Source: an uncultured cyanobacterium
GTDB lineage: Bacteria; Cyanobacteriota; Cyanobacteriia; Phormidesmidales; Phormidesmidaceae
Direction: 5' to 3'
DNA length: 64,000 bases
Assembly: GCA_963793265.1 (NCBI GenBank)
Contig: CAWBZI010000001.1
Location: 1,440,001-1,504,000, forward strand
In this document: one piece after another, positions 1 through 64,000 of the stretch
How positions within the stretch are numbered: position 1 is the first letter of the stretch
How the letters are laid out: every line of letters starts with the position of its first letter
The notes under the pieces: model-generated
What the model was told of the DNA's origin: nothing
Seen by the model: the letters and a program-made list of their open reading frames with translations, nothing else
The model's database searches: none
Program-made: the position numbers and the translations under genes

Positions 1-117
1 AGGCATTCGCGTTAGGCTATGAGGAGTCTTGTGTGATCTGATACGTCTTAAGTGATGTTCATAGGGGCGTTTGATATCACTAAGAATGCTTGATACTGTA
101 GCTCAATATTGAAGACT

Positions 118-1005
118 ATGGCCCATATTAAAGACCGTCGCGCTGAAAATGCAGAGGGTGACTTTTACGTTGACAGCAGTTGTATCGATTGCGACACCTG
201 CCGCTGGCTATCTCCTGATATCTACGCTCGCGCAGGGAGTAAATCGGTGGTACACCATCAGCCGATTAATAGCGATCAAAGAGTCGCTGCTTTGGAAGCT
301 TTGTTGGCTTGCCCCACCGGATCTATCGGCACTGTAGAGAAGCCAACAGATGTTCGTGAGGTGCAAGCACAGTTTCCACTGCCGGTAGACGACAACGTTT
401 TTTACTGCGGCTACCACTCTGAAAAGTCTTTTGGTGCAGCTAGCTATTTTATTCGAAGGCCAGAAGGCAATGTGCTGGTAGATTCGCCTCGGTTTACGCC
501 GCCGCTGGTGAAGCGTTTGGAAGCGATGGGCGGTGTGCGCTATATGTATCTGACGCATCGGGATGATGTGGCCGATCACGAGAAGTTTCATGAGCGGTTT
601 GGGTGCGATCGCATTCTTCACGCCGAAGACATTTCTACCAATACCAAAGGCGTCGAAATCCAACCTACTGGCAGCGAGCCTCTAAAGATAGACAATGATC
701 TACTGATTATTCCTCAGCCGGGACACTCACGCGGCCATACGGTCTTACTCTACAGAGGCAAGTACCTTTTCACAGGCGATCATTTAGCCTGGTCAGCTCG
801 ATTAAATCAGCTTCATGCCTTCCGCAACTTCTGTTGGGATTCTTGGCCTCGTCAGATCGAATCGATGAAGGCACTGGCCGACTATACGCAAGACTACGCT
901 TTTGAGTGGGTGCTGCCAGGACACGGACGGCGGTTTTCAGGCAGTGTGGAAGAGATGCGCCAGCAGATGAAAAACTGCGTTCAGTGGATGGAATCTGTTG
1001 CGTAA
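118..1005 (+). CDS. Ferredoxin-fused MBL-fold metallo-hydrolase
   Basis: N-terminal CIDCDTC...CP Fe-S motif, then metallo-beta-lactamase motifs THRDDVADH, PGHSRGH, FTGDH, LPGHG; ATG at 118 preferred over TTG at 109. Confidence 0.85.
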   Translation: MAHIKDRRAENAEGDFYVDSSCIDCDTCRWLSPDIYARAGSKSVVHHQPINSDQRVAALEALLACPTGSIGTVEKPTDVREVQAQFPLPVDDNVFYCGYHSEKSFGAASYFIRRPEGNVLVDSPRFTPPLVKRLEAMGGVRYMYLTHRDDVADHEKFHERFGCDRILHAEDISTNTKGVEIQPTGSEPLKIDNDLLIIPQPGHSRGHTVLLYRGKYLFTGDHLAWSARLNQLHAFRNFCWDSWPRQIESMKALADYTQDYAFEWVLPGHGRRFSGSVEEMRQQMKNCVQWMESVA

Positions 1006-1050
1006 AATCTGTTGTTTTAGAACATTGCTAGCGCTACGAGATGAAAAAAC

Positions 1051-1076
1051 AAAAAGCCCAGTCGAAATGACTGGGC
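1051..1076 (-). terminator. Intrinsic terminator of the PEP-CTERM gene
   Basis: GCCCAGTC-gaaat-GACTGGGC hairpin (1056-1076) followed by a T-run on the minus strand. Confidence 0.7.
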
Positions 1077-1117
1077 CAGAGTAACGTTCAAAGATAAGGT
1101 CAAACAAGCGTGGCGTT

Positions 1118-1921
1118 CTAGCCTGCTTGCGCTTGCTTGCGCTTGCGAGTAGCAAATGCACCTGCAACAATTGCGCCGAGTCCTAGCAGAGAAGATGGCT
1201 CAGGAATATCTTGCTCAGCGACACTACCTAGCAGCTTGAAGTCAGGGCCGTTGTAAGATTTGCCCTTGCTAGTGACACGTACAGAGTTAATGAACCCATT
1301 GGTAATGCCGAAGTCTTCTAGACCTAAGCCAATAGAACCCACTTTTTGCGAGCCGCCAATTTCTTTTGTGTTGATTTTGAAGCCTGCGTTGTCCCACTTT
1401 TTGGAGTCTAGTTTGATAAGATTGCCAATCTCGTTGCCATTGGCATCTAAAGCTTGAATATCGAGCTTGCTGTTTTTGCCGCGCTCCCACAAAAAGATAT
1501 TGTCAACAGCCTGATCAAAGTTAAGGTCTAGAATGAAGTTGCCTTTGTCCTCAGTATCGATGATGTTGTTGAGGTTGAGGTTGCTCATGACGGCTGCTGC
1601 ACCTGCGTTGGTGAGGGCTTCTTCTCTGAGGCCAGTGGTTGCCAAATCACCAATGTCCGCGCTAGCTGCGCCGCTGTTGCCGCCTGTATAAAGGTCGTTA
1701 GAGAGAATGTTTGCAGAGGTTACGAGCGTGAAGTCGTCAATGACTCGGCCACTTTCTAGCGTGATGGAGTTTAAGAAGATGTCGCCTTTAGAAGCTGCGC
1801 CGCCAGTGAGTGACTTAGTGTAGTCTGCTTGAAAGGAGAAGGCTTGGGCGGGTGCTGAGGAAAGAGCGATCGCGCCAACAGCCAACAGACCAACACTTGT
1901 AACAAACTTGCTAGTTTTCAT
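1118..1921 (-). CDS. PEP-CTERM (exosortase-dependent) surface protein, XDP2-like
   Basis: Signal peptide ending APAQA; C-terminal IPEPSSLLGLGAIVAGAFATRKRK sorting signal. Confidence 0.85.
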   Translation of the reverse strand: MKTSKFVTSVGLLAVGAIALSSAPAQAFSFQADYTKSLTGGAASKGDIFLNSITLESGRVIDDFTLVTSANILSNDLYTGGNSGAASADIGDLATTGLREEALTNAGAAAVMSNLNLNNIIDTEDKGNFILDLNFDQAVDNIFLWERGKNSKLDIQALDANGNEIGNLIKLDSKKWDNAGFKINTKEIGGSQKVGSIGLGLEDFGITNGFINSVRVTSKGKSYNGPDFKLLGSVAEQDIPEPSSLLGLGAIVAGAFATRKRKQAQAG

Positions 1922-2213
1922 AATGCTTCTTTTTAGAGTGAGTAGGTAAGGAGTGTGTGAAACCAAATTCTGGGCGGTCGGTTGAGCGGTTCGCTGCGGT
2001 TGACTTGCCCTCGATGTAATCAGAATGCACCACCGGAATAAATAAAGTCGGTGGAAACGTCACATCTTTGCGAGATACTCTAAAAGCCCTTTAATTACGC
2101 AGATTCTACTGAGTTCAGAAAGCTTGCCGCACTCAGAAATTGTACGTCCGAGAATTCTCTGTGATGTCTGCTTACCTCAGTAGATAAGCCGAGAGATTGC
2201 GTGGGTTTACGGC

Positions 2214-2243
2214 AAAAAGCCGCCTTAGTCATATAAGGCGGCT
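2214..2243 (-). terminator. Intrinsic terminator downstream of polA
   Basis: AGCCGCCTTA-gtcata-TAAGGCGGCT followed by a T-run on the minus strand. Confidence 0.7.
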
Positions 2244-2314
2244 CTGTTGAAGTGATGAGAGTTGTTCTTTCTCGCTAAGTGAAATCACAAAGCTGTTATG
2301 TTCAGTTCAGCGTT

Positions 2315-5239
2315 CTATTTCGCTTCCATCCAGTTTTTGCCAGCATTCGCCTCCACTTTGAGCGGCACCATTAGCGATACGGCTGATTCCATCGTGCTTT
2401 CAATCTTCGGCTTCAGCTCATCCCATTCATCCGGTGGCACCTCAAAAATCAGTTCGTCATGCACTTGCAAAAGCATTTTGGCCTCGTAGCCCTTCAGCAG
2501 CTCATGTATCCGAATCATCGCGACTTTAATAATATCGGCGCTAGATCCTTGAATAGGTGCATTGGCAGCGGCTCTCAGTGAACCTGCATCGAAGCCGTTA
2601 GTGCGCAGCTTGCCAAGATCTACCTCATCAGGATCGGTGCCTTTAAGCGCCTGTAAGCTGCGCGTTGTGAAGTTGAAGTAGCGGCGACGACCGGCGATGG
2701 TTTTGACAAAGCCGTTCGCGATCGCCTCTCTCTGCATCTGCTGCAAATAGTTAAACACCATCGGATAGCGATCGTTAAACCTGTCAATAAACGTCTTTGC
2801 ATCTAACCGATGTACGCCCGTCTCTCTGGCAAACCGAGCCGCCCCCATGCCATAGATCACGCCAAAGTTAATAATCTTCGCCATCCGGCGCTCATCAACA
2901 GAAATCTCTTCTCTATCTTTTTCAAACAGCAGCGTAGCTGTCAGCCTATGCACATCGTCATTGTTACGATAGGCTTCTACCAAAATTGGCTCGCCGCTGA
3001 GGTGCGCCAAAATCCTCAGCTCTATTTGAGAATAATCAGCCGCCGCTAAATGCCAGCCTTCTTTAGGCAAAAATGCCTGTCGGATCTGACGGCTGAAGGC
3101 GGTGCGCGTCGGGATGTTCTGCAAGTTGGGGTTTGAAGAAGAAAGTCGCCCTGTAGAAGTGACCGCCTGGTTGAAGTCAGTATGTACGCGGTTTGTGGCA
3201 GGCCGAATCAGCGCTGGGAGTGCATCAACATACGTAGATTTCAGCTTTGAGAGGGTGCGATATTCCACCACGGCATCAACCACGGGATGATCGCCCTGGA
3301 GTTTTTCAAGCGTAGCGGCATCTGTTGAATAGCCCGTTTTATTTTTACGAGACTTTCGCTTATCGAGGCCCAAAGTATCAAAGAACAATGTGCTGAGCTG
3401 TTTGGGCGAACCTAAATTAAACTCTTCCCCGGCTGATTCGTAGGCGGCTTTTTCAATAGAAGCTAAGTCACCTTCTAGCTGCTTCGAGAACTTATCGAGG
3501 TAGGGCTTATCAATCCGAATGCCAGTCGCTTCCATATTGGCTAGCACGGGCTCAACGGGTAGCTCAACTTCTCGATATAGCTTTTCGAGTTCGGGAGACT
3601 GTGCCAAATCAGCTTTGAGCAAAGGCACGAGGCGGTAGGTGGTGTGTACGTCGCTGCCACAGTAGTCTGCAACTTTAGCGATCGCCACTTCCCCAATACT
3701 TTTACCCTTCGGCACCAAGTCGGTATAGCTAACCGTCATCAGCTCCAAATACCGCAGCGACAAATCCGACAGATTATGACTGTTCTCGGGATTAATCACG
3801 TAGCTCGCCAGCATCGGATCGAAGGTAACGCCTGCTAGTTCAACACCTGCACGTCTCAGCACCAAACGGTCGTACTTCGCATTCTGAAACGCCTTCGGAT
3901 AGTCTGCATTTTCTAAAATGGGTCGCAGCGCATCAACGACCGCTTTCTCGGAAAGCTGTTTGCCTGTAGTATGGCCCACCGGAATGTAGGCCAGATCGGT
4001 TGAGCCTTCTCCCCAACAGCAGCCAATCCCAACCAAATCAGCCTCTAGCGGATCAATCGAATTCGTTTCGGTGTCCCAGGCAACAGGCACTTCTGGATCT
4101 GTAAATGCTTCGAGCGTTTCAACTAACGCTTTTAGCTGCTCAGCAGTCGTAATGATTTGCGGCTGAATCTCTACGCCGCTCAGTCCCATTTGCTCAACGG
4201 CGTCTGTCTCTTCAGCAGTAAAAAACGCCAGATCAGGATCTTCAAACGTCTCAGGCAGCGCTTCTACTGGAATCGGCGCAGGCGGCACATAGTCAGACTC
4301 ACCGCCAAAGAAAGACTGAAGCTTGCTAATGCGATTAATAAAGTGCTGAAGCTCTAGCTTTTTAAGCATCGGCACCACTTCATCCGCATCAAAGCCTTCG
4401 AGCTTACAGCTATCCAAATCCGTCTCTACCGGCACATCAGTCATGATGGTCGCTAAAAACTTCGACTGCTTAGCCTCCTCTACACCTGCCTCTAGCTTCT
4501 TCTTAACCGCGCCTTTTATCTCATCAATTGAGGCATAGATAGTCTCCAAGTCACCATAGGTATCCAGTAGCTTAACGGCTGTCTTTTTACCAATGCCTTT
4601 CACGCCTGGAATATTATCAGAGGTGTCTCCACACAGCGCCTTATAGTCAACCACCTGACTCGGCAAAATCTCAAGCTTCTCGTAAACCTCAGCCACGCCA
4701 TACTCTGTAGCCGATCCCTTCTGCCGAGCAAATGCATTGCTAAGGTACAGTACCTTGATATTTTCTTCCGTATCAATGAGCTGAAAAAGATCCTGGTCGC
4801 CGCTCAAAATTCTCACCTGCTGACCTGCGGCCATCGCCCGAGTGGCCAGGGTACCGATCATGTCGTCTGCTTCGTAGCCTGGCTCGCAAAAGATTGGAAA
4901 CTTAAACGCTTCAAGCAGTCCTTTTAAGTTTTCGACATCCTCAGTAAATTCCTCTGGCGTTTCAGCGCGTCCGGCTTTGTAAGTGTCTGTAGTTTCGTGG
5001 CGAAACGTCGGCGCGGCCAAATCAAAGGTGATAGCTACGCAGTCCGGTTTTTCAGCCTCTAGCGTGTCGATGAGGGATTTGAGAAAGCCAAAGCACACGC
5101 TGGTCGGAATGCCGGTAGAGGTGCGCAGCCCACCGTCACGGCTGCGGGCAAACGCATAGTAGGAGCGGAAGGCCAAAGAGTGACCATCTACCAGCATTAA
5201 AACAGGCTTGTCTTTTGACTTATCTACAGGAGAACTCAA
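2315..5239 (-). CDS. polA: DNA polymerase I
   Basis: 5'-3' exonuclease (LVDGHSLAFRSYYA, EADD), 3'-5' exonuclease (WDTET), family A polymerase motifs (DYSQIELR, KIINFGVIYG, LQVHDEL). Confidence 0.98.
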   Translation of the reverse strand: MSSPVDKSKDKPVLMLVDGHSLAFRSYYAFARSRDGGLRTSTGIPTSVCFGFLKSLIDTLEAEKPDCVAITFDLAAPTFRHETTDTYKAGRAETPEEFTEDVENLKGLLEAFKFPIFCEPGYEADDMIGTLATRAMAAGQQVRILSGDQDLFQLIDTEENIKVLYLSNAFARQKGSATEYGVAEVYEKLEILPSQVVDYKALCGDTSDNIPGVKGIGKKTAVKLLDTYGDLETIYASIDEIKGAVKKKLEAGVEEAKQSKFLATIMTDVPVETDLDSCKLEGFDADEVVPMLKKLELQHFINRISKLQSFFGGESDYVPPAPIPVEALPETFEDPDLAFFTAEETDAVEQMGLSGVEIQPQIITTAEQLKALVETLEAFTDPEVPVAWDTETNSIDPLEADLVGIGCCWGEGSTDLAYIPVGHTTGKQLSEKAVVDALRPILENADYPKAFQNAKYDRLVLRRAGVELAGVTFDPMLASYVINPENSHNLSDLSLRYLELMTVSYTDLVPKGKSIGEVAIAKVADYCGSDVHTTYRLVPLLKADLAQSPELEKLYREVELPVEPVLANMEATGIRIDKPYLDKFSKQLEGDLASIEKAAYESAGEEFNLGSPKQLSTLFFDTLGLDKRKSRKNKTGYSTDAATLEKLQGDHPVVDAVVEYRTLSKLKSTYVDALPALIRPATNRVHTDFNQAVTSTGRLSSSNPNLQNIPTRTAFSRQIRQAFLPKEGWHLAAADYSQIELRILAHLSGEPILVEAYRNNDDVHRLTATLLFEKDREEISVDERRMAKIINFGVIYGMGAARFARETGVHRLDAKTFIDRFNDRYPMVFNYLQQMQREAIANGFVKTIAGRRRYFNFTTRSLQALKGTDPDEVDLGKLRTNGFDAGSLRAAANAPIQGSSADIIKVAMIRIHELLKGYEAKMLLQVHDELIFEVPPDEWDELKPKIESTMESAVSLMVPLKVEANAGKNWMEAK

Positions 5240-5362
5240 ATCAGTATTCGGGCTAAAGCGCCAGCGGGCAACCCATCTATTATCGGACAGCCTTGGTGAA
5301 ATGGGACGGTGAAATGGGGCGAAAAACTCACTCGCAAGAGTGCTCTGTAAAAAGCGCCTAAT

Positions 5363-5391
5363 AAAAAGCGCCCAAAATAAATTTGGGCGCT
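5363..5391 (-). terminator. Orphan intrinsic terminator (candidate sRNA 3' end)
   Basis: AGCGCCCAAA-ataaa-TTTGGGCGCT with T-run on the minus strand; no minus-strand gene ends here. Confidence 0.6.
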
Positions 5392-5831
5392 CGGGTCGAT
5401 TTCTAAATTGATGTCATTGATCGCTCTAAAGTGATCGCTCAATGCGGAGGAAATTATGGCTGTACGTGCTCCCACACGAACGGCAATAGCAAAAAATATG
5501 CCCTAAGGCCGATTTCGGCTAACCAGAAAACCTGTCAAATCTCCTGGATGAAGTGTATCAAGAATTACCGTTCTTTGGTAATAATTCTTCACGATTTTAG
5601 GCTGAATTCGGTTCGATCCCAACGTCCGTCGCCTGTTTCAGCGTACCCGCTACATCCAAAAACCCTTGATACCAAGGGAAATTAGCTGATACGATCGCCC
5701 AAAGCCCCACTCAAAACAAACCATATTCTCCGGCGAATTATCCTCATCTCCTGACTTTTAGCGCCACTGACGCATCACCGTAAATCTCTGTCACTATAGA
5801 GCTAGCGTGATTTTATAGCGATTTAGAAACC

Positions 5832-6785
5832 TTGCAGATTACTTTTCTAGGAACCAGCTCCGGCGTACCCACCCGCTCCCGCAACGTCTCCAGCGTAGCC
5901 CTTCGTCTCCCGCAGCGTGCCGAAGTGTGGCTGTTTGACTGTGGCGAAAGCACCCAGCACCAGTTCCTCAAAAGCGACTTCAAGTCCAGCCAAATTCGCC
6001 GTATCTTTGTCACCCACATGCACGGCGATCATATTTTTGGTTTGCCTGGCCTACTGGCGAGCTGCGGCATGGCTGGAACTGGTCAACAAATCGACATCTA
6101 CGGCCCGCCCGAACTTGCTAAGTATTTAGACGCCTGCCGCCGCTATTCAAAAACACAGTCCTCGTACCCGATTAAAGTGCACATCACCGAGCCTGGAAAG
6201 GTATACGAAGATGACGACTACATCGTGAGCTGTCAACGGTTAAAGCATCGTATTCCAGCGCACGGCTACCGCGTGACGGAGAAAGACAGGACGGGTCATT
6301 TTGATGTGAAAAAGGCCGTAGCCCTCGGCATTCCGCCCGGCCCGCTGTATGGAAATCTAAAGCGTGGCGAGGTCGTAACGTTAGCTGATGGCCGCAAAAT
6401 AAATGGTTCAGACCTGTGCGGCCCTACAATTATTGGCCGTAAGTTCGTCTACTGCACGGACACTGTTTTTTGTGAAAGCGCGATTGAACTTGCCGAGCAG
6501 GCTGATGTCCTGATTCACGAGGCGACTTTTGCACACCAGGACGCGGATCTGGCCTATCAAAGGATGCACTCAACTTCGACGATGGCCGCTCAAGTGGCAC
6601 TATCAGCGCAGGTGAAACAGTTGATTATGACCCACTTTAGCCCTCGCTATGCGCCAGGGAATGCCCTACAGCTCAGCGATCTACTTAGCGAAGCCAAAGC
6701 AATTTTTCCAAATACGATTATGGCGAAGGACTTTTTGACTTACGACATCGACCGCACTGATGAAAAGGTCAAAGTCCCTGCCTGA
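5832..6785 (+). CDS. rnz: Ribonuclease Z
   Basis: [10 protein letters not shown] start, THMHGDH motif, GIPPGP exosite arm, HEATF, THFSPRY. Confidence 0.97.
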
Positions 6786-6793
6786 TGCCAACT

Positions 6794-7219
6794 CTAGTCT
6801 TCGCTACCGTTAGCATGTAGCCGCTTTTTCATGTGATAAAGGTGGTTGTAGCTATCTACCGGCATCCGAGGCTTGGGGATTTCTTCGTTTGGCCAGCCGG
6901 GTAGGTCGTTGCAAGGGCACAGGTGCGGTTTTATTTCGACCTGTGGCATGGGAATAGGCATATCGCAACGGGCGCAGCTCACAACGTCCCATTCTGGCGA
7001 CAGTAGCTCGGCAATCGTTTGATCGGTGCCGTCTAGATAGAAGGATTTGCCTTCTCTTTCGATAATTTCTGTCCAGCAGTTTTCAAATTCGGGGCTGAAG
7101 CGATCGCCCTGAATGACTTTCTCGGGTCTGTAGCTCACTTGCTGATCGTCGCTTACCACATGCTTCCCAAGCTGAAACCAGTAGGCCAAGTACTTTTTTA
7201 CATCAGTGTGAGAGGCCAT
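6794..7219 (-). CDS. Conserved cyanobacterial hypothetical protein with Cys motifs
   Basis: 141-aa ORF with YLAYWFQLGK, CARC and CPCxDL; function unknown. Confidence 0.75.
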   Translation of the reverse strand: MASHTDVKKYLAYWFQLGKHVVSDDQQVSYRPEKVIQGDRFSPEFENCWTEIIEREGKSFYLDGTDQTIAELLSPEWDVVSCARCDMPIPMPQVEIKPHLCPCNDLPGWPNEEIPKPRMPVDSYNHLYHMKKRLHANGSED

Positions 7220-7301
7220 TGATTTAAGGTCGAATACTGCTTATTACGATCATAGTTTGTCGTTATAACGCTGTGGCTATCTTCATGGAAATAATTAAGA
7301 A

Positions 7302-7847
7302 TTAGGAGACGCGCTGGCCGAGTTGGGATAGGTTAATGGCATAGCCACTGGTGACAAGGTAAACGTCAGTTGCGATCGTCCCCACTTCACGACTCAAGGT
7401 GCCAAGGCGATCACGAAAAGTCCGACCCATCTCATACGCAGGCACCACGCCCCAGCCCGTCTCTTCAGCTACCAGCACCACATCTGCCTCAGTCTCTATC
7501 AGTGACGCCAAGAGCGATCGCTCAGCCGCGTTCCACTCCTGCGGCCCCTGCTCAATTAGGTTAGCTAGCCAGGTACCCAGCGAGTCTATGAGGAGACAGT
7601 GATTTTTTGAGTGATGTGCGATCGCCTCAGCCAGTTCAACCGGCACTTCCTCACACCGCCAATGCTCAGGACGCCTGCTAATGTGCTTCTCAATCCGCGC
7701 TTGCCACTCCACATCGTCTGCACTGGTTCGCGCCGTCGCCACGTACACGACCTGCGATCCCTTGGCGCTGGCGATCTGTTCAGTTAACCGCTCAGCCCAT
7801 TCACTTTTGCCTGAGCGGGCCGGGCCTGTCACCAAAATGATTGTCAT
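7302..7847 (-). CDS. cobU: Adenosylcobinamide kinase/adenosylcobinamide-phosphate guanylyltransferase
   Basis: GPARSGKS P-loop, YVATA, LLIDSLGTW, EETGWGVVP, FRDRLG. Confidence 0.93.
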   Translation of the reverse strand: MTIILVTGPARSGKSEWAERLTEQIASAKGSQVVYVATARTSADDVEWQARIEKHISRRPEHWRCEEVPVELAEAIAHHSKNHCLLIDSLGTWLANLIEQGPQEWNAAERSLLASLIETEADVVLVAEETGWGVVPAYEMGRTFRDRLGTLSREVGTIATDVYLVTSGYAINLSQLGQRVS

Positions 7848-7956
7848 AGAATCTATAAATTATGTGGTAGCAGACGCTACAGCTATGAACTAAATGCTAT
7901 TATAGGCAACTGTAGTTTTGCCCGCTGTAGGGTTTGCAATTGGAGGTTTTTGCTTA

Positions 7957-8325
7957 GTGGCTGCTGTAGATTCTACAAATGAACAAATTGAGCCGAATGA
8001 ACAAACCGGGCCACCCATTGAGTCGGATGCTCGATTCATTTTAAAGGTGCTTTGGTTAGATAAAGACGTTGCCTTAGCCGTCGATCAGGTTGTGGGTAAA
8101 GGCACGAGCCCTCTCACTTCATACTTTTTCTGGCCCCGTAACGACGCCTGGGAACAGTTGAAGACTGAAGTTGAGTCTAAGTCTTGGATTACGGACGAAG
8201 AGCGCGTTGAGCTGCTTAACAAAGCCACTGAAATCATCAACTATTGGCAGGAAGAAGGTAAGTCTAAGCCGATGAGCGAGGCGCAAAGTAAGTTTCCTGA
8301 AGTTGCCTTCACCGGTAGCTCATGA
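7957..8325 (+). CDS. ycf65: 30S ribosomal protein PSRP-3 (Ycf65)
   Basis: FILKVLWL...[26 protein letters not shown] signature; GGAGG before GTG at 7957. Confidence 0.92.
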
Positions 8326-8425
8326 TCGATTTTAGGCTGGCCTGGTAGGGTCGGTATAGCGATAGAGAAACCCTTTGGCAGCGATGTCAGAGGGTTTCTT
8401 TGGTTGTTTCGTAGAGAAAATCTGG

Positions 8426-9037
8426 ATGGCAAATCCTTCGTATTGGAAAATATTTTGTAAGTGGCGCAGGGATCGCGAGGAGCTAAACCTGCTCAGACTG
8501 CCAGACAACGTGTCTTCGTCTGAGCTAGATTGCTTTGCTGAGAGGTATCGTTTGGCGCGTGCTTTCAACGGCATTAATGCAACTGGTTATGGCGATGATG
8601 CGATAGATGCCTATGGCTCAGTTATGCGCGCATTCCTTGCATATAGTGCGCTAGAGCAGTTTCATAAGGCTGTGAAGCCGGTTCCTAGCAAGCAGCATTT
8701 GAGTGAGCGGTGGGCTGGTATGGCGATCGCGCCCGCTGAAAACCTCAGAGATGCTGACGCGGTGCTTCAGTACCTACCTCAAGCTGTCAGCAATAAAAAG
8801 CTAAGAGACAAGCTCATTGCTTTTAGAAAAGGTGAACACGACAACTGCCTAATCGTGGCAACCGCGCTCAGACACGCCGTCGCGCATGGTTTCATGAGCT
8901 TTCATCCCGAGGGCACACCTGCTAGAGTCTCAAAAGTTTTCTGCGATCAGCTAACCCGTATGCTCTTATCGATTGCAGATCTCTCTTTTATAGACTTGCT
9001 AGATACGTTGAATATTGAATTTGGTTCTAGTGAATAA
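8426..9037 (+). CDS. Hypothetical protein, possible HEPN-like domain
   Basis: Helical ORF with YSALEQF and an R-x4-H motif (RHAVAH); start uncertain (8375-8426). Confidence 0.6.
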   Translation: MANPSYWKIFCKWRRDREELNLLRLPDNVSSSELDCFAERYRLARAFNGINATGYGDDAIDAYGSVMRAFLAYSALEQFHKAVKPVPSKQHLSERWAGMAIAPAENLRDADAVLQYLPQAVSNKKLRDKLIAFRKGEHDNCLIVATALRHAVAHGFMSFHPEGTPARVSKVFCDQLTRMLLSIADLSFIDLLDTLNIEFGSSE

Positions 9038-9135
9038 AAAGGCTTTCTCCTGACGCAAGCGATATATAGAACACTAAAAACTACTAAGTTGTAGCGCTGC
9101 TATTCTCTAGTCGCTTGAACAACGCCACGCCCGAA

Positions 9136-9465
9136 CTATTCTGCAAACATCTCTGCTAAAACAGACAGCACCTTCTTCTGAGTAGTCTTACTAAGCTTCC
9201 CTAGCTTCTTCACCAGTCGGGACTTATCTACAGTTCTAATTTGATCCAAAACTACCTGCCCCCTTTTACCCTCAAACTGGCAGCTAACGCGCATAGGATA
9301 ACTGCGTCCGCCCGTCGTCATCGGCGCTACAATCACCGTTGATAGATGGGGATTGAGCTGATCGGGCGAAATCACGACACATGGTCGGGGCTTTTGAATT
9401 TCAGAACCCACTGTTGGATCTAGCCGTACGAGAAAAACGTCAAACCGTCTGACTACCATTCCCAC
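9136..9465 (-). CDS. mazF: PemK/MazF family toxin
   Basis: LDPTVGSEIQKPRPCVVISPD...VIVAPMTT...LDQIRTVDKSRL. Confidence 0.93.
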   Translation of the reverse strand: MGMVVRRFDVFLVRLDPTVGSEIQKPRPCVVISPDQLNPHLSTVIVAPMTTGGRSYPMRVSCQFEGKRGQVVLDQIRTVDKSRLVKKLGKLSKTTQKKVLSVLAEMFAE

Positions 9466-9701
9466 TCAGATTGATCCCAGTCGGTTGCGACGGTTCCATC
9501 TAAAAGCTTATCGTCTCCATTCTCTGCCATTTCTATGCAGGCTTCCTCCCATCCTTCTCTTGGCCGAGATGTCGGGCGAATCATCAAGCACCCATCCTTA
9601 ACGGCAAGTTCTACTTCTGAGTGAAGGCCGCACTGTTCTATAAGAATCTTGGGGATACGTACGCCTTGAGAGTTTCCTATCTTAACGACCTTTGTAATCA
9701 C
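9453..9701 (-). CDS. mazE: AbrB/MazE family antitoxin
   Basis: KVVKIGNSQGVRIPK AbrB signature and acidic C-terminus overlapping the toxin start; start uncertain (GTG 9701 or ATA 9713). Confidence 0.88.
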   Translation of the reverse strand: MITKVVKIGNSQGVRIPKILIEQCGLHSEVELAVKDGCLMIRPTSRPREGWEEACIEMAENGDDKLLDGTVATDWDQSEWEW

Positions 9702-9738
9702 TGCATTGCCTATTCTGTTTACAATGTTTATGCTAGCA

Positions 9739-9757
9739 GTAATTACATTGTAGTTAC
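9739..9757. promoter_or_regulatory. Probable antitoxin operator palindrome
   Basis: GTAATTACA-T-TGTAGTTAC, 9-bp arms with one mismatch, just upstream of mazE. Confidence 0.6.
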
Positions 9758-9901
9758 AATAGGAAGAGCAAGAGCCTAAATTACTCATCCAAATGGCCCT
9801 GTGGGTGACCCATACCGAGATTTGAAAACGCTTGCAAGTCCTCCTTACTGGCTTGACCCGCTAAAATAGGCAGAATCATATTCACTTCAATGGAGGCTGG
9901 A

Positions 9902-10168
9902 ATGAGCATACCTTTAACACCCGAACTAGAGAGGTTTGTCCAAACACAGGTGGAAAGCGGGAGGTACTCGTCAGCAACAGAAGTAGCCATAGCAGGAATT
10001 GCGATGCTAAAAAGCATTAACAGACTATATCAGGGTCGATATGAGGAGCTGAAAGATAAAGTTATGGAAGGGATGGCCGCTGCCGATAAAGGGGAACTTA
10101 TCGATAGCGAAACCGTTTTCAAAACCTTACAAGATAGACTGGATCAAAAGCGTCAGAATGCTTCATGA
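9902..10168 (+). CDS. ParD-type (ribbon-helix-helix) antitoxin
   Basis: MSIPLTPELERFVQTQVESGRYSSATEV pattern; ATGA overlap with the downstream toxin. Confidence 0.88.
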   Translation: MSIPLTPELERFVQTQVESGRYSSATEVAIAGIAMLKSINRLYQGRYEELKDKVMEGMAAADKGELIDSETVFKTLQDRLDQKRQNAS

Positions 10169-10468
10169 GTAACGTCTGCCGGTTTACGTCTACAGCCAGC
10201 GGAGATCTTGAAGCAATTATTAGACTATGTAGCAGAGCAGGCAACTGTTGAGACGGCTGAAGCTGTGCTGATCAAAGTCAATAAAAAGTGTCAACGCTTG
10301 GCTATCTTTCCGAACAGCGGACAGCGGCGCGACGAACTATCCTATGGGGTTAGAAGCGTCCCTGTAGATAACTATTTAATCTTTTATCGTCCTACTTCGT
10401 CTGGTGCTGATATTTTACGCATTGTCAGCGGCTACCGTGACTTAAACAAATTATTTGACGACACGTAG
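10165..10468 (+). pseudogene. RelE/ParE family toxin, frameshifted
   Basis: ATG 10165 reads MSNVCRFTSTASGDLEAII and then stops; the remainder (DYVAEQ...FPNSGQRRDEL...LRIVSGYRDL) is in the +1 frame. Confidence 0.8.
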
Positions 10469-10564
10469 CGGCTGCACAAAAATACCGTCATGCTTTAAGC
10501 ATCCTAAGATACGAGCGCATAACGGTATTTCTGATTCTCAAATTTTGAAGTGGGCGCAGATCGC

Positions 10565-10981
10565 CTAAATGCTACCGCCAGCAGCCTGCAATCTAGCGCG
10601 AGCCTTCTTCAGCGCATTACCCGCTTTCAGCACCGCTACGCGATCATCCCCCGACACACTATTAGAAGCAGATTGCGCTTCTTCATAAGCCTTTTCAGCT
10701 TCGGCCTGGTCGATACTGCTACCTAGCTCAGCGCCATTCACCAGAATAGTGACTTCATCTGCTTCTACTTCAGCAAAGCCGCCCATCAGTGCGATCGCTG
10801 TCCAATCCTTACTGCCGCCCGTCGCCCGAACGCGCAAAACACCAGTATCCAGCGCCGTCAACAGCGGTGCGTGGCCACCCAAAATACCAAGCTGACCAGT
10901 GGTGCTAGGCAAAATGACTTCTTCAGCTTCGTCATCCCAGACTGTTTTATCAGGCGCAACCACGCGCACGACTAAAGACAT
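10565..10981 (-). CDS. atpC: ATP synthase F1 epsilon subunit
   Basis: [16 protein letters not shown]...[21 protein letters not shown]; downstream of the beta subunit. Confidence 0.96.
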
Positions 10982-11056
10982 AGTTCTCTTTTGTTTTAAG
11001 TTGTTTAAAGGCCACAAGTCAGGGCCAAAACCCCTTTCCTCACAGCCTGAAGTAGA

Positions 11057-11152
11057 TCCCCTCCTCGGAGGGGCAAAGGGTGGGTTCCCGGCGTATTTGA
11101 GAACACATCGAAACCCACCCCACCCTTATCGGGCACCCCTCCGAGGAGGGGA
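11057..11152. repeat. Nested inverted-repeat (REP/MITE-like) element between atpD and atpC
   Basis: Perfect 17-bp inverted arms TCCCCTCCTCGGAGGGG / CCCCTCCGAGGAGGGGA, plus inner GGGTGGGTT / AACCCACCC. Confidence 0.8.
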
Positions 11153-11178
11153 CTTTTCTCTGGCGTTATGCCTAAGAT

Positions 11179-12684
<1,506 letters not shown>

Positions 12685-12784
12685 TCAAATATGACGTTTT
12701 AAAAGTGCCATGTTTAAGATTATCACTAGATGTATCGCCTTTGGATATTTGATCTGCTAGGCTTGCGAGCTGCCGGGTCGATGA

Positions 12785-12800
12785 GTTCGGGAACCCGTAC
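12785..12800 (+). promoter_or_regulatory. K-box upstream of groES
   Basis: GTTCGG-GAAC-CCGTAC matches the cyanobacterial K-box consensus GTTCGG-NNAN-CCNNAC. Confidence 0.8.
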
Positions 12801-12839
12801 AGGGCTATGTATTGCTAAGAGCTACCCATTTTCGATAAG

Positions 12840-12866
12840 TTAGCACTCAACAGCAGAGAGTGCTAA
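12840..12866 (+). promoter_or_regulatory. CIRCE element (HrcA operator)
   Basis: Perfect TTAGCACTC-N9-GAGTGCTAA. Confidence 0.97.
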
Positions 12867-13041
12867 CTTTTTGTTCGTATAACGTGTAAGCCCTGCAAGG
12901 TGAGACGCACTGCCCATGATGACGGCAGCTACAGCGTTTTCATTTCAAAGTTGTCGGGCTTTTGCTATGCGGCTCTATACAAGAGTGCTCTGCATGTTCA
13001 ACTTCAGTATTTTTGATTCATCTCGGAGAACGTAATCGATT

Positions 13042-13353
13042 ATGGCAGCTATCTCTCTAGGTAATTCGACTCTTAAGCCCCTGGGCGATCGCGTCTTTAT
13101 CAAAGTCAGTGCATCCGAAGCCCAAACTGCGGGCGGCATTATTTTGCCTGACGCTGCAAAGGAAAAGCCTCAGGTTGGCGAAATTACAGCCGTAGGCCCT
13201 GGCAAAGTTGACGACAACGGCACTCGCCGCTCTATGGATGTGAGCGTCGGCGACAAAGTGCTCTACTCCAAGTACGCAGGCACTGAAATTAAGCTTGGCG
13301 ACGACGAGTACATTCTGCTTTCTGAAAAGGACATTCTGGCGACCGTTGCATAG
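13042..13353 (+). CDS. groES: Co-chaperonin GroES
   Basis: [31 protein letters not shown]. Confidence 0.99.
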
Positions 13354-13408
13354 GCCATTTGTTCATTCCTTTAGCCTTTGAAAACCCCTACACCCCCGAT
13401 TTACAAAT

Positions 13409-15034
13409 ATGGCAAAACGCATAATCTACAACGAAAATGCCCGCCGTGCGCTTGAGCGCGGTATGGACATTTTGGCTGAGGCTGTAGCCGTAACGCTCGG
13501 CCCGAAAGGACGCAACGTCGTGCTTGAAAAGAAGTTTGGCTCTCCTCAAATCGTCAATGACGGTGTGACGATTGCCAAAGAAATTGAGCTAGAAGATAAC
13601 GTCGAGAACACAGGCGTCGCGCTGATTCGTCAGGCGGCTTCTAAAACTAACGATGCGGCTGGTGACGGTACCACGACAGCAACGGTGCTGGCTCACGCGA
13701 TTGTGAAAGAAGGTCTGCGTAACGTGGCAGCAGGTGCCAATGCGATCGCACTCAAGCGTGGCATAGATAAAGCAACGGGCTATCTGGTCGGTCAGATTGC
13801 TGATATGGCTAAGCCAGTTGGTGACTCTAGCGCGATCGCGCAAGTCGGCTCTATCTCTGCCGGTAACGATCCTGAAGTGGGCGAGATGATCGCTAGCGCC
13901 ATGGAGAAAGTAGGCCGCGAAGGCGTGATCTCCTTGGAAGAAGGCAAGTCGATGTTCACTGAGCTAGAGATCACGGAGGGGATGCGCTTTGATAAGGGCT
14001 ACATCTCTCCTTACTTCGTGACTGACCCTGAGCGCATGGAAGCGGTCTTTGACGAGCCTCAAATCCTAATTACTGATAAAAAGATTGGCTTGGTTCAGGA
14101 CTTGGTGCCTGTGCTAGAGCAGGTTGCTCGTGCCGGTCGCCCGCTGCTGATTATCTCTGAAGATATTGAGAAAGAAGCGCTAGCGACTTTGGTAGTGAAT
14201 CGTTTGCGCGGTGTGCTAAACGTTGCAGCGATTAAAGCGCCTGGTTTTGGCGATCGCCGTAAAGCGATGCTCGAAGATATCGCTGTGCTCACAGGCGGTA
14301 CTGTTATCACTGAAGACGCTGGTCTTAAGCTAGATACGGTTGAGCTTGAACAGCTCGGTTCTGCGCGTCGTGTCACCATCACCAAAGACAGCACAACTGT
14401 AGTGGCTGAAGGTAACGAAGCGGCTGTGAAATCTCGCTGCGATCAAATTCGCCGTCAGATTGAAGAGTCTGATTCTAGCTACGACAAAGAGAAGCTACAG
14501 GAGCGCTTGGCTAAGCTCTCTGGTGGTGTTGCAGTGATTAAAGTCGGTGCTGCAACTGAAACTGAGATGAAGGACCGCAAGCTTCGTTTGGAAGATGCTA
14601 TCAACGCGACTAAGGCCGCTGTTGAAGAAGGTATTGTTCCTGGCGGTGGCGCGACTTTGGCTCACCTTTCGCCGGGTTTGTCTGACTGGGCAAATTCTAA
14701 CCTTGAAGGTGAAGAGCTTGTGGGCGCAATGATTGTGACCCGCGCGCTGACTGCGCCTTTGAAGCGGATTGCTGAGAACGCCGGTCAGAATGGCGCTGTA
14801 GTTGCCGAGCGAGTGAAGGAAAAGGATTCCAGCATTGGCTATAACGCGGCGACGAATGAGTACGTGAATATGCTTGAAGCGGGGATTGTTGACCCGGCGA
14901 AAGTGACGCGCTCTGCTTTGCAAAATGCGGCTTCGATTGCGGCGATGGTGCTCACAACTGAGTGCATCGTGGTTGATAAGGCTGAAGATGACAAGGCTGC
15001 TGCGGGCGGCGGTATGGGCGACTTTGATTATTAA
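13409..15034 (+). CDS. groEL: Chaperonin GroEL (GroEL1 type)
   Basis: [22 protein letters not shown]-terminal GGGMGDFDY. Confidence 0.99.
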
Positions 15035-15079
15035 GTCCCTTTCGTAGGTTTCCTTTGGATTAGACGGCCAAAGGCAAGA

Positions 15080-15104
15080 GGGCGCACAGCCGTGACGCCC
15101 CTAC
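15080..15104 (-). repeat. GTAG-type REP-like hairpin
   Basis: Minus strand reads GTAG-GGGCG-t-CAC-ggct-GTG-CGCCC. Confidence 0.55.
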
Positions 15105-15121
15105 GAGATATCGAAATATTG

Positions 15122-15153
15122 GGCGGTCTGTCTTCGGGCAGGTCGCCTTTTTT
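15122..15153 (+). terminator. groESL intrinsic terminator
   Basis: GGCGGTCTGTC-TTCG-GGCAGGTCGCC then TTTTTT. Confidence 0.8.
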
Positions 15154-15201
15154 GTGTGGACTGTTAGGTTGGAATGTGACGCCCCTTTACTATTTTCTTT
15201 T

Positions 15202-15780
15202 ATGTCTCCTGATGAAATTACGAAGGCTTTGAGTGATCGCTTCACGCCCCAAGCCTGCCAACACCCTTCAGACGACGCTTGGCAAGTTGATTTGGATGGC
15301 GATCGCCTCCTTGCCATTCGCCCTGGTAGCTGGCTCAAGCTCATGGTGCCGCTGATGCCCATTGCCGAAGCGCAGCCCTTTGTTTCCCAGATGATGGAAG
15401 CGAACTTTGACGATACTCAGGAGGCCCGCTACGCCTTTTATCAAAATGTCGTTTGGGGCATTTTTCAATACGACATGGAGGCCTTAGCTCTGCCTCAATT
15501 CAATAGCGCCGTCGATCGCCTGCTTGCCCTAAAAGCCAGCGGCGTAAATGCTTTTTTCAACCGCATGGTAGAAGCTCAGGTCACCCAAATTATCATCGCT
15601 TCCAAAAAGCAGGGCATGACCTTAGAAGCCACCATGAAAACCCTAGATCGCTTCTATTCAGAAGGCATGATGGGCGACATGAGTAGCTCAGAGGAGAGCA
15701 AAGGCTATCAGCAGCAGGCTTTGGACTCTTGGCGTCGTCAGCTAGAGCGGCTGTGGCCCACAATTGAAGTAGAGGAGTAA
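15202..15780 (+). CDS. Conserved hypothetical protein (YbjN/type III chaperone-like N-terminal domain)
   Basis: MMEANFDDTQEARYA and LDRFYSEGMMGDM patterns; fold assignment tentative. Confidence 0.65.
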   Translation: MSPDEITKALSDRFTPQACQHPSDDAWQVDLDGDRLLAIRPGSWLKLMVPLMPIAEAQPFVSQMMEANFDDTQEARYAFYQNVVWGIFQYDMEALALPQFNSAVDRLLALKASGVNAFFNRMVEAQVTQIIIASKKQGMTLEATMKTLDRFYSEGMMGDMSSSEESKGYQQQALDSWRRQLERLWPTIEVEE

Positions 15781-15786
15781 CTTACA

Positions 15787-16167
15787 GTGGCACTTGTTGA
15801 TCAGCTAAAGGAAGACTACGCCCGCTTTCCAGAAGATCAGTCATACGATCTCTATGCAGAGGACGTGCATTTCAAAGATCCTATGAATGAATTTGATGGG
15901 GTCGGTAAGTACCAAAAGATGATTGGCTTTTTAGGCTGGTTCTTTCGCGATGTGCAGATGGACTTACACCATATTGAGCAGGCTAGTCCAAAGCTAATTA
16001 CACTTGAGTGGACGCTGAATATGACGCCCCCTGTACCCTGGTCACCGCGTCTTTCAATTCCTGGAAATAGCGAGCTTGGCCTTAATGAAGCTGGACTAAT
16101 TGACTCTCATATAGATTATTGGAAGTGCTCAAGGCTTGATGTTTTGAAGCAAGTGTTTAGCCTTTAA
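15787..16167 (+). CDS. DUF2358 / SnoaL-like (NTF2 fold) protein
   Basis: YAEDVHFKDPMNEFDG...WTL...IDSHIDYW. Confidence 0.85.
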   Translation: MALVDQLKEDYARFPEDQSYDLYAEDVHFKDPMNEFDGVGKYQKMIGFLGWFFRDVQMDLHHIEQASPKLITLEWTLNMTPPVPWSPRLSIPGNSELGLNEAGLIDSHIDYWKCSRLDVLKQVFSL

Positions 16168-16253
16168 GTATGTAGCTTCTATATAGGCCGCGTACTGAAC
16201 CGCTATAGTTATGGTGAGTTGATGCACTGAACATTCTCTCTTTAAAGATATCT

Positions 16254-16523
16254 ATGCAACTTACTTTACCGCCAGAATTAGAAGCCTTTGTTCAACGTCA
16301 GATCAGGGATGGTAAGTATCGTGACCCTATGGATTTGGTGCTCGCTGCTGTAAAACTACTTCAGGCTCAAGACGATCCTGTTGAGAAACCTTTGCATGAG
16401 CTTCAGGCGGAAGCGAAGGTCGGTTGGGATGCCTACCAAAGAGGAGAATTCGTAGATGGGCCTACAGCTTTAGCCCAAATTAAGGCTGACTTGCATAAGC
16501 ACCATCAGTCATCTAACTCATGA
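16254..16523 (+). CDS. ParD-type antitoxin
   Basis: MQLTLPPELEAFVQRQIRDGKY; ATGA overlap with toxin. Confidence 0.85.
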   Translation: MQLTLPPELEAFVQRQIRDGKYRDPMDLVLAAVKLLQAQDDPVEKPLHELQAEAKVGWDAYQRGEFVDGPTALAQIKADLHKHHQSSNS

Positions 16524-16819
16524 GTTTGCAGCTTCGCATTACCGAACCTGCTATTAGAGATATCAAAGATATCGCGGACTATCTCGCAGATCAATCAGGA
16601 TTAAGCCGTTCTGATCAATTTTTGTCCGCGCTAGACAGTAAACTCTCTAAAATTGCTCAGTTTCCGAACATTGGCCGCTTGAGAGATGACATTCTACCCG
16701 ATGCGCGTAGTTTGGCAGTAGAAAACTATCTAATCCTCTATAGACCTGTCGGTCAAAACATCGCGGTATTACGGGTAGTGAGTGGCTATCGCGATTTGTT
16801 ATCGCTATCTGATGATTAA
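16520..16819 (+). CDS. RelE/ParE family toxin
   Basis: ITEPAIRDIKDIADY...FPNIGRLRDDI...YLILYR...LRVVSGYRDL. Confidence 0.9.
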   Translation: MSLQLRITEPAIRDIKDIADYLADQSGLSRSDQFLSALDSKLSKIAQFPNIGRLRDDILPDARSLAVENYLILYRPVGQNIAVLRVVSGYRDLLSLSDD

Positions 16820-18480
16820 GCCTTAGTACTATGGAGTGCTTCTGACTTTTGAAGATGAATGCTTTTGATCGTTGTGTGACAATGCCATTGATCTTCAGAG
16901 TTTGGATAGTCGCTGCGGTAGTGTCCGCCCCTGCTCTCAGTGCGGAAGGCGGCGCTTTTGAGAATGAGAGTAGCGATCACTAACAAATTCCGCACTTCCC
17001 CCCACAGCCGCACATGATCAGCCGTTACTGACTCAGGTAGCTTAATTCTTGCATTGGGCGATCGCATCAATACCTGACTAATCGAAAGCCGATCAAATTC
17101 AGCCTGCCAGTTTGCAACTTGAGAAATAGCATCATCCATCAACCCCTGCTCCCGGCTGATGCCTGCACTTTGCCACACTAGCTGCGGGAGTTGCGATCGC
17201 CACTGAATCAAAGCCTTTAACCATTCCCCTTCTACCACCACCGCCTGAAGCTTCTCACCAGCCAATCTTTCCACTTCAGGCCCAAGCTGAATATCCTTAA
17301 GCTGTGCGCCATACACTAAGCATTCAAGCAGCGAATTGCTAGCCAAACGATTCGCGCCATGGACGCCCGTACTGGCGTTCTCGCCAACCGCATACAGGTG
17401 TTTAATGGTGGTTTCGCTGTCGAGCCCGCAGGCAATGCCGCCCATCCAATAGTGAGCCGCAGGTGAAACAGGAATAGGCTCGTTAAATACGTCTATACCC
17501 CAGTGCTTGCAGACGTTAATGATGTTGGGAAAGCGATAGCGAATGCGCTCAGGATCGATAGGATTGAGATCTAGCCAAACATGATCCTCGGGAATTTCAT
17601 CTTTTTGCAAGTGATTAAAAATAGAGCGGCTGACGATATCACGGGGCGCAAGTTCGCCTTTGGGGTGGTCGTTAAAGGTGAAGCGATCGCCCCTGCTATC
17701 TAACAAATGCGCGCCTTCTCCCCGCACTGCCTCACTGATCAAAAAGCGAGGCGCACCCGGCTTTGTCAGCGCCGTCGGATGAAATTGAAAAAACTCTAAA
17801 TCGCGAACTTTTGCACCGGCCCGCCATGCCATCGCCACGCCATCGCCCGTGCTTGCCGCTGGATTGGTCGTCTGCGAAAAAACCTGCCCGCCACCCCCCG
17901 TTGCTAATACAACAGCTCTAGCTGGTAACCACCAAACCTCGTCTCCTTGAGCTAGGCAGACACCTCGACATCCGGCATCTGTAGTCCAAAGGTCAAGTAC
18001 AAACGTTTGACTAAAAACCTCAATATTCTCTCGCTTAAGCACCTGCAAAGCCAGCGTAGAAACAATCGCGTGGCCTGTCGTATCGGCAGCATGAAGGACT
18101 CTTTTACGCGAGTGGGCGGCCTCTAGGGTCATCGCAAGCTGACCGCCCGAACGATCGAACGCTACACCCAATTTCACGAGCGATTCGATGCAACCTTGAG
18201 CTTCTTCTACCAGTAGCTTTACTGCCTCAGGTTCGCATAATCCCGCGCCTGCACTGAGCGTATCTTGAATGTGCAAAACAGGTGAGTCTTCAGGGGAGAT
18301 AGCTGCGGCAATGCCACCTTGAGCCCAATCGCTTGCAGAGATGGTGAGATTGTCTTTGGTGATGAGCGCTACTCTGAGGTGTTTTGGTAGGCACAATGCC
18401 GAATAAAGGCCCGCTGCGCCGCCGCCGATGACTAAAACATCGAAGGCTTTACGATCAAGCTGAGAGGTGGAGGTAGCCAA
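16816..18480 (-). CDS. nadB: L-aspartate oxidase
   Basis: GGGAAG FAD site, WAQGGIAA, EAAHSRKRVLHAAD, QFHPT, GVHGANRLASNSLLE. Confidence 0.96.
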   Translation of the reverse strand: MATSTSQLDRKAFDVLVIGGGAAGLYSALCLPKHLRVALITKDNLTISASDWAQGGIAAAISPEDSPVLHIQDTLSAGAGLCEPEAVKLLVEEAQGCIESLVKLGVAFDRSGGQLAMTLEAAHSRKRVLHAADTTGHAIVSTLALQVLKRENIEVFSQTFVLDLWTTDAGCRGVCLAQGDEVWWLPARAVVLATGGGGQVFSQTTNPAASTGDGVAMAWRAGAKVRDLEFFQFHPTALTKPGAPRFLISEAVRGEGAHLLDSRGDRFTFNDHPKGELAPRDIVSRSIFNHLQKDEIPEDHVWLDLNPIDPERIRYRFPNIINVCKHWGIDVFNEPIPVSPAAHYWMGGIACGLDSETTIKHLYAVGENASTGVHGANRLASNSLLECLVYGAQLKDIQLGPEVERLAGEKLQAVVVEGEWLKALIQWRSQLPQLVWQSAGISREQGLMDDAISQVANWQAEFDRLSISQVLMRSPNARIKLPESVTADHVRLWGEVRNLLVIATLILKSAAFRTESRGGHYRSDYPNSEDQWHCHTTIKSIHLQKSEALHSTKA

Positions 18481-18579
18481 TAATAATCACTCCTGAAAGT
18501 GAGCTAAAGCAGCAATGAGAGTTAAAGCCTCTCGTTCGTAGGCTTGATTTACTCTATCAATCAAAACGAACCTAAAAGC

Positions 18580-18611
18580 AATGCCTTCAGCTAACGTTAG
18601 CTGAAGGCATT
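18580..18611. terminator. Perfect 32-bp palindrome between psbU and nadB (terminator or stabilising hairpin)
   Basis: AATGCCTTCAGCTAAC|GTTAGCTGAAGGCATT. Confidence 0.65.
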
Positions 18612-18672
18612 TTTTGTAGTCTTTACCTTTCTAAATGCGCGTTCTTGGCAGGTTGCTGCCTACAGTCATTGA

Positions 18673-19143
18673 CTACTTGTAAACGCCGTTATTAAATCGG
18701 TCAGCACCTTCTACCAAAGCCGGGTCGGGTGGAGAGATAGTGAAGATATCAATGTTTTGCTCAAGACGATCTTTCTCTACAGCGCTGAGGCCAGGAATGT
18801 TCAAAACATCCTCAACTGAGTCGTAAGGTGCGTTAGTGACGACCTTGCCAGCAATCGTAGGGTAAAGACCGCGAAACTTTCTGAAAGACGCAATGTTAGT
18901 GTTATTAACGTCAATTTTGTTGCCGTAGGCGGTCGCTAGCTTGTCATCTACAGAGTTACGTAACTCTCGGCCACCTGCGTTTGCCAAAAGGGATGTATTG
19001 CCTGATGTCTGTAGCGCTAGCCCAAAACCTGCTGCCGATGCTGGCTGCGCATTGCCCAGCAGCAACGAGCTGATTAGCATTCCGAAAGCGATCGCGGTGC
19101 CAACAAAGTTGCTTAGCGCCTGCTTAATCTGTGCTTGGTTCAT
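18673..19143 (-). CDS. psbU: Photosystem II extrinsic 12-kDa protein PsbU
   Basis: Signal peptide; [29 protein letters not shown]. Confidence 0.95.
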
Positions 19144-19211
19144 TTGCTCAAACCCTCTTTTAAGATCTACTCTCTACATACTTTGAGAATATCATTTTCT
19201 TTAGGTTTTTC

Positions 19212-20231
19212 TCAGGGCTTTACAGGTACGGCATTCCGCTCCTGTCGGCTGTAGGCATTTAAAAATCTATCTAAGTCTGAAAAAGCGCAGCCGTGAGTGA
19301 TTAAAGGGCGTTCATAACCTTTGAGTTCGACGGCGTAGCGTTTGAAGGTTTGCTGACTAACGCCAAGCTGTTCTAGGGCCTGGTAGGTGGTTTCTCCGAC
19401 AGAGACATCAAGACCGAGCTGCTTGGTGGAGCTTTCAAAGCGAAAAGCGGCGTTTACGGTGTCGCCCAGCGGGGTGTAGTCGGGGCGATCGCTACTCCCC
19501 GCATTCCCCACCATGGCATAGCCGGTATTCAGCCCAGCCCCAATTCGCAAAGGAAACGGTAGCGGAAATTCTTCGTGTAGCTTGCTGGTCATTCGATTCA
19601 GCTCGCTCATTGCCTTAGAGATTTGCAGCATAGATTCAGGCGTCACCTCTTGCGTGCCATGAATCCAAACGGCCATCACCGCATCGCCAATATACTTATC
19701 TACCCAGCTACCGTAGTCATTAATAATTTCTCCGGCATAGCGAAACCAAGTGCCGATCGCTTCAGAGAGTATCTTTTCGTCGAGCTGGCGCGTCATCACC
19801 GTGTAGTCGCGAATATCCACGACCAGCACCGAAATCAACCGGCGAACGTGAAGTGCCGCGGTCGCTGTGAAGTTATGAGGCTCGGCATAGTCGCTAGCGG
19901 TGGCAGTTTGCAGTACCGGGCAGTAAAAGTTGAGTTCGGTTTGGCCGAAGGTAATCGCATCGCCGTTGTGTAGGGTGACTGGCACGCTGACCCGGCGACC
20001 GTTAATAAAGGAGCCGTTGCGAGAGCCCAAGTCAATCAGGTAGTATTCACCAGTATCCATGCACTGAAGCATGGCGTGGTTGCGCGAAATCCAGCGATCG
20101 CCCAGCACAAAATTATTGTCATCACTGCGGCCCACCGTCCAACAGTTGTTTCCAGTGAGGGGTAAATATTGCTGCCCTTTTTTGAGTACCAAACAGGGGC
20201 CGAGTTTTGAAGTGCTCTCAGGTGTTGCCAC
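19212..20231 (-). CDS. FHA-domain class III adenylate/guanylate cyclase
   Basis: FHA (VGRSDDN, ISRNHA, LGSRNGS) plus cyclase (VVDIRDYT, DKYIGDAVM, GDTVNAAFR). Confidence 0.92.
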   Translation of the reverse strand: MATPESTSKLGPCLVLKKGQQYLPLTGNNCWTVGRSDDNNFVLGDRWISRNHAMLQCMDTGEYYLIDLGSRNGSFINGRRVSVPVTLHNGDAITFGQTELNFYCPVLQTATASDYAEPHNFTATAALHVRRLISVLVVDIRDYTVMTRQLDEKILSEAIGTWFRYAGEIINDYGSWVDKYIGDAVMAVWIHGTQEVTPESMLQISKAMSELNRMTSKLHEEFPLPFPLRIGAGLNTGYAMVGNAGSSDRPDYTPLGDTVNAAFRFESSTKQLGLDVSVGETTYQALEQLGVSQQTFKRYAVELKGYERPLITHGCAFSDLDRFLNAYSRQERNAVPVKP

Positions 20232-20508
20232 AGGTGTTAATAATTTATTGATAATCTTTCTGTATAGCCAGCGCAGATCGCTCCGCGAAACCCTTCAAAG
20301 CGCTGTAAATCTTGCTGGCAATAGCCTAGCGACATACCCGCATTTGCACCAACGTGATTTTACTGAGTGCGATCAGTCACTATCTAGCTCGCCGCTTTTG
20401 CAGCTTATTAAGCACTACGCCTAGGTTCCTGTACCTTCCGGTCATAACCTTTAGGAAGTACGTGTAGTCTGTGTGTAGATCGTGCGATCGCTTCTAGTCC
20501 AAACGGGT

Positions 20509-21324
20509 TTAAGACAAAACAGCAGCTACGAAGAACAGGCTATCTACCAAAATAGTGCTCAAAATTGCACCGCTAAAAGCCCACCATTTAGTGCTTGCTG
20601 ACCTCATTGGGATAGTGCCCAGCATAATCAGCAGCACCAACAGCACCACCGCATAGCCGACGCCTTCATAGGTTTCCATACGAAGCAACGCGCCATGCAA
20701 AATTTGACCGGCCTGAGCGGGCTCGCTCATCATGAGCTTTTGCCAGTAGGGAATTAGCCCCACGCAGTAAAAATAAATATCTGTAATGGCTGTACCCAAC
20801 AGCGAGCCTAAATAAAAGTAGTTGCCAATCTTGGCCTTGCCGTAATACATCAGCACCAGCACGATTGGTAGCCCTACGGCTTCTAGAGGCAAATGGATGT
20901 AGGGGTTCGTGCGAAACCAGCCCCAGTAAATAGAGCCTGCAAGCCAGGTTCAGCTAAAGCCAACAATCAGATCGCCCCATAGGTTCGAGGAGGGCTCTTT
21001 CATCCATCGGTAGCCTAGCGTCAGCCATAGGCCGGTGATTGCAAAGCTTAAAACCGGCGCAATTCTGACGAGCGGCGCTTGAATAAAAACAGGGAAGGCA
21101 ACCAGCATCGCTGCAGCGATAAAGGCTCTTAGCCGGTTGCCTTTAGAATTTTCAGCTATCAGCGCTAACGAAGCGTACTTTGCCTTTAGCTTTAGACCGG
21201 CTTCAACGATGGCGGAGGGCTCTTTTTGAATACCTTGGCCAATGATTTCGGCGGGCGCTTCGGAACGGATCTGCAAAGTCTCAACATCCTTAACTTGTGG
21301 CGCGGGCTGTTTAAGAACTTGCAA
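20509..21324 (-). pseudogene. DUF3120 membrane protein interrupted by an in-frame TGA
   Basis: The two listed ORFs are one frame: GDLIVGFS*TWLAGSIYWGWFRTNPYIHLPLEA, TGA at 20950-20952 where Trp is expected. Confidence 0.82.
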
Positions 21325-21663
21325 GGCTTTTCTGAGATGAGTTAACCATTCTTAACATAACACGCTTTACATTTCTGGTGAACCGTAAAGTGCGACTTGC
21401 TGGGGCGCTACGGCATTTAGTTTGAAATAGATAGATACTTTAGCTGAATGTTTATTAATGCTCGCCACTCTGACCTGCAGCACTTCGTCTGTAAGGATGA
21501 CTATGAGTTCGCGAAGTAATATTTTAAGGGTTTAATTTCTGACTAGAGTTTAACGGTTGCCTGTATAAGTACGGTCAATATCTTAATATCTACTTCACGA
21601 TTTTGCCGTTTTGCAGCCTGTTTTCACACGTTTGGATAAGCTCGGCTTAGATACAATCCCTCT

Positions 21664-21712
21664 GGGCTTTTCGTTCGGGCTTTTCGTTCGGGCTTTTCGT
21701 TTGGGCTTTCCG
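21664..21712. repeat. 13-bp tandem repeat upstream of uppP
   Basis: GGGCTTTTCGTTC x2, GGGCTTTTCGTTT, partial GGGCTTTCCG. Confidence 0.9.
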
Positions 21713-21755
21713 AAGAATTATCTAGGAATTATTTTCAGGAACTATCTTTACGACC

Positions 21756-22637
21756 ATGACAATGAACCTGCTAGCTGTAGCCGATCAATCCATCACGCCC
21801 TCTATTACGCTGTGGCACGCGATTGTCATTGGCATTGTGCAAGGGCTAACTGAGTTTTTGCCAATTAGCAGTACGGCGCACGTAAAGGTAGTACCCGTGC
21901 TGTTGGGCTGGGGCGATCCGGGTGTGTCTTTTACGGCGGTAATTCAGTTGGGTAGCATCGCTGCTATCCTCTGGTACTTTTGGGAAGATCTTTCGTCGGT
22001 GACGATGAATACGATTCGGGCAGTGAAAAAGCGGGACTTTGGCTCGTCGGATTTTCGGCTGGGGTTCGGCATCATTTTGGGAACAGTTCCGGCGGTGATG
22101 ATTGGCTTGTTTGTGAAGCTATTTGTCCCTGGCTATGACAGCTCGATCGTGCGATCTACGGCGGCGATCGCGATCACTTCAATCGTGATGGCACTGCTTT
22201 TGGGCCTCGCTGAGTTCGTCGGTAGCCGTAAGCGCGACTTCTCTAAACTTGATCTCAATGATGGTATTGGCGTTGGGCTAGCACAGGCGCTGGCGATTAT
22301 TCCGGGCGTATCGCGCTCGGGTTCTACGCTAACGGCGGGACTATTTTTGGGGCTGAAGCGAGAGACAGCGGCTAGATTTTCCTTCTTGCTAGGCACGATT
22401 ACGATCACGCTGGCGGGCCTGGTGTCTTTGCCAGATATGTTCGTTGCCGATAGTGCGGTGGGAATCGTGCCGCTGATCGGCGGAATCTTAGCGGCGGTAG
22501 TGTCTTCTTATCTGGCGATTGCCTGGCTAATTGAGTTTCTTAAAAAGCACAGCACCTGGGTGTTTGTTTGGTACCGGCTGGCATTTGGCGCACTGCTGCT
22601 GGTCGCGATCGCACTCGGCAAGCTCGAAAATATATAG
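21756..22637 (+). CDS. uppP: Undecaprenyl-diphosphate phosphatase
   Basis: VQGLTEFLPISSTAH, IPGVSRSGST, ARFSFLL. Confidence 0.96.
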   Translation: MTMNLLAVADQSITPSITLWHAIVIGIVQGLTEFLPISSTAHVKVVPVLLGWGDPGVSFTAVIQLGSIAAILWYFWEDLSSVTMNTIRAVKKRDFGSSDFRLGFGIILGTVPAVMIGLFVKLFVPGYDSSIVRSTAAIAITSIVMALLLGLAEFVGSRKRDFSKLDLNDGIGVGLAQALAIIPGVSRSGSTLTAGLFLGLKRETAARFSFLLGTITITLAGLVSLPDMFVADSAVGIVPLIGGILAAVVSSYLAIAWLIEFLKKHSTWVFVWYRLAFGALLLVAIALGKLENI

Positions 22638-22717
22638 TAAAGCGTCTTTCCATCATCCTCTTCGATCAAAAGAACGCTAGGGTTAAAGGGCAATTGCCCG
22701 CGAATCGTTTTCGTGCC

Positions 22718-24091
22718 ATGACTACCGCTCTAAACCTGCATCCCACCAAAACCACTGCGATCGCACCTGCGCTAATCACCAGCGTGGTCGCTGGATCTAT
22801 TGCCGAAGAAATTGGGTTTGAAGCGGGCGATCGCCTCATATCTGTCAACGGCCAGCGGCCTCGCGATCTAATCGACTACCGCTTCTTGTGCTCCGATGAA
22901 GTACTAGACCTTGAAGTGCTCGATACCAAGGGCGTCACGCACACAGTTGAGATTGAGAAAGACTACGACGAAGAGCTGGGCCTGGAGTTTGAGACTGCCC
23001 TATTCGACGGCCTGATTCAGTGCGTCAACCGCTGTCCTTTTTGCTTTATCGATCAGCAGCCGCCCGGCAAACGTGAAACGCTCTATCTCAAAGATGACGA
23101 CTATCGCCTGAGCTTTCTATATGGTAGCTACCTCACGCTAACCAATATTCCACCGGCTGAGTGGGATCGAATTGCGCGGCTGCGGCTCTCTCCTTTGTAT
23201 GTGTCTGTTCATGCGACCGAAGGAGACGTGCGATCGCGCCTACTTAAAAACGATCGCGCTGCCAAAATTCTTGAACACATTACCTGGTTCCAAACCCACC
23301 GGCTCCAAATTCATGCGCAGGTTGTCGTCTGCCCTGGTATCAACGATGGCTCTCATTTGGAGCAAACGCTCAGAGACTTAGCCCGTTTCCATCAGGGCGA
23401 CGTGCCTGCTGTAGCCTCTGCCGCTGTCGTACCGGTTGGCCTTACCCGCTTTCGCCCCGATGAAGACGAGCTGGTACCTGTAACCACGGCTAAAGCGCAA
23501 GAGGTAATCGCTCAAGTGCAGGCGCTTCAGGCTGAGTTTCAAGCTGAGCTAGGGACGCCTTTTGCCTGGCTCGCTGACGAATGGTTTTTGATTGGGCGTC
23601 AGCCGCTACCGCCTGAGAGTCATTACGGCTCCTATCCACAAATTGGGAATGGAGTAGGATCGATTCGGCTGTTTTTAAAGGAGTTTGAGGCGATCGCCAA
23701 AACCCTGCCAACCGAAGTTTCTGGGCCTCGTGCCTTTACCTGGGTAGTCGGTAACGCGGTAGAACACGCCTTTGCACCTCTAGTCACGCGGCTCAATCAA
23801 GTTCATAACCTCACCGTGACGATGGCTCCTATCAACAGTGACTATTGGGGCCAAAAGATCACAGTAACCGGGCTGCTCACGGGTCAAGACATCGCCACAC
23901 AGCTTGCCGGGAAAGAGTTAGGTGAGGCCGTACTGCTACCTGCCTTGATGCTCAAGCAAAGCGACAGCAAGCGCCCGGATAAAACCTACTTTTTGGACGA
24001 CATGTCGCTGGCGCAGCTTGAAAGTGAACTAAACTGTTCAGTATTATCTATAGCAGGATTGCCCGAGCTAATAGCAGCTTGCTGTAATTAG
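22718..24091 (+). CDS. PDZ + radical SAM-like (DUF512, TIGR03279-type) protein
   Basis: PDZ-like N-terminus, CVNRCPFCFIDQ, KDDDYRLSFLYGSYLTLTN. Confidence 0.9.
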   Translation: MTTALNLHPTKTTAIAPALITSVVAGSIAEEIGFEAGDRLISVNGQRPRDLIDYRFLCSDEVLDLEVLDTKGVTHTVEIEKDYDEELGLEFETALFDGLIQCVNRCPFCFIDQQPPGKRETLYLKDDDYRLSFLYGSYLTLTNIPPAEWDRIARLRLSPLYVSVHATEGDVRSRLLKNDRAAKILEHITWFQTHRLQIHAQVVVCPGINDGSHLEQTLRDLARFHQGDVPAVASAAVVPVGLTRFRPDEDELVPVTTAKAQEVIAQVQALQAEFQAELGTPFAWLADEWFLIGRQPLPPESHYGSYPQIGNGVGSIRLFLKEFEAIAKTLPTEVSGPRAFTWVVGNAVEHAFAPLVTRLNQVHNLTVTMAPINSDYWGQKITVTGLLTGQDIATQLAGKELGEAVLLPALMLKQSDSKRPDKTYFLDDMSLAQLESELNCSVLSIAGLPELIAACCN

Positions 24092-24427
24092 GCGTCAAAA
24101 GTATCCGCCGTGGTGCCATCTGTCGTATGGTCATAGGGTGAACTTGTCGGGGCGAACCTGTCTATAAGTGACTTGTCTCTATGCTGTTTAGTGCTCTCGG
24201 CGTGCGATGTGGAAACCTAGCTGAGTTGCTTAAGTCTTTCAGCTCTGGGGGCTATTTGTATAAACTCGTTCATTCGTACCCTGATGGTTCATTAATTCGG
24301 TTGTAGGCTGATCTATAGCCCCGAACGACGGGCACGGTTGAAAATTTTGAGCGATATGCCCGAATCTGAGCGCTATTGAGTTTTGTTGAAGTCACTAAGT
24401 CCAAAGTCTATTGAAGCCATCAGCACT

Positions 24428-26341
24428 ATGCGATATTTCAAACCTGCTGCTTTCCTGCTGCTAATTATGAGCAGCGCGGTATCTTTGCTGCCAAAAGAGG
24501 CGATCGCTGCCGACGATGCAGAGGCTACAAGCTCCGCAAGTAGTGTGTCTCAACAATCGCCTGCCGATTTCTCTACACTGCTCTATGGTGTGCTCAACGG
24601 TGTGCTCAACGGTGGTGTGCTCAACGGTGCTCCCAATGGTGCTCAAGGTGAGCCTAACAACGCCTTATCCATCCAAACACCGCCAGCAGCAGCCCCTTCA
24701 TTCTCAGATGCTGCGCCTGGTAGCACAGCGTCAGCAGATGAACAGCAAATGGCGTCCAAATCGATGGACTTAGAAGACTTCAGGCGAATGATTGAAACGC
24801 CACGTTCCGAGCCAGATTCAGCCGTTACGCAAGTCCCTGTCCAAACACCTACGCAGGCCCCTGAGAGCCCACCGCCTCAAGATCTTCCCTCTCTAGAGAC
24901 GCCTGATCTAGACGAACCGGAATTAGAAGAACCTACCGATTCTGAGATACCTGTTGATGTTTCGCCTGTAGAGCCCGTGGGGGCTCCGCCTGCCGATACA
25001 CAGGAAGATTCCGATTTGCCAACCCCTACGGCTGATCTTAACGAAGTCCCAGATATTCTATTTACCGATCCTAATCCGCTTAACGTGCCGGTTTTTGAGT
25101 CAGAAGTTGATGTAGACCTCAATCCGGTAGTGACTTTAGAAGAGGCCGTCGAGCTAGCCTACAGAAACAATCAGACCCTACAGGCATCCTTACTATCGTT
25201 AGAACAGGCCGAAGCTGCTGTTCGTGAAGCCAGAGCCGCGTTAGTGCCTATTATCTCTACAAGCGCTCAGCTAGACGATACGCAAAGCGGCAGTGCTGGG
25301 AGTACTACGCTTCAAGGATCAGTTCGAGTTGATTACAATCTCATCACTGGCGGCTCTCGGTCGGCCTCTATTCGAGCCGCAGAGCTTCAGCAGCAAGTGA
25401 GTGCTTTGACAGTTGAGGTGCAGCAGGAACAAATTCGTCTGACGACCGCTACTGCTTACTACGCACTTCAAGAAGCGGGCGAACAGATTCGGATTAACCA
25501 GTCATTCGTGAATGAGGCAGAGCGCAACCTACGAGATTCAGAGCTGCGTCAGGAAGTCGGTGTTGGCACCCGGTTCGATGTTCTTAGAGCTGACGTACAG
25601 CTTGCTAATGCGCTCCAATCGCTCACACAGTCGCGATTTGATCAAGATATTGCTCGCAGGGATATTGCCAGGCTGCTAAATTTGCCCCCAACGGCTGGAT
25701 TAACAGCGACACCCGTTGCCAAAGCTGAAATATGGCCTCTGGATCTTGAACAAAGCATACTGCTTGCCTTTCAAAATCGCGCAGAGCTAGAGCAGCAGTT
25801 ACTACAGGCAGGCATCAACGAAGAGCAGCGGAAAATTGCGCTAGCTACAATTCGTCCACAGGTCGGTTTGTTCGCCAGCTATGGCTTGCAAACTACCTTA
25901 GCCAGCGACAATTCACTTGTAGATACGGGCGAATTAGACGATAGCACGGCCTTCGGTGCTACCTTCAGCTGGCGACTCTTTGACGGCGGTGCTACTCGCT
26001 CAGCGGCGAGACAGCAAGAAATTCAGAGCGAAATCTCTGAAGAGCAGTTCAGCGAAAGTCTCGATCAAGTTCGGTTTGATGTAGAGCAGTCGTTCTTTAA
26101 CCTGCAAGCTAACGAAGAGAATATTTCTACGTCTCAGGTCGCTGTGAGTCAGGCTGAAGAAGCGCTGTCGCTGGCTAATTTGCGTTTACAGGCTGGCGTT
26201 GGCACCCAGCTAGACGTGCTGACAGCTCAAAGCGAACTGACCCAGGCCCAAGTCAACAACGTCACCGCTATATTGGGCTATAACCGAGCGTTAGCGGCCC
26301 TACAGCGAGCCGTTAGCAATACGATTAGAGACATTTTGTAG
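24428..26341 (+). CDS. TolC family outer-membrane efflux protein with long disordered N-terminus
   Basis: TLEEAVELAYRNN, GVGTRFDVLRA, GVGTQLDVLTAQ; signal peptide; start uncertain (24383 or 24428). Confidence 0.92.
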   Translation: MRYFKPAAFLLLIMSSAVSLLPKEAIAADDAEATSSASSVSQQSPADFSTLLYGVLNGVLNGGVLNGAPNGAQGEPNNALSIQTPPAAAPSFSDAAPGSTASADEQQMASKSMDLEDFRRMIETPRSEPDSAVTQVPVQTPTQAPESPPPQDLPSLETPDLDEPELEEPTDSEIPVDVSPVEPVGAPPADTQEDSDLPTPTADLNEVPDILFTDPNPLNVPVFESEVDVDLNPVVTLEEAVELAYRNNQTLQASLLSLEQAEAAVREARAALVPIISTSAQLDDTQSGSAGSTTLQGSVRVDYNLITGGSRSASIRAAELQQQVSALTVEVQQEQIRLTTATAYYALQEAGEQIRINQSFVNEAERNLRDSELRQEVGVGTRFDVLRADVQLANALQSLTQSRFDQDIARRDIARLLNLPPTAGLTATPVAKAEIWPLDLEQSILLAFQNRAELEQQLLQAGINEEQRKIALATIRPQVGLFASYGLQTTLASDNSLVDTGELDDSTAFGATFSWRLFDGGATRSAARQQEIQSEISEEQFSESLDQVRFDVEQSFFNLQANEENISTSQVAVSQAEEALSLANLRLQAGVGTQLDVLTAQSELTQAQVNNVTAILGYNRALAALQRAVSNTIRDIL

Positions 26342-26360
26342 TTTTGGCCTCTGGCGAAAC

Positions 26361-26849
26361 TTAAGAGCTGACAGGTACAGCCGCTTGAGTGAGCGCGGGA
26401 TCTACGGCTGGTTGGTTGGCTGCGCTTATCGGTGCTTGCGTGTCAGTGTCCTGACTGTTGGTGTTCTTGATCATTCTTTGAGCGCTCGGATGCAGTGAGT
26501 CAAGGCTAGGTACAGACTGTTTTGAGTGGTGGCTGAGATTGCGGAAAGCATCTTCTTGACACAGGCGCTCAATCACCTGATCGGCAGTGAGCAGTCTTTT
26601 TAAGACGACTTGACCGATAGTGGGGTTAGCGGTATTGGATGTGTCGCGATCACTCGTTTTCGGCTTAACTTCTAGCATCAGAATGGCATCTTCGGCTTGG
26701 AAGAGCCAGAGCGTTTCACCGTTTTCTTGGATACATAGAGACTGCTTTTGTAAGTGAGGCTGGCGGCGGTGGGCCTGCATATTCCACTCTCCCCCAAACT
26801 CCCAAACTCTACCGGTTGTCCAGCTATCAGATAAGAAAAAATATTTCAC
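26361..26849 (-). CDS. Conserved cyanobacterial hypothetical protein
   Basis: MKYFFLSDSWTTGRVWEFGG...IGQVVLKRLL; GTG start. Confidence 0.7.
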   Translation of the reverse strand: MKYFFLSDSWTTGRVWEFGGEWNMQAHRRQPHLQKQSLCIQENGETLWLFQAEDAILMLEVKPKTSDRDTSNTANPTIGQVVLKRLLTADQVIERLCQEDAFRNLSHHSKQSVPSLDSLHPSAQRMIKNTNSQDTDTQAPISAANQPAVDPALTQAAVPVSS

Positions 26850-27030
26850 GAGGCTACCGTCATCTATTAGGGCTATTTTTCGCTGCTTGCTTGAGTCGGC
26901 TTATTATCACCTGAAAAACTAACGAGGGGCTGTTAATCCCAGACAGTTTTTACATTCGAGCCAAACCACAAATTCTCCCGGATGCGCTATCGGTGCCAAG
27001 AAGTAATAAGTGGTAGATGCACCCTGATAG

Positions 27031-27076
27031 AACGCTTGGATTCAGATTTTCTGACGAATCCCAGGCGTTTTTTTTT
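27031..27076 (+). terminator. Orphan intrinsic terminator upstream of ddl
   Basis: AACGCTTGGATTC...GAATCCCAGGCGTT followed by a long T-run, with no + strand gene upstream. Confidence 0.7.
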
Positions 27077-27192
27077 GCCTAGTTTTTTATCTAGAATTTG
27101 AGCAGACTTTAAGCAAGTTTATTTACGTATGCTTTAGGGGCCATGATACGCTACCTCAAAGCATTGAAAGCACTTATTTAAGGACTTGGCCG

Positions 27193-28263
27193 ATGGCGAT
27201 GCGTGTGGGTTTGGTGTTTGGGGGTAGATCGGGAGAGCATGAGGTTTCGATCCGGTCGGCAGGTGCGATCGCCCAGGCCCTTTCCCAAGGCGACAATCAA
27301 ACCAAATATGAAGTCATCCCAGTCTATATTCGCAAAGACGGCCAGTGGCTAAATGGAGAGCTTGCTCAGCAGGCGATCGCATCGGGTCAACCCTTATCAG
27401 ACGACGACAGCAGCGCCGCGCCTTCCCTAGTTGATCGGCTTCCGAACTTAGCCGAACTCAGCAATATTGACATTTGGTTTCCGGTTCTACACGGGCCTAA
27501 TGGCGAAGATGGCACCATTCAAGGGCTCTTTGAAGTACTACAGGTGCCCTATGTAGGCTGCGGCGTTTTAGGATCATCGCTGGGCATGGATAAGCTCGCG
27601 ATGAAGAGTGCCTTTGCGCAGGTGGGCCTGCCACAGGTGAAATACAGAGGCGTCTCGCGCGCTGAGATCTACTCTAATCCCTGTATCTTTCCAAAGCTCT
27701 GCGACGACATCGAAGCCGACTTGGGCTATCCGTGCTTTGTGAAGCCTGCGAACTTAGGATCTTCAGTCGGCATTGCTAAGGCCAGCAATCGCCAAGAGCT
27801 AGAAGCCGCCTTAGACAGTGCCGCCAGCTACGACCGCCGGGTGATTGTAGAAGCAGGCGTGGTGGCTCGCGAGGTGGAGTGCTCTATTTTAGGCAATGAC
27901 AATCCCAAGGCTTCGGTGCTAGGTGAAACGAAATTCAGCACTGATTTTTATGATTATGAGACGAAGTATACCGATGGCGGGGCGGAGCTGCTGATTCCTT
28001 CGCCTGTGCCGGATGGGGTACGCGATCGCATTCAAGAAATGTCCATTCAAGCCTTCCAGGCCATTGACGGCGCAGGCATCTCCCGCGTTGACTTTTTCTA
28101 TATAGAAGAAACTGGCGAAATCCTAATCAACGAAATCAACACCCTACCCGGCTTCACCGCCACCAGCATGTACCCCATGATGTGGCAAGCCTCTGGGGTC
28201 GATTTTCCACAGCTCGTAGATAAGCTGATTCAGCTAGGATTAGAGAGAACATCGCAAAAATAG
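27193..28263 (+). CDS. ddl: D-alanine--D-alanine ligase
   Basis: [40 protein letters not shown]. Confidence 0.97.
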
Positions 28264-28282
28264 TTCATTTGGCAACCTCCTC

Positions 28283-28726
28283 ATGCTGAAGCTCAAAGCG
28301 CTATACGATACCGACTTTAACGTTTGGGTAGAGTCTCAGATTGAGGCACTAAAAGCACAGCGACTAGAAGACTTAGATCTGCCAAATTTGATAGAGGAAA
28401 TAGAAGGCTTGGCTAAGCACGATAAAAGGGCACTTCGCTCTCATTTAAAAGTGCTGCTCATGCACCTTCTAAAGTGGCAGTTTCAGTCAGACAAACGCTC
28501 TAATAGCTGGCGAGCTACTATCTCAAACGCCAGAATCGAAATTGAAGACATTCTCTCTGATAGCCCCAGCCTGAAGAATTATCTACCAACTGTGCTAGAT
28601 AAAACCTACAGCAACGCTAGAAACTTAGCGGCAATAGAAACTGGCTCAGCCATTCAAGCGTTTCCTGAAAACTGTCCTTGCCCGCTATCTGAAGCGCTAA
28701 CCCTCGCATTTTTTCCAGAAAGCTAA
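28283..28726 (+). CDS. DUF29 family protein
   Basis: LYDTDFNVW, LDLPNLIEEIE, HLLKWQFQ, SPSLKNYL. Confidence 0.9.
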   Translation: MLKLKALYDTDFNVWVESQIEALKAQRLEDLDLPNLIEEIEGLAKHDKRALRSHLKVLLMHLLKWQFQSDKRSNSWRATISNARIEIEDILSDSPSLKNYLPTVLDKTYSNARNLAAIETGSAIQAFPENCPCPLSEALTLAFFPES

Positions 28727-28762
28727 GTCGTAGAAAGCTAAGTGTTGTTTTGGCTGCTTGCG

Positions 28763-30523
28763 CTAGCCGACTGCATAGCCTTCCGCTTCGGCCTTTTGCT
28801 TGTTCTCATCGGCAAACTCTGCCGATTCATCGTCATCATCATCAAAGTCTTCCTGACTGAGTACCATCGATCGCGTGAGCCAGTGCTCGTCCAGCTTGCA
28901 AATCAGGCGAGCATTGTTATACGCCTGTCGCATGGTCAAAACGGTATGACCGATGTACTTACCCGAAGGCTCGCGCCTGACAACTAGCGCTAAATCGGCA
29001 GTGTTTTCGTTTGCGAGGCACAAAGGCAACAGCAAATCGATACTGTTAATTTTGGGATAGTAGGTTGGAACAGCCGTCGTGTAATTAATCTGGGTTCTGC
29101 GCAGGGTGCGCTCTAAAGCGCCTTCTAATCTGCGAACCAACGTTCGATAGCCAGCAGGATCGGCATCTAAAGCTTCAACAAACGAGCGCTTGTAGTCAAA
29201 AAACTCCGGTGTCGTCAGTCCTTGCGTACTGCGAGGGACGAATCCTTCTGGTGCATACTGCTCTAAAAAAGCTAGGGGCAGCCGCGCCATATTATCTTTT
29301 ACAATGTGCTGCCAGTCTACCTGGGGGACACCTGCGGCTAGGTGGTAAAAGGCTTGATTAGCATCAGAAAGGTAGTTAGCTGCAACAGGAAGCTGAGAAA
29401 ATTGGGCAACAAGTTTTTTTCCGGCATAGCCTTCACCAGCGATGCAAAAGTCTAGGCTCCAAGGCGTTTGGCTGCTGCTTGTCTGTGTGAATAGAGCGTA
29501 GATGGGCCGCAGTAAGGTGTCGAGCAGGCCAGTATTAAAGGCACGGTACTTGTAGCTGGTGCTAGCAATCACTTTGCTTTCGTGTTGCAGGCGGATGAAG
29601 GTGTAGCGCAGATAGCTTTTGAGAATGGGGTGGGCGAAGTCTTCGGGCGGTTGCGGGCCAAAGTACCAGTTTTCGGGGAGAGCGATCGCAGCTAGTTCAC
29701 TCACCTTTCGGTTAAGCACCTCAGCCGAAAACCCTGCAAACCGAGAAAGCGGCTCAACCGTCCGGCTCATAGGCTGTGGCCGACTAATCGGCTGAGAAAC
29801 CGCAACTCTACCGTTCGTTCTACCGCTGGCACTAGCGACACGAGGCTTTTTGACAGGTGAGGATAAAGCGGATGCTCTAGAAGATTTCTTAGGCTTCTTA
29901 ACACCGCGCGAAGCTGACAGGCGTACATAGCCAGGACTATCTTCCTTAAACTCAATCAGATCACCTCTGCTACTAATAAAAGCTTCAAAGTCATTAAATC
30001 CATATCGCTGCGCCGAAAAATCAGGATCTTTAGCAACGACTTCTTCCCTCAAGCTGTCTAAATGCACCCAGCCATCGGCACTTTCATAAGACTTCAGCGC
30101 ATCGCTCAGCAACCGCTTGGTATCCGTTACAGGCCGCACATAATACACAGGTGCTGAGTTGGGATTGTCCGGGTCGGGCTCCACTCTTTCCATTTCCACC
30201 AAATCGGGCACCGCTTGGAGCAAATCAATCAGCTTCGTGAAATTATATTTTTCGTAGGAAAATGCGGCGTCCTGTTTTCTCAAAAGCGCACCTACCTGAG
30301 CGGCGTGTGTGCGATTCTGCCGCGATAGCTGATAGGTTGCCTGATAAATCAGCCGTCTGAGCGGCGCTGATGCTGGCGATATCTCAATGGTGCTAGTGCG
30401 GAGCGGCCTTTCTCGCGAAGACTCATTGCCAAGCCTGGCTGACTCTGTAGGCCGAGCGGCTGTGTGCTGGCTATGAAATAGGCGCTGAAGGAATCTAGAA
30501 ATAGATTGAAATAGGGATCTCAT
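28763..30523 (-). CDS. OST-HTH/LOTUS repeat + DUF3825 domain protein
   Basis: Two LOTUS-like units (AFSYEKYNFTKLIDLL; DGWVHL...DPDFSAQRYGFNDF) and C-terminal ILKSYLRYTFIRL, FNTGLLD, AVPTYY, LLLPLCL, AYNNARLI. Confidence 0.78.
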   Translation of the reverse strand: MRSLFQSISRFLQRLFHSQHTAARPTESARLGNESSRERPLRTSTIEISPASAPLRRLIYQATYQLSRQNRTHAAQVGALLRKQDAAFSYEKYNFTKLIDLLQAVPDLVEMERVEPDPDNPNSAPVYYVRPVTDTKRLLSDALKSYESADGWVHLDSLREEVVAKDPDFSAQRYGFNDFEAFISSRGDLIEFKEDSPGYVRLSASRGVKKPKKSSRASALSSPVKKPRVASASGRTNGRVAVSQPISRPQPMSRTVEPLSRFAGFSAEVLNRKVSELAAIALPENWYFGPQPPEDFAHPILKSYLRYTFIRLQHESKVIASTSYKYRAFNTGLLDTLLRPIYALFTQTSSSQTPWSLDFCIAGEGYAGKKLVAQFSQLPVAANYLSDANQAFYHLAAGVPQVDWQHIVKDNMARLPLAFLEQYAPEGFVPRSTQGLTTPEFFDYKRSFVEALDADPAGYRTLVRRLEGALERTLRRTQINYTTAVPTYYPKINSIDLLLPLCLANENTADLALVVRREPSGKYIGHTVLTMRQAYNNARLICKLDEHWLTRSMVLSQEDFDDDDDESAEFADENKQKAEAEGYAVG

Positions 30524-30807
30524 CGTGTAGAGCGGTGCGTGGATAACACGGGTGAGTATGAAGGGCGCTATCTAAAAAATGACGAATCCACCCTAGCGTA
30601 GCGAGTACGCGCTTAAATAACAGCGCTCGTGTCATAGATTCGGAAAAATTGCTGTCGGCTGACAATAGATGTTAAGGCCGTTTTTGCCTTTACTTTAGGC
30701 TATTGATTATGCGATCGCGCTTACGTCGTTCGTGAGCAGGTGGTAAATTGACGTAAATTTAGATTGGATGGCTTTGTGATGAGATGGCCTCATCTGCATA
30801 AAATGGA

Positions 30808-31092
30808 ATGAAAATCTACGAAATTATTTGGAAAGATGCTTTTGTTGAAAAATTAGCGGTCAAACATGGAGTATCGACACAAGAAGTAGAAACTGTCCTC
30901 TCTCAGAAGTTTCATCTTCGGAAAGCCCAAAGAGGTCGTAAAAAGGGAGAGGATCTATACGCAGCATACGGAAAGACCGATACAGGTAGATTTTTAATCA
31001 TTTTCTTTATATGTAAATATCAAACCTCTGCGCTGCCCATTTCAGCCAGAGACATGACATCCTCGGAGCGGCAATACTATGAGCGTCAATAA
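30808..31092 (+). CDS. BrnT family toxin
   Basis: KLAVKHGVSTQEVE, YGKTDTGRFL, PISARDM. Confidence 0.88.
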   Translation: MKIYEIIWKDAFVEKLAVKHGVSTQEVETVLSQKFHLRKAQRGRKKGEDLYAAYGKTDTGRFLIIFFICKYQTSALPISARDMTSSERQYYERQ

Positions 31093-31354
31093 GAATCCCG
31101 TCGATCCCTTACCAGAAGAATTTGACACCTACGAAGCAGTAGCGGCCTTTTGGGATACCCACGATACTACTGACTATTTAGATGCTTTTACGACAGTTGA
31201 GGTAGAAGACGTTGACATCCGAAACCGCCGGTTTGAGGTGGAAGTGAAGGCAGACTTGATGAAAGTTTTGGCTGAGAAAGCAGAGCAGCGGGGGGTTGCG
31301 GTTAGTCAGCTTGTTGATAGTTTGCTGCGAGAAAATATTTCGAGTGTCGCCTAG
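31079..31354 (+). CDS. BrnA/CopG-like antitoxin
   Basis: PEEFDTYEAVAAFWDTHDTTDY and C-terminal RHH-like AEQRGVAVSQLVDSLLRE; overlaps brnT. Confidence 0.85.
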   Translation: MSVNKNPVDPLPEEFDTYEAVAAFWDTHDTTDYLDAFTTVEVEDVDIRNRRFEVEVKADLMKVLAEKAEQRGVAVSQLVDSLLRENISSVA

Positions 31355-31458
31355 CGACTGTGGCATAGGATTTTGCTGATCGCTTTCAAGCCTATTGTTC
31401 CGCTGCTCATGGGTAGTAAGTGGTAGGTTTACGTAGACTGAGTTTGGACAGCTTTGCA

Positions 31459-34347
31459 ATGGGATGGCCTTGGCAGCGAAAGGAGAAGCAGGCGCAGAGT
31501 GAGCCCGTGTTGGAGCCGCTATCTGATCGCCAGTACGAGCAGTTGTTTTTGGCTTTGTTAAAGGATGTTGAGGAAGGGCGATCGCTTCAGCAACTGCAGG
31601 CTCGACTTGGTGGGCGGCAGCAGGATAGTAGCTTTGTTAGCTGGTTGAGGCGGTTTGGGCGATCGCGATTAGAAAATCCGGCAGCACATGTGGCATTGGG
31701 ACAACAGATGGTTGCACTAGCAGAGGTTGAGCTAGGGCCATTGAGTGTACTTTCGGGTGAAATCGGCAAGCAGTTGCTAACACAGGATGCAGCGCCGAGA
31801 TCTGAGGCTCTATCGGATGAACCGCAGCCTGCTCAGGTGATAGATGAAGAAACGACTACGGAAGAGATCACTAGGCGAGCGGACTTTTACTTTCAGCAGG
31901 GGAAAGAATCTTATTATCAAGGTGATTTGAGAGGAGCGATCACTGCATATAACAAAGCTCTGGATATCAACCCTTATTTATATGGAGTGTTGGTTAACAA
32001 AGGTGTATCCCTTGCCCAGTTAGGGCTATACGATGCTGCACTCGTTGTCTACAACCAAGCTCTAGGAAATAAGCCCGATGATTATATAGTACTCACTAAT
32101 AAAGGTGGATTGCTTGCCAAATTAGGCAACTATGAGGCTGCAATCACTCTCTATAATCAAGCCTTGACAATAGAATCAGATGATTACGTAACACTCTACA
32201 ACAAAGGCATAGCGCTTGTTGAACTGGGACAATACGAAGAGGCAATTGCAATCTACGACCAAGTTCTAGAAACCAAGACCGACTTGCACGAAGTGTTCTA
32301 CAACAAAGGTATAGCGCTCGCTAGCTCAAGACAATATGAAGCTGCAATCGCTGCCTACGATCAATCTCTAGAAATCAAGCCTGACAAGCGTTCAGCACTT
32401 GTCAATAAAGGTATAGCACTTGCTAACCTCGGGGGACAGTATGAAGCTGCAATCATGGCTTTTGATCAAGCCCTATCCATCAACCCAGATGATCATGGCA
32501 CTTGGATAAATAGGGGTGTAGCTGTCAGCAAATCCATCAGATGTAATACGTCAATAACCTTTTCTTTGCCTGCTCTGCTACGGCACGAATCCCTAGACAA
32601 ACGCGGCTACGAAGGTAGAATTGCCTGCTACACCATCGGGCTCAGACATGTCCACAAAGACAAAGATCCAGAAGGCTGGGGCTTACTCCATCACGAAAAG
32701 GGCCGCGCTCACTACTTCCATAGTCGCTCCCTGGCCAACGCATCTATCTACCTCGCCCAAGCCACCGACGCTTACGGCAAAGCTCTCGCCACGCTCACCG
32801 CCTTCCCCACACGCCATCTCGCTGTCTGCCAGGACGCTATCCGTGCCTACCTCGGCCTCAACAAAGCCGAAATAGCTAACCAATACCGTGAAGAAGGACT
32901 TCAACTTTTCCGCCAGCTTCTCAACGAAGCCCCAACCCTATCCGCAAAGCGCCGTCTAGAAACGCAGTTTTCCGGCTTTAGCCAGCTCCAAGTCGATACC
33001 CTCTTGAAAACCAACAGCCCCAACACTGCCCTAGAGACCGCCGAACGCTACAAAAACCGAACCCTCACCTGGCTTCTCGACACTTGGAAAGAACAAACCA
33101 TCAGCCCAAGCTGGGCCGACATGCAAACGCTACTTACTCCCAGCACCGCCGCTATCTTCTGGCACCTCAGCTCCGATACCCTCACCACTTTCCTCCTCTC
33201 CTCAGACTCAGCCGACCCACAAGTTATCTCCACCGCTTCAGCCGAAGCCTTCAATCAGTGGAACAAAGACTGGCAGCAGCGCTACCAAACCTATCGAAAA
33301 AAGAGCAAAGCCACTGATGACACAGATACAGAGAGAGATAGACCTAACCATCCCTGGCGACTGAACCTCAGCAAAGACCTACAAACCCTCAGTGAAATCC
33401 TAAACATATCTCGAATAGAAACCGCGCTCACCGATTGCGATTACCTCATCCTCATTCCTCACAGGCAGCTCCACCAGCTTCCTCTCCACGCCCTATTCAC
33501 AGATGCATTCATTACTACCTATCTTCCCAGTATCCAAGCTGGCCTCACCCTTCAGCATAAGGCCAGGCAAAAATCTCAAAGCACCTCACCACCTCACCCA
33601 GCACTACTTCTCGAAACCCCAGCAAGTAACCGCTACGAGCCGCTCATCTTCGCTGAAGTAGAAACTGCCCTCATTGCCTATCTCTGCCAACAAAGCGATC
33701 AGCAACCCACTCTCATCGATAGCGCCCAAGCCCACAATCAAACTCTCATCGCCACCCTTCAACAGCCCCACTGCCTCTTTCACTTCACTGGCCACGCTGC
33801 CCACGACTATCGCCACCCGCAAAACTCTGCCCTAGCCCTCATAGGCGAAGACACCCTGAGCGCTGCCGAAGTCGCCACGCTTCCTCTCAAAACTTATGGT
33901 CTAGTAACGCTTGCTGCCTGCGAAACTGCCGTAGCCGGACAAGAAAACCTCGAAACCGACTACGTAGGCTTATCCAGTGCCTTTCTTACCGCCGGAGCAG
34001 CCCAGGTCATCAGCACCCTCTGGACTGTAGACTCGCAATCTAACGCCTGGCTCATGGTGAACTTCTATCAGCGCTACCTCACGGGTACTTCTGCCTCTCT
34101 TGCCCTACACCAAGCACAGCAATGGCTTCGCACCGCTACCTATACACAGCTTGCCGACTGGCTAGCATCCTTAAACACACCATCCTTCTGTCAGCATTGT
34201 ACCGCAGATGAAGATGAAACCTTAGTTGGTAAAATAGGGGAATATAGAGACAAATCCAGAGATTTAGACCTGAGTCAAACACCCTACGCGAACCCTTACT
34301 ACTGGGCAGCGTTCACCCTCACTGGGTATCACCATGAAAGCGAATGA
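31459..34347 (+). CDS. TPR-CHAT (caspase HetF-associated) protease
   Basis: Helical N-domain, six full TPRs plus one partial, CHAT motifs LILIPH..LHQLPLHAL, HFTGHA, LAACET, FLTAGA..VISTLW, YYWAAFTLTG. Confidence 0.92.
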   Translation: MGWPWQRKEKQAQSEPVLEPLSDRQYEQLFLALLKDVEEGRSLQQLQARLGGRQQDSSFVSWLRRFGRSRLENPAAHVALGQQMVALAEVELGPLSVLSGEIGKQLLTQDAAPRSEALSDEPQPAQVIDEETTTEEITRRADFYFQQGKESYYQGDLRGAITAYNKALDINPYLYGVLVNKGVSLAQLGLYDAALVVYNQALGNKPDDYIVLTNKGGLLAKLGNYEAAITLYNQALTIESDDYVTLYNKGIALVELGQYEEAIAIYDQVLETKTDLHEVFYNKGIALASSRQYEAAIAAYDQSLEIKPDKRSALVNKGIALANLGGQYEAAIMAFDQALSINPDDHGTWINRGVAVSKSIRCNTSITFSLPALLRHESLDKRGYEGRIACYTIGLRHVHKDKDPEGWGLLHHEKGRAHYFHSRSLANASIYLAQATDAYGKALATLTAFPTRHLAVCQDAIRAYLGLNKAEIANQYREEGLQLFRQLLNEAPTLSAKRRLETQFSGFSQLQVDTLLKTNSPNTALETAERYKNRTLTWLLDTWKEQTISPSWADMQTLLTPSTAAIFWHLSSDTLTTFLLSSDSADPQVISTASAEAFNQWNKDWQQRYQTYRKKSKATDDTDTERDRPNHPWRLNLSKDLQTLSEILNISRIETALTDCDYLILIPHRQLHQLPLHALFTDAFITTYLPSIQAGLTLQHKARQKSQSTSPPHPALLLETPASNRYEPLIFAEVETALIAYLCQQSDQQPTLIDSAQAHNQTLIATLQQPHCLFHFTGHAAHDYRHPQNSALALIGEDTLSAAEVATLPLKTYGLVTLAACETAVAGQENLETDYVGLSSAFLTAGAAQVISTLWTVDSQSNAWLMVNFYQRYLTGTSASLALHQAQQWLRTATYTQLADWLASLNTPSFCQHCTADEDETLVGKIGEYRDKSRDLDLSQTPYANPYYWAAFTLTGYHHESE

Positions 34348-35134
34348 AGCCCTTACTTTAGATGCCTGCTTGCTGGCACTGTTGCACTACGGCGACAGCG
34401 TACCCCTCCACCTGCACAAGCAAATCCAGATGGCTAACCAGCAGCTTGCCAATCGCCAACCCGGCGCTGTCAAGCAGCTCAAAAACGTGCTCCAGCAAGA
34501 CAAGCAGCTAGATCAACTGTATGCCGCTTCTCGCAACTATCTGGCGACTCAATACGGCCAGCAGGAGAGAGCGAAAAGTGTCTTTGGCGTAGGCACTCTG
34601 CCGATGCCCTCTATAAGACCCAGCTTGGCACCCGCTACCGGCTCTAATGGCTTTAGTTTTGGTTTAGTCGATTTAGCGACGGATATTTTGAGTAGTCCTG
34701 ATGCCAACTACCGGATCAAAGCGCAGCAAGTGTTAAGGCGACCGCAACTGCAAAGGCAGCTCGAAAAGGCGTCTGAAGAATTGCGAGTATCAGCCCAAGA
34801 GCTTTCTAAAGCTGCCAATCGGCTGCATCCTACCAAGGTGGCCATCATGAAAAAGATAGAAAACAACTTTTTTACCCTAGACGATGTTGCCTACAGCCTC
34901 GAACTTCCAGTAGAAAACGCACAGCGCTACATAAAATCCCTTTGGAATGAGGGCTATGTTCGTCCGACTTCTGGAAACCTCTTGAAGCAACTATGGCTAT
35001 CGTGGAAAGGGGCTCCGGCTTTAGAAGACTTACCTGATATCGAAACCTCTCTGGCTCTGACAACCAAAGGCCATTTTTACCTGCATCCTGGTACCTTGGG
35101 TAACTACTTGAACAGAAAGCGGAGGTATGCATAA
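34334..35134 (+). CDS. Hypothetical protein, N-terminal helical domain and C-terminal winged-helix-like domain
   Basis: Overlaps the CHAT stop by 14 nt; FTLDDVAYSLELPVENAQRYIKSLWNEGYV...LALTTKG resembles wHTH. Confidence 0.7.
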   Translation: MKANEALTLDACLLALLHYGDSVPLHLHKQIQMANQQLANRQPGAVKQLKNVLQQDKQLDQLYAASRNYLATQYGQQERAKSVFGVGTLPMPSIRPSLAPATGSNGFSFGLVDLATDILSSPDANYRIKAQQVLRRPQLQRQLEKASEELRVSAQELSKAANRLHPTKVAIMKKIENNFFTLDDVAYSLELPVENAQRYIKSLWNEGYVRPTSGNLLKQLWLSWKGAPALEDLPDIETSLALTTKGHFYLHPGTLGNYLNRKRRYA

Positions 35135-35137
35135 GCA

Positions 35138-35905
35138 ATGCAGCAGGGTATTGCTTGGTTGCCTCAGCTTTTAGTTACTTCAGTGCCCGGCGTCATCAAT
35201 GTTTGGCTATCTGGCGGCGAGCAGAGGAAGGAGTTTCAGCAAAAGCTTCCCATTTTTGGACCGTCAAAGAGTCCGGCGTGGTGGTTTTTGCAACTGGTTC
35301 AGTTTTTAGTTCCTGCTGCCTTGTTTTGGTGGGCAGCGCCTGCCGCCTTTCGGATTCCACCGCCTGCTGTAACTCGGCCACTCGATTTTGTAATGTGGGC
35401 CAATGCGATTGCCTTCGGTTGGGGTTTTGTGGCTCTTATCAATGCACCAATCAGCATTCTTTCCGCAGGAATGCTGGAGCCTGGCACGATATATGCAAGG
35501 TTAGTCAGAAACCTGTACGAAACAATAGACAACAGAGAAAAGCCCAAAATGCGGCGGTTCCGACGAGAGCTAATAGTCGAGCTTGAGAAAACACCTCACT
35601 TCTCAAATAAAGGGTTTGATGATTTGGCTGAATGCTTAGGCGTTTCGTTTGATCTGCTGAGTAATCAGAGTTTACCGCTCGATAGCAGAACCGAATCCAT
35701 CGTCCGTAAAGTAAACGCTATTAAAGCTCAGCCTACGCAAGCGCAAAAGGCAACAGAGATTGTCAAACTGCTAAGAACCGAAGAAGTCCTCACTGTTCAC
35801 GACTGGCCAGAACTCATCCGCGCCTTTGGTGGACGAGATGTTTTCATTCAGCGCTACTTTAAAGTTCGTCCATCTCCTAAAAAAGGTAGTCGCTCGCATC
35901 CATAG
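35138..35905 (+). CDS. Hypothetical multi-pass membrane protein
   Basis: About three hydrophobic segments in the first ~110 aa, then a charged helical domain; starts 3 nt after the preceding stop. Confidence 0.72.
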   Translation: MQQGIAWLPQLLVTSVPGVINVWLSGGEQRKEFQQKLPIFGPSKSPAWWFLQLVQFLVPAALFWWAAPAAFRIPPPAVTRPLDFVMWANAIAFGWGFVALINAPISILSAGMLEPGTIYARLVRNLYETIDNREKPKMRRFRRELIVELEKTPHFSNKGFDDLAECLGVSFDLLSNQSLPLDSRTESIVRKVNAIKAQPTQAQKATEIVKLLRTEEVLTVHDWPELIRAFGGRDVFIQRYFKVRPSPKKGSRSHP

Positions 35906-35950
35906 CCTTGTAGTACGCTGATAGACTGCAATCTCTATTAGCTAACCTAT

Positions 35951-37399
35951 ATGTCTGTTCGCGTTCGCATTGCCCCTAGCCCTACTGGAAACCTACACAT
36001 CGGTACGGCTCGCACGGCGGTCTTTAACTGGCTGTTTGCTCGCAATCAAGGCGGTCAGTTTTTACTGCGAATTGAAGATACTGACTTAGAGCGCTCTAAG
36101 GACGAGTATACGCAGAACATTATGGACGGGCTGAAGTGGCTGGGGATGGATTGGGATGAAGGCCCGTTCTATCAGTCGCAGCGGATGGAGATGTACCGCG
36201 AGAAGATTCAGGAATTATTAGATAAAGGGCTGGCGTATCGGGCGTATGAGACGCCGGATGAGCTGAATGCGATGCGTGAGGCGCAGCAGGCTCGGAAGGA
36301 AGCGCCACGCTATAACAATCAGCATCGTAACCTCACAGATGAGCAGGTTGCGGCATTTGAGGCTGAAGGTCGGCAGGCCGTGATTCGCTTCAAGATTGAT
36401 GATGGTCGTGAGGTGAAGTGGAATGACCTTGTGCGCGGCAATGTGAGCTGGAAGGGGCGCGACTTAGGTGGCGATATGGTGGTGTCCAGGGCGGCATCTA
36501 AGGGAGATGTGGGTCAGCCGCTCTACAACTTTGTGGTGGTGGTGGATGATGCGGATATGAAAATTAGCCATGTGATTCGCGGGGAGGATCATGTGGGGAA
36601 TACGCCGAAGCAGATTTTGCTGTATGAGGCGATGGGAATGGAGGTGCCGGTGTTTGCGCATACGCCGCTGATTTTGAATGAGTCGGGAGCGAAGCTGTCT
36701 AAGCGCGATGGCGTGACTTCGGTGGGCGATTTTCAGGAGATGGGCTTTACGGCTGAGGCGCTGGCGAACTATATGACGCTGCTGGGCTGGTCTGCACCGG
36801 ATACGCAAGAGCTATTTACGCTCGAAGACGCTGCCAAGCTGTTTAGCTTTGATCGGGTGAATAAGGCGGGCGCTAAGTTCGATTGGGATAAGCTCGACTG
36901 GATCAATAGCCAGTATTTACATGAGAAACCGGCTAAGGAACTTTTGCCGATGCTGATGCCCTATTGGGATGAGGTAGGCTACGGGTTTGATGCTGAAGCT
37001 GATAAGGAATGGCTGCTGCCTTTGACGGCGATGATTGCGCCTAGTTTGACGCGGCTAAAAGACTGTGTGGAGCTGGGTCACTTCTTTGTTAAGCCGACGA
37101 TGGACTTTAGTGATAAGGCAAAGGAGCAGCTTGGTAAAGAAGGTGTGGCTGAGGCGATGCAGGCCGTGATAGAGGCTTTGAAAGATACGGAGGTGTACGG
37201 GGCTGAGGCGGCTAAGGGTGTGATTAATCAGGTGACGAAGGCGCAGGGGGTGAAGAAGGGATTGGTTATGCGATCGCTCAGAGCCGCCCTCATGGGAGAC
37301 ATGCAAGGCCCCGATCTCGTCGAATCCTGGATGATTCTGCACCGTAGAGGATTCGATCAGCAGCGGCTAGAAGCGGCTGTCTCAATCGCAAAGGGTTAG
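35951..37399 (+). CDS. gltX: Glutamate--tRNA ligase
   Basis: [31 protein letters not shown]. Confidence 0.98.
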
Positions 37400-37703
37400 G
37401 CTAAACGATCCCCGAAATTTACTTAGGCACTACAAAAAAGCGGTGATTTCGGAATTCTCTTTGTCTGATGTAGAGAATTTACGTTAAATTTAGTAAAGAC
37501 AAGTCTCATAAAACTTGTGATCGCTTAGCAATCTGTTACTGGCAGTCAGTATTTTTACTCATCTGCCCATGTAATAGAGCTGCTAGTCGGTTTCCAAGTC
37601 GCGAGCACCGCACGCAACACTTTTGCATTGCCTCATCAGGAGGATGTTTGCACCAGCCCCTTGCCTGCGGCCTATCTATTCACAACAGAGGCTAACCGAG
37701 TTT

Positions 37704-39599
37704 ATGAAAAACTTCTCTTGGAGAACTGCTCTACTGTGGACACTGCCCATTCTCGTGGTTGGATTTTTCCTTTGGCAGAGTTCCGTCGGTAGCGCAAATC
37801 CCGTAGATTCAGGTCGTAACACTGCTAGCACTAGCATGACCTACGGCAGATTCTTGGATTATTTGGACGCCGGGCGCGTTACGAGCGTCGATTTCTATGA
37901 CAGTGGCCGGACTGCTATTGTCGAAGCCGTCGATCCTCAAATTGATAACAAAGTGCAGCGCTGGCGCGTTGACTTGCCTGGTAACGCACCTGAGTTAGTC
38001 GAACGTCTGCGGACATCCGATATCAGCCTGGATTCTCACCAGCCTCGCAACGATGGTGCAATTGTCGGCATTCTTGGCAACCTCCTATTCCCCATCCTGC
38101 TAATCGGTGGCCTATTCTTCTTGTTCCGTCGCTCTAACGGCGGTGCCGGTGGCCCCGGTCAGGCGATGAACTTTGGTAAGTCCAAAGCTCGCTTCATGAT
38201 GGAAGCCAATACGGGCGTTATGTTTGATGACGTAGCCGGTATTGAAGAAGCCAAAGAAGAGCTACAAGAGGTTGTTACCTTCTTGAAGAAGCCTGAGCGA
38301 TTTACTGCAATTGGCGCGCGCATTCCTAAAGGTGTGCTGCTTGTTGGCCCTCCTGGTACAGGTAAGACGCTTTTGGCTAAGGCGATCGCAGGCGAAGCCG
38401 GTACCCCCTTCTTCTCCATCTCAGGTTCTGAGTTCGTTGAAATGTTTGTCGGTGTCGGTGCCTCTCGTGTGCGCGACCTGTTCAAAAAAGCAAAAGAGAA
38501 CGCACCTTGCATCATCTTTATCGACGAGATTGATGCTGTAGGCCGCTCTCGTGGTGCAGGTATCGGTGGTGGTAACGACGAGCGTGAGCAAACGCTTAAC
38601 CAGCTCCTCACCGAGATGGACGGTTTTGAAGGCAACACTGGCATTATTGTCATTGCGGCTACTAACCGCGCCGACGTGCTTGACTCGGCGCTACTGCGTC
38701 CCGGTCGCTTTGACCGTCAAGTATCGGTCGATCCACCAGATATTAAAGGTCGTCGTGAAGTGCTTGAGGTTCACGCTCGCAATAAGAAAGTCGCTGATGA
38801 TATTTCTTTGGATGCGATCGCTCGTCGCACTCCTGGTTTTACAGGTGCAGATCTAGCAAACCTTCTCAACGAAGCTGCCATTCTCACCGCCCGTCGCCGA
38901 AAAGAAGCAGTCACTATGCTCGAAATCGACGACGCTATCGACCGCGTAGTCGCGGGTATGGAAGGCACACCGCTTACTGACGGTAAGAGCAAGCGACTGA
39001 TTGCCTACCACGAGGTCGGCCATGCGATTATCGCCACTATGATCAAAGCCCACGACCCTCTACAGAAGGTCACGCTGATCCCTCGCGGACAGGCTCAGGG
39101 TTTGACCTGGTTCACGCCTAGCGAAGACCAGATGTTGATTTCTCGCGCTCAGCTTAAGGCCCGCATTTGTGGTGCTTTGGGTGGTCGTGCGGCTGAAGAT
39201 GTCATCTTCGGTGATGCTGAAATTACGACGGGCGCGGGTAACGACTTGCAGCAGGTAACGAACATGGCTCGCCAGATGGTGACTAAGTTCGGTATGTCAG
39301 AAGACCTCGGTCAGCTTGCCCTAGAGAGCGAGCAAGGCGAAGTATTCTTAGGCGGTAGCTGGGGCGGTCGCTCTGAGTACTCAGAGGAAATTGCCTCTCG
39401 CATTGACGCAGCCGTTCGCGAAATTGTGAAGAACTGCTACGCCGATACGGTGAACATCATTCGCGAAAACCGCGATGTAATTGACCGCGTAGTTGATCTG
39501 CTGATTGAGAAAGAATCGATTGACGGCGATGAGTTCCGTCAGATTGTGAGCGAGTACACAACCGTTCCTGAGAAAGAGCGTTTTGTGCCTCAAATCTAG
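37704..39599 (+). CDS. ftsH: ATP-dependent zinc metalloprotease FtsH (FtsH2 type)
   Basis: [12 protein letters not shown] start, two TMs, [13 protein letters not shown]. Confidence 0.97.
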
Positions 39600-39615
39600 T
39601 CTCAAGTCGCATTCA

Positions 39616-39650
39616 CTGTAGGGGGCATAGCAGTGCTATGCCCCCTACAG
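39616..39650. repeat. Perfect GTAG-type REP-like palindrome
   Basis: CTGTAGGGGGCATAGCA-G-TGCTATGCCCCCTACAG (17-bp arms). Confidence 0.8.
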
Positions 39651-39665
39651 AATCGCAAGAAGACA

Positions 39666-39697
39666 AGGCCCATCGTTTAATCGGTGGGTCTTTTTTT
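39666..39697 (+). terminator. ftsH intrinsic terminator
   Basis: GGCCCATCG-tttaat-CGGTGGGTC then T-run. Confidence 0.7.
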
Positions 39698-39772
39698 GTC
39701 ACAGAAGCTTAAGAAAAGTTTTCATTTTGGAACATTTCTATTTAAGCTGATAGAGCCGTTCAGGTCTGTCTT

Positions 39773-40879
39773 ATGCCTACGCTCTACATTGCGGTGACAA
39801 ATCACGGCTTTGGTCATGCGACCCGAGCTGCTTCTGTGGCGACAGAAATTCGCCGTCAGGCTGAGGCTGCGGGCCTGCCGCTGAAGCTGATCATGGCGAC
39901 TAAAGCGCCGGTTTGGCTGCTAGATAGCTATTTAGATGGTGGCTACGCTCACCGCCCGGTCAGCTTTGATGTGGGGGTGCGGCAAAGTGACAGCCTGACA
40001 ATGGATAGGTCTTCTACGCTACGAGAAATGCAGGCCATTCAATCTCAGCAGGAGGCACTGATAGAGGCGGAGGCGGCATTCTTAAACGAGGCGCAGGTTG
40101 ATTTGGTCTTGGCTGATATTCCACCGCTGGTTGGGAAAATTGCGAAGGCGGCAGGGGTACCTTGCTGGTTCATTGGTAATTTTGGCTGGGATTTTATCTA
40201 TCGCCCCTGGGAAGAGTTTGGCGCGATCGCAGACTGGATTGGTGAATGCTTCAGCCACGGCGATCGCACCTTTCGCCTGCCCTTCTACGAGCCGATGTCG
40301 TCACTTCCTAACATCACAGACGTGGGATTAACTGGCGGCACACCTGCTTATGGCGAAGACAAATTGCGCAGTTTAATGCAAAGTGACGTGCCGCCTGAAC
40401 GCACAGTGCTACTCACCTTCGGCGGCTTAGGACTATCGTCTATTCCCTACAAAGCGCTGATAGATTTTCCTGACTGGCAGTTTATTACCTTCGATCAAAA
40501 CGCGCCTGATCTGCCAAATTTGTATAGCGTAAACGACCGCAAAATGCGCCCGGTAGACTGGATGATTGTGTGTGATCGCGTTTTCTCAAAACCCGGCTAC
40601 AGCACCTTTGCCGAAGCCTGCTTGCTAGACAAAGGCATCATCACTATCACTCGCGAGGGCTTTGCCGAAGCCCAAATTCTTATCGACGGCATTCAAAATC
40701 ACGCGCATCACCGCATTGTTGATGCCAGCGACTTTTTCAGCGGCGACTGGTCTTTTCTTACTCAAGACTTACACGCGCCTTGTAAGGATGAGAAGTTGGA
40801 TAAGGGCGGGCAAGGGGCGATCGCCTCAGCCGTCATTGAGCACCTCCAACAGGTGAGACAGCCGCTTATGCAACGTTGA
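39773..40879 (+). CDS. GT-B fold glycosyltransferase-like protein
   Basis: HGFGHATR, VLADIPP, LLTFGGLG, SKPGYSTFAE. Confidence 0.8.
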   Translation: MPTLYIAVTNHGFGHATRAASVATEIRRQAEAAGLPLKLIMATKAPVWLLDSYLDGGYAHRPVSFDVGVRQSDSLTMDRSSTLREMQAIQSQQEALIEAEAAFLNEAQVDLVLADIPPLVGKIAKAAGVPCWFIGNFGWDFIYRPWEEFGAIADWIGECFSHGDRTFRLPFYEPMSSLPNITDVGLTGGTPAYGEDKLRSLMQSDVPPERTVLLTFGGLGLSSIPYKALIDFPDWQFITFDQNAPDLPNLYSVNDRKMRPVDWMIVCDRVFSKPGYSTFAEACLLDKGIITITREGFAEAQILIDGIQNHAHHRIVDASDFFSGDWSFLTQDLHAPCKDEKLDKGGQGAIASAVIEHLQQVRQPLMQR

Positions 40880-40934
40880 TAACTCGCAAGTTGAGATAAA
40901 CTGAAGCCATATATTCAAACGTCTGTTTAGCTTT

Positions 40935-41384
40935 ATGGTGGCGACTCCAAACGCAGCTCAAATCCAACTTATTCAATACCAGCAGGTTTTGCGATTAACC
41001 TCTCAAGGAAAGTCCTTAGGACGGTTTACGCGAAAGGTGCAGGAGGCGGTCGCAGCTTCAAGCGTTCGTACGGGGTTGTGCTCTATTTTTGTGCGCCACA
41101 CGTCCGCGAGCCTAGTGATTCAGGAAAACGCCGACCCAGATGTGCTAGCCGATATGGAGACGTTTTTGTCTAAGCTGGTGCCTGAGGGCGACTATTACCA
41201 GCATAGTGATGAAGGGCCTGATGACATGCCTGCGCACATTCGCACGGCGCTGACGCATACCTCTGAGCAGATTCCGATTATGGATGGGCGATTGGCCTTA
41301 GGCACGTGGCAGGGGATTTATCTTTGGGAGCATCGCGATCGCCCCCAAACCCGAGAAGTTGTTGTTCATATTACCGGCCATTAA
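40935..41384 (+). CDS. yjbQ: YjbQ / UPF0047 family protein
   Basis: HTSASLVIQENADPDV, DDMPAHIR, LGTWQGIYLWEH. Confidence 0.92.
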   Translation: MVATPNAAQIQLIQYQQVLRLTSQGKSLGRFTRKVQEAVAASSVRTGLCSIFVRHTSASLVIQENADPDVLADMETFLSKLVPEGDYYQHSDEGPDDMPAHIRTALTHTSEQIPIMDGRLALGTWQGIYLWEHRDRPQTREVVVHITGH

Positions 41385-41399
41385 TTAGCCATCAATCAT

Positions 41400-42620
41400 A
41401 TGAGCAATCGAAGCGATCCTTGGAAAGAAGCGAAAGGTTCATCACCTAGTAAAAAGCCTTTTGCTAAAAAGAAGTCTGGTGGTTCAGGCACCTCGAACGC
41501 TTCAAAGTTTGCTGCGCCTCAGTACAAAGGCGTTAAGCAAAAGCCGTTAAAGTCTTCTACCCCTAAGCCAAAGCTCAAAGGGCAACCAATTGATGCGCCT
41601 GTAAGCGCAAAAGCTGAACCCGAGCAAGACTATGAAATTGTGCCGTTAGATAATTCAGCAGCAGTTGAAATTAAGGGTAAGCCGAATATTAGTCAGGGGC
41701 TTATTCCTACGGCAGCACCTGATTTTAAGTCTGGGTTTATCAGCATCGTAGGTCGTCCGAATGTGGGCAAGTCTACGCTGATGAACTATTTGGTGGGTCA
41801 AAAGATTGCGATTACCTCACCCGTCGCACAGACGACGCGAAATCGGCTTCAGGGCATTTTGACGACGCCTCAGGCTCAGATGATTTTTGTCGATACGCCG
41901 GGCATTCATAAGCCGCATCATGAGCTAGGTAAGGTGCTGGTGAAAAATGCCCGTGTGGCGATTAATTCTGTTGATGTGGTGCTGTTTGTTGTCGATGCGA
42001 CTTCGGCAGCAGGTAAGGGCGATTTGTTTGTTGCAGATTTGGTGGCTAAAAGCAGCCGTCCGGTTATTCTTGGCATCAATAAGATAGATCAGCTTAGCGG
42101 CAGCGGTCGTAAGGCGGCGGAGATAAAGGCGAGCTATGAAGCATTGGCCGCAGAGCACGGCTGGGATGTGGTGAAGTTTTCGGCGCTAACGGGTGAAGGG
42201 TTAGATACTTTGCAGCAGCAGCTTGTTGAGCGACTAGAGACGGGGCCTTATTACTATCCGCCAGATTTGGTGACCGATCAGCCTGAGCGATTTATTATGG
42301 GCGAGCTGATTCGGGAACAGGTGTTGTTGCATACGCGCGAGGAAGTGCCGCATTCTGTTGCGATCGCGATAGACAAAGTAGAAGAAGACGAAAAAATCAC
42401 CCGCATCCTTGCGACAGTGAACGTAGAGCGAAAATCGCAAAAAGGCATTCTCATTGGTAAAGGTGGCGCGATGATGAAAGCTATCAATACCGCTGCGCGT
42501 GAGCAAATGCAAAAGCTTGTTGCCGGTCAGGTCTATCTAGAAGTATTTGTACGTGTGCAGTCTCGCTGGCGACAGTCGAGTACTCGCCTAGCTGAGTTTG
42601 GCTATAAAGTAGAACAATAA
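41400..42620 (+). CDS. era: GTPase Era with N-terminal extension
   Basis: GRPNVGKST, QTTRN, DTPG, NKID, EEVPH, KH motif LIGKGG. Confidence 0.96.
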   Translation: MSNRSDPWKEAKGSSPSKKPFAKKKSGGSGTSNASKFAAPQYKGVKQKPLKSSTPKPKLKGQPIDAPVSAKAEPEQDYEIVPLDNSAAVEIKGKPNISQGLIPTAAPDFKSGFISIVGRPNVGKSTLMNYLVGQKIAITSPVAQTTRNRLQGILTTPQAQMIFVDTPGIHKPHHELGKVLVKNARVAINSVDVVLFVVDATSAAGKGDLFVADLVAKSSRPVILGINKIDQLSGSGRKAAEIKASYEALAAEHGWDVVKFSALTGEGLDTLQQQLVERLETGPYYYPPDLVTDQPERFIMGELIREQVLLHTREEVPHSVAIAIDKVEEDEKITRILATVNVERKSQKGILIGKGGAMMKAINTAAREQMQKLVAGQVYLEVFVRVQSRWRQSSTRLAEFGYKVEQ

Positions 42621-42951
42621 ATCAAAGAAGATAGATAGATTAGTAGTTTTAAGAAGCTTATTTAAAGTAAAGAATATTGATTAGAAAGCTCTCTATGCAC
42701 CTGCTGTAGGGAGCCTTTTTATCGTTAAATCTAAGCGGAAAGCGGCTTCTAGCTTTTTAGCAATAAGACAAAACGTGCTTTTGCACTCTCTTTTTGTCAG
42801 AACATTGAACAGTCTTACTTGAGCTTTAGATGAACTCTAAAAGCAAAGGTAAATGCGTTCAACTCGGCAGGGATTTCTTTAGATACGAGATTGGTGACAG
42901 CCTCGCTAAGACAAAATTACCTACTGACTCTTAAAAAGGACTCTACTTTTC

Positions 42952-43761
42952 ATGCTGAATAAAATGAACGCGCTACTGGCCACTGCAGCTTCACTAATCG
43001 CAATCGGTGTAGGAAGCGTTCCTGCTATGGCACTATCAATTACGCCAACTAGCAACGCTAACGATTTACTCAACACCTTGCTAGGAGACACTGCTGGCCT
43101 AAGCAACTTTGCGGTCACTACTACCGGCACAGATACCACAAATGGCTTCGGTACGTTTAGTAACGATACAGTTTTCGGGCTAGGTTCTGGTATTGTTCTT
43201 AGCTCAGGAGATGCATCTGGTGTTGACGGCCCCAATAATCAGACAGGCAACACCACGGGTTCAGGGAGCCGATCTCAACTAAATATTACCTTCGATGCAG
43301 ACGACACAGTAAGCAATCTCTTCTTCGAATACGTCTTTGGTTCTGAAGAGTTTTATGAATTTGCTGGAACCAGTTTTAACGATCTTTTTGAGCTACAGCT
43401 CAATGGCGTCAACCTTGCTCTGTTGCCCAATGGCAATCCAGTGACCATCAACAACCTTGCTACTACATCTGGCCCTATTAATCCTGCGGTTCTAACAACT
43501 AACCCTGGAGATGAAACTCAGCTAGATGCTTTCACTACAAAGCTGATATTTGAAGGCGTATTGAATAAGAATGCTAGCAATACTCTAAGCCTTTTTGTCA
43601 CAGATGTCGGTGATACCGCCCTTGATTCTGCCGTCTTGATTAAGGGCGGGTCAGTAACGACTAAAGACATACCTACGCCTGCTCCGCTACTCGGTCTAAT
43701 TGGTTTGGGGGCTGCGGCTATTCGCAAGCGCAGAGATGAGAGAGAAGCTGCCGAGGCATAG
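42952..43761 (+). CDS. PTPA-CTERM surface protein, choice-of-anchor L-like domain
   Basis: Signal peptide; GIVLSSG, FEYVFGSEEF, VGDTALDSAVLI; C-terminal IPTPAPLLGLIGLGAAAIRKRR. Confidence 0.82.
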   Translation: MLNKMNALLATAASLIAIGVGSVPAMALSITPTSNANDLLNTLLGDTAGLSNFAVTTTGTDTTNGFGTFSNDTVFGLGSGIVLSSGDASGVDGPNNQTGNTTGSGSRSQLNITFDADDTVSNLFFEYVFGSEEFYEFAGTSFNDLFELQLNGVNLALLPNGNPVTINNLATTSGPINPAVLTTNPGDETQLDAFTTKLIFEGVLNKNASNTLSLFVTDVGDTALDSAVLIKGGSVTTKDIPTPAPLLGLIGLGAAAIRKRRDEREAAEA

Positions 43762-43813
43762 GGCGTAAAAGCTGAGTTGCTAGAAGATTTAGATAGGTAA
43801 TTGAGAATTAATT

Positions 43814-43859
43814 AGGCGAGGGCTCTCTGACTGGTAACAGGAGAGCCCTCGCCTTTTTT
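43814..43859 (+). terminator. Intrinsic terminator
   Basis: AGGCGAGGGCTCTC...GAGAGCCCTCGCCT then T-run. Confidence 0.85.
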
Positions 43860-44038
43860 GTATGAGGCTGGCTGTATAAAATTAAGTGCTGTTATGGCGT
43901 GCTAGAGAAAGCCATTTGGAACGAAAATGACAAGAAGACGTTCTAGTCAGCTAGGGTTGCTAAAGACTACTGTGTAGAATTGATACATCATCGCTCTTGT
44001 TTATTAAGCGAATTGGCGAAACGCTTCACGCTCTATCT

Positions 44039-46504
44039 ATGGCTGCTCCATTGCTCAATCATCGCTACCGTATTTTGAAGTCTTTAGCTGAAGGGGGCTT
44101 TGGCAAAACGTTTTTGGCTGAAGACACGCAGATGCCCTCGAAGCGGCAGTGTGTGATTAAGCAGCTCAAGCCGATGAGTGATCGCCCAGCGGTATTTGCT
44201 CTCATTCAGCAGCGCTTTTCTAGAGAGGCAGCAGTGCTAGAAGCGGTAGGCAAAGGCAGCGACCAAATCCCGGATCTGTACGCATACTTCTCAGAAGACA
44301 ATCAGTTCTACCTCGTCCAAGAATGGGTAGAAGGGCAACCCCTGAGCGCTGTGGCTCAAGACACTTGGACCGAAGAACGCGTTAATAAGCTCGTTATCGA
44401 TGCCTTGAAAGCGCTGGCGCATGTGCACCGGCAAAACATCATTCATCGTGATATTAAGCCTGACAATATTATTCTGAGAAAAGCCGATCAGCTACCGTGC
44501 CTAATAGATTTTGGGGCGGTGAAAGAAGTGATGAGCACGGTGCTGAGTGCTTCGGGCTCGCCTAAAACGTCTTTGGTGATTGGAACGCCTGGATTTATGC
44601 CACCGGAGCAGTCGGCAGGACGGCCTACATTTGCCAGTGATATCTATAGTTTGTCGATGACGGCAATTTATCTGCTGACGGGGCGATCGCCCACCGAAAT
44701 CCCTACCGACAGCAGCAACGGACGCCTGCTCTGGCAGCAGTACGCTCCCAACCTCAGCACTCGCTTTGCCAGCATTCTCACTCGTGCCATTCACCCCTAT
44801 CCTCAAACCCGCTACGCCACCGCTAGCGACATGCTCGAAGCCCTAACGACAGCATCACCCACAGTCGTCTCTGAATCAAAAACGACTGCACCGCTAAGAT
44901 CGTCTGCTGCGCCGACAGTGGTGGCTTCTCCTTTGAGCCCAGCGGCTGGTCAGGTTGCTAATTCTCAACCGGGTCAGGCTACGGTCATCAACACGCCTGC
45001 GCCCAGCTCAAAGCGTTCTTCAGCGCTCCCTTGGAAGCGAATCGGTTTGGCAGCAGGTGCGCTGGTTTTAGGAGCAGGCATTATCGCAGGGCTACGGCCT
45101 CAGCTATCGTTTCAAGGCAGCTCATCAGAAGCAACGCTAGAAGACTTTCGAGGGCGAATTGCAACGTTAGAGAGAACCGTGGAGGGCGAGCCTGATAATG
45201 AGTCGGCTCAGGTTGAACTAGCTGAGAACTATGTCGAGGTAGGTGAGTACGATGAAGCGATTTCTCAGCTAGAGCCTTTGCTTGCACAAGCGCCTAACGA
45301 TGCTGCGGCCCTTACTGCTAAAGGCGAAGCTCAGTTTGCAACTGGCGATTACGCAGCCACGATAGAAACCACTACGAGAGCGATAGAACAAGGTGAACCG
45401 AGCGCCAAGACTTATAACCTGCGAGGCGATGCTTATTACGAAACGGGTGAATATGACAAAGCTGTTGACGACTACCGCAGCGCTATTCGCGTAGATCCTG
45501 ATAATGGGTTGGCCTATAGCAACTGGTCTGCTGTCAATGTGGTGAGGGGCAACGGGCAAGAGGCTTTGCAAAATTTGAACTTAGCAGTTGAGAAAGACCC
45601 TGGCTTGATTTCGGGCTTTGTGAATAGAGGCAGTCGTAAGGCTGAGCTAGGCGATAATTTGGGCGCAGCTAAAGACTGGCAGCAGGCGATTTCGCTGCCT
45701 GTGACGACCGCGAATGAGTACGCTAGTAGGGGCTATGCAAAGTCTCGTATGGGTGATAAGAGGGGAGCGATTGATGACTATAATCAGGCGCTAATTATCA
45801 ATCCTAAACTGGCTCGTGGCTATGTGAATCGAGCGGCTGTTTTTTATGAGCAAGGCGAGCAAGCGCAGGCTCTGAGCGAACTAGAAAAAGCGCTCGCGAT
45901 CAATCCTAATTCAGTTAATGCGCTTATCTTTAAAGGAGAGATCAATGCTTTTAAGACAAATCCTGATGCAGGTGCTGCGTTAGCTGCCTATAACAAGGCA
46001 CTTGAGGTCAATCCGAACGATCCTGGCGTACTTAACAACCGCTGCTCTGCATACTTCGCGGCTCAGCAGTTTGATTTGGCGCTGACTGACTGTGACTTAG
46101 GCTTGCAAACCAATCCGCGCAGCGCCGCTCTATACAATGGACGGGGCAATATTCGCTTACAGCAAGAGAATTTTGAGGGTGCTATTCAAGACTACAGTCG
46201 AGCAATTGAGATCTTTAATGCTGAAGGCGCGGAGCAAAGAAATCAGCCTATTTATTCTAATAGGGCTAGTGCCCTTGTGCAGATTGGCGATCTCAACGGT
46301 GCGCTTAGTGATGTCAACAAAGCATTGGAGCTGAAGCCAGATGCGCCTGAGGATTACTACAAGCGCGGGCTGATTAAAGTGACTCAAGAAGATCGAGAAG
46401 GCGGCGCTGCTGATTTGCGCAAGGCGGCCGACTTGTATATTGAGCAAGGGCGCACTGATAGTCACAAAAACGTCATAGCTATGATGGAGCAGTTAGGTCT
46501 TTGA
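44039..46504 (+). CDS. Ser/Thr protein kinase with TM and long TPR array
   Basis: GGFGKT, VIKQL, HRDIKPDN, DFG, GTPGFMPPEQ; TM segment; many TPRs. Confidence 0.93.
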   Translation: MAAPLLNHRYRILKSLAEGGFGKTFLAEDTQMPSKRQCVIKQLKPMSDRPAVFALIQQRFSREAAVLEAVGKGSDQIPDLYAYFSEDNQFYLVQEWVEGQPLSAVAQDTWTEERVNKLVIDALKALAHVHRQNIIHRDIKPDNIILRKADQLPCLIDFGAVKEVMSTVLSASGSPKTSLVIGTPGFMPPEQSAGRPTFASDIYSLSMTAIYLLTGRSPTEIPTDSSNGRLLWQQYAPNLSTRFASILTRAIHPYPQTRYATASDMLEALTTASPTVVSESKTTAPLRSSAAPTVVASPLSPAAGQVANSQPGQATVINTPAPSSKRSSALPWKRIGLAAGALVLGAGIIAGLRPQLSFQGSSSEATLEDFRGRIATLERTVEGEPDNESAQVELAENYVEVGEYDEAISQLEPLLAQAPNDAAALTAKGEAQFATGDYAATIETTTRAIEQGEPSAKTYNLRGDAYYETGEYDKAVDDYRSAIRVDPDNGLAYSNWSAVNVVRGNGQEALQNLNLAVEKDPGLISGFVNRGSRKAELGDNLGAAKDWQQAISLPVTTANEYASRGYAKSRMGDKRGAIDDYNQALIINPKLARGYVNRAAVFYEQGEQAQALSELEKALAINPNSVNALIFKGEINAFKTNPDAGAALAAYNKALEVNPNDPGVLNNRCSAYFAAQQFDLALTDCDLGLQTNPRSAALYNGRGNIRLQQENFEGAIQDYSRAIEIFNAEGAEQRNQPIYSNRASALVQIGDLNGALSDVNKALELKPDAPEDYYKRGLIKVTQEDREGGAADLRKAADLYIEQGRTDSHKNVIAMMEQLGL

Positions 46505-46520
46505 TAGAGAGCATTGAATA

Positions 46521-48221
46521 GTGGCAGGCTTACTCAATCATCGCTATCGAATTTTAAGATCTTTGGCTGAAGGAGGCTTTGGTAAAACCTTTCTGGCCGA
46601 AGACATTCAGATGCCTTCGCGGCGGCGCTGCGTGATTAAGCAGCTTAAATCGGCTAGTTCGGAGCCTGGCATTGCTCAGATTGTGCGCGATCGCTTCGCC
46701 CGAGAAGCTGCCGTCTTAGAATCAGTCAGCAAAGGCAATCCACAGATTCCCGATCTGTACGCTTACTTCTCAGAAGGCAATCAGTTCTACCTCATTCAAG
46801 AATGGGTAGAAGGCACGCCCTTACACCAAACCATTCCGCCTACTTGGTCTGAAGAGAGCGTGGTTAAATTCCTTACAGACGTATTGCCTGCTTTAGATCT
46901 GGTTCATCAGCAGAATATTGTTCATAGAGATATTAAGCCTGAAAATATAATTTTGCGTCAGCGCGATCGGCTACCTTGTCTGATTGATTTTGGCGCAGTA
47001 AAAGAGATGATAAGCACCGTTGTCTCTGCTGGCACTCGCGAAAGTTCTATAGTGATTGGTACGCCTGGGTTTATGCCACCGGAGCAGGCAGCAGGGCGGC
47101 CTACGTTTGCCAGTGATTTGTATAGCTTGTCGATGACGGCGATTTACTTGCTGACTGGGCGATCGCCTCACGAAATTTCAACCGACAGCTACACAGGTCA
47201 GGTGCTATGGCAGCAGTATGCAAACGGGATGAGCGATCGCACCGCCGCCATTCTCACTCGCGCCATCAGCCTCAACCCACAAGATCGCTATCCTACTGCT
47301 GCTGATATGCTATCAGCGTTATCACAAGCCTCTGAATACAAAGCACAGATAGCAGAAACCGTAGTTTCGGCCCAGCCCAGCTTGCTTTCAGCTCGAGTCT
47401 TAGATGCTGACCCTAAGCAAAAAACGAGGATTAGCTGGCGGTATGCGGGTATCGGTAGTGGTGTCTTAGCAGTTGTGGCTTTGATCTGGGGGGGATCTCA
47501 GATTCAGCGGCTTACAGTTGAGCGATCGCAAAGTCCAACAGAAAACTCTTCCACCGTAACCATAGAAAGAAATCAAAAGCAACAACCTTTGGCTGAAGGA
47601 GATTCTATAGCAGAACTCACAGCTTCTATAGAATCGATAGAGAAGACTATCACTGAAGGCTCGGATGCTTTTGATAAGGGAGCGCTAGCGATCAACTATC
47701 TCGATAGAGCTGAAAAACTGTACGCTGAAGGCCGAGAATCACGTGCGCTAACAGACATTAACAGCGCTGTGATGTACGATTCTACTTTAGCCGATGCCTT
47801 TGTCCTTAGAGGTGATATTTACGCTAACCAGTCTCGGCCAGATTTTGAGGGGGCGATCGCTGCCTACACCGAAGCGCTCAACACCCCTGAGCTTCTCGAT
47901 CCGATAGCCGCCAGAATATTTGGCAAGCGATGCCAAACCTACGTGAAGCTTGAGAACTGGGCGCTAGCCGAAGAAAACTGCACCCGAAGCCTGAATCTTA
48001 ATGGCACTAATGCAGGAATCTACGCCGTTCGAGGCGATATCTACGCTGCGCAAAACGAGCTTGAGCAGGCCAATGAGCAGTACAGCATTGCGATAGAAAT
48101 TAATGAAGAAAGCGGTGTTGACGACCGCAGCGTTTACTACCGAAGATCTCAAGTAAGAGAGAAAATGGGAGACGCAGAAGGCGCTTTGTCTGATCTGCAA
48201 TACATCAGAACACCGCAGTAG
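46521..48221 (+). CDS. Ser/Thr protein kinase with TM and short TPR array (tandem paralogue)
   Basis: HRDIKPEN, DFG; TM segment; C-terminal TPRs. Confidence 0.92.
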   Translation: MAGLLNHRYRILRSLAEGGFGKTFLAEDIQMPSRRRCVIKQLKSASSEPGIAQIVRDRFAREAAVLESVSKGNPQIPDLYAYFSEGNQFYLIQEWVEGTPLHQTIPPTWSEESVVKFLTDVLPALDLVHQQNIVHRDIKPENIILRQRDRLPCLIDFGAVKEMISTVVSAGTRESSIVIGTPGFMPPEQAAGRPTFASDLYSLSMTAIYLLTGRSPHEISTDSYTGQVLWQQYANGMSDRTAAILTRAISLNPQDRYPTAADMLSALSQASEYKAQIAETVVSAQPSLLSARVLDADPKQKTRISWRYAGIGSGVLAVVALIWGGSQIQRLTVERSQSPTENSSTVTIERNQKQQPLAEGDSIAELTASIESIEKTITEGSDAFDKGALAINYLDRAEKLYAEGRESRALTDINSAVMYDSTLADAFVLRGDIYANQSRPDFEGAIAAYTEALNTPELLDPIAARIFGKRCQTYVKLENWALAEENCTRSLNLNGTNAGIYAVRGDIYAAQNELEQANEQYSIAIEINEESGVDDRSVYYRRSQVREKMGDAEGALSDLQYIRTPQ

Positions 48222-48300
48222 TTTTTACGCAATAATTTTCTAGATGGGGCACCTTAGTTTCCTTGAGTGCCCCAGTAGAAATCATCCCGATAGAACAACT

Positions 48301-49536
48301 TTAAACCGTGAACTTCTCAGCAATGCGCTTCATCGCTTCTTCCACGTTCTCGCGACTGTTAAAAGCAGAGATACGGAAGTAGCCTTCACCCGCTGCGCCG
48401 AAGCCCGAGCCTGGCGTACCCACGATATTACAAGCATTCAGCAGCTTGTCGAAAAAGTCCCAGCTTGTAAGGCCATCGGGCGTTTTGACCCACACGTAAG
48501 GCGCATTCACACCGCCATAAACCTTTATGCCTGCTGCGGTTAGCTTTTCGCGAACGATGCGAGCATTCTCTAAGTAAAAGCTCACCAGCTCCTTCGTTTG
48601 CTTTTGCCCAGCTTCAGAATAAATTGCCTCTGCTGCTCGCTGCACCACATAAGAAACACCGTTGAACTTTGTAGACTGACGGCGGTTCCACAGCTGCCAA
48701 ATTTCCACATCAGAGCCGTCTTTGGCTTTACCCGTTAAAGACTTAGGCACCACCGTTAGAGCGCAGCGTGTGCCCGTGAATCCTGCATTCTTAGAAAAAG
48801 AGCGAAACTCAATGGCACAGTCTCTAGCACCTTCAATCTCATAGATAGAATGCGGAATACTGTCGTCTGTGATGAACGACTCGTAGGCTGCATCGAACAA
48901 GATAATAGAGCCGTTCGCTTTGGCGTAGTCCACCCAGGCTTTGAGCTGATCTTTGGTCATAGTTGCGCCCGTAGGGTTGTTAGGCGAGCACAAATAAATC
49001 AGGTCAACTTTCTTAGATGGAATCTCCGCTTTAAAGTCATTGTCAGCGCTGATAGGTAAGTAGGTGATGCCTTCGTATTTACCGCTTTCGTCAGCCTCGC
49101 CCGTGTGGCCTGCCATGACGTTAGTGTCTACATAGACGGGGTAAACCGGGTCGGTGACGGCGATGCTGTTGTCGTCACCGAAAATGTCGAGGATGTTACC
49201 GCAATCGCATTTGGAGCCGTCTGAAACGAATATTTCAGAGGCGTCAATGTCACAGCCGCGTGACTGGAAGTCGTTTTTAGCGATCGCCTCTCTTAGCCAC
49301 AGATATCCCTGCTCGGGGCCATAGCCTCTAAAAGATGCGCGATCGCCCATTTCTTCAACCGCTTTAATCATCGCTGACCGGCAAGCCTCAGGTAAGGGCT
49401 CAGTCACATCCCCAATTCCCAGCTTAATCACAGGCGCATCAGGATTCAGATCCGTATACGCCTTCACCCGGCGACCGATTTCAGGAAACAAGTAGCCCGC
49501 TTTCAGCTTCAGATAGTTGTCGTTAATCGTAGTCAT
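48301..49536 (-). CDS. dapL: LL-diaminopimelate aminotransferase
   Basis: [38 protein letters not shown]. Confidence 0.96.
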
Positions 49537-49643
49537 AGATATTTCGTAGGTCGTCGGTGAGTCGATACAGATCTTATCAGGCCCGCAGTGTAGATTATTC
49601 TGAAACCATCACCTGATTACCATCGATACTGTCGATTTGCGCT

Positions 49644-50267
49644 ATGTCTCTTTCTGGGCTTTCCTCTGCATCCCTCCATACCCGCACCTGCTGGATTTTT
49701 GACATGGACGGCACGTTGACCGAAAGCCTCCACGACTTTCCTGCTATTAGCCGAACCTTGGGCCTTCCGCCTAATGAACCTATCCTCGAAGCCCTCGATC
49801 GCCTAACACCTGCCGAAGCGGCTAAATGCAACCAGCAGCTCGCCGAAATTGAGCTAGATATTGCCAGGCAAGCAACGCCACAGCCCGGTGCTTACGACCT
49901 GCTCAGCGAGTTGAAAAGTCAGGGCAAGCGCGTAGGCATTTTGACTCGCAATACAAAAGACATCGCTCACGAGACGCTGATTGCCTGTGACTTAGCTGGG
50001 TTCTTCGCTGCTGCCGATATTCTCGGTCGTACCTGCTGCGCGCCTAAACCTAAACCCGATGGCATTCTCAAGCTACTAACGGCCTGGTCAGCGACGCCTG
50101 CTGAAGCTGTGATGACGGGCGACCACAAGTTTGACCTGCTAGCCGGGCGCAATGCCAAAGCCGCTGCTGTCTACTTAGACCCTCAAGGCAATTTCGTTTG
50201 GCGTGACTATGCTGACTACGCCGTTACTAGCCTAGAGAGCCTGCGACAGCTCAACGCTACGGCCTAA
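49644..50267 (+). CDS. HAD family hydrolase
   Basis: FDMDGTL, ILTRN, KPKPDG, GDHKFD. Confidence 0.9.
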   Translation: MSLSGLSSASLHTRTCWIFDMDGTLTESLHDFPAISRTLGLPPNEPILEALDRLTPAEAAKCNQQLAEIELDIARQATPQPGAYDLLSELKSQGKRVGILTRNTKDIAHETLIACDLAGFFAAADILGRTCCAPKPKPDGILKLLTAWSATPAEAVMTGDHKFDLLAGRNAKAAAVYLDPQGNFVWRDYADYAVTSLESLRQLNATA

Positions 50268-50360
50268 GCGGCTTAACTATCAGGACAAACCAAACCGAAT
50301 AAATACTTAAGTTATCAAGCTGATTAGTCTGTGAAGTATAAATACTCATTGACTTTTCAA

Positions 50361-50390
50361 TTGACAGGTGTAGAAGCGTTCCGTTACATT
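50361..50390 (+). promoter_or_regulatory. Sigma70-type promoter for the small protein gene
   Basis: TTGACA-N18-TACATT. Confidence 0.55.
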
Positions 50391-50524
50391 TATTAATGTA
50401 GATTCTGATGCGTACCTTACTTTAGTCGGACTCACTTACGACGCGCGATTCTGACCCAAGGCGGTATCACTACCTACTGGTTACACTGTCCGACTGACTG
50501 TTTCGACTTAAGGAATCTTGTTAA

Positions 50525-50689
50525 ATGGCTATTGTTCTTGCTTTGATGATTGTTGGCTGGCTCGTTGCGTTTGCGCTAGGCTCGCAGGCCGGGTTCAGCG
50601 ATCAGCCAGAAGCCAAGCCCGCTCCTACTCAAATTGCAACCGCTGAAGCCCCTACAGCTACCTACCGCAAGCCCGCTTCCGTTGCTTAG
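50525..50689 (+). CDS. 54-aa single-TM small protein (not in ORF track)
   Basis: MAIVLALMIVGWLVAFALGSQAGFSDQPEAKPAPTQIATAEAPTATYRKPASVA; AAGGA SD, upstream promoter, downstream terminator. Confidence 0.8.
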   Translation: MAIVLALMIVGWLVAFALGSQAGFSDQPEAKPAPTQIATAEAPTATYRKPASVA

Positions 50690-50724
50690 TTCTTAAGCCT
50701 TCTTATTTCTAAATACGCAAGCGT

Positions 50725-50762
50725 AAGCGCTACAGGATCGGTTCTTGTGGTGCTTTTGTTTT
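50725..50762 (+). terminator. Intrinsic terminator after the small ORF
   Basis: AAGCGCTACAGGA...TCTTGTGGTGCTT with G-U pairs valid on the + strand, then a T-rich tail. Confidence 0.65.
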
Positions 50763-50774
50763 GAATTTCTGTGG

Positions 50775-52517
50775 CTAGTGATTAGTCTTTTGAATGAACT
50801 GAAGCGCTACGTCAGGCGTCATAGGCTTGGCGAAGTAAAACCCCTGAATGTGTTTGCATCCAAGCTTGCGCAGTCCTTCTAGCTGGGTTTCAGTTTCTAC
50901 ACCTTCGGCAACGATGTCCATTTTCAGGCTATTTGCCAGCTCGATAATAGTTCGTACAATAGCTGTGTTTTCGCCGCGATCACCAATATTTTGCACAAAA
51001 GACCGATCGATTTTAAGAATATCAATCGGTAGCTGCTGCAATCGACTCAGCGACGAATAGCCAATGCCAAAATCATCGATACACAAACCTACATTTAGTG
51101 CTCTAAGCGCTTTCAGCGCCGACAAGGCTTCTTCAGAATTGCGCATAATGGCTGTTTCTGTAATCTCAAGCCTGAGATCTTCAGCGGGGAACCCAGTCTC
51201 GTGCAAGATGGCTTCTACCTGTTCTACCAGATCGTTTTGAGCAAGCTGGCGAGCTGATAGATTTACATTGAGCTTAATAGTTGCGCCAAGCTGCTTTTGC
51301 CACTTGCAGACCTGCTGACAGGCTTCTTTGAGCACCCACTGTCCGATTATCGTAATCACGCCTGTCTCTTCCATCACCGGAATAAACTCGCCTGGCGAAA
51401 TTTCACCGTGCTGAGGATGGTGCCAGCGGATCAGCGCTTCTACAGCGACCACCTGATCGCGATCGATGTCTATAACCGGCTGATAGCGAAGCTTTAACTC
51501 TTCGCGCTGTACTGCAAACTGAGCCTGAGTTGCCATTTGCCATAGGGCAACGGCTCTTTGGTGCATCGTTTGATCAAACACGGTATGGCATGAGCCGCCT
51601 TGAGCCTTCGCTCTATATAAGGCAGTGTCGGCATTGCGGAGGAGATCGCTAGATTTTTCGTAGCCGACGCTGCTGCAGACGACGCCGATGCTGATATTGG
51701 CGAATACTTCGTAAGTACCTAGCTTGAATGGGGCTTTTAGGCTGTTGTGAATGCGATCGCACACCGCTGTCGCGTCCGCTAGCCCATCAATTTCTTCAAG
51801 CAAAATGGCAAACTCATCGCCGCCGAGCCGGGCAAGCGTGTCGCAGCGGCGAATACAGGCTTCTAAGCGTCCTGACAGAGCCGTCAATAGCTGATCGCCA
51901 ACGCTATGACCCAAGCTATCGTTAATCACTTTGAACCGATCGAGATCTAAAAAGAGGACAGCGCACTGCTGACTGGCATTACGCTCTAGCCGGATTACGG
52001 CCTGTTCAAGGCGATTGACGAACAGCGCTCGATTGGCTAGCCCGGTGAGCGCGTCATAAAAAGCTCGGTGGCGAAGCTGCGCTTCCATCCACTTCTGTTC
52101 AGTAAGGTTGATTACCTGGAGCAAAAAACAGATAGGTCGCTGCTGACCGTCTCGCACCATCGTCACCGTCAGGCCAACATGCAGAGGCTTTTCGTCCTTA
52201 CTCCAGTGCCGCGTTTCGATTTGGAAATGCTGTCTTTGATCATCCAGCAGCTCCTCTCCTAGTGAGTGCAGCAGGGGAATGTCTTCGGGGTGGGTGAGGT
52301 CTTTAAATGTCAGCATGACCAGCTCGCGCTCGCTGTAGCCTACCGCCTCGCAAAAGCTTTGATTCGCGCTTAAGAAACCACCTTCTAAATCCAGAATAGT
52401 CATGCCAATAGGCGAGAGCTGGAAGATTTGTTTGAGCGTTTTGGTATTAAGAGAATCCTGGTTGTCGCTTTCTGGCTTTGCTGAAGAGGAGGTAGCCACG
52501 CTAGAGCTGTTATTCAT
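50775..52517 (-). CDS. PAS-GGDEF-EAL c-di-GMP cyclase/phosphodiesterase
   Basis: PAS (LTHPED), RLGGDEF, VEALIRW, DDFGIGYSSL. Confidence 0.94.
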   Translation of the reverse strand: MNNSSSVATSSSAKPESDNQDSLNTKTLKQIFQLSPIGMTILDLEGGFLSANQSFCEAVGYSERELVMLTFKDLTHPEDIPLLHSLGEELLDDQRQHFQIETRHWSKDEKPLHVGLTVTMVRDGQQRPICFLLQVINLTEQKWMEAQLRHRAFYDALTGLANRALFVNRLEQAVIRLERNASQQCAVLFLDLDRFKVINDSLGHSVGDQLLTALSGRLEACIRRCDTLARLGGDEFAILLEEIDGLADATAVCDRIHNSLKAPFKLGTYEVFANISIGVVCSSVGYEKSSDLLRNADTALYRAKAQGGSCHTVFDQTMHQRAVALWQMATQAQFAVQREELKLRYQPVIDIDRDQVVAVEALIRWHHPQHGEISPGEFIPVMEETGVITIIGQWVLKEACQQVCKWQKQLGATIKLNVNLSARQLAQNDLVEQVEAILHETGFPAEDLRLEITETAIMRNSEEALSALKALRALNVGLCIDDFGIGYSSLSRLQQLPIDILKIDRSFVQNIGDRGENTAIVRTIIELANSLKMDIVAEGVETETQLEGLRKLGCKHIQGFYFAKPMTPDVALQFIQKTNH

Positions 52518-52726
52518 AAGGGTTGCTTAAAAGAGACACAGGCTTCAGCAGCTCGATGATTCGATTCTATTTGATAGGCTATTCGATAGGATTTGATAGG
52601 CGAAAGCCACGTGCTGACCACTCAAGAATTCCCGCGTGGACTGTCATATTCCCTTAACTTGATGAATTAACTCGCAGACGCTGGTGCTGGCGAATCACTG
52701 TTGCAAGGCGCTGTTGTAGACCACTG

Positions 52727-55495
52727 TTATGAATCACTATCGCGAGTGACAGCGATCACGGTTTCGGTGACCTGCTCAAAGGTGTCGTCGTGGCTGATTA
52801 CAAATAGCTGATTGAATGACTTAAGTCGGGCGATCGCCTCTGCTAATCCCGCCCTTCTCGACCTATCCATATTGGTTGTCGGCTCGTCAAAGAAGGCAAC
52901 GTCAATATCTGCCAGTATTTTCAATAGCGCGAGCCGAACGGCTAAGGCCGCGCACATTTGCTCGCCGCCTGATAGGTTAATGAATCGACGCGTGAATGCA
53001 CCTTCTTGCACTGTAATTTCGTAGTCAGCGCTCCAGGTAAGCGCTACGTTCTGTCGGCCTATTAGTTCGCGAAAGAGTCGGTCGGCTTCACGAGAAATGT
53101 TGTGTACGTAGCGTTCGGTGATGCGTGGCCCGGCGGCTTTGTACACCTTGCGGGCATAGCTGATAAAGCGCTTGAGGCGATCGCTCTCCTTTAGCTCTGC
53201 TTGCGCCTTATCACGCTTTTGAGCGATCGCTCTGAGCCCCTCTATCTGCTTTGTAAACTCCACAAACCGCTGCCGCTGCTGAGGCAAAGATCCTCTAAGC
53301 TGGTCAGCCTGTGAGGTCACCTCGCCTAAGCGTTTCTCTAAGTCAGCAAAAGCCTCTGGATCGAACGCAGCTAGTAGGGCTTCTAGCTGTTTATCCAAGT
53401 TGCTCTGTTGCGTTTGTAGTTGAGTAACTGCTTTCTCAGTTGCTTGAGCCTCCATCTCAATAGATTCGATTTGGGCTGCGGCCTGTTGATTTTGCAGGTA
53501 TAGCAGATAGCCCGCCTGGTGGCTTTGCTTGAGCTGCTGCTGTGCCTGCATTTGTTCGTCTAAAGGTTCAAAGGCTTTGATCTGCCGGGTGATCGCCTCC
53601 ATCTGCTCAGCATTCTCTTTCTGTGCGGCTACTAGCGCCTTGTGCTGTTGTATGACGGCTGGCTGCTGCTGAAGCGTTCTCTGCAACAGTTGTTGCTTTC
53701 CTTTGGGGTTATCTAACTTCTGAATTTGAGCGTCCGTTTCATCAAATGCCTTTGTCGTATCTGCTTCAGTCTCAAGCTGTTTAGCAAGTTCGCTGAGCGC
53801 CTGCTGAATAGACTGCCTTTGCGTCGTAAGCTGCTCGTGTTTAGCTTGTTTCGAGCTTAGTCCCATCAGTTCTGCCTTTTGTGCATAAGCTCTTTGTAAC
53901 TGAGTTCGCAGCTCTCTTTGCTGCTGCTGTATGCGCGGCCTATCAATTTGCTCGCTCAAGTCCGTGAGAATATTGTTGAGTTTTTTCAAGGTTTCTTTAG
54001 AGAGGATACCGCCTTGAAAGAGGGCGGCTTTGATAGGAGAGATCGCCTCACCATCTAATCCATCAAAATCGTTTGTCCACCCTTCTAGCGTTTGCAGGGC
54101 AACGACAACCTGCTGCCGATAGTCGTCTTGCTGCGTCTGTCCCGTTTCGGTAAGCGCCCTTAGCTCCTGCTCAAACTGCTGCGCAGCCTCTACCCGACTC
54201 AACTGCTGCTGAATACGGCTCTGCTGCTCCTCCCACTGCGGAATATGTTCGGTGATTGCTCTTAGCGTCTCTAACCTTTTGAGTTCAGCGCCTACTTGAT
54301 CGATCTCTCGAACCAAGCTCCTTTCTTGCGCTGCTAAGTTCTTTTGCTGAAAACGGACGTTGGCAAAGGCTTGAGTTTTATCTTGCAAGGCTCTCTTTTC
54401 AGCTTCTAGTCGGCTTTGAGTCGCAATGTCTTCACCCAGTCCAGAAAGCTCTTTCTCAGCAGCAACAAACTGTTCTAGTTTTGTTTCTAGTCGGACGATA
54501 TCGCTTTGGCTTTTAGCGATCGCCTGCTGCTGCTGCTGCTGTTGATTCAAAACCTGCTGCCGCCGTTGGCTGCTCTCACTAAGCGCCTTAATCTGAGCTT
54601 CTGCGGCCAAAAAACTATCGTAAGCAGATTGCTGTTGCTTACAAACATCTCCAGCCTGCCGAGCTTTAATAAGGGCTGCTTCCGTTCGTCTTTGAGCCTG
54701 CTGCTGAGCCTCTAGCTGACTAGCAATCTGTTGTTGTTGGGCTCGCGCAGTCTGTAATTGCTCAGCCTGGTTTTGAATCTCTTGCTTCTGTTCAGTGAGC
54801 TGCTTGCCCTTTGTCTCTAGCTCAGTGAGCTGGTTTTCGCCCTGAGTAATGTCGGCCTGTAGCTGCACGTAGCTAGCCTGTAGCGTTTCCCAGCTTTGTA
54901 GTGACTCTTCGTACTGCTCAATTAAGTCCTTTAGCCTTTGCGATCGCGCCTCACCATACTTTCTCAAACCATTACTTTGCGTAAAAGCCGCCCGGTATTC
55001 TTCTACCTTAAGCACCGTATCAAAAATAGGCTTTCGCTTCTCAGTAGGCAATAGAAAATCAACGGTAAAAGTGCCCTGCGGAATGCCGAGCGTGTTGGCA
55101 AATAGCTGCGCAAGATCAGTGCCTGCTGATACGCCCAAATGCTGTCTTAGCCAGGGCAACACTTCATCTTTGGTACGAGTGTACGGCAGCCGCTCGTTGA
55201 GCTGTGGATCGAATATTAGATAGCCCTGTGAGGTCGAGCGTCGCACCTCGTAAGTGCGGCTGTCGCGGCTAGAGATGAAAGCGACCCTCGCTTGGGCGCT
55301 GCTAGCCCCGTTGCGGATGAAGTCTTCTTTTTTGTAGCTGCCTTGATAGTTGAAAAGAACCCAGGCGATCGCCTCTAAAATGCTTGTTTTGCCCGCACCA
55401 TTCTCTCCGCAGATAGCATTAGTGCCTGGCTGGAACTCAAAGTGCTTGTCTTTATGTGCTTTAAAGTTGTTGAGCGTGACCGAGAGAATTTGCAT
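52727..55495 (-). CDS. sbcC: SbcC/Rad50-like SMC family ATPase
   Basis: GENGAGKT, long Gln-rich coiled coil, LSGGE, FFDEPT, ISHD. Confidence 0.85.
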   Translation of the reverse strand: MQILSVTLNNFKAHKDKHFEFQPGTNAICGENGAGKTSILEAIAWVLFNYQGSYKKEDFIRNGASSAQARVAFISSRDSRTYEVRRSTSQGYLIFDPQLNERLPYTRTKDEVLPWLRQHLGVSAGTDLAQLFANTLGIPQGTFTVDFLLPTEKRKPIFDTVLKVEEYRAAFTQSNGLRKYGEARSQRLKDLIEQYEESLQSWETLQASYVQLQADITQGENQLTELETKGKQLTEQKQEIQNQAEQLQTARAQQQQIASQLEAQQQAQRRTEAALIKARQAGDVCKQQQSAYDSFLAAEAQIKALSESSQRRQQVLNQQQQQQQAIAKSQSDIVRLETKLEQFVAAEKELSGLGEDIATQSRLEAEKRALQDKTQAFANVRFQQKNLAAQERSLVREIDQVGAELKRLETLRAITEHIPQWEEQQSRIQQQLSRVEAAQQFEQELRALTETGQTQQDDYRQQVVVALQTLEGWTNDFDGLDGEAISPIKAALFQGGILSKETLKKLNNILTDLSEQIDRPRIQQQQRELRTQLQRAYAQKAELMGLSSKQAKHEQLTTQRQSIQQALSELAKQLETEADTTKAFDETDAQIQKLDNPKGKQQLLQRTLQQQPAVIQQHKALVAAQKENAEQMEAITRQIKAFEPLDEQMQAQQQLKQSHQAGYLLYLQNQQAAAQIESIEMEAQATEKAVTQLQTQQSNLDKQLEALLAAFDPEAFADLEKRLGEVTSQADQLRGSLPQQRQRFVEFTKQIEGLRAIAQKRDKAQAELKESDRLKRFISYARKVYKAAGPRITERYVHNISREADRLFRELIGRQNVALTWSADYEITVQEGAFTRRFINLSGGEQMCAALAVRLALLKILADIDVAFFDEPTTNMDRSRRAGLAEAIARLKSFNQLFVISHDDTFEQVTETVIAVTRDSDS

Positions 55496-55598
55496 TCTTT
55501 TTGCATTCTTAGGGCTAGCAAGGGGCAAGAGCCGTCATACAAGCGTACTATAGCTCTCAACTATATTGCTTAGCCCCAGCAAAGTTAGCAAATCCTCA

Positions 55599-58439
55599 TC
55601 AATTTCCGCTACCAACGGCTGCAGGTTCAGGCACAATCACAGGCTGGATGGCAGCCGACGCTTCTGCATCCCTATGTTGAAACTTCCAAAGCTCTATCAT
55701 TTCATTGGGGTTATTAGGCGAAGGCACCTGACCCCAAAGGGTCATCACATAGTCTTCACCGACTAGCGTAGGCGGAAATGCGGGCGTTAGCATGGCAGCA
55801 GGTGAACGTTCAGTTTCTGATGAGGATGCTTCTGGAGGTTGTGCTGGTATGGGCACAGGCGCTTTGCTTCTAGGCGTTCTCGTTTGAGGTGTTTTGGGTT
55901 CAGGCATTCTAGTCCGCTTCTGCCATAGTCCAGGTGAAGTGTTTGCTTCAGCGTCAGTGCTGGCCTCTGGGCGGCTACTAGAAGGCATATCCCCTTCTAT
56001 CTCAACCTGTGCTGGTGGCTGATGATGCATCGGAGGAAAAACCAACCGGCTAATTAAGTGAGCGGCGATTCCGGCAATGAGTGCCAGCGGAATGAGCATG
56101 CTGGTGCGGAGTCTTAGCCGAGTTTGCGACTTTCGACTAGCGGCGATGTACTCCTGTGCTAGGTGTGACAGCTCGTCTCTATGTAGCTGTACAAACGCTA
56201 TCGTTTCCTGTAGCTGGCTGCCGCCTAGCAGATATTCGCTACCCTTAGGCCGATTTCGCTGTGACCACTCCTGCGCGCTGCTCTCCAATCGGCGCTGTAG
56301 GCGTAAGATGCTGCGAGATTCGGCAAGCCAGGTGCGGAGCAAATCCCAGTCATTAACCAGAGATTTATGGACAACCTCAATGGTTCTTGGTGAGCCTGTA
56401 ATCGGTAGCGCAGCATCAGATGCGTTATTAACAAACCAAGTTTTGAGCGGCGACGATTCGTCATGCTGCGTTTGCCAGACGGCGGTTGGCATCTCAGTAC
56501 CTTGCGTTTGATCAGGGCAGCAGCAGCTACTCGAAATAGCCGCTTGAGAAACGACCACAAGCCTTTCGGCCGTAAGCTTATCTAGCGTGCAGTCAATCAG
56601 CTCAGCCGGAAAGTTCTCGTTAATCAGTTCGCTTCTAAAGGCGCGCCGACGATCGTCCTCTCGCCCCTCGCCAAGCTCGCACAGACCCAAAAAGATCCGC
56701 CTGGCTGCTCGTTTCATCTCATCGTCTAAGCTGCCATACACAGCCGTCGCCCGAGTCTTGAGAATGTCTCTAACGCTGCCGATATCGGTATAGGCTTCTA
56801 GCGTTAGCTTAGGCTTAGTACCTCCCCGTTCGCTAGAATCTCGTCGCCGCCACAGCTCCAAAAGCGTCTGCTGAATCAACGGCAGCTCTCCAGGAGCGCC
56901 CGTTGTATCTAGCGTGAGGAAATGAAGGAGCTGAGGATCTATCTCAATATCCATCTTTTCAGCAGGCTTTGTGATGACCTCTTTGATCTGCTCGTAGCTC
57001 ATCGGAGAAACGACCAGCGTATGCTTCTCTACAAGTGTCTTGAACTCTTCGTAAGGGATCAGCCCGTCCATGGCATCTGCACGCAAGCCGATAACAATGC
57101 CGATGGGCGTACTCGGATCGCTCAGCGCTTTCGTAAGACAGCGAATAAATAGCGATCGCTCCGCTGCCACGGCTGGATCCTTGGTAGTACCTAGTAGCTC
57201 TTCAAACTGATCGATTACCAGCCATAGTTTTGAGGTTGCTGGAATTGAGGTTTCACCGGGCTTGAGGAGACTGGCCCTAACAAGCTGAGACAGGCCGCTA
57301 CCGTCGCTTTCATTTAAGAATTTCTCGGCCTGGTGAAGTTGACTGGCGCGCTGAATGCCGTCAGTAGTAGCTGTGCTGAAGGCCGCGGCTAGGCTTTTGA
57401 TAGGGTGGAGCGTAGGCGTGATGTGCTTGAGGCTCCACTGGTCGCTGCCTTCGATGTGGGTACCTTTTCGTAGGTGATAGATAAGGCCCGCGCGAAGGAG
57501 AGACGTTTTGCCGCTGCTAGACGCGCCAACGACAGCACAGAAGTTATCTTCGCTGACGGCTTTGAGTAGCTTATTAGTAAGCTCTTTGCGGCCAAAGAAG
57601 TAGTCTGCGTGGGCTTCGTCAAAAGGCGATAGACCTCGGTAAGGGCAAAAGCCGAAGGTGAGCTTTTTGATCCTGGCTAGGGTGCTGATAGGCGTTTTTG
57701 AAATAGCGGCCTGTAGTCCGGTCATTCGAGTAATGACGATTTCGCTACCTGAGCTTTCAAACAAAGGCTGCTGAATTTCGCCGCGCAGGCTCTGGCTAAC
57801 GTGCTCGGTGAGGCTGTAGTTGCTGACCTTGCCGCCTGCTTGCTGATGTGGATCAAGGCCAGAGAGTAAGGCTTTGGTAAAGACGCTGTGCTTGCCTTCA
57901 ATTGATTCGTAGGCGGACTCGTATTCTCTAGAAGCAGCCATGAACAGGCGGTCTATGCCCGCGCGTGCGCCAGGGTCGGCTTCGTTAAAGGCGAGCAGGC
58001 TGCCGCTGTGGCAGCAGTCTAAAATGACAATGATTTGGCGGACGGGGCTTTGCTGCAATAGCCGTCGTAGCCAGTTAAGCGGAATACCGAAGTTGCCTTT
58101 GCTCGGATCAGTGTCGCTAGTCGCTAGATAGCCCTCTTGAACGCCTGCTTCGCGCTGTAAGCCGTGACCTGAGAAATAAAACAATGCCGTTGCCGGGATG
58201 TTTTTACCTTTGGGCTTAAAAAGCTGAATAAGGGACTCTTCCAGCATTTGTGTGGTGACTTTGTTGCGACTGCTGATGACAGGACGCCCTTTTTTGATCG
58301 CTTCAGGTAGCCGGTGTACCCGGAACTCGCCTTGAGTCTGCAAGCGTCCGGCAACTGCCTCAGCGTCTGCGGCTGGCGCATTGAGCGGCGGCAACGACTG
58401 ATACTGGTTGATGCCAACAATTAGCGCATCCCGTGACAT
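55599..58439 (-). CDS. Caspase-like (peptidase C14) + nSTAND-type NTPase protein with TM and Pro-rich tail
   Basis: ALIVGINQY, YFSGHG and LDCCHSG dyad, CPYRGL..F, FFGR, GASSSGKT, LVIDQFEE, PGELPL. Confidence 0.9.
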   Translation of the reverse strand: MSRDALIVGINQYQSLPPLNAPAADAEAVAGRLQTQGEFRVHRLPEAIKKGRPVISSRNKVTTQMLEESLIQLFKPKGKNIPATALFYFSGHGLQREAGVQEGYLATSDTDPSKGNFGIPLNWLRRLLQQSPVRQIIVILDCCHSGSLLAFNEADPGARAGIDRLFMAASREYESAYESIEGKHSVFTKALLSGLDPHQQAGGKVSNYSLTEHVSQSLRGEIQQPLFESSGSEIVITRMTGLQAAISKTPISTLARIKKLTFGFCPYRGLSPFDEAHADYFFGRKELTNKLLKAVSEDNFCAVVGASSSGKTSLLRAGLIYHLRKGTHIEGSDQWSLKHITPTLHPIKSLAAAFSTATTDGIQRASQLHQAEKFLNESDGSGLSQLVRASLLKPGETSIPATSKLWLVIDQFEELLGTTKDPAVAAERSLFIRCLTKALSDPSTPIGIVIGLRADAMDGLIPYEEFKTLVEKHTLVVSPMSYEQIKEVITKPAEKMDIEIDPQLLHFLTLDTTGAPGELPLIQQTLLELWRRRDSSERGGTKPKLTLEAYTDIGSVRDILKTRATAVYGSLDDEMKRAARRIFLGLCELGEGREDDRRRAFRSELINENFPAELIDCTLDKLTAERLVVVSQAAISSSCCCPDQTQGTEMPTAVWQTQHDESSPLKTWFVNNASDAALPITGSPRTIEVVHKSLVNDWDLLRTWLAESRSILRLQRRLESSAQEWSQRNRPKGSEYLLGGSQLQETIAFVQLHRDELSHLAQEYIAASRKSQTRLRLRTSMLIPLALIAGIAAHLISRLVFPPMHHQPPAQVEIEGDMPSSSRPEASTDAEANTSPGLWQKRTRMPEPKTPQTRTPRSKAPVPIPAQPPEASSSETERSPAAMLTPAFPPTLVGEDYVMTLWGQVPSPNNPNEMIELWKFQHRDAEASAAIQPVIVPEPAAVGSGN

Positions 58440-59280
58440 GAGCAAAACACCCTTATGCAAAAGTAGCGTGCGACGTTTTTTGGCAAGGTCACTTTGTTAG
58501 AAAGTTGTCTTTTGGCCGAAAAACGTCGCGCGGAGTTATGAAGCAAGCTGGCGACTTGAATGTGTCAGCAGACTCGAAAAGAATGCGATAGCAGCAAACT
58601 TACCTTCATGAGTTCCCCGTGAAAATCGACTTGAAGACTTCTCTAAACCAACTCAACAAACAATTAAGATAAGTTGATTCATCAAGCCCTTTTGGTCGGC
58701 TTCCTAGATGAAGATAGACAACTTTTAAAGCAAATAAACAGGGGGTCTGCACCCTCACCCCACATACAGCAAAAAAGGTTGATATACCGTGATTACCATT
58801 GACTTAGGGGCAACTACTTAAGGGGTTCTTTTGATATCAAGTGGGCTTGATATGCATCTCTTAAGTCCTAGTTAAAATTACATAATGGAGGATATCTTTG
58901 CGCGATATTCGGACGTGTATTTGCCGAGATAGAGAGGCTGCGATCGCCCAGCATCAAAAAAGATTGTTTCCAACTAAGCCATTTAGCTTATTTATATTTT
59001 CAGCAAAAAATCAGTACAAAAAACGATGAACTGTCAAAAAAACGTTGATGGATTCAGTTTATTCTCTCAATACAACAAATTTGATTGATTAATAGTTTAT
59101 AAGCACTTTTTAGCAATCTTGTTACTTTTTTGGAGTGAACATATTGCGCATAAAATCAAGCTAAATTGATGATTAAGAAAGACGCGCTGATACCGTTTAA
59201 ATAAAGATGTTTATTAGCCTGTTAGTTGAATCGGTACATCAGCTTTTTCAATGGCTTCGATAGCTACTTTCTTATGCTCT

Positions 59281-60309
59281 TCAGGGCTTCAAGATGTATT
59301 TACCAATGTGATTGCCGGTTGCCATTGCTGTATGAGCCTCGCGCACCTGATCGAGCTTAAATATTTCAGCAATCGGCATTTGATAGCTGCCATCTGCCAC
59401 GTGCCTAAGAATGTGTGAGTAGCCCTTTGTCTCAGCGGGGGTGCCCGCTACAGCATTGAGTAGCCAGCCTTTAATCGCCGCGTCTTTACGAATGAGCGGA
59501 GAAATATCAACGGGGCCAACCAAGCCCAAGAGCCCATATGCCCAAAGTGTGCCACCTTGAGCGAGCAGGCGAATCTCATGGTGCAAGAAGTCTCCGGCAG
59601 CGACAGGATCGAAAATGACATCGACGCCTTTTCCCTGGGTCAGCTTTTTGACGGTGCGCCACCACGGGGTTAATTCTGATGATTGACTGGTGACGACGAT
59701 GTGGTCGTACTGGGCAGCGGGCGATCGCGTCAAAATCTCAACTTTCTCAGGGCTAGTCGTTGTCCCGATCGTAATGCCACCTCGTTTTTTGACAATCTGA
59801 CTGGCTGCGATCGCCACGCTACTACTGGCCGCAGGCAGCAACACAACCTGATTCGCCTGCACATTTTGCCGCCACACCAGCGCCCCCCACGCCGTTAAAA
59901 ACGGTAACCACAGCGCCCCTATCAGCTCGTCACTAATCCCATCAGGTACCGGAATCGTATCGGTAGCAAGCGCGATGAAATGCGAGCGATACGTTCCCTT
60001 TTGCTGGTCGTTACGCTGTGGGGCTCCCAGGCTTAAGATGACGCGCTGTCCGATTTTTCGATCTGTAACGTTATTGCCGATAGCAGCGATCGCACCCCCA
60101 CCCTCAATGCCTGGCGTAAAAGGCGGCTCTCCAGAACTCAGCCGGTACTCACCTCGCCGCGCCATCAGATCTGCCTGGTTCATACCAATGCTGGTGAGCG
60201 CAACTACCACTTCATCAGGCCCAGGCTGCGAGGGCCGCTCGGTTTCTATCTGAAGGTTTTCGACGCCACCAAAAGATGTAACAACAATTTTCTGCCTGGT
60301 GTTTTTCAT
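59281..60309 (-). CDS. MDR-family NADPH:quinone oxidoreductase / zinc-binding dehydrogenase-like
   Basis: FTPGIEGGG, AASSSV, GKGVDVIFDPV, HIGKYIL. Confidence 0.88.
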   Translation of the reverse strand: MKNTRQKIVVTSFGGVENLQIETERPSQPGPDEVVVALTSIGMNQADLMARRGEYRLSSGEPPFTPGIEGGGAIAAIGNNVTDRKIGQRVILSLGAPQRNDQQKGTYRSHFIALATDTIPVPDGISDELIGALWLPFLTAWGALVWRQNVQANQVVLLPAASSSVAIAASQIVKKRGGITIGTTTSPEKVEILTRSPAAQYDHIVVTSQSSELTPWWRTVKKLTQGKGVDVIFDPVAAGDFLHHEIRLLAQGGTLWAYGLLGLVGPVDISPLIRKDAAIKGWLLNAVAGTPAETKGYSHILRHVADGSYQMPIAEIFKLDQVREAHTAMATGNHIGKYILKP

Positions 60310-60397
60310 AGAGCGTTTTTTAATGGGGTATCTATCGAGATAGGAATAGACGCTATTTGGGCCTTTAGCTGCGCTGAAGTGGAAACCCTGAACCTAT

Positions 60398-60772
60398 ATG
60401 GGTTGCTGTTTAAGGGGTTCTCACCGCTGGGTAGACAAAGAGAGACGACCGTCTATTATCTCAGGGGACTACGACCGCGTGAATACAATGTGGACGAGCG
60501 ACAACGAGTTGAAAATTAATCCACCTTGCTGGGAGAGCGCACTGTTCTTTTTAGACACGTTCACCTATATGGACTCCGAGTTTGGCGTGGTCGATTTGGT
60601 TTCTACTGGCATGTTCGACCTATCTCATCCTGAAACGGCCGAGGAGCTGGATTTAAAGAAGGCGCTACGAGCTATCCGTCAGAAAACGTCAATCGCTAAG
60701 TCTATTGTGAAGTGGATTGCCGAAAACGAAGATTTACTCGAAGACTATCCCGAGCATCTGCGACGTTCTTAA
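60398..60772 (+). CDS. Hypothetical protein (start uncertain)
   Basis: Only ORF filling the gap before the hisD stop; no recognisable motif. Confidence 0.4.
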   Translation: MGCCLRGSHRWVDKERRPSIISGDYDRVNTMWTSDNELKINPPCWESALFFLDTFTYMDSEFGVVDLVSTGMFDLSHPETAEELDLKKALRAIRQKTSIAKSIVKWIAENEDLLEDYPEHLRRS

Positions 60773-60780
60773 TGGGTGCT

Positions 60781-62076
60781 TTAAAGATCGACTCGAAGCC
60801 TGACTGAATCGCCATGTGAGGGCAGCCCTTCGGCTCGGGTGAGCACGTCAATGTCTTCGGCAATGTCTTTTAAGGCCGCCTGGGTGTATTGCACCAGGCT
60901 GGTGTGCTTCATAAAGGTTTCAGTGCTAAGCGGTGAGGCATAGCGGGCCGCGCCTGATGTCGGCAGCGTGTGGTTAGGCCCAGCGATATAGTCGCCTACG
61001 GCTTCGGGCGTGTCGTGACCTAAGAATATAGCTCCGGCCTGATGGATGCTCGGTAGCAAGTCCCAAGGGTCTTCAACTTCTAGCTCCAAGTGCTCGGGGG
61101 CAAAGCGGTCGGAGAGTTCGGCGGCAGTTTCTAGCGTGTCGGTGACGACGATTAGGCCGTAGTTAGCGATCGCCTTCTCAGTAAGCGTCTGTCTAGGGTG
61201 GTGCTCTAGCTGGCGTGAAACCTCAGCCGAAACCGCTGCAGCAATGCTTTGTTCAGTTGTAATTAAGATGGCCGCAGCGAGCGGGTCGTGTTCGGCTTGT
61301 GCAAGCAAATCGGCGGCGACGTGCACAGGGTTCGCGCTGTAGTCGGCAATAATCAAAACCTCTGACGGGCCTGCGAGTGAGTCGATACCGACAGTGCCGT
61401 AGACCTGTTTTTTGGCGAGGGTAACGTATATATTGCCAGGGCCAGTGATCACATCTACATTTGGAATGGTGGCGGTGCCGTAGGCTAAAGCTGCGATCGC
61501 CTGCGCTCCCCCTACCTGATAAATCTCTTCAATCCCCGCCTCTTGGGCAGCGACTAATACGGCTGGACTGATATTTCCATTTGCACTAATAGGCGTGACC
61601 ATCACAACTCTAGGGACGCCTGCCACCCGCGCTGGAATAGCATTCATCATCACGGTGCTGGGGTAGCTGGCCCGACCGCCAGGGACGTAGATGCCTGCTT
61701 TATCGACGGGACTGTAGCGCTTGCCTAATACGACACCGTTTTCTTCAAAGGTGACCCAGCTTTTAGGAAGTCGCTGCTGGTGAAATTTTTCAATATTTTT
61801 GCAGGCTTTTTGAATCGCCTTCAGCAGCCCTTTAGAAATTTGCTGATAGGCCGCATCTAGCTGAGCGCCATCTACTTTAAGCGTGGCGGCGGTGAGGATT
61901 TGCCGGTCAAACTTTTCGGTGTAGTGAATTAAAGCGTCGTCGCCCTTTAGTCGCACCGCGTCGATAATTTCGCGAACGGTGGCTTCTTGGTCGGTAACCT
62001 GTGCGTTTTGGGTGCGATCGCAAATGCGCTGTAGCTCTGCTTTAGCATCACTGAGCTGATGGATAATTCGCATCAT
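60781..62076 (-). CDS. hisD: Histidinol dehydrogenase
   Basis: YVPGGRASYPS, GPGNIYV, AGPSEV, QAEHD, APEHL, GPNHTLPT. Confidence 0.97.
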   Translation of the reverse strand: MMRIIHQLSDAKAELQRICDRTQNAQVTDQEATVREIIDAVRLKGDDALIHYTEKFDRQILTAATLKVDGAQLDAAYQQISKGLLKAIQKACKNIEKFHQQRLPKSWVTFEENGVVLGKRYSPVDKAGIYVPGGRASYPSTVMMNAIPARVAGVPRVVMVTPISANGNISPAVLVAAQEAGIEEIYQVGGAQAIAALAYGTATIPNVDVITGPGNIYVTLAKKQVYGTVGIDSLAGPSEVLIIADYSANPVHVAADLLAQAEHDPLAAAILITTEQSIAAAVSAEVSRQLEHHPRQTLTEKAIANYGLIVVTDTLETAAELSDRFAPEHLELEVEDPWDLLPSIHQAGAIFLGHDTPEAVGDYIAGPNHTLPTSGAARYASPLSTETFMKHTSLVQYTQAALKDIAEDIDVLTRAEGLPSHGDSVRLRVDL

Positions 62077-62272
62077 GAAGAGAAGGCGTATGCAATAATC
62101 ACCAGCTTAGCGTGGAATCTCAAAGCAGATCTGAAGCTTGTACGGATCTCAAATGTGCTTTTGCGCACGCGGCAACTGCCCAAAAAAGGATCTGGGCATG
62201 TCATATATGAATATTCGATGTTATGATGGCATATCCTAATAGCCTTCTCTCAAATATATCTACGGGCAAGTA

Positions 62273-62578
62273 ATGGCAAATACTAAATCTGCGCTTAAGC
62301 GTATCAAAGTTGCAGAGCGAAATCGTTTGCGCAATAAAGCATATAAGTCGGCGGTGAAGACATTCACAAAGCGCTATCACGAAGCGGTAGCCGCTCACGA
62401 AGCATCGCCTTCTGAAGAGAGCGAAAAGCTTGTGCAAGAAAGAATGTCTATGGCCTACAGCAAAATCGATAAGGCTGTAAAGCGCGGCGTGTTTCATCGC
62501 AACGCAGGCGCTAGACGCAAGTCTAATTTGGCTAAGGTGCTCAAAAACGACAGCGTTAACGACAGCGTGAGCGCATAG
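62273..62578 (+). CDS. rpsT: 30S ribosomal protein S20
   Basis: [10 protein letters not shown]...[20 protein letters not shown]. Confidence 0.97.
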
Positions 62579-62622
62579 TTTTTTCGCGTAGTGCATCACG
62601 TCAGGCGACCTGTGAGATCTCT

Positions 62623-62654
62623 TTTAAGACCTTTTTAGTTTAAGACCTTTTTAG
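62623..62654. repeat. 16-bp exact tandem duplication
   Basis: TTTAAGACCTTTTTAG x2. Confidence 0.9.
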
Positions 62655-62664
62655 ATGGGGTTGA

Positions 62665-63462
62665 ATGCGCTTAGTCGATACACACGTCCATATCAATTTT
62701 GACTCGTTCGATGAGGATCGAGATGCGGTTGCAGCAGCTTGGAGACAGGCGGGTGTGGCTCATTTGGTGCACTCTTGTGTTGATCCTAGTGAGTTTGAGA
62801 AAATTCGGGCGATCGCCCAGCGCTATCCAGAAGTGTCTATGGCGGTCGGGCTGCATCCCCTAGACATGGACAAGTGGACGCCTGAAACGGCTGAGCAGAT
62901 TGCAACCCTTGCGGCCAGCGAGCCAAAGGTGGTTGCAATTGGTGAAATGGGTCTTGATTTTTTTAAGGCTGATGATAAAGCCGTTCAAAAGCAGGCTTTT
63001 TTGGCTCAGCTAGAGATTGCTCAGTCGCTGGACTTGCCGGTGATTATTCACTGCCGAGAAGCGGCGGCTGAGATGGCAGATTTGCTATCGGACTTTATTG
63101 CCCAGAAAGGCTCTGTCAAAGGTGTGATGCACTGTTGGACAGGGAGCCCAGAGGAGACTCAGCAGTTTTTGGATCTGGGATTTTTTGTGAGCTTTAGCGG
63201 GATCGTTACTTTTAAGAGTGCGACTCAGGTTAAGGCTTCAGCTCAGATGGTGCCAAGCGATCGCCTCCTCGTCGAAACGGACTGTCCTTTCCTTTCTCCC
63301 GTACCCAAGCGCAAAGAAAAACGCAATCAGCCTGCTTTTGTTAGGCATGTTGCTGAGCATGTTGCCGAGCTGAGAGGGATTTCCTTGGAAGTGCTTGCTC
63401 AACAAACTACACAGAACGCTCAACAGTTGTTCCACCTACCTGCTGAACTTCTATCGCCATAG
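62665..63462 (+). CDS. tatD: TatD family hydrolase
   Basis: DTHVH, GLHP, IGEMGLD, IIHCR, HCWTG, ETDCPFL. Confidence 0.95.
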
Positions 63463-64000
63463 CATCTTCTTAAGAAGAATTTAATAAGAGTAATTAGGCA
63501 GAAATTGAAGCGTGAAAACAGGGCGAAAGCTTTAAGCATCAGGCACTTTCAACAAGAAAGGTTGACATAAGCCAATAGCCATCTTGACAAGCTGATGTTT
63601 TTAAGCTTCCAAAATTAGCTTATGATGTATAAGCAAAAAATTATCCTTTTATACGCTCTGACTCGATCTTCAAATATGTCTTACTGCCACATGAAGCTTC
63701 TGTAACCTTTGCCTGCAAAGGGTCATCAGGACATTCAGCAGCTCCTAAGGCAACGCTTCAACAGCCATAACAGCCCCCGAAACACTTCTACCCAAGACCG
63801 AGTTAGTCCCTATATCCAGCTATTCATCTACTCCGCATACTTTTGAATTTTTCTGATTCTCCTACTCAAATACCAGTGAGTTTAGAATTCTTAACTAAAA
63901 AAAAGATACCGCGAGGAAAACTACCTCCTTAGTCGCTGCGTTGGGCGCTAGTCCTTACCTAAGGTGCTAGCCGCCCGCTTTTTGCCTCCCTTTCAATAGT

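What the first reader, a model, noticed from the sequence alone, without database searches (positions are those of the whole stretch)
605..63264. HIP1 sites sit at strand-asymmetry switch points (G/T-rich before, C/A-rich after) regardless of gene direction
Seen: hand counts of G+T in blocks flanking HIP1 sites (before vs after): site 605, 36/60 vs 22/60 (+ gene); 1866, 39/60 vs 17/50 (- gene); 3678, 35/60 vs 23/60 (- gene); 37270, 38/60 vs 29/60 (+ gene); 44683, 34/60 vs 20/60 (+ gene). In the long HIP1-free gap 31666-37270 the skew extends over kilobases (32761-32820: 19/60; 36541-36600: 38/60). Established: HIP1 contains methyltransferase target sites and its function is unresolved. Inference: a directional, strand-specific repair or mutation process starting at HIP1 leaves a polarised substitution footprint. 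Caveats: sites were hand-picked and the flank after 31659 does not fit.
Basis: partly seen in the sequence, partly recalled or inferred. Interest (0 to 1): 0.72.

Follow-up and report, generated by a model that had tools for sequence, protein, structure and literature searches.

The report
One-way repair scar at HIP1
In this cyanobacterium and across its genus, silent codon positions are G-rich just before and C-rich just after most copies of the abundant, still unexplained palindrome GCGATCGC (HIP1), and in related genomes changes towards this pattern are faster and changes away from it slower near the site, which likely marks a DNA-repair step that starts at HIP1 and rewrites one strand in one direction.

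Summary
The pattern is real and genome-wide. In the window, G+T is higher before than after 61 of 68 HIP1 sites. Genome-wide, 85% of sites switch from G-rich to C-rich, against 49.5% of random positions. At four-fold sites, GC skew is about +0.6 before and −0.6 after the site on either gene strand, fading with ~55-bp and ~1-kb terms. It is a G/C effect; T/A barely moves. It needs the whole octamer: CGATCG or GATC alone show none. It is strong across the genus (likely Phormidesmis) and weak or absent in most other families sampled. In three genome pairs, total silent divergence near HIP1 barely changes. On the strand 5' of the site, favoured changes run ×1.39 and disfavoured changes ×0.63. This points to strand-polarised resolution of mismatches rather than plain mutagenesis. 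Best reading, inferred: a nick at HIP1 with 5'→3' replacement of the downstream strand. MutH, Vsr and NucS were not found. My searches did not find the footprint in print. The scan noted it before, on this genome and others.

The parts
605..63264 (.). 68 HIP1 palindromes (GCGATCGC), 1.06 per kb, each the centre of a G-rich-before / C-rich-after switch
   Evidence: positions listed; 61 of 68 fit at 60 bp; 62 of 68 on G-C alone
605..612 (.).
   Evidence: G+T 38/60 before, 22/60 after
1866..1873 (.).
   Evidence: 39/60 before, 25/60 after
3678..3685 (.).
   Evidence: 33/60 before, 24/60 after
37270..37277 (.). HIP1 site closing the 5.6-kb gap (inside a glutamyl-tRNA synthetase gene)
   Evidence: 39/60 before, 28/60 after; third-position skew +0.5 to +0.6 over the preceding 1.1 kb; gene family
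44683..44690 (.).
   Evidence: 35/60 before, 20/60 after
31936..31943 (.). one-off site GCGATCAC, the C-to-T decay product of HIP1; the local switch lies here rather than at 31659
   Evidence: third-position skew +0.39 in 31601-32100, -0.37 in 32101-32600; this variant carries 0.65-0.68 of skew difference genome-wide versus 0.79 for HIP1
31667..37269 (.). HIP1-free gap with a strong sawtooth: C-rich third positions at 32100-34100 (to -0.71) rising to G-rich at 36100-37270 (+0.59)
   Evidence: contains a TPR-CHAT gene with a 102-nt repeat array at 31922-32489, so sites there are not independent
2315..5239 (-). polA, DNA polymerase I with 5'-3' exonuclease domain; the candidate enzyme for the ~55-bp term (inferred; its presence in the window is chance)
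   Evidence: Pfam and NCBIfam matches above cut-off

Best explanation
Silent sites next to intact HIP1 are G-rich on the strand lying 5' of the site and C-rich on the strand running 3' from it, likely because a still unidentified protein nicks at the (probably C5-methylated) octamer and the strand running 3' from the nick is removed and recopied 5' to 3' from its partner. Shown: the footprint, its polarity, its two length scales, its need for the full octamer, and that near shared sites changes towards G or away from C on the 5' strand speed up while the reverse changes slow down, with little change in total rate. Inferred: this trade-off arises if mismatches near the site are settled by position rather than by which strand is new. 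The downstream strand is replaced, so the upstream strand's base wins. Because G-containing mispairs (G:T, G:G, G:A) are the ones most often formed or acted on, while C:C, A:C and C:T are not, G builds up on the retained strand and C on the replaced one, with A/T nearly neutral. The ~55-bp term would be Pol I nick translation and the ~1-kb term MutS/MutL-linked excision. The same activity would restore damaged HIP1 copies from the intact strand, explaining their high conservation without selection on each site. Untested: the nickase, the need for methylation, and whether the mismatches come from replication errors, damage or heteroduplex between chromosome copies.
For: Four-fold GC skew +0.60/-0.62 (+ genes) and +0.59/-0.60 (- genes) at 4-10 bp. 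Two-exponential fit 55 bp and ~960-990 bp, with the nearest site dominant (weight of further sites 0.18). Logit shifts on the 5' strand: G vs A +1.3, C vs T -0.9, T vs A +0.06; same sign in 48 of 48 neighbour contexts. Full octamer needed: CGATCG without both outer bases -0.004 +/- 0.047, GATC -0.06; an unbiased 6- to 9-mer scan finds only HIP1 relatives. Both sides present in 57 of 57 100-kb bins. Three genome pairs, 56,201 third positions, 10,846 differences: A>G x1.37-1.41, C>G x2.0, T>G x1.8, C>T x1.1-1.4 versus T>C x0.6, G>A x0.65-0.74, G>C x0.51, A>C x0.65; both signs in 3 of 3 pairs, and at short range the slowing dominates (log -0.39 +/- 0.07 versus +0.15 +/- 0.05). HIP1 retained in 532 of 572 aligned cases versus 6,766 of 12,158 for same-composition octamers; 10 of 12 one-off classes are below expectation and GTGATCGC is 2.2-fold above it, as expected for C5 methylation. 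An orphan-looking C5 methyltransferase occurs in 7 of 7 genus genomes searched; MutS and MutL were found by recalled motifs and Pol I by family match. G-T is repaired efficiently and C-C is not in E. coli (PMC5416779, passages). A GmeC-directed nickase and a ~1-kb reach were postulated by Elhai (PMC4390886 section 3.4).
Against: No nickase identified: MutH 0 of 33 genomes, Vsr 0 of 91, NucS none in G000. A per-base fixation bias (conversion or selection) predicts almost the same rate ratios, so the rates do not single out repair. The rate estimates assume stationarity and reversibility, and the favoured/disfavoured classes were defined; the outgroup-polarised fit is noisy and clearly supports only C>G up. 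In one pair the raw divergence is higher near sites than far away (0.23-0.26 versus 0.19-0.20) before gene rate is controlled. The methyltransferase homologue does not track the footprint outside the genus: G156 has it with 0.07 +/- 0.10 and G095 lacks a match with 0.76 +/- 0.13; its specificity is not shown. A sliding-clamp race shape fits no better than two exponentials. That G:T mispairs outnumber A:C, and Pol I's tract length, are recalled.
Confidence: 0.45

Rival explanations
1. Biased gene conversion: HIP1 is where strand exchange starts or ends during natural transformation or exchange between chromosome copies, so the invading strand has a fixed polarity, and mismatch repair rejects its allele more often when the mismatch contains G. 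The result is a fixation bias, not a mutation bias.
For: Gives the same up/down rate pattern with unchanged total. Homologous and methylated HIP1 raises transformation efficiency up to ~100-fold in PCC 7002 (bioRxiv 10.1101/2024.09.10.611283, abstract and Discussion); HIP1 abundance correlates with pilus and competence genes (PMC13756078 Discussion); ComEC is present in 33 of 33 genomes searched. Differences in recombination rate would explain why the strength varies among lineages.
Against: A 55-bp term is short for strand-exchange tracts (recalled). The HIP1 effect on transformation was shown in a lineage type where I saw little footprint (G156, likened to PCC 7002 only by size and GC), and it does not need AddAB. 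ComEC presence does not separate strong from weak genomes.
Confidence: 0.25
2. Breaks or gaps at HIP1 with 5' to 3' resection leave the upstream strand single-stranded, where C and A are damaged, as around human meiotic breaks.
For: Same sign and overlapping classes: C>N and A>N on the exposed strand to the left of the break (PMC7615360, passages) versus C>G, A>G and C>T up here. The ~1-kb term leans towards increases (+0.20 versus -0.12).
Against: Total divergence falls slightly towards the site (within-gene slope -0.029 +/- 0.011 on a mean of 0.229). The short-range term is mostly a slowing of reverse changes. T>G is up and A>C is down, unlike amino-base damage. T does not accumulate on the upstream strand.
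Confidence: 0.12
3. Selection or uptake drive for G-rich 5' and C-rich 3' flanks because a protein (RecA, an uptake or loading factor) works better on them.
For: An additive per-base advantage reproduces the rate ratios; HIP1 itself is conserved (PMC5861425, passages); RecA prefers TGG-rich DNA and Chi lies in TG-rich regions (PMC3763553, passages).
Against: T is not favoured and no motif preference appears (48 of 48 contexts same sign; k-mer scan); smooth decay out to 1 kb; weaker in intergenic DNA; the bias also pushes amino-acid use (Met, Val, Glu, Gly up before the site; Thr, Asn, Ile, His, Pro up after), as non-adaptive biases do.
Confidence: 0.1
4. HIP1 marks Okazaki-fragment starts or junctions, and better repair or Pol I synthesis near fragment 5' ends writes the skew.
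For: Site spacing of about 0.8 kb and a Pol I-sized short term; slowing dominates at short range.
Against: Predicts a one-sided footprint within a replichore; both sides are seen in 57 of 57 100-kb bins, shifted additively by the regional skew. It does not explain the increases.
Confidence: 0.05
5. Artefact of codon or amino-acid context, hairpin extension, or HIP1 arising where a skew switch already exists.
For: Neighbouring bases are not independent, and kilobase skew blocks unrelated to HIP1 exist.
Against: Present in all 8 four-fold boxes and 10 two-fold families, in all three reading frames and around intergenic sites; no position-matched complementarity across the site; sites found in only one lineage have weak flanks (0.07-0.11 for 26 outgroup-only sites versus 0.25-0.29 for 183 shared by all three).
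Confidence: 0.03

Closest known systems
Elhai's hypothetical GmeC-directed mismatch repair at HIP1 (PMC4390886)
   Same: Site-directed strand choice by a postulated nickase at GmeCGATCG, ~1-kb reach, ratchet that creates and keeps HIP1; fits the need for the outer G/C, the ~1-kb term and the depletion of most one-off sites.
   Different: A hypothesis without a flank signature: the words skew and asymmetr have 0 hits in its main text. It gives no direction of excision and no 55-bp term. Here both outer bases are needed (variants at position 1 or 8 show little footprint), and rates point to strand choice by position rather than by age.
Dam/MutH methyl-directed mismatch repair of E. coli
   Same: A methylated palindrome as entry site; MutS, MutL and Dam-like genes are present; mismatch-type preference G-T over C-C.
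   Different: No MutH in 33 of 33 genomes searched; GATC outside HIP1 has no footprint; E. coli repair is bidirectional and lowers the mutation rate, whereas here it is polar with little net change.
Very-short-patch repair (Dcm/Vsr/Pol I)
   Same: C5-methylated site, short 5' to 3' Pol I patch, enrichment of the site (recalled).
   Different: No Vsr match in 91 family genomes; VSP acts only on T:G inside the site, while this footprint covers all flanking G/C changes out to 1 kb.
Chi sites and their GT-rich surroundings
   Same: An over-represented octamer with G-rich DNA on its 5' side, proposed as a recombination signal.
   Different: Chi is polar, HIP1 is palindromic with a mirror-image footprint; the Chi islands were attributed to codon usage (titles in the reference list of PMC3763553), whereas this signal is independent of gene strand and codon box; T is not enriched.
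Strand-asymmetric mutation around human meiotic double-strand breaks (PMC7615360)
   Same: Mirror-image substitution bias around a sequence-defined site, same sign, C>G, A>G and C>T involved.
   Different: There the process is mutagenic, peaks 700-800 bp off-centre and is symmetric in the central 100 bp; here asymmetry peaks at the site, reverse changes slow down and the total rate is not raised.
Replication GC skew flip at the terminus
   Same: G-rich before, C-rich after.
   Different: Occurs once per replicon over megabases (established knowledge); here about 6,900 times per genome over 55 bp to 1 kb.

Membership tests
HIP1 | GCGATCGC strongly over-represented | tested here: met
   6,884 sites, 26.8-fold over a second-order Markov expectation
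HIP1 | sites more conserved than control octamers | tested here: met
   532 of 572 versus 6,766 of 12,158 in two sister-species pairs
HIP1 | CGATCG-specific C5 methyltransferase in the genome | tested here: inconclusive
   436-aa dcm-family gene without an evident partner nuclease, in 7 of 7 genus genomes; 2.2-fold excess of GTGATCGC; specificity not shown
Elhai GmeC-directed repair (hypothetical) | effect needs G before the methylated C | tested here: met
   CGATCG without both outer bases gives -0.004 +/- 0.047
Elhai GmeC-directed repair (hypothetical) | 7-mer half-extended sites are enough | tested here: not met
   position 1 or 8 variants -0.07 to +0.21 versus 0.79 for HIP1
Elhai GmeC-directed repair (hypothetical) | methyl-dependent nickase | not testable with these tools
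   no candidate found; needs biochemistry
Dam/MutH mismatch repair | MutH | tested here: not met
   0 of 33 genomes; control rings in E. coli
Dam/MutH mismatch repair | signal at GATC sites in general | tested here: not met
   4,236 GATC sites away from HIP1 give -0.06 +/- 0.01
Dam/MutH mismatch repair | MutS and MutL | tested here: met
   found in G000 by recalled motifs only, not by profile search
VSP repair | Vsr endonuclease | tested here: not met
   0 of 91 genomes of the family
NucS/EndoMS repair | NucS | tested here: not met
   none in G000; 4 of 33 genomes have only short weak matches
Chi recombination signal | polar, non-palindromic site with one-sided effect | tested here: not met
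   palindrome with mirror-image footprint
Chi recombination signal | dependence on RecBCD or AddAB | not tested
   not searched in G000; in PCC 7002 the HIP1 effect survives addAB deletion
Break/resection mutagenesis | raised mutation rate near the site | tested here: not met
   within-gene divergence slope -0.029 +/- 0.011
Replication skew | one-sided by replichore | tested here: not met
   two-sided in 57 of 57 bins

The most novel reading that the evidence does not exclude
HIP1 is the entry site of an undescribed, self-perpetuating repair system: a methyl-reading nickase plus Pol I and MutS/MutL that settles mismatches by position, always rewriting the strand 3' of the site. It creates and protects its own sites, writes a sawtooth into synonymous and even amino-acid composition, and is the same activity that makes HIP1 a transformation hotspot. 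HIP1 abundance would then be molecular drive rather than selection, and other hyper-abundant palindromes in bacteria would be independent cases of it.
Probability: 0.3. Interest if true: 0.92.

Novelty: new variant of a known kind. Interest (0 to 1): 0.8.

Why it matters
HIP1 has been unexplained for three decades. The footprint is sequence evidence that something acts outward from intact HIP1 on one strand, and it fixes the direction, the reach (~55 bp and ~1 kb), the site needed and the lineage where it is strongest. That turns a loose hypothesis into specific experiments. It also offers a non-selective reason for HIP1 conservation, which has been read as selection (PMC5861425), and it is strong enough to distort codon-bias and amino-acid analyses in this genus.

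Tried and rejected
Hairpin or quasi-palindrome extension: no position-matched complementarity. Second organising motif: none beyond HIP1 relatives. Sliding-clamp race shape and power law: slightly worse than two exponentials (negative log-likelihood 266,858 and 266,872 versus 266,815). Helical periodicity: none evident by eye in the per-base profile (not tested formally). Alternative iterated palindromes: GGGATCCC in G021 (63 sites) and CAGGCCTG in G152 (10 sites) show no footprint within error. Gene-content correlates: MutY 33 of 33 at E 1e-40 (30 over cut-off), ComEC 33 of 33, MutH 0 of 33, NucS weak in 4 of 33, Vsr 0 of 91; none separates strong from weak genomes. The direction test on sites gained or lost is confounded by GC differences between ingroup and outgroup and was not used; only flank skews are cited. 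Laying public contigs on the window gave a truncated variant list and no usable polymorphism. A named-locus scan with rpoC1 returned mostly non-cyanobacteria. A polA search of plasmids was uninformative. G006 had no orthologous match to one G050 query, and five other fetched G050 stretches, ten G005 stretches and one G006 stretch were not aligned to partners. Other genera of the same family were not sampled for the footprint, so whether it is genus- or family-wide is open. Two literature searches for hotspot skew returned nothing relevant.
Full report
Setting. The window is G000:C1:1440001-1504000 of a 5.68-Mb cyanobacterial genome in 7 contigs. The nearest named homologues of one of its methyltransferases are labelled Phormidesmis sp. 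and Synechococcus sp. PCC 7335, so the genus is likely Phormidesmis (inference). Genes were called with my own ORF and codon-score script (4,907 genes), not from an annotation. Below, S is the strand as it lies 5' of a HIP1 site and S' the strand as it runs 3' from it.

Observation. The window holds 68 HIP1 sites. Unselected, G+T is higher in the 60 bases before than after in 61 of 68 sites (p 7e-12): 33 of 35 in + genes and 26 of 30 in - genes. Genome-wide there are 6,884 sites, 26.8-fold over expectation, and 5,749 of 6,768 untied sites switch from G-rich to C-rich, against 49.5% of random positions. Among 84 palindromic octamers on C1, HIP1 has z 38.7; the next is 4.7 and can overlap HIP1.

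Anatomy. At four-fold sites 4-10 bp away, GC skew is +0.60/-0.62 in + genes and +0.59/-0.60 in - genes; intergenic DNA gives +0.28/-0.27. All 8 four-fold boxes and 10 two-fold families shift the same way, as do all three reading frames and genes beside intergenic sites (0.24 +/- 0.03 versus 0.30 at 41-100 bp). On S the logit shifts are G vs A +1.3, C vs T -0.9 and T vs A +0.06, with the same sign in 48 of 48 neighbour contexts; G+C rises only slightly near the site. The decay fits 55 bp plus about 1 kb, the nearest site dominates, and both sides appear in 57 of 57 100-kb bins. Of 154 gaps over 3 kb, 109 had enough sites and 91 of those rise from C-rich to G-rich. The bias reaches amino-acid use. 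There is no position-matched complementarity across the site.

Site specificity. More than 300 bp from any HIP1, CGATCG without both outer bases gives -0.004 +/- 0.047 and GATC -0.06, against 0.79 for HIP1. GTGATCGC/GCGATCAC gives 0.65-0.68 and GAGATCGC/GCGATCTC 0.41/0.19; most other one-offs are near zero. GTGATCGC is 2.2-fold over expectation while 10 of the other 11 one-off classes are below it. It is the commonest alternative state at positions where a relative has HIP1 (24 tallies, next 12) and is itself poorly conserved (12 of 43; 15 of 43 face a HIP1). I read it as a recent deamination product of a C5-methylated site that keeps a fossil footprint (inference; m5C at this base is shown for Synechocystis in PMC6105098, passages). 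A scan of all 6- to 9-mers on the residuals found only HIP1 relatives.

Distribution. In 29 other genus members pooled, the difference is 0.92 +/- 0.06 (137 sites); 20 of 20 further genus stretches are positive. Outside the genus I sampled 31 genomes at 13-40 kb each: 24 had at least 9 sites, 20 of these 24 were positive, five at z 2.5 or more (G095 0.76, G065 0.40, G024 0.36, G086 0.26, G148 0.83). G023 (122 sites, 0.04 +/- 0.05) and G026 (-0.04 +/- 0.07) showed none. Pooled, the outside effect is 0.15-0.24 within 20 bp. G023 resembles S. elongatus in size and site density (recalled), a species that lacks a recognisable CGATCG methyltransferase (PMC4390886, passages), but methyltransferase homologues do not track the footprint overall.

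Substitution rates. I aligned G005/G037 (150,722 bases, 8.4% different), G006/G050 (94,270, 8.3%) and G007/G004 (33,025, 12.1%) with outgroups; sites within 150 bp of an unshared HIP1 were dropped. Four-fold divergence is 0.210 near shared sites and 0.214 far away. Within genes it falls slightly towards the site (-0.029 +/- 0.011 on 0.229), although raw values in the G006 pair are higher near sites. On S, assuming reversibility: A>G x1.37-1.41, C>G x2.04, T>G x1.79, C>T x1.10 (four-fold) and x1.43 (two-fold); T>C x0.60, G>A x0.65-0.74, G>C x0.51, A>C x0.65; C>A, G>T and A/T changes are within error. Pooled, favoured changes run x1.39 and disfavoured x0.63 (gene bootstrap; classes chosen). The forward-to-back ratio is tied to composition by the assumption; the level is not, and it shows both rises and falls, in 3 of 3 pairs. 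At short range the fall dominates (-0.39 versus +0.15), at long range the rise (+0.20 versus -0.12). The outgroup-polarised fit is noisy and clearly supports only C>G (x2.0). Sites shared by all three genomes have flank skew 0.25-0.29 (183 sites); outgroup-only sites 0.07-0.11 (26 sites), so the skew seems to follow the site, on small numbers. HIP1 is retained in 532 of 572 cases against 56% for same-composition octamers.

Mechanism. Each favoured change on S corresponds to a G-containing mispair in which S wins; each disfavoured change corresponds to one in which S' would have had to win. The simplest rule is therefore that S' is replaced using S as template, that is 5' to 3' from HIP1, whichever strand is new. 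This rests on G-containing mispairs being formed or processed most often: G-T efficiently and C-C not at all in E. coli (PMC5416779, passages); the rest is recalled. Pol I nick translation for the short term and MutS/MutL excision for the long term are my inference. The same logic with heteroduplex from recombination (rival 1) or an additive advantage per base (rival 3) gives nearly the same ratios, so sequence pairs cannot decide between them; allele-frequency data or experiments can. Pure damage on single-stranded DNA has the right sign (PMC7615360, abstract and passages) but does not explain the slowing of reverse changes or the flat total rate.

Known systems. It works like Elhai's postulated GmeC-directed repair (abstract, passages and section 3.4 part 1 of 2 read), but it is not a member of Dam/MutH repair (MutH 0 of 33), VSP (Vsr 0 of 91), NucS repair or Chi. 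Other papers seen: PMC5861425 (passages), PMC13756078 (abstract, Discussion, passages), bioRxiv 10.1101/2024.09.10.611283 (abstract, Discussion, one Results section), PMC5101192 (passages), PMC3763553 (passages; the Chi-island papers only as reference titles).

Novelty. Searches for HIP1 with cyanobacteria, skew, heteroduplex and local skew terms and word searches inside three main HIP1 papers showed no description of a flank skew. The library covers open-access papers only, I read no supplements, and those of Elhai 2015 and Xu 2018 could bear on this. The scan has noted the same footprint four times on this genome and in 13 notes from at least 10 genomes; these are unchecked AI notes, not independent support. 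A look-up for earlier rate analyses found none.

Verdict. A real, strong, site-specific and lineage-variable footprint that gives a direct handle on HIP1 function. Mechanism inferred, enzyme unknown. Interest 0.8; new variant of a known kind.

Noticed in passing
G000:C6:84222-85778 (outside the window); genus genomes: The ComEC open frame is 512-545 aa in all 7 genus genomes searched and in G191, against 620-870 aa in the other intact cases; no in-frame partner gene follows in G000, so the C-terminal part seems to be missing in this genus.
   Followed up: partly
L335:1468-2778 (G000:C4): Orphan-looking C5 methyltransferase present in 7 of 7 genus genomes, not found at E 1e-60 in four other genera of the family; outside the genus its best named relatives include proteobacteria, which suggests horizontal gain.
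   Followed up: partly
whole genome; window 32100-34100 and 36100-37270: Strong kilobase-scale skew blocks independent of gene strand remain after the HIP1 model (1-kb residual z has SD 2.7, 13% beyond 4; correlation out to 10-50 kb). Possibly old replichore fragments; unexplained.
   Followed up: partly
window 43997-48221: Tandem pair of kinase-TPR genes with 73-82% identical stretches 2,476-2,479 bases apart: a local duplication.
   Followed up: no
window 52727-58460: Rad50/SbcC-like ATPase next to a caspase-like protease fused to a STAND NTPase (nSTAND1), a layout that resembles defence modules.
   Followed up: no
window 31420-35905: TPR-CHAT protease gene with a 102-nt repeat array, followed by two overlapping or abutting ORFs without family matches.
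   Followed up: no
L336, L337, L338 (G000): Three further C5 methyltransferases each sit beside an unannotated ORF that may be a restriction endonuclease; two more C5 genes are broken or split.
   Followed up: no
L033-L034 (G021), L060 (G152), L063 (G080), L065 (G158): HIP1 is replaced by GGGATCCC in G021 and by CAGGCCTG in G152, and no abundant palindromic octamer shows in 20 kb of G080 or G158.
   Followed up: partly
HIP1 flanks, whole genome: The three base pairs next to HIP1 are less complementary across the site than chance (0.19 versus 0.27 at position 1), so palindromic extension is avoided here.
   Followed up: no

Follow-up and report, generated by a model that had tools for sequence, protein, structure and literature searches.

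A three-gene operon from an uncultured cyanobacterium (Phormidesmidaceae; GCA_963793265.1, contig CAWBZI010000001.1, 1,440,001 to 1,504,000) encodes an intact TPR-CHAT protease, a two-module protein with a winged helix, and a membrane protein whose C-terminal domain is CARD-like. It plausibly, if tentatively, acts as a protease-gated, toxin-antitoxin-like module, in which the protease would cut an inhibitory gene 2 product and free a membrane effector for defense or cell death. Coordinates refer to the window, the whole 64,000-nt stretch analyzed. The first-pass annotation had proposed a CRISPR-independent module of protease, substrate and membrane effector. The conserved operon, the decay of a candidate cleavage motif and a predicted complex argue for that proposal, whereas some winged-helix/gene 3 pairs that occur without the protease argue against it. 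A better reading of the locus has two modules, a protease with a cleavable helical module and a winged helix with a membrane protein, fused via gene 2. That annotation had overlooked both the CARD-like fold in gene 3 and a wider family of alternative third components.

Table 1. Features of the operon in window coordinates
Feature	Position	Strand	Remarks
Gene 1	31459..34347	+	TPR-CHAT caspase-clan protease, 962 aa from ATG 31459
Gene 1 N-terminal helical domain, about aa 16-110	31504..31788	+	Alignment; no family match
TPR array, about aa 141-356	31879..32526	+	Pfam TPR repeats; presumed sensor
CHAT domain, aa 641-956	33379..34326	+	Pfam; His779 33793-33795, Cys821 33919-33921
Gene 2	34334..35134	+	266 aa, two modules; predicted substrate and inhibitor/adaptor
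Gene 2 helical N-module, aa 1-86	34334..34591	+	Constant partner of protease subfamily
Q77-E78-R79-A80-K81-S82	34562..34579	+	Candidate cleavage motif at long-helix end, just before flexible linker
Gene 2 winged helix, aa 163-257	34820..35104	+	Hydrophobic helix inserted in wing; predicted gene 3 binding
Gene 3	35138..35905	+	255-aa membrane protein, presumed effector
Gene 3 hydrophobic segments, aa 4-22, 53-71, 83-101	35147..35440	+	Hydrophobicity peaks, model
Gene 3 CARD/death-fold-like domain, aa 139-244	35552..35869	+	Structural matches

As originally described, the three genes are co-oriented and tightly coupled, with a 14-nt overlap followed by a 3-nt gap. Their coupling is not due to chance, since the identical order was found again in 18 loci. 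The reading frame of gene 1 is already open from a GTG at 31420 (ORF 31420/31459-34347), and promoter and terminator scans returned nothing beyond shuffled controls. The CHAT domain and catalytic dyad mark gene 1 out as an intact TPR-CHAT protease. The CHAT domain scores 148 bits against a Pfam cut-off of 24 (E = 5e-43), and the dyad claimed at first pass is in place (CAC in FTGH, TGC in AACE), both motifs aligning with those of Csx29 (7y9x_B; E = 2.6e-4). TPR repeats are more numerous in relatives (9 to 21 TPR_1 stretches in the four scanned), and the N-terminal helical domain is confined to some relatives in the alignment. Of nine CHAT genes in the genome, only one is accompanied by the N-module found at the start of gene 2. 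Among 23 protease-linked loci examined with wide flanks, the protease gene is split or interrupted in 8, though some of the breaks may be assembly errors.

The helical N-domain, linker and wHTH-like C-domain proposed for gene 2 are all present in its predicted structure (pLDDT 89.7; pTM 0.82), a compact model with helices at residues 3-86, a low-confidence linker at about 87-110, further helices at 111-162 and the winged helix at 163-257. The winged helix filled the match list of the structure search, and the N-module fold was not isolated. Within the N-module, the candidate cleavage motif is conserved at E (70%), R (77%) and K (72%) across 134 sequences. R-x-K is present in 51 of 68 protease-linked N-module copies versus 2 of 16 protease-less ones; among loci with a winged helix and gene 3, it occurs in 18/18 protease-linked copies, which span several families at 20-45% identity, versus 0/5 protease-less copies, which are kin from about three lineages and not independent. 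Retention with the protease and loss without it is the pattern expected of a cleavage site. These counts exclude two loci that had no profile hit and lack R-x-K (L140 and L141; 51/70 if included), as well as one of three regular-expression matches in protease-less copies, which was off-register (L091). R-x-K is absent from 17 of the 68 linked copies, and one clade lacks any basic residue at this position; the location of the motif inside a predicted helix also counts against a cleavage site. On balance, the protease probably cleaves the gene 2 product at this motif.

The C-domain of gene 2 adopts a MarR-like winged-helix fold (Z = 12.4; rmsd, 3.2; 78 residues aligned). In complex prediction, the gene 2 and gene 3 products docked with a score of 0.63 in three runs, compared with 0.00 for the best of three controls; the mark for this score is reached by 116 of 157 solved pairs and 2 of 215 mismatched pairs. 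The runs agreed in at least 69% of their contacts, with a partner pLDDT of at least 74. The predicted interface places the winged helix against gene 3 residues 121-135 and 187-216, with the wing buried and the recognition helix (193-205) outside the contacts. These models make it likely that the gene 2 product binds the gene 3 product. Because the candidate site lies at a distance from the predicted interface, the model does not account for how a cut would free the gene 3 product.

A winged helix with a free recognition helix could also point to nonlethal proteolytic signaling, in which gene 3 tethers a transcription factor and cleavage alters expression, division or differentiation. The precedent is HetF, a cyanobacterial CHAT protease described as cutting after an Arg, and the HetF-PatU3 pair, described as governing division and heterocysts (PMC9457339). 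Arg cleavage is known for HetF, and a cut after R79 or K81 is predicted here. Housekeeping neighborhoods (see below) and fusions of the winged helix elsewhere to kinase, GAF, TPR and phycobiliprotein-like domains (P0017, P0142, P0149 and P0145) are likewise in keeping with signaling. On the other hand, the three-gene system is patchy, operonic and prone to decay, and gene 2 has no NCBIfam or Pfam link to PatU3. Across 104 sequences, the HTH core is acidic on average (net charge, -1.2) and the recognition helix neutral (0.0), with the positive charge in the wing (+1.2); the wing itself carries a hydrophobic helix or hairpin that the predicted interface buries. Most N-module proteins, moreover, lack a DNA-binding domain. 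We regard signaling of this kind as unlikely.

The gene families were followed in both directions. The N-module lies immediately 3' of a gene of the CHAT subfamily in 42 of 56 N-module loci, and in the reverse test, it was present at 27 of 29 informative CHAT loci of the order (25 by profile and 2 by eye). The winged helix accompanies gene 3 in 27 of 32 gene 3 loci, the remaining five being gene 3 fragments. Intact gene 3 was never found without the winged helix and the winged helix was found twice without gene 3, an asymmetry as expected of antitoxin and toxin. Other N-module loci carry alternative membrane-directed outputs: a glycine-rich hydrophobic hairpin tail or, in 22 of 59 loci, a 430- to 500-aa sister protein with two C-terminal hydrophobic segments. 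By eye the sister protein looked CorA-like, a candidate that we rejected as PDB and PADLOC searches gave coiled-coil noise only.

The co-occurrence of the three families, tested as the first-pass annotation had suggested, held for the gene order in the 18 loci and failed for 7 of the 27 winged-helix/gene 3 pairs, for which no subfamily protease was found adjacent or elsewhere in the genome (genomes 82-99% complete); this is in part the outcome that the annotation had named as refuting its proposal. One compared pair of these protease-less copies is under purifying selection (dN/dS near 0.08-0.09). Together with a stand-alone winged helix beside gene 3 (L093) and a different N-domain joined to the winged helix beside gene 3 (L190), such pairs raise the alternative that a self-sufficient winged-helix/gene 3 pair in this lineage hitchhikes on the protease operon by gene fusion, any cleavage having no control over the gene 3 product. 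The retention of R-x-K in every three-gene locus across such divergent families and the compactness of the gene 2 model speak against so loose a link, which we consider quite unlikely.

Gene 3 is patchily distributed (16 of 173 genomes of the order), and the Atlas suggests that its family extends to Acidobacteriota and Actinomycetota. Most loci, including the one in the window, lie amid housekeeping genes (gltX-ftsH, dnaX-rnhA and nusG-rplK), not in defense islands. One copy is cargo next to a TnsA-type transposase on a plasmid, and L190 and L195 adjoin DNA methyltransferases. A gene 3 search in plasmids gave no match, a genome-collection scan with one narrow pattern gave three loci, and a metagenome scan with one protein as the query found none. 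One match list of 53 rows lost 17 on curation: 16 were weak hits within 460- to 900-aa frames, of which the three inspected proved to be an unrelated protein, and the other was a 48-aa fragment.

The roughly three transmembrane segments and soluble domain ascribed to gene 3 correspond to three hydrophobic peaks and a soluble helical C-domain in the model. Among the 50 matches listed for residues 139-244 in a structure search, 38 were death-fold proteins (best match, Z = 6.8; rmsd, 3.6; 80 aligned; CARD8, Z = 6.7; rmsd, 3.3; 80 of 85 aligned). The domain was judged within the gene 3 model, and all death-fold Z scores are below 8, a middling range in which, the tool warns, a match may reflect no more than a common helical arrangement. 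An RxDL motif at the start of the sixth helix is found in 16 of 35 aligned family members, and Asp in 25 of 35; the window's gene 3 reads VHDW, having lost the Arg. A Foldseek search of gene 3 against solved and viral structure libraries gave no match at E = 0.001, and sequence searches gave nothing significant. The domain is single-copy in the source genome. Profile-profile comparison detected no mutual similarity among the N-module, the gene 2 winged helix, the gene 1 N-domain, gene 3 and the sister protein, including between the gene 1 N-domain and either the gene 3 C-domain or the N-module, and no second death-fold or homotypic partner among the system's parts.

Animal death pathways combine a membrane anchor, a death fold, an adaptor and a caspase-clan protease. 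This same layout, the predicted gene 2-gene 3 complex and a motif conservation that equally fits an active-site-binding inhibitor or a substrate would also suit a reversed signal, in the style of death receptor, adaptor and caspase, with gene 3 as the membrane sensor, gene 2 as an adaptor or pseudosubstrate and the protease acting on other targets; yet the protease and N-module are constant while the membrane parts vary, the variable TPR number suits a sensor role for the TPR array, gene 3 is retained where no such protease exists and a second death-fold partner was not found, making this the least probable of the alternatives.

In the protease-gated toxin-antitoxin-like reading, the gene 2 protein would at rest be bound via its winged helix to the gene 3 protein, keeping it silent. 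A cue at the TPR array would switch on the CHAT protease, which would cut the gene 2 product at the basic motif past the long helix (after R79 or K81), and loss of the N-module would destabilize or reposition the inhibitor. The gene 3 protein might then assemble through its CARD-like domain and disturb the membrane, leaving an infected or damaged cell in the filament arrested or dead. Gene order, the intact dyad, folds, co-occurrence and motif decay without the protease are computed observations; the inhibitor role, oligomerization and the defense or death output are evenly balanced between true and false. Arg cleavage by HetF, the fusion of one N-module to an MbcA/ParS antitoxin domain (P0175; E = 4e-17), the membrane-directed alternative outputs, the patchy spread and the frequent breakage of the protease gene count for this reading, as do the transposase-linked plasmid cargo copy and the methyltransferase neighbors. 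The protease-less pairs, with purifying selection on the one compared, and the housekeeping neighborhoods count against it.

In its general theme, the system is similar to CATRA and further modules that pair a protease with an effector. As in type III-E Craspase, a TPR-CHAT protease with aligned His and Cys stands beside a dedicated partner. However, gene 1 scores 54-55 bits against a Csx29 cut-off of 300, gene 2 does not match Csx30, and the output here is a membrane protein, in contrast to a sigma factor in Craspase. In agreement with the initial statement that no Cas or gasdermin gene is recognizable, genes 2 and 3 match no Csx30, gasdermin or Cas family above cut-off. Within the locus, Csx30/Csx31 and cas7-11 had no match among genes 2, 3 and the flanking genes, and, unlike what a gasdermin system would require, the gene 2 and gene 3 models are helical or winged-helix. 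No family in Pfam, NCBIfam or PADLOC names gene 2 or gene 3; weak PADLOC rows for gene 2 (CARF and Cas12a; E = 7e-4 or worse) were read as winged-helix or helical noise. Burroughs and Aravind reportedly described in 2020 a CATRA system with CATASP, which likewise has a caspase-family protease, a small helical protein and a larger third protein in a row in multicellular bacteria. Its nearest analogue here is the sister arrangement with the 430- to 500-aa protein; in the window, by contrast, the small protein carries a fused winged helix, and the third place is taken by a membrane protein with three segments and a CARD-like domain. The CATASP model (PF20271) did not hit these genes and was found in none of five genomes at E = 0.1, and CATRA-N and CATRA-C models did not hit gene 3 or the sister protein, with no positive control exceeding the cut-off in either case.

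Bacterial gasdermin, EACC1 and Pepco are presented as protease-activated pore effectors (bioRxiv 10.1101/2025.11.14.688446), and there, as here, a site-specific cut in a neighbor's product is proposed to unleash a membrane effector; the families do not match, and the predicted target of the cut here is an inhibitor distinct from the pore protein. Bacterial CARD-like domains (PMC10312443) and bDLD1-3 (PMC8195603) are described as soluble adaptors that interact homotypically and are carried by proteases, NLRs or effectors, with RxD at the start of helix 6 given as a feature of death-like domains (PMC8195603). Gene 3 would share with them a six-helix death-fold-like domain beside a bacterial protease and, in part of its family, the RxD; it differs from those described in being membrane-anchored, single-copy and a predicted winged-helix binder. 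The gene 3 domain matched no Pfam death-like family.

CHAT proteases are numerous in cyanobacteria, and hardly any of their substrates are known. The locus puts forward a specific candidate substrate with a candidate site of six residues, and the decay of that site without the protease serves as a natural control, which together make the cleavage question directly testable. If the domain is a true death fold, gene 3 would add a CARD-like protein that is bound to the membrane and linked to a caspase-clan protease in a multicellular bacterium. Such an arrangement is near animal death-receptor and MAVS signaling and would offer filaments a route to regulated cell death. Two more candidate membrane effectors emerge from the wider family. 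A more far-reaching version, which we hold doubtful, would make gene 3 a membrane-anchored, CARD-like latent death effector or receptor, its winged-helix antitoxin cleaved by the caspase-clan protease and the helical module a general plug across cyanobacteria. Under that version, at least three membrane effectors of different kinds would be coupled by the helical module to the protease subfamily and to some caspase-STAND proteins.

The three-gene system is real, conserved and without a name in the libraries searched, and it most likely operates like known protease-effector modules, with new parts. The first-pass annotation had proposed a protease, its substrate and a membrane effector; its coordinates, gene overlap, gap and His779/Cys821 dyad were all reproduced when the sequence was reread. 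Its proposed three-gene co-occurrence stood only in part: of 27 loci with the winged helix of gene 2 followed by gene 3, 18 carried the protease upstream and 2 met a contig edge there, and 7 had the pair without a protease. The genomes of these seven gave no protease-subfamily match, and purifying selection was found on the protease-less pair (one pair compared). One protease-less locus has a bare winged helix before gene 3, and another has a different N-domain, with a methyltransferase and a TIGR04255 gene alongside. Frequent alternatives after the N-terminal module of gene 2 (N-module) are a glycine-rich hydrophobic hairpin end or a downstream gene for an unnamed 430- to 500-aa protein, whose family stands in for the winged-helix/gene-3 pair at 22 of the 59 fetched loci. 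This family has a YPxLDLFxY start, a coiled coil and two C-terminal hydrophobic segments, and Pfam, NCBIfam, PADLOC and PDB gave no identification. Because pairs occur without the protease and N-modules with other partners, we read the window as two modules fused through gene 2; loose linkage of the modules is a rival reading.

Coordinates of features in the window and in loci fetched from other genomes or plasmids (L numbers)
Location	Strand	Feature
Window 28763-30523	-	LOTUS/OST-HTH + DUF3825 gene, opposite strand to the three-gene operon
Window 30808-31354	+	BrnT-family toxin and CopG-type antitoxin, 105 bp 5′ of gene 1, same strand
Window 31459-34347	+	Gene 1, TPR-CHAT protease
Window 34334-35134	+	Gene 2, N-module and winged helix
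Window 35138-35905	+	Gene 3, membrane protein
Window 43997-48221	+	Two tandem genes, each Ser/Thr kinase-membrane segment-TPR
Window 55599-58460	-	Caspase-like + P-loop protein
L037:6287-7522		Deletion product, gene 1 N terminus joined to gene 2; CHAT domain and gene 3 missing
L105:6136-7521		430- to 500-aa family member
L107:5664-7067		430- to 500-aa family member
L110:245-9968		Tolypothrix plasmid set
L110:8556-9968		430- to 500-aa family member
L111:8395-9810		430- to 500-aa family member

The N-module belongs with the protease subfamily of gene 1. Present in 56 of the 59 fetched loci, it lay directly downstream of the protease in 42, at a contig edge in 2, near neither protease nor caspase-nSTAND1 in 9, and head-to-head with caspase (C14-type)-nSTAND1 genes in 3. 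In the reverse test, 30 protease-subfamily loci in 173 genomes had a downstream N-module in 25 cases by profile and 2 by eye; one met a contig edge, and two second, convergent copies had none. None of the window genome's 8 other CHAT genes has an N-module. The protease/N-module pair also occurs on annotated Tolypothrix and Planktothrix plasmids. On the Tolypothrix plasmid, the protease, the N-module and the 430- to 500-aa protein gene come directly after genes for a TnsA-type transposase and an ATP-binding protein, as if the set were transposon cargo. In L092, L100 and L102, caspase-nSTAND1 (WD40 or CARF type) replaces TPR-CHAT, head-to-head with the 430- to 500-aa gene and an N-module-like gene that has an insertion at the motif position.

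A profile search for gene 2 relatives returned 341 proteins at E 0.001 (50%-identity representatives); of the best 150, 82 had both modules, 43 the N-module alone and 25 the winged helix alone. The predicted structure begins with four helices, the last a long one (57-86), then a loose linker, further helices and a MarR-like winged helix. Copies of this winged helix are fused to Ser/Thr kinase, GAF and phycobiliprotein-like domains and TPRs in the related proteins P0017, P0142, P0145, P0133 and P0149.

The long helix ends in the best-conserved patch of the N-module, Y-x-x-Q-E-R-x-K-S. R-x-K was present in 51 of 68 protease-linked copies versus 2 of 16 protease-less ones, the copies being kin and not independent draws; among winged-helix/gene-3 loci the counts were 18 of 18 versus 0 of 5, again from kin. 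Of the 17 protease-linked copies without R-x-K, six carry K in place of R and two carry C, and one clade has ERG or EQG. Even so, the motif decays in several separate protease-less lineages, the behaviour expected of a motif that is cleaved or that binds the active site. Both R79 and K81 are candidates for P1 of the predicted cut. Separase follows an E-x-x-R rule, to which a predicted cut after K81 would be similar. HetF cleaves PatU3 after Arg117 (PMC9457339). L090, L096, L097, L181 and L182 hold orthologues that consist of the N-module alone and have no protease beside them; the group is kept across three families although the basic motif is lost.

The winged helix, for its part, goes with gene 3. 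Gene 3 matched at 32 places, with the winged helix directly upstream at 27 and fragments at the other five; the winged helix stood without gene 3 at two (L037 and L192). Complex prediction, on alignments built in this analysis, supports binding of the two products, scoring 0.63 in three runs, a mark that 116 of 157 solved pairs and 2 of 215 mismatched pairs reach (counts only roughly valid here); none of three controls scored above 0.00. The runs shared at least 69% of contacts, with partner pLDDT of at least 74. Predicted contacts join winged-helix aa 178-190, 212-223 and 239-247 to gene 3 aa 121-135, 187-191 and 210-216, outside the N-module and recognition helix. No similar complex was found among the solved structures searched.

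An antitoxin role for gene 2 covers most observations: intact gene 3 occurs only with the winged helix, the pair persists without the protease, gene 3 decays in broken loci and the N-module is elsewhere fused to an antitoxin domain. The protease would then act as an extra trigger by cutting the gene 2 product, the putative inhibitor. The predicted cut site lies 100 residues from the predicted interface; it is conjecture that destabilizing the inhibitor, or taking away a steric cap, releases the gene 3 product. Reversed signal flow is a rival reading. Defence is suggested by a patchy distribution, by how often loci are decayed (8 of 23, of which some may be assembly errors) and by the few mobile or restriction-type contexts, but housekeeping-gene surroundings at most loci count against it, and non-lethal signalling is a rival.

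Gene 3 comprises three hydrophobic segments together with a long helix and a C-domain. A structural search covered 48,161 chains; of the 50 matches listed, 38 were named CARD, death-domain or DED proteins, nine had other folds and three had uninformative or designed titles; the top match among those listed had Z 6.8 and rmsd of about 3 over ∼80 residues within aa 139-244. A second comparison ranked CARD8 first. In death domains the sixth helix opens with an RxD motif (PMC8195603); RxDL occurs at this point in 16 of 35 family members, and the window's copy has VHDW. A death-fold relationship is a lead, since all Z scores fall under 8, strengthened by the uniform match list and the RxDL motif. 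Atlas held 28 unnamed gene 3-like clusters at ≥0.9, including acidobacterial and actinobacterial ones (recognition value under threshold), making Acidobacteriota and Actinomycetota a lead.

Among the papers listed in full-text literature searches, we found no account of this arrangement; the sources consulted in the text include 10.1101/2025.11.14.688446, PMC8195603, PMC7159879, PMC9457339, PMC10312443 and 10.1101/2023.06.23.546230. CATRA models gave no match on these genes, in searches run without a positive control. The CATRA paper, or supplements of other papers, could already list these cyanobacterial families.

The genome that contains the window (5.7 Mb, 99% complete) has cyanobacterial genes and relatives, and carries genes 2 and 3 as single copies. 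A Pfam scan identified gene 1 as a TPR-CHAT protein; among solved structures, Csx29 comes closest to it in sequence, a weak match in which both catalytic motifs align. Genes 2 and 3 matched no Pfam or NCBIfam family, and PADLOC gave weak rows only. The set is flanked by the BrnT/CopG pair, not seen as a conserved component, and by gltX-ftsH. The LOTUS/OST-HTH + DUF3825 gene adjoins the operon in at least 7 relatives, on either side, on the opposite strand and near gltX. The window's caspase-like gene is of EACC1-associated type (102 of 140 bits), with DCCHSG read after an SCH-like motif and a C-terminal membrane segment.
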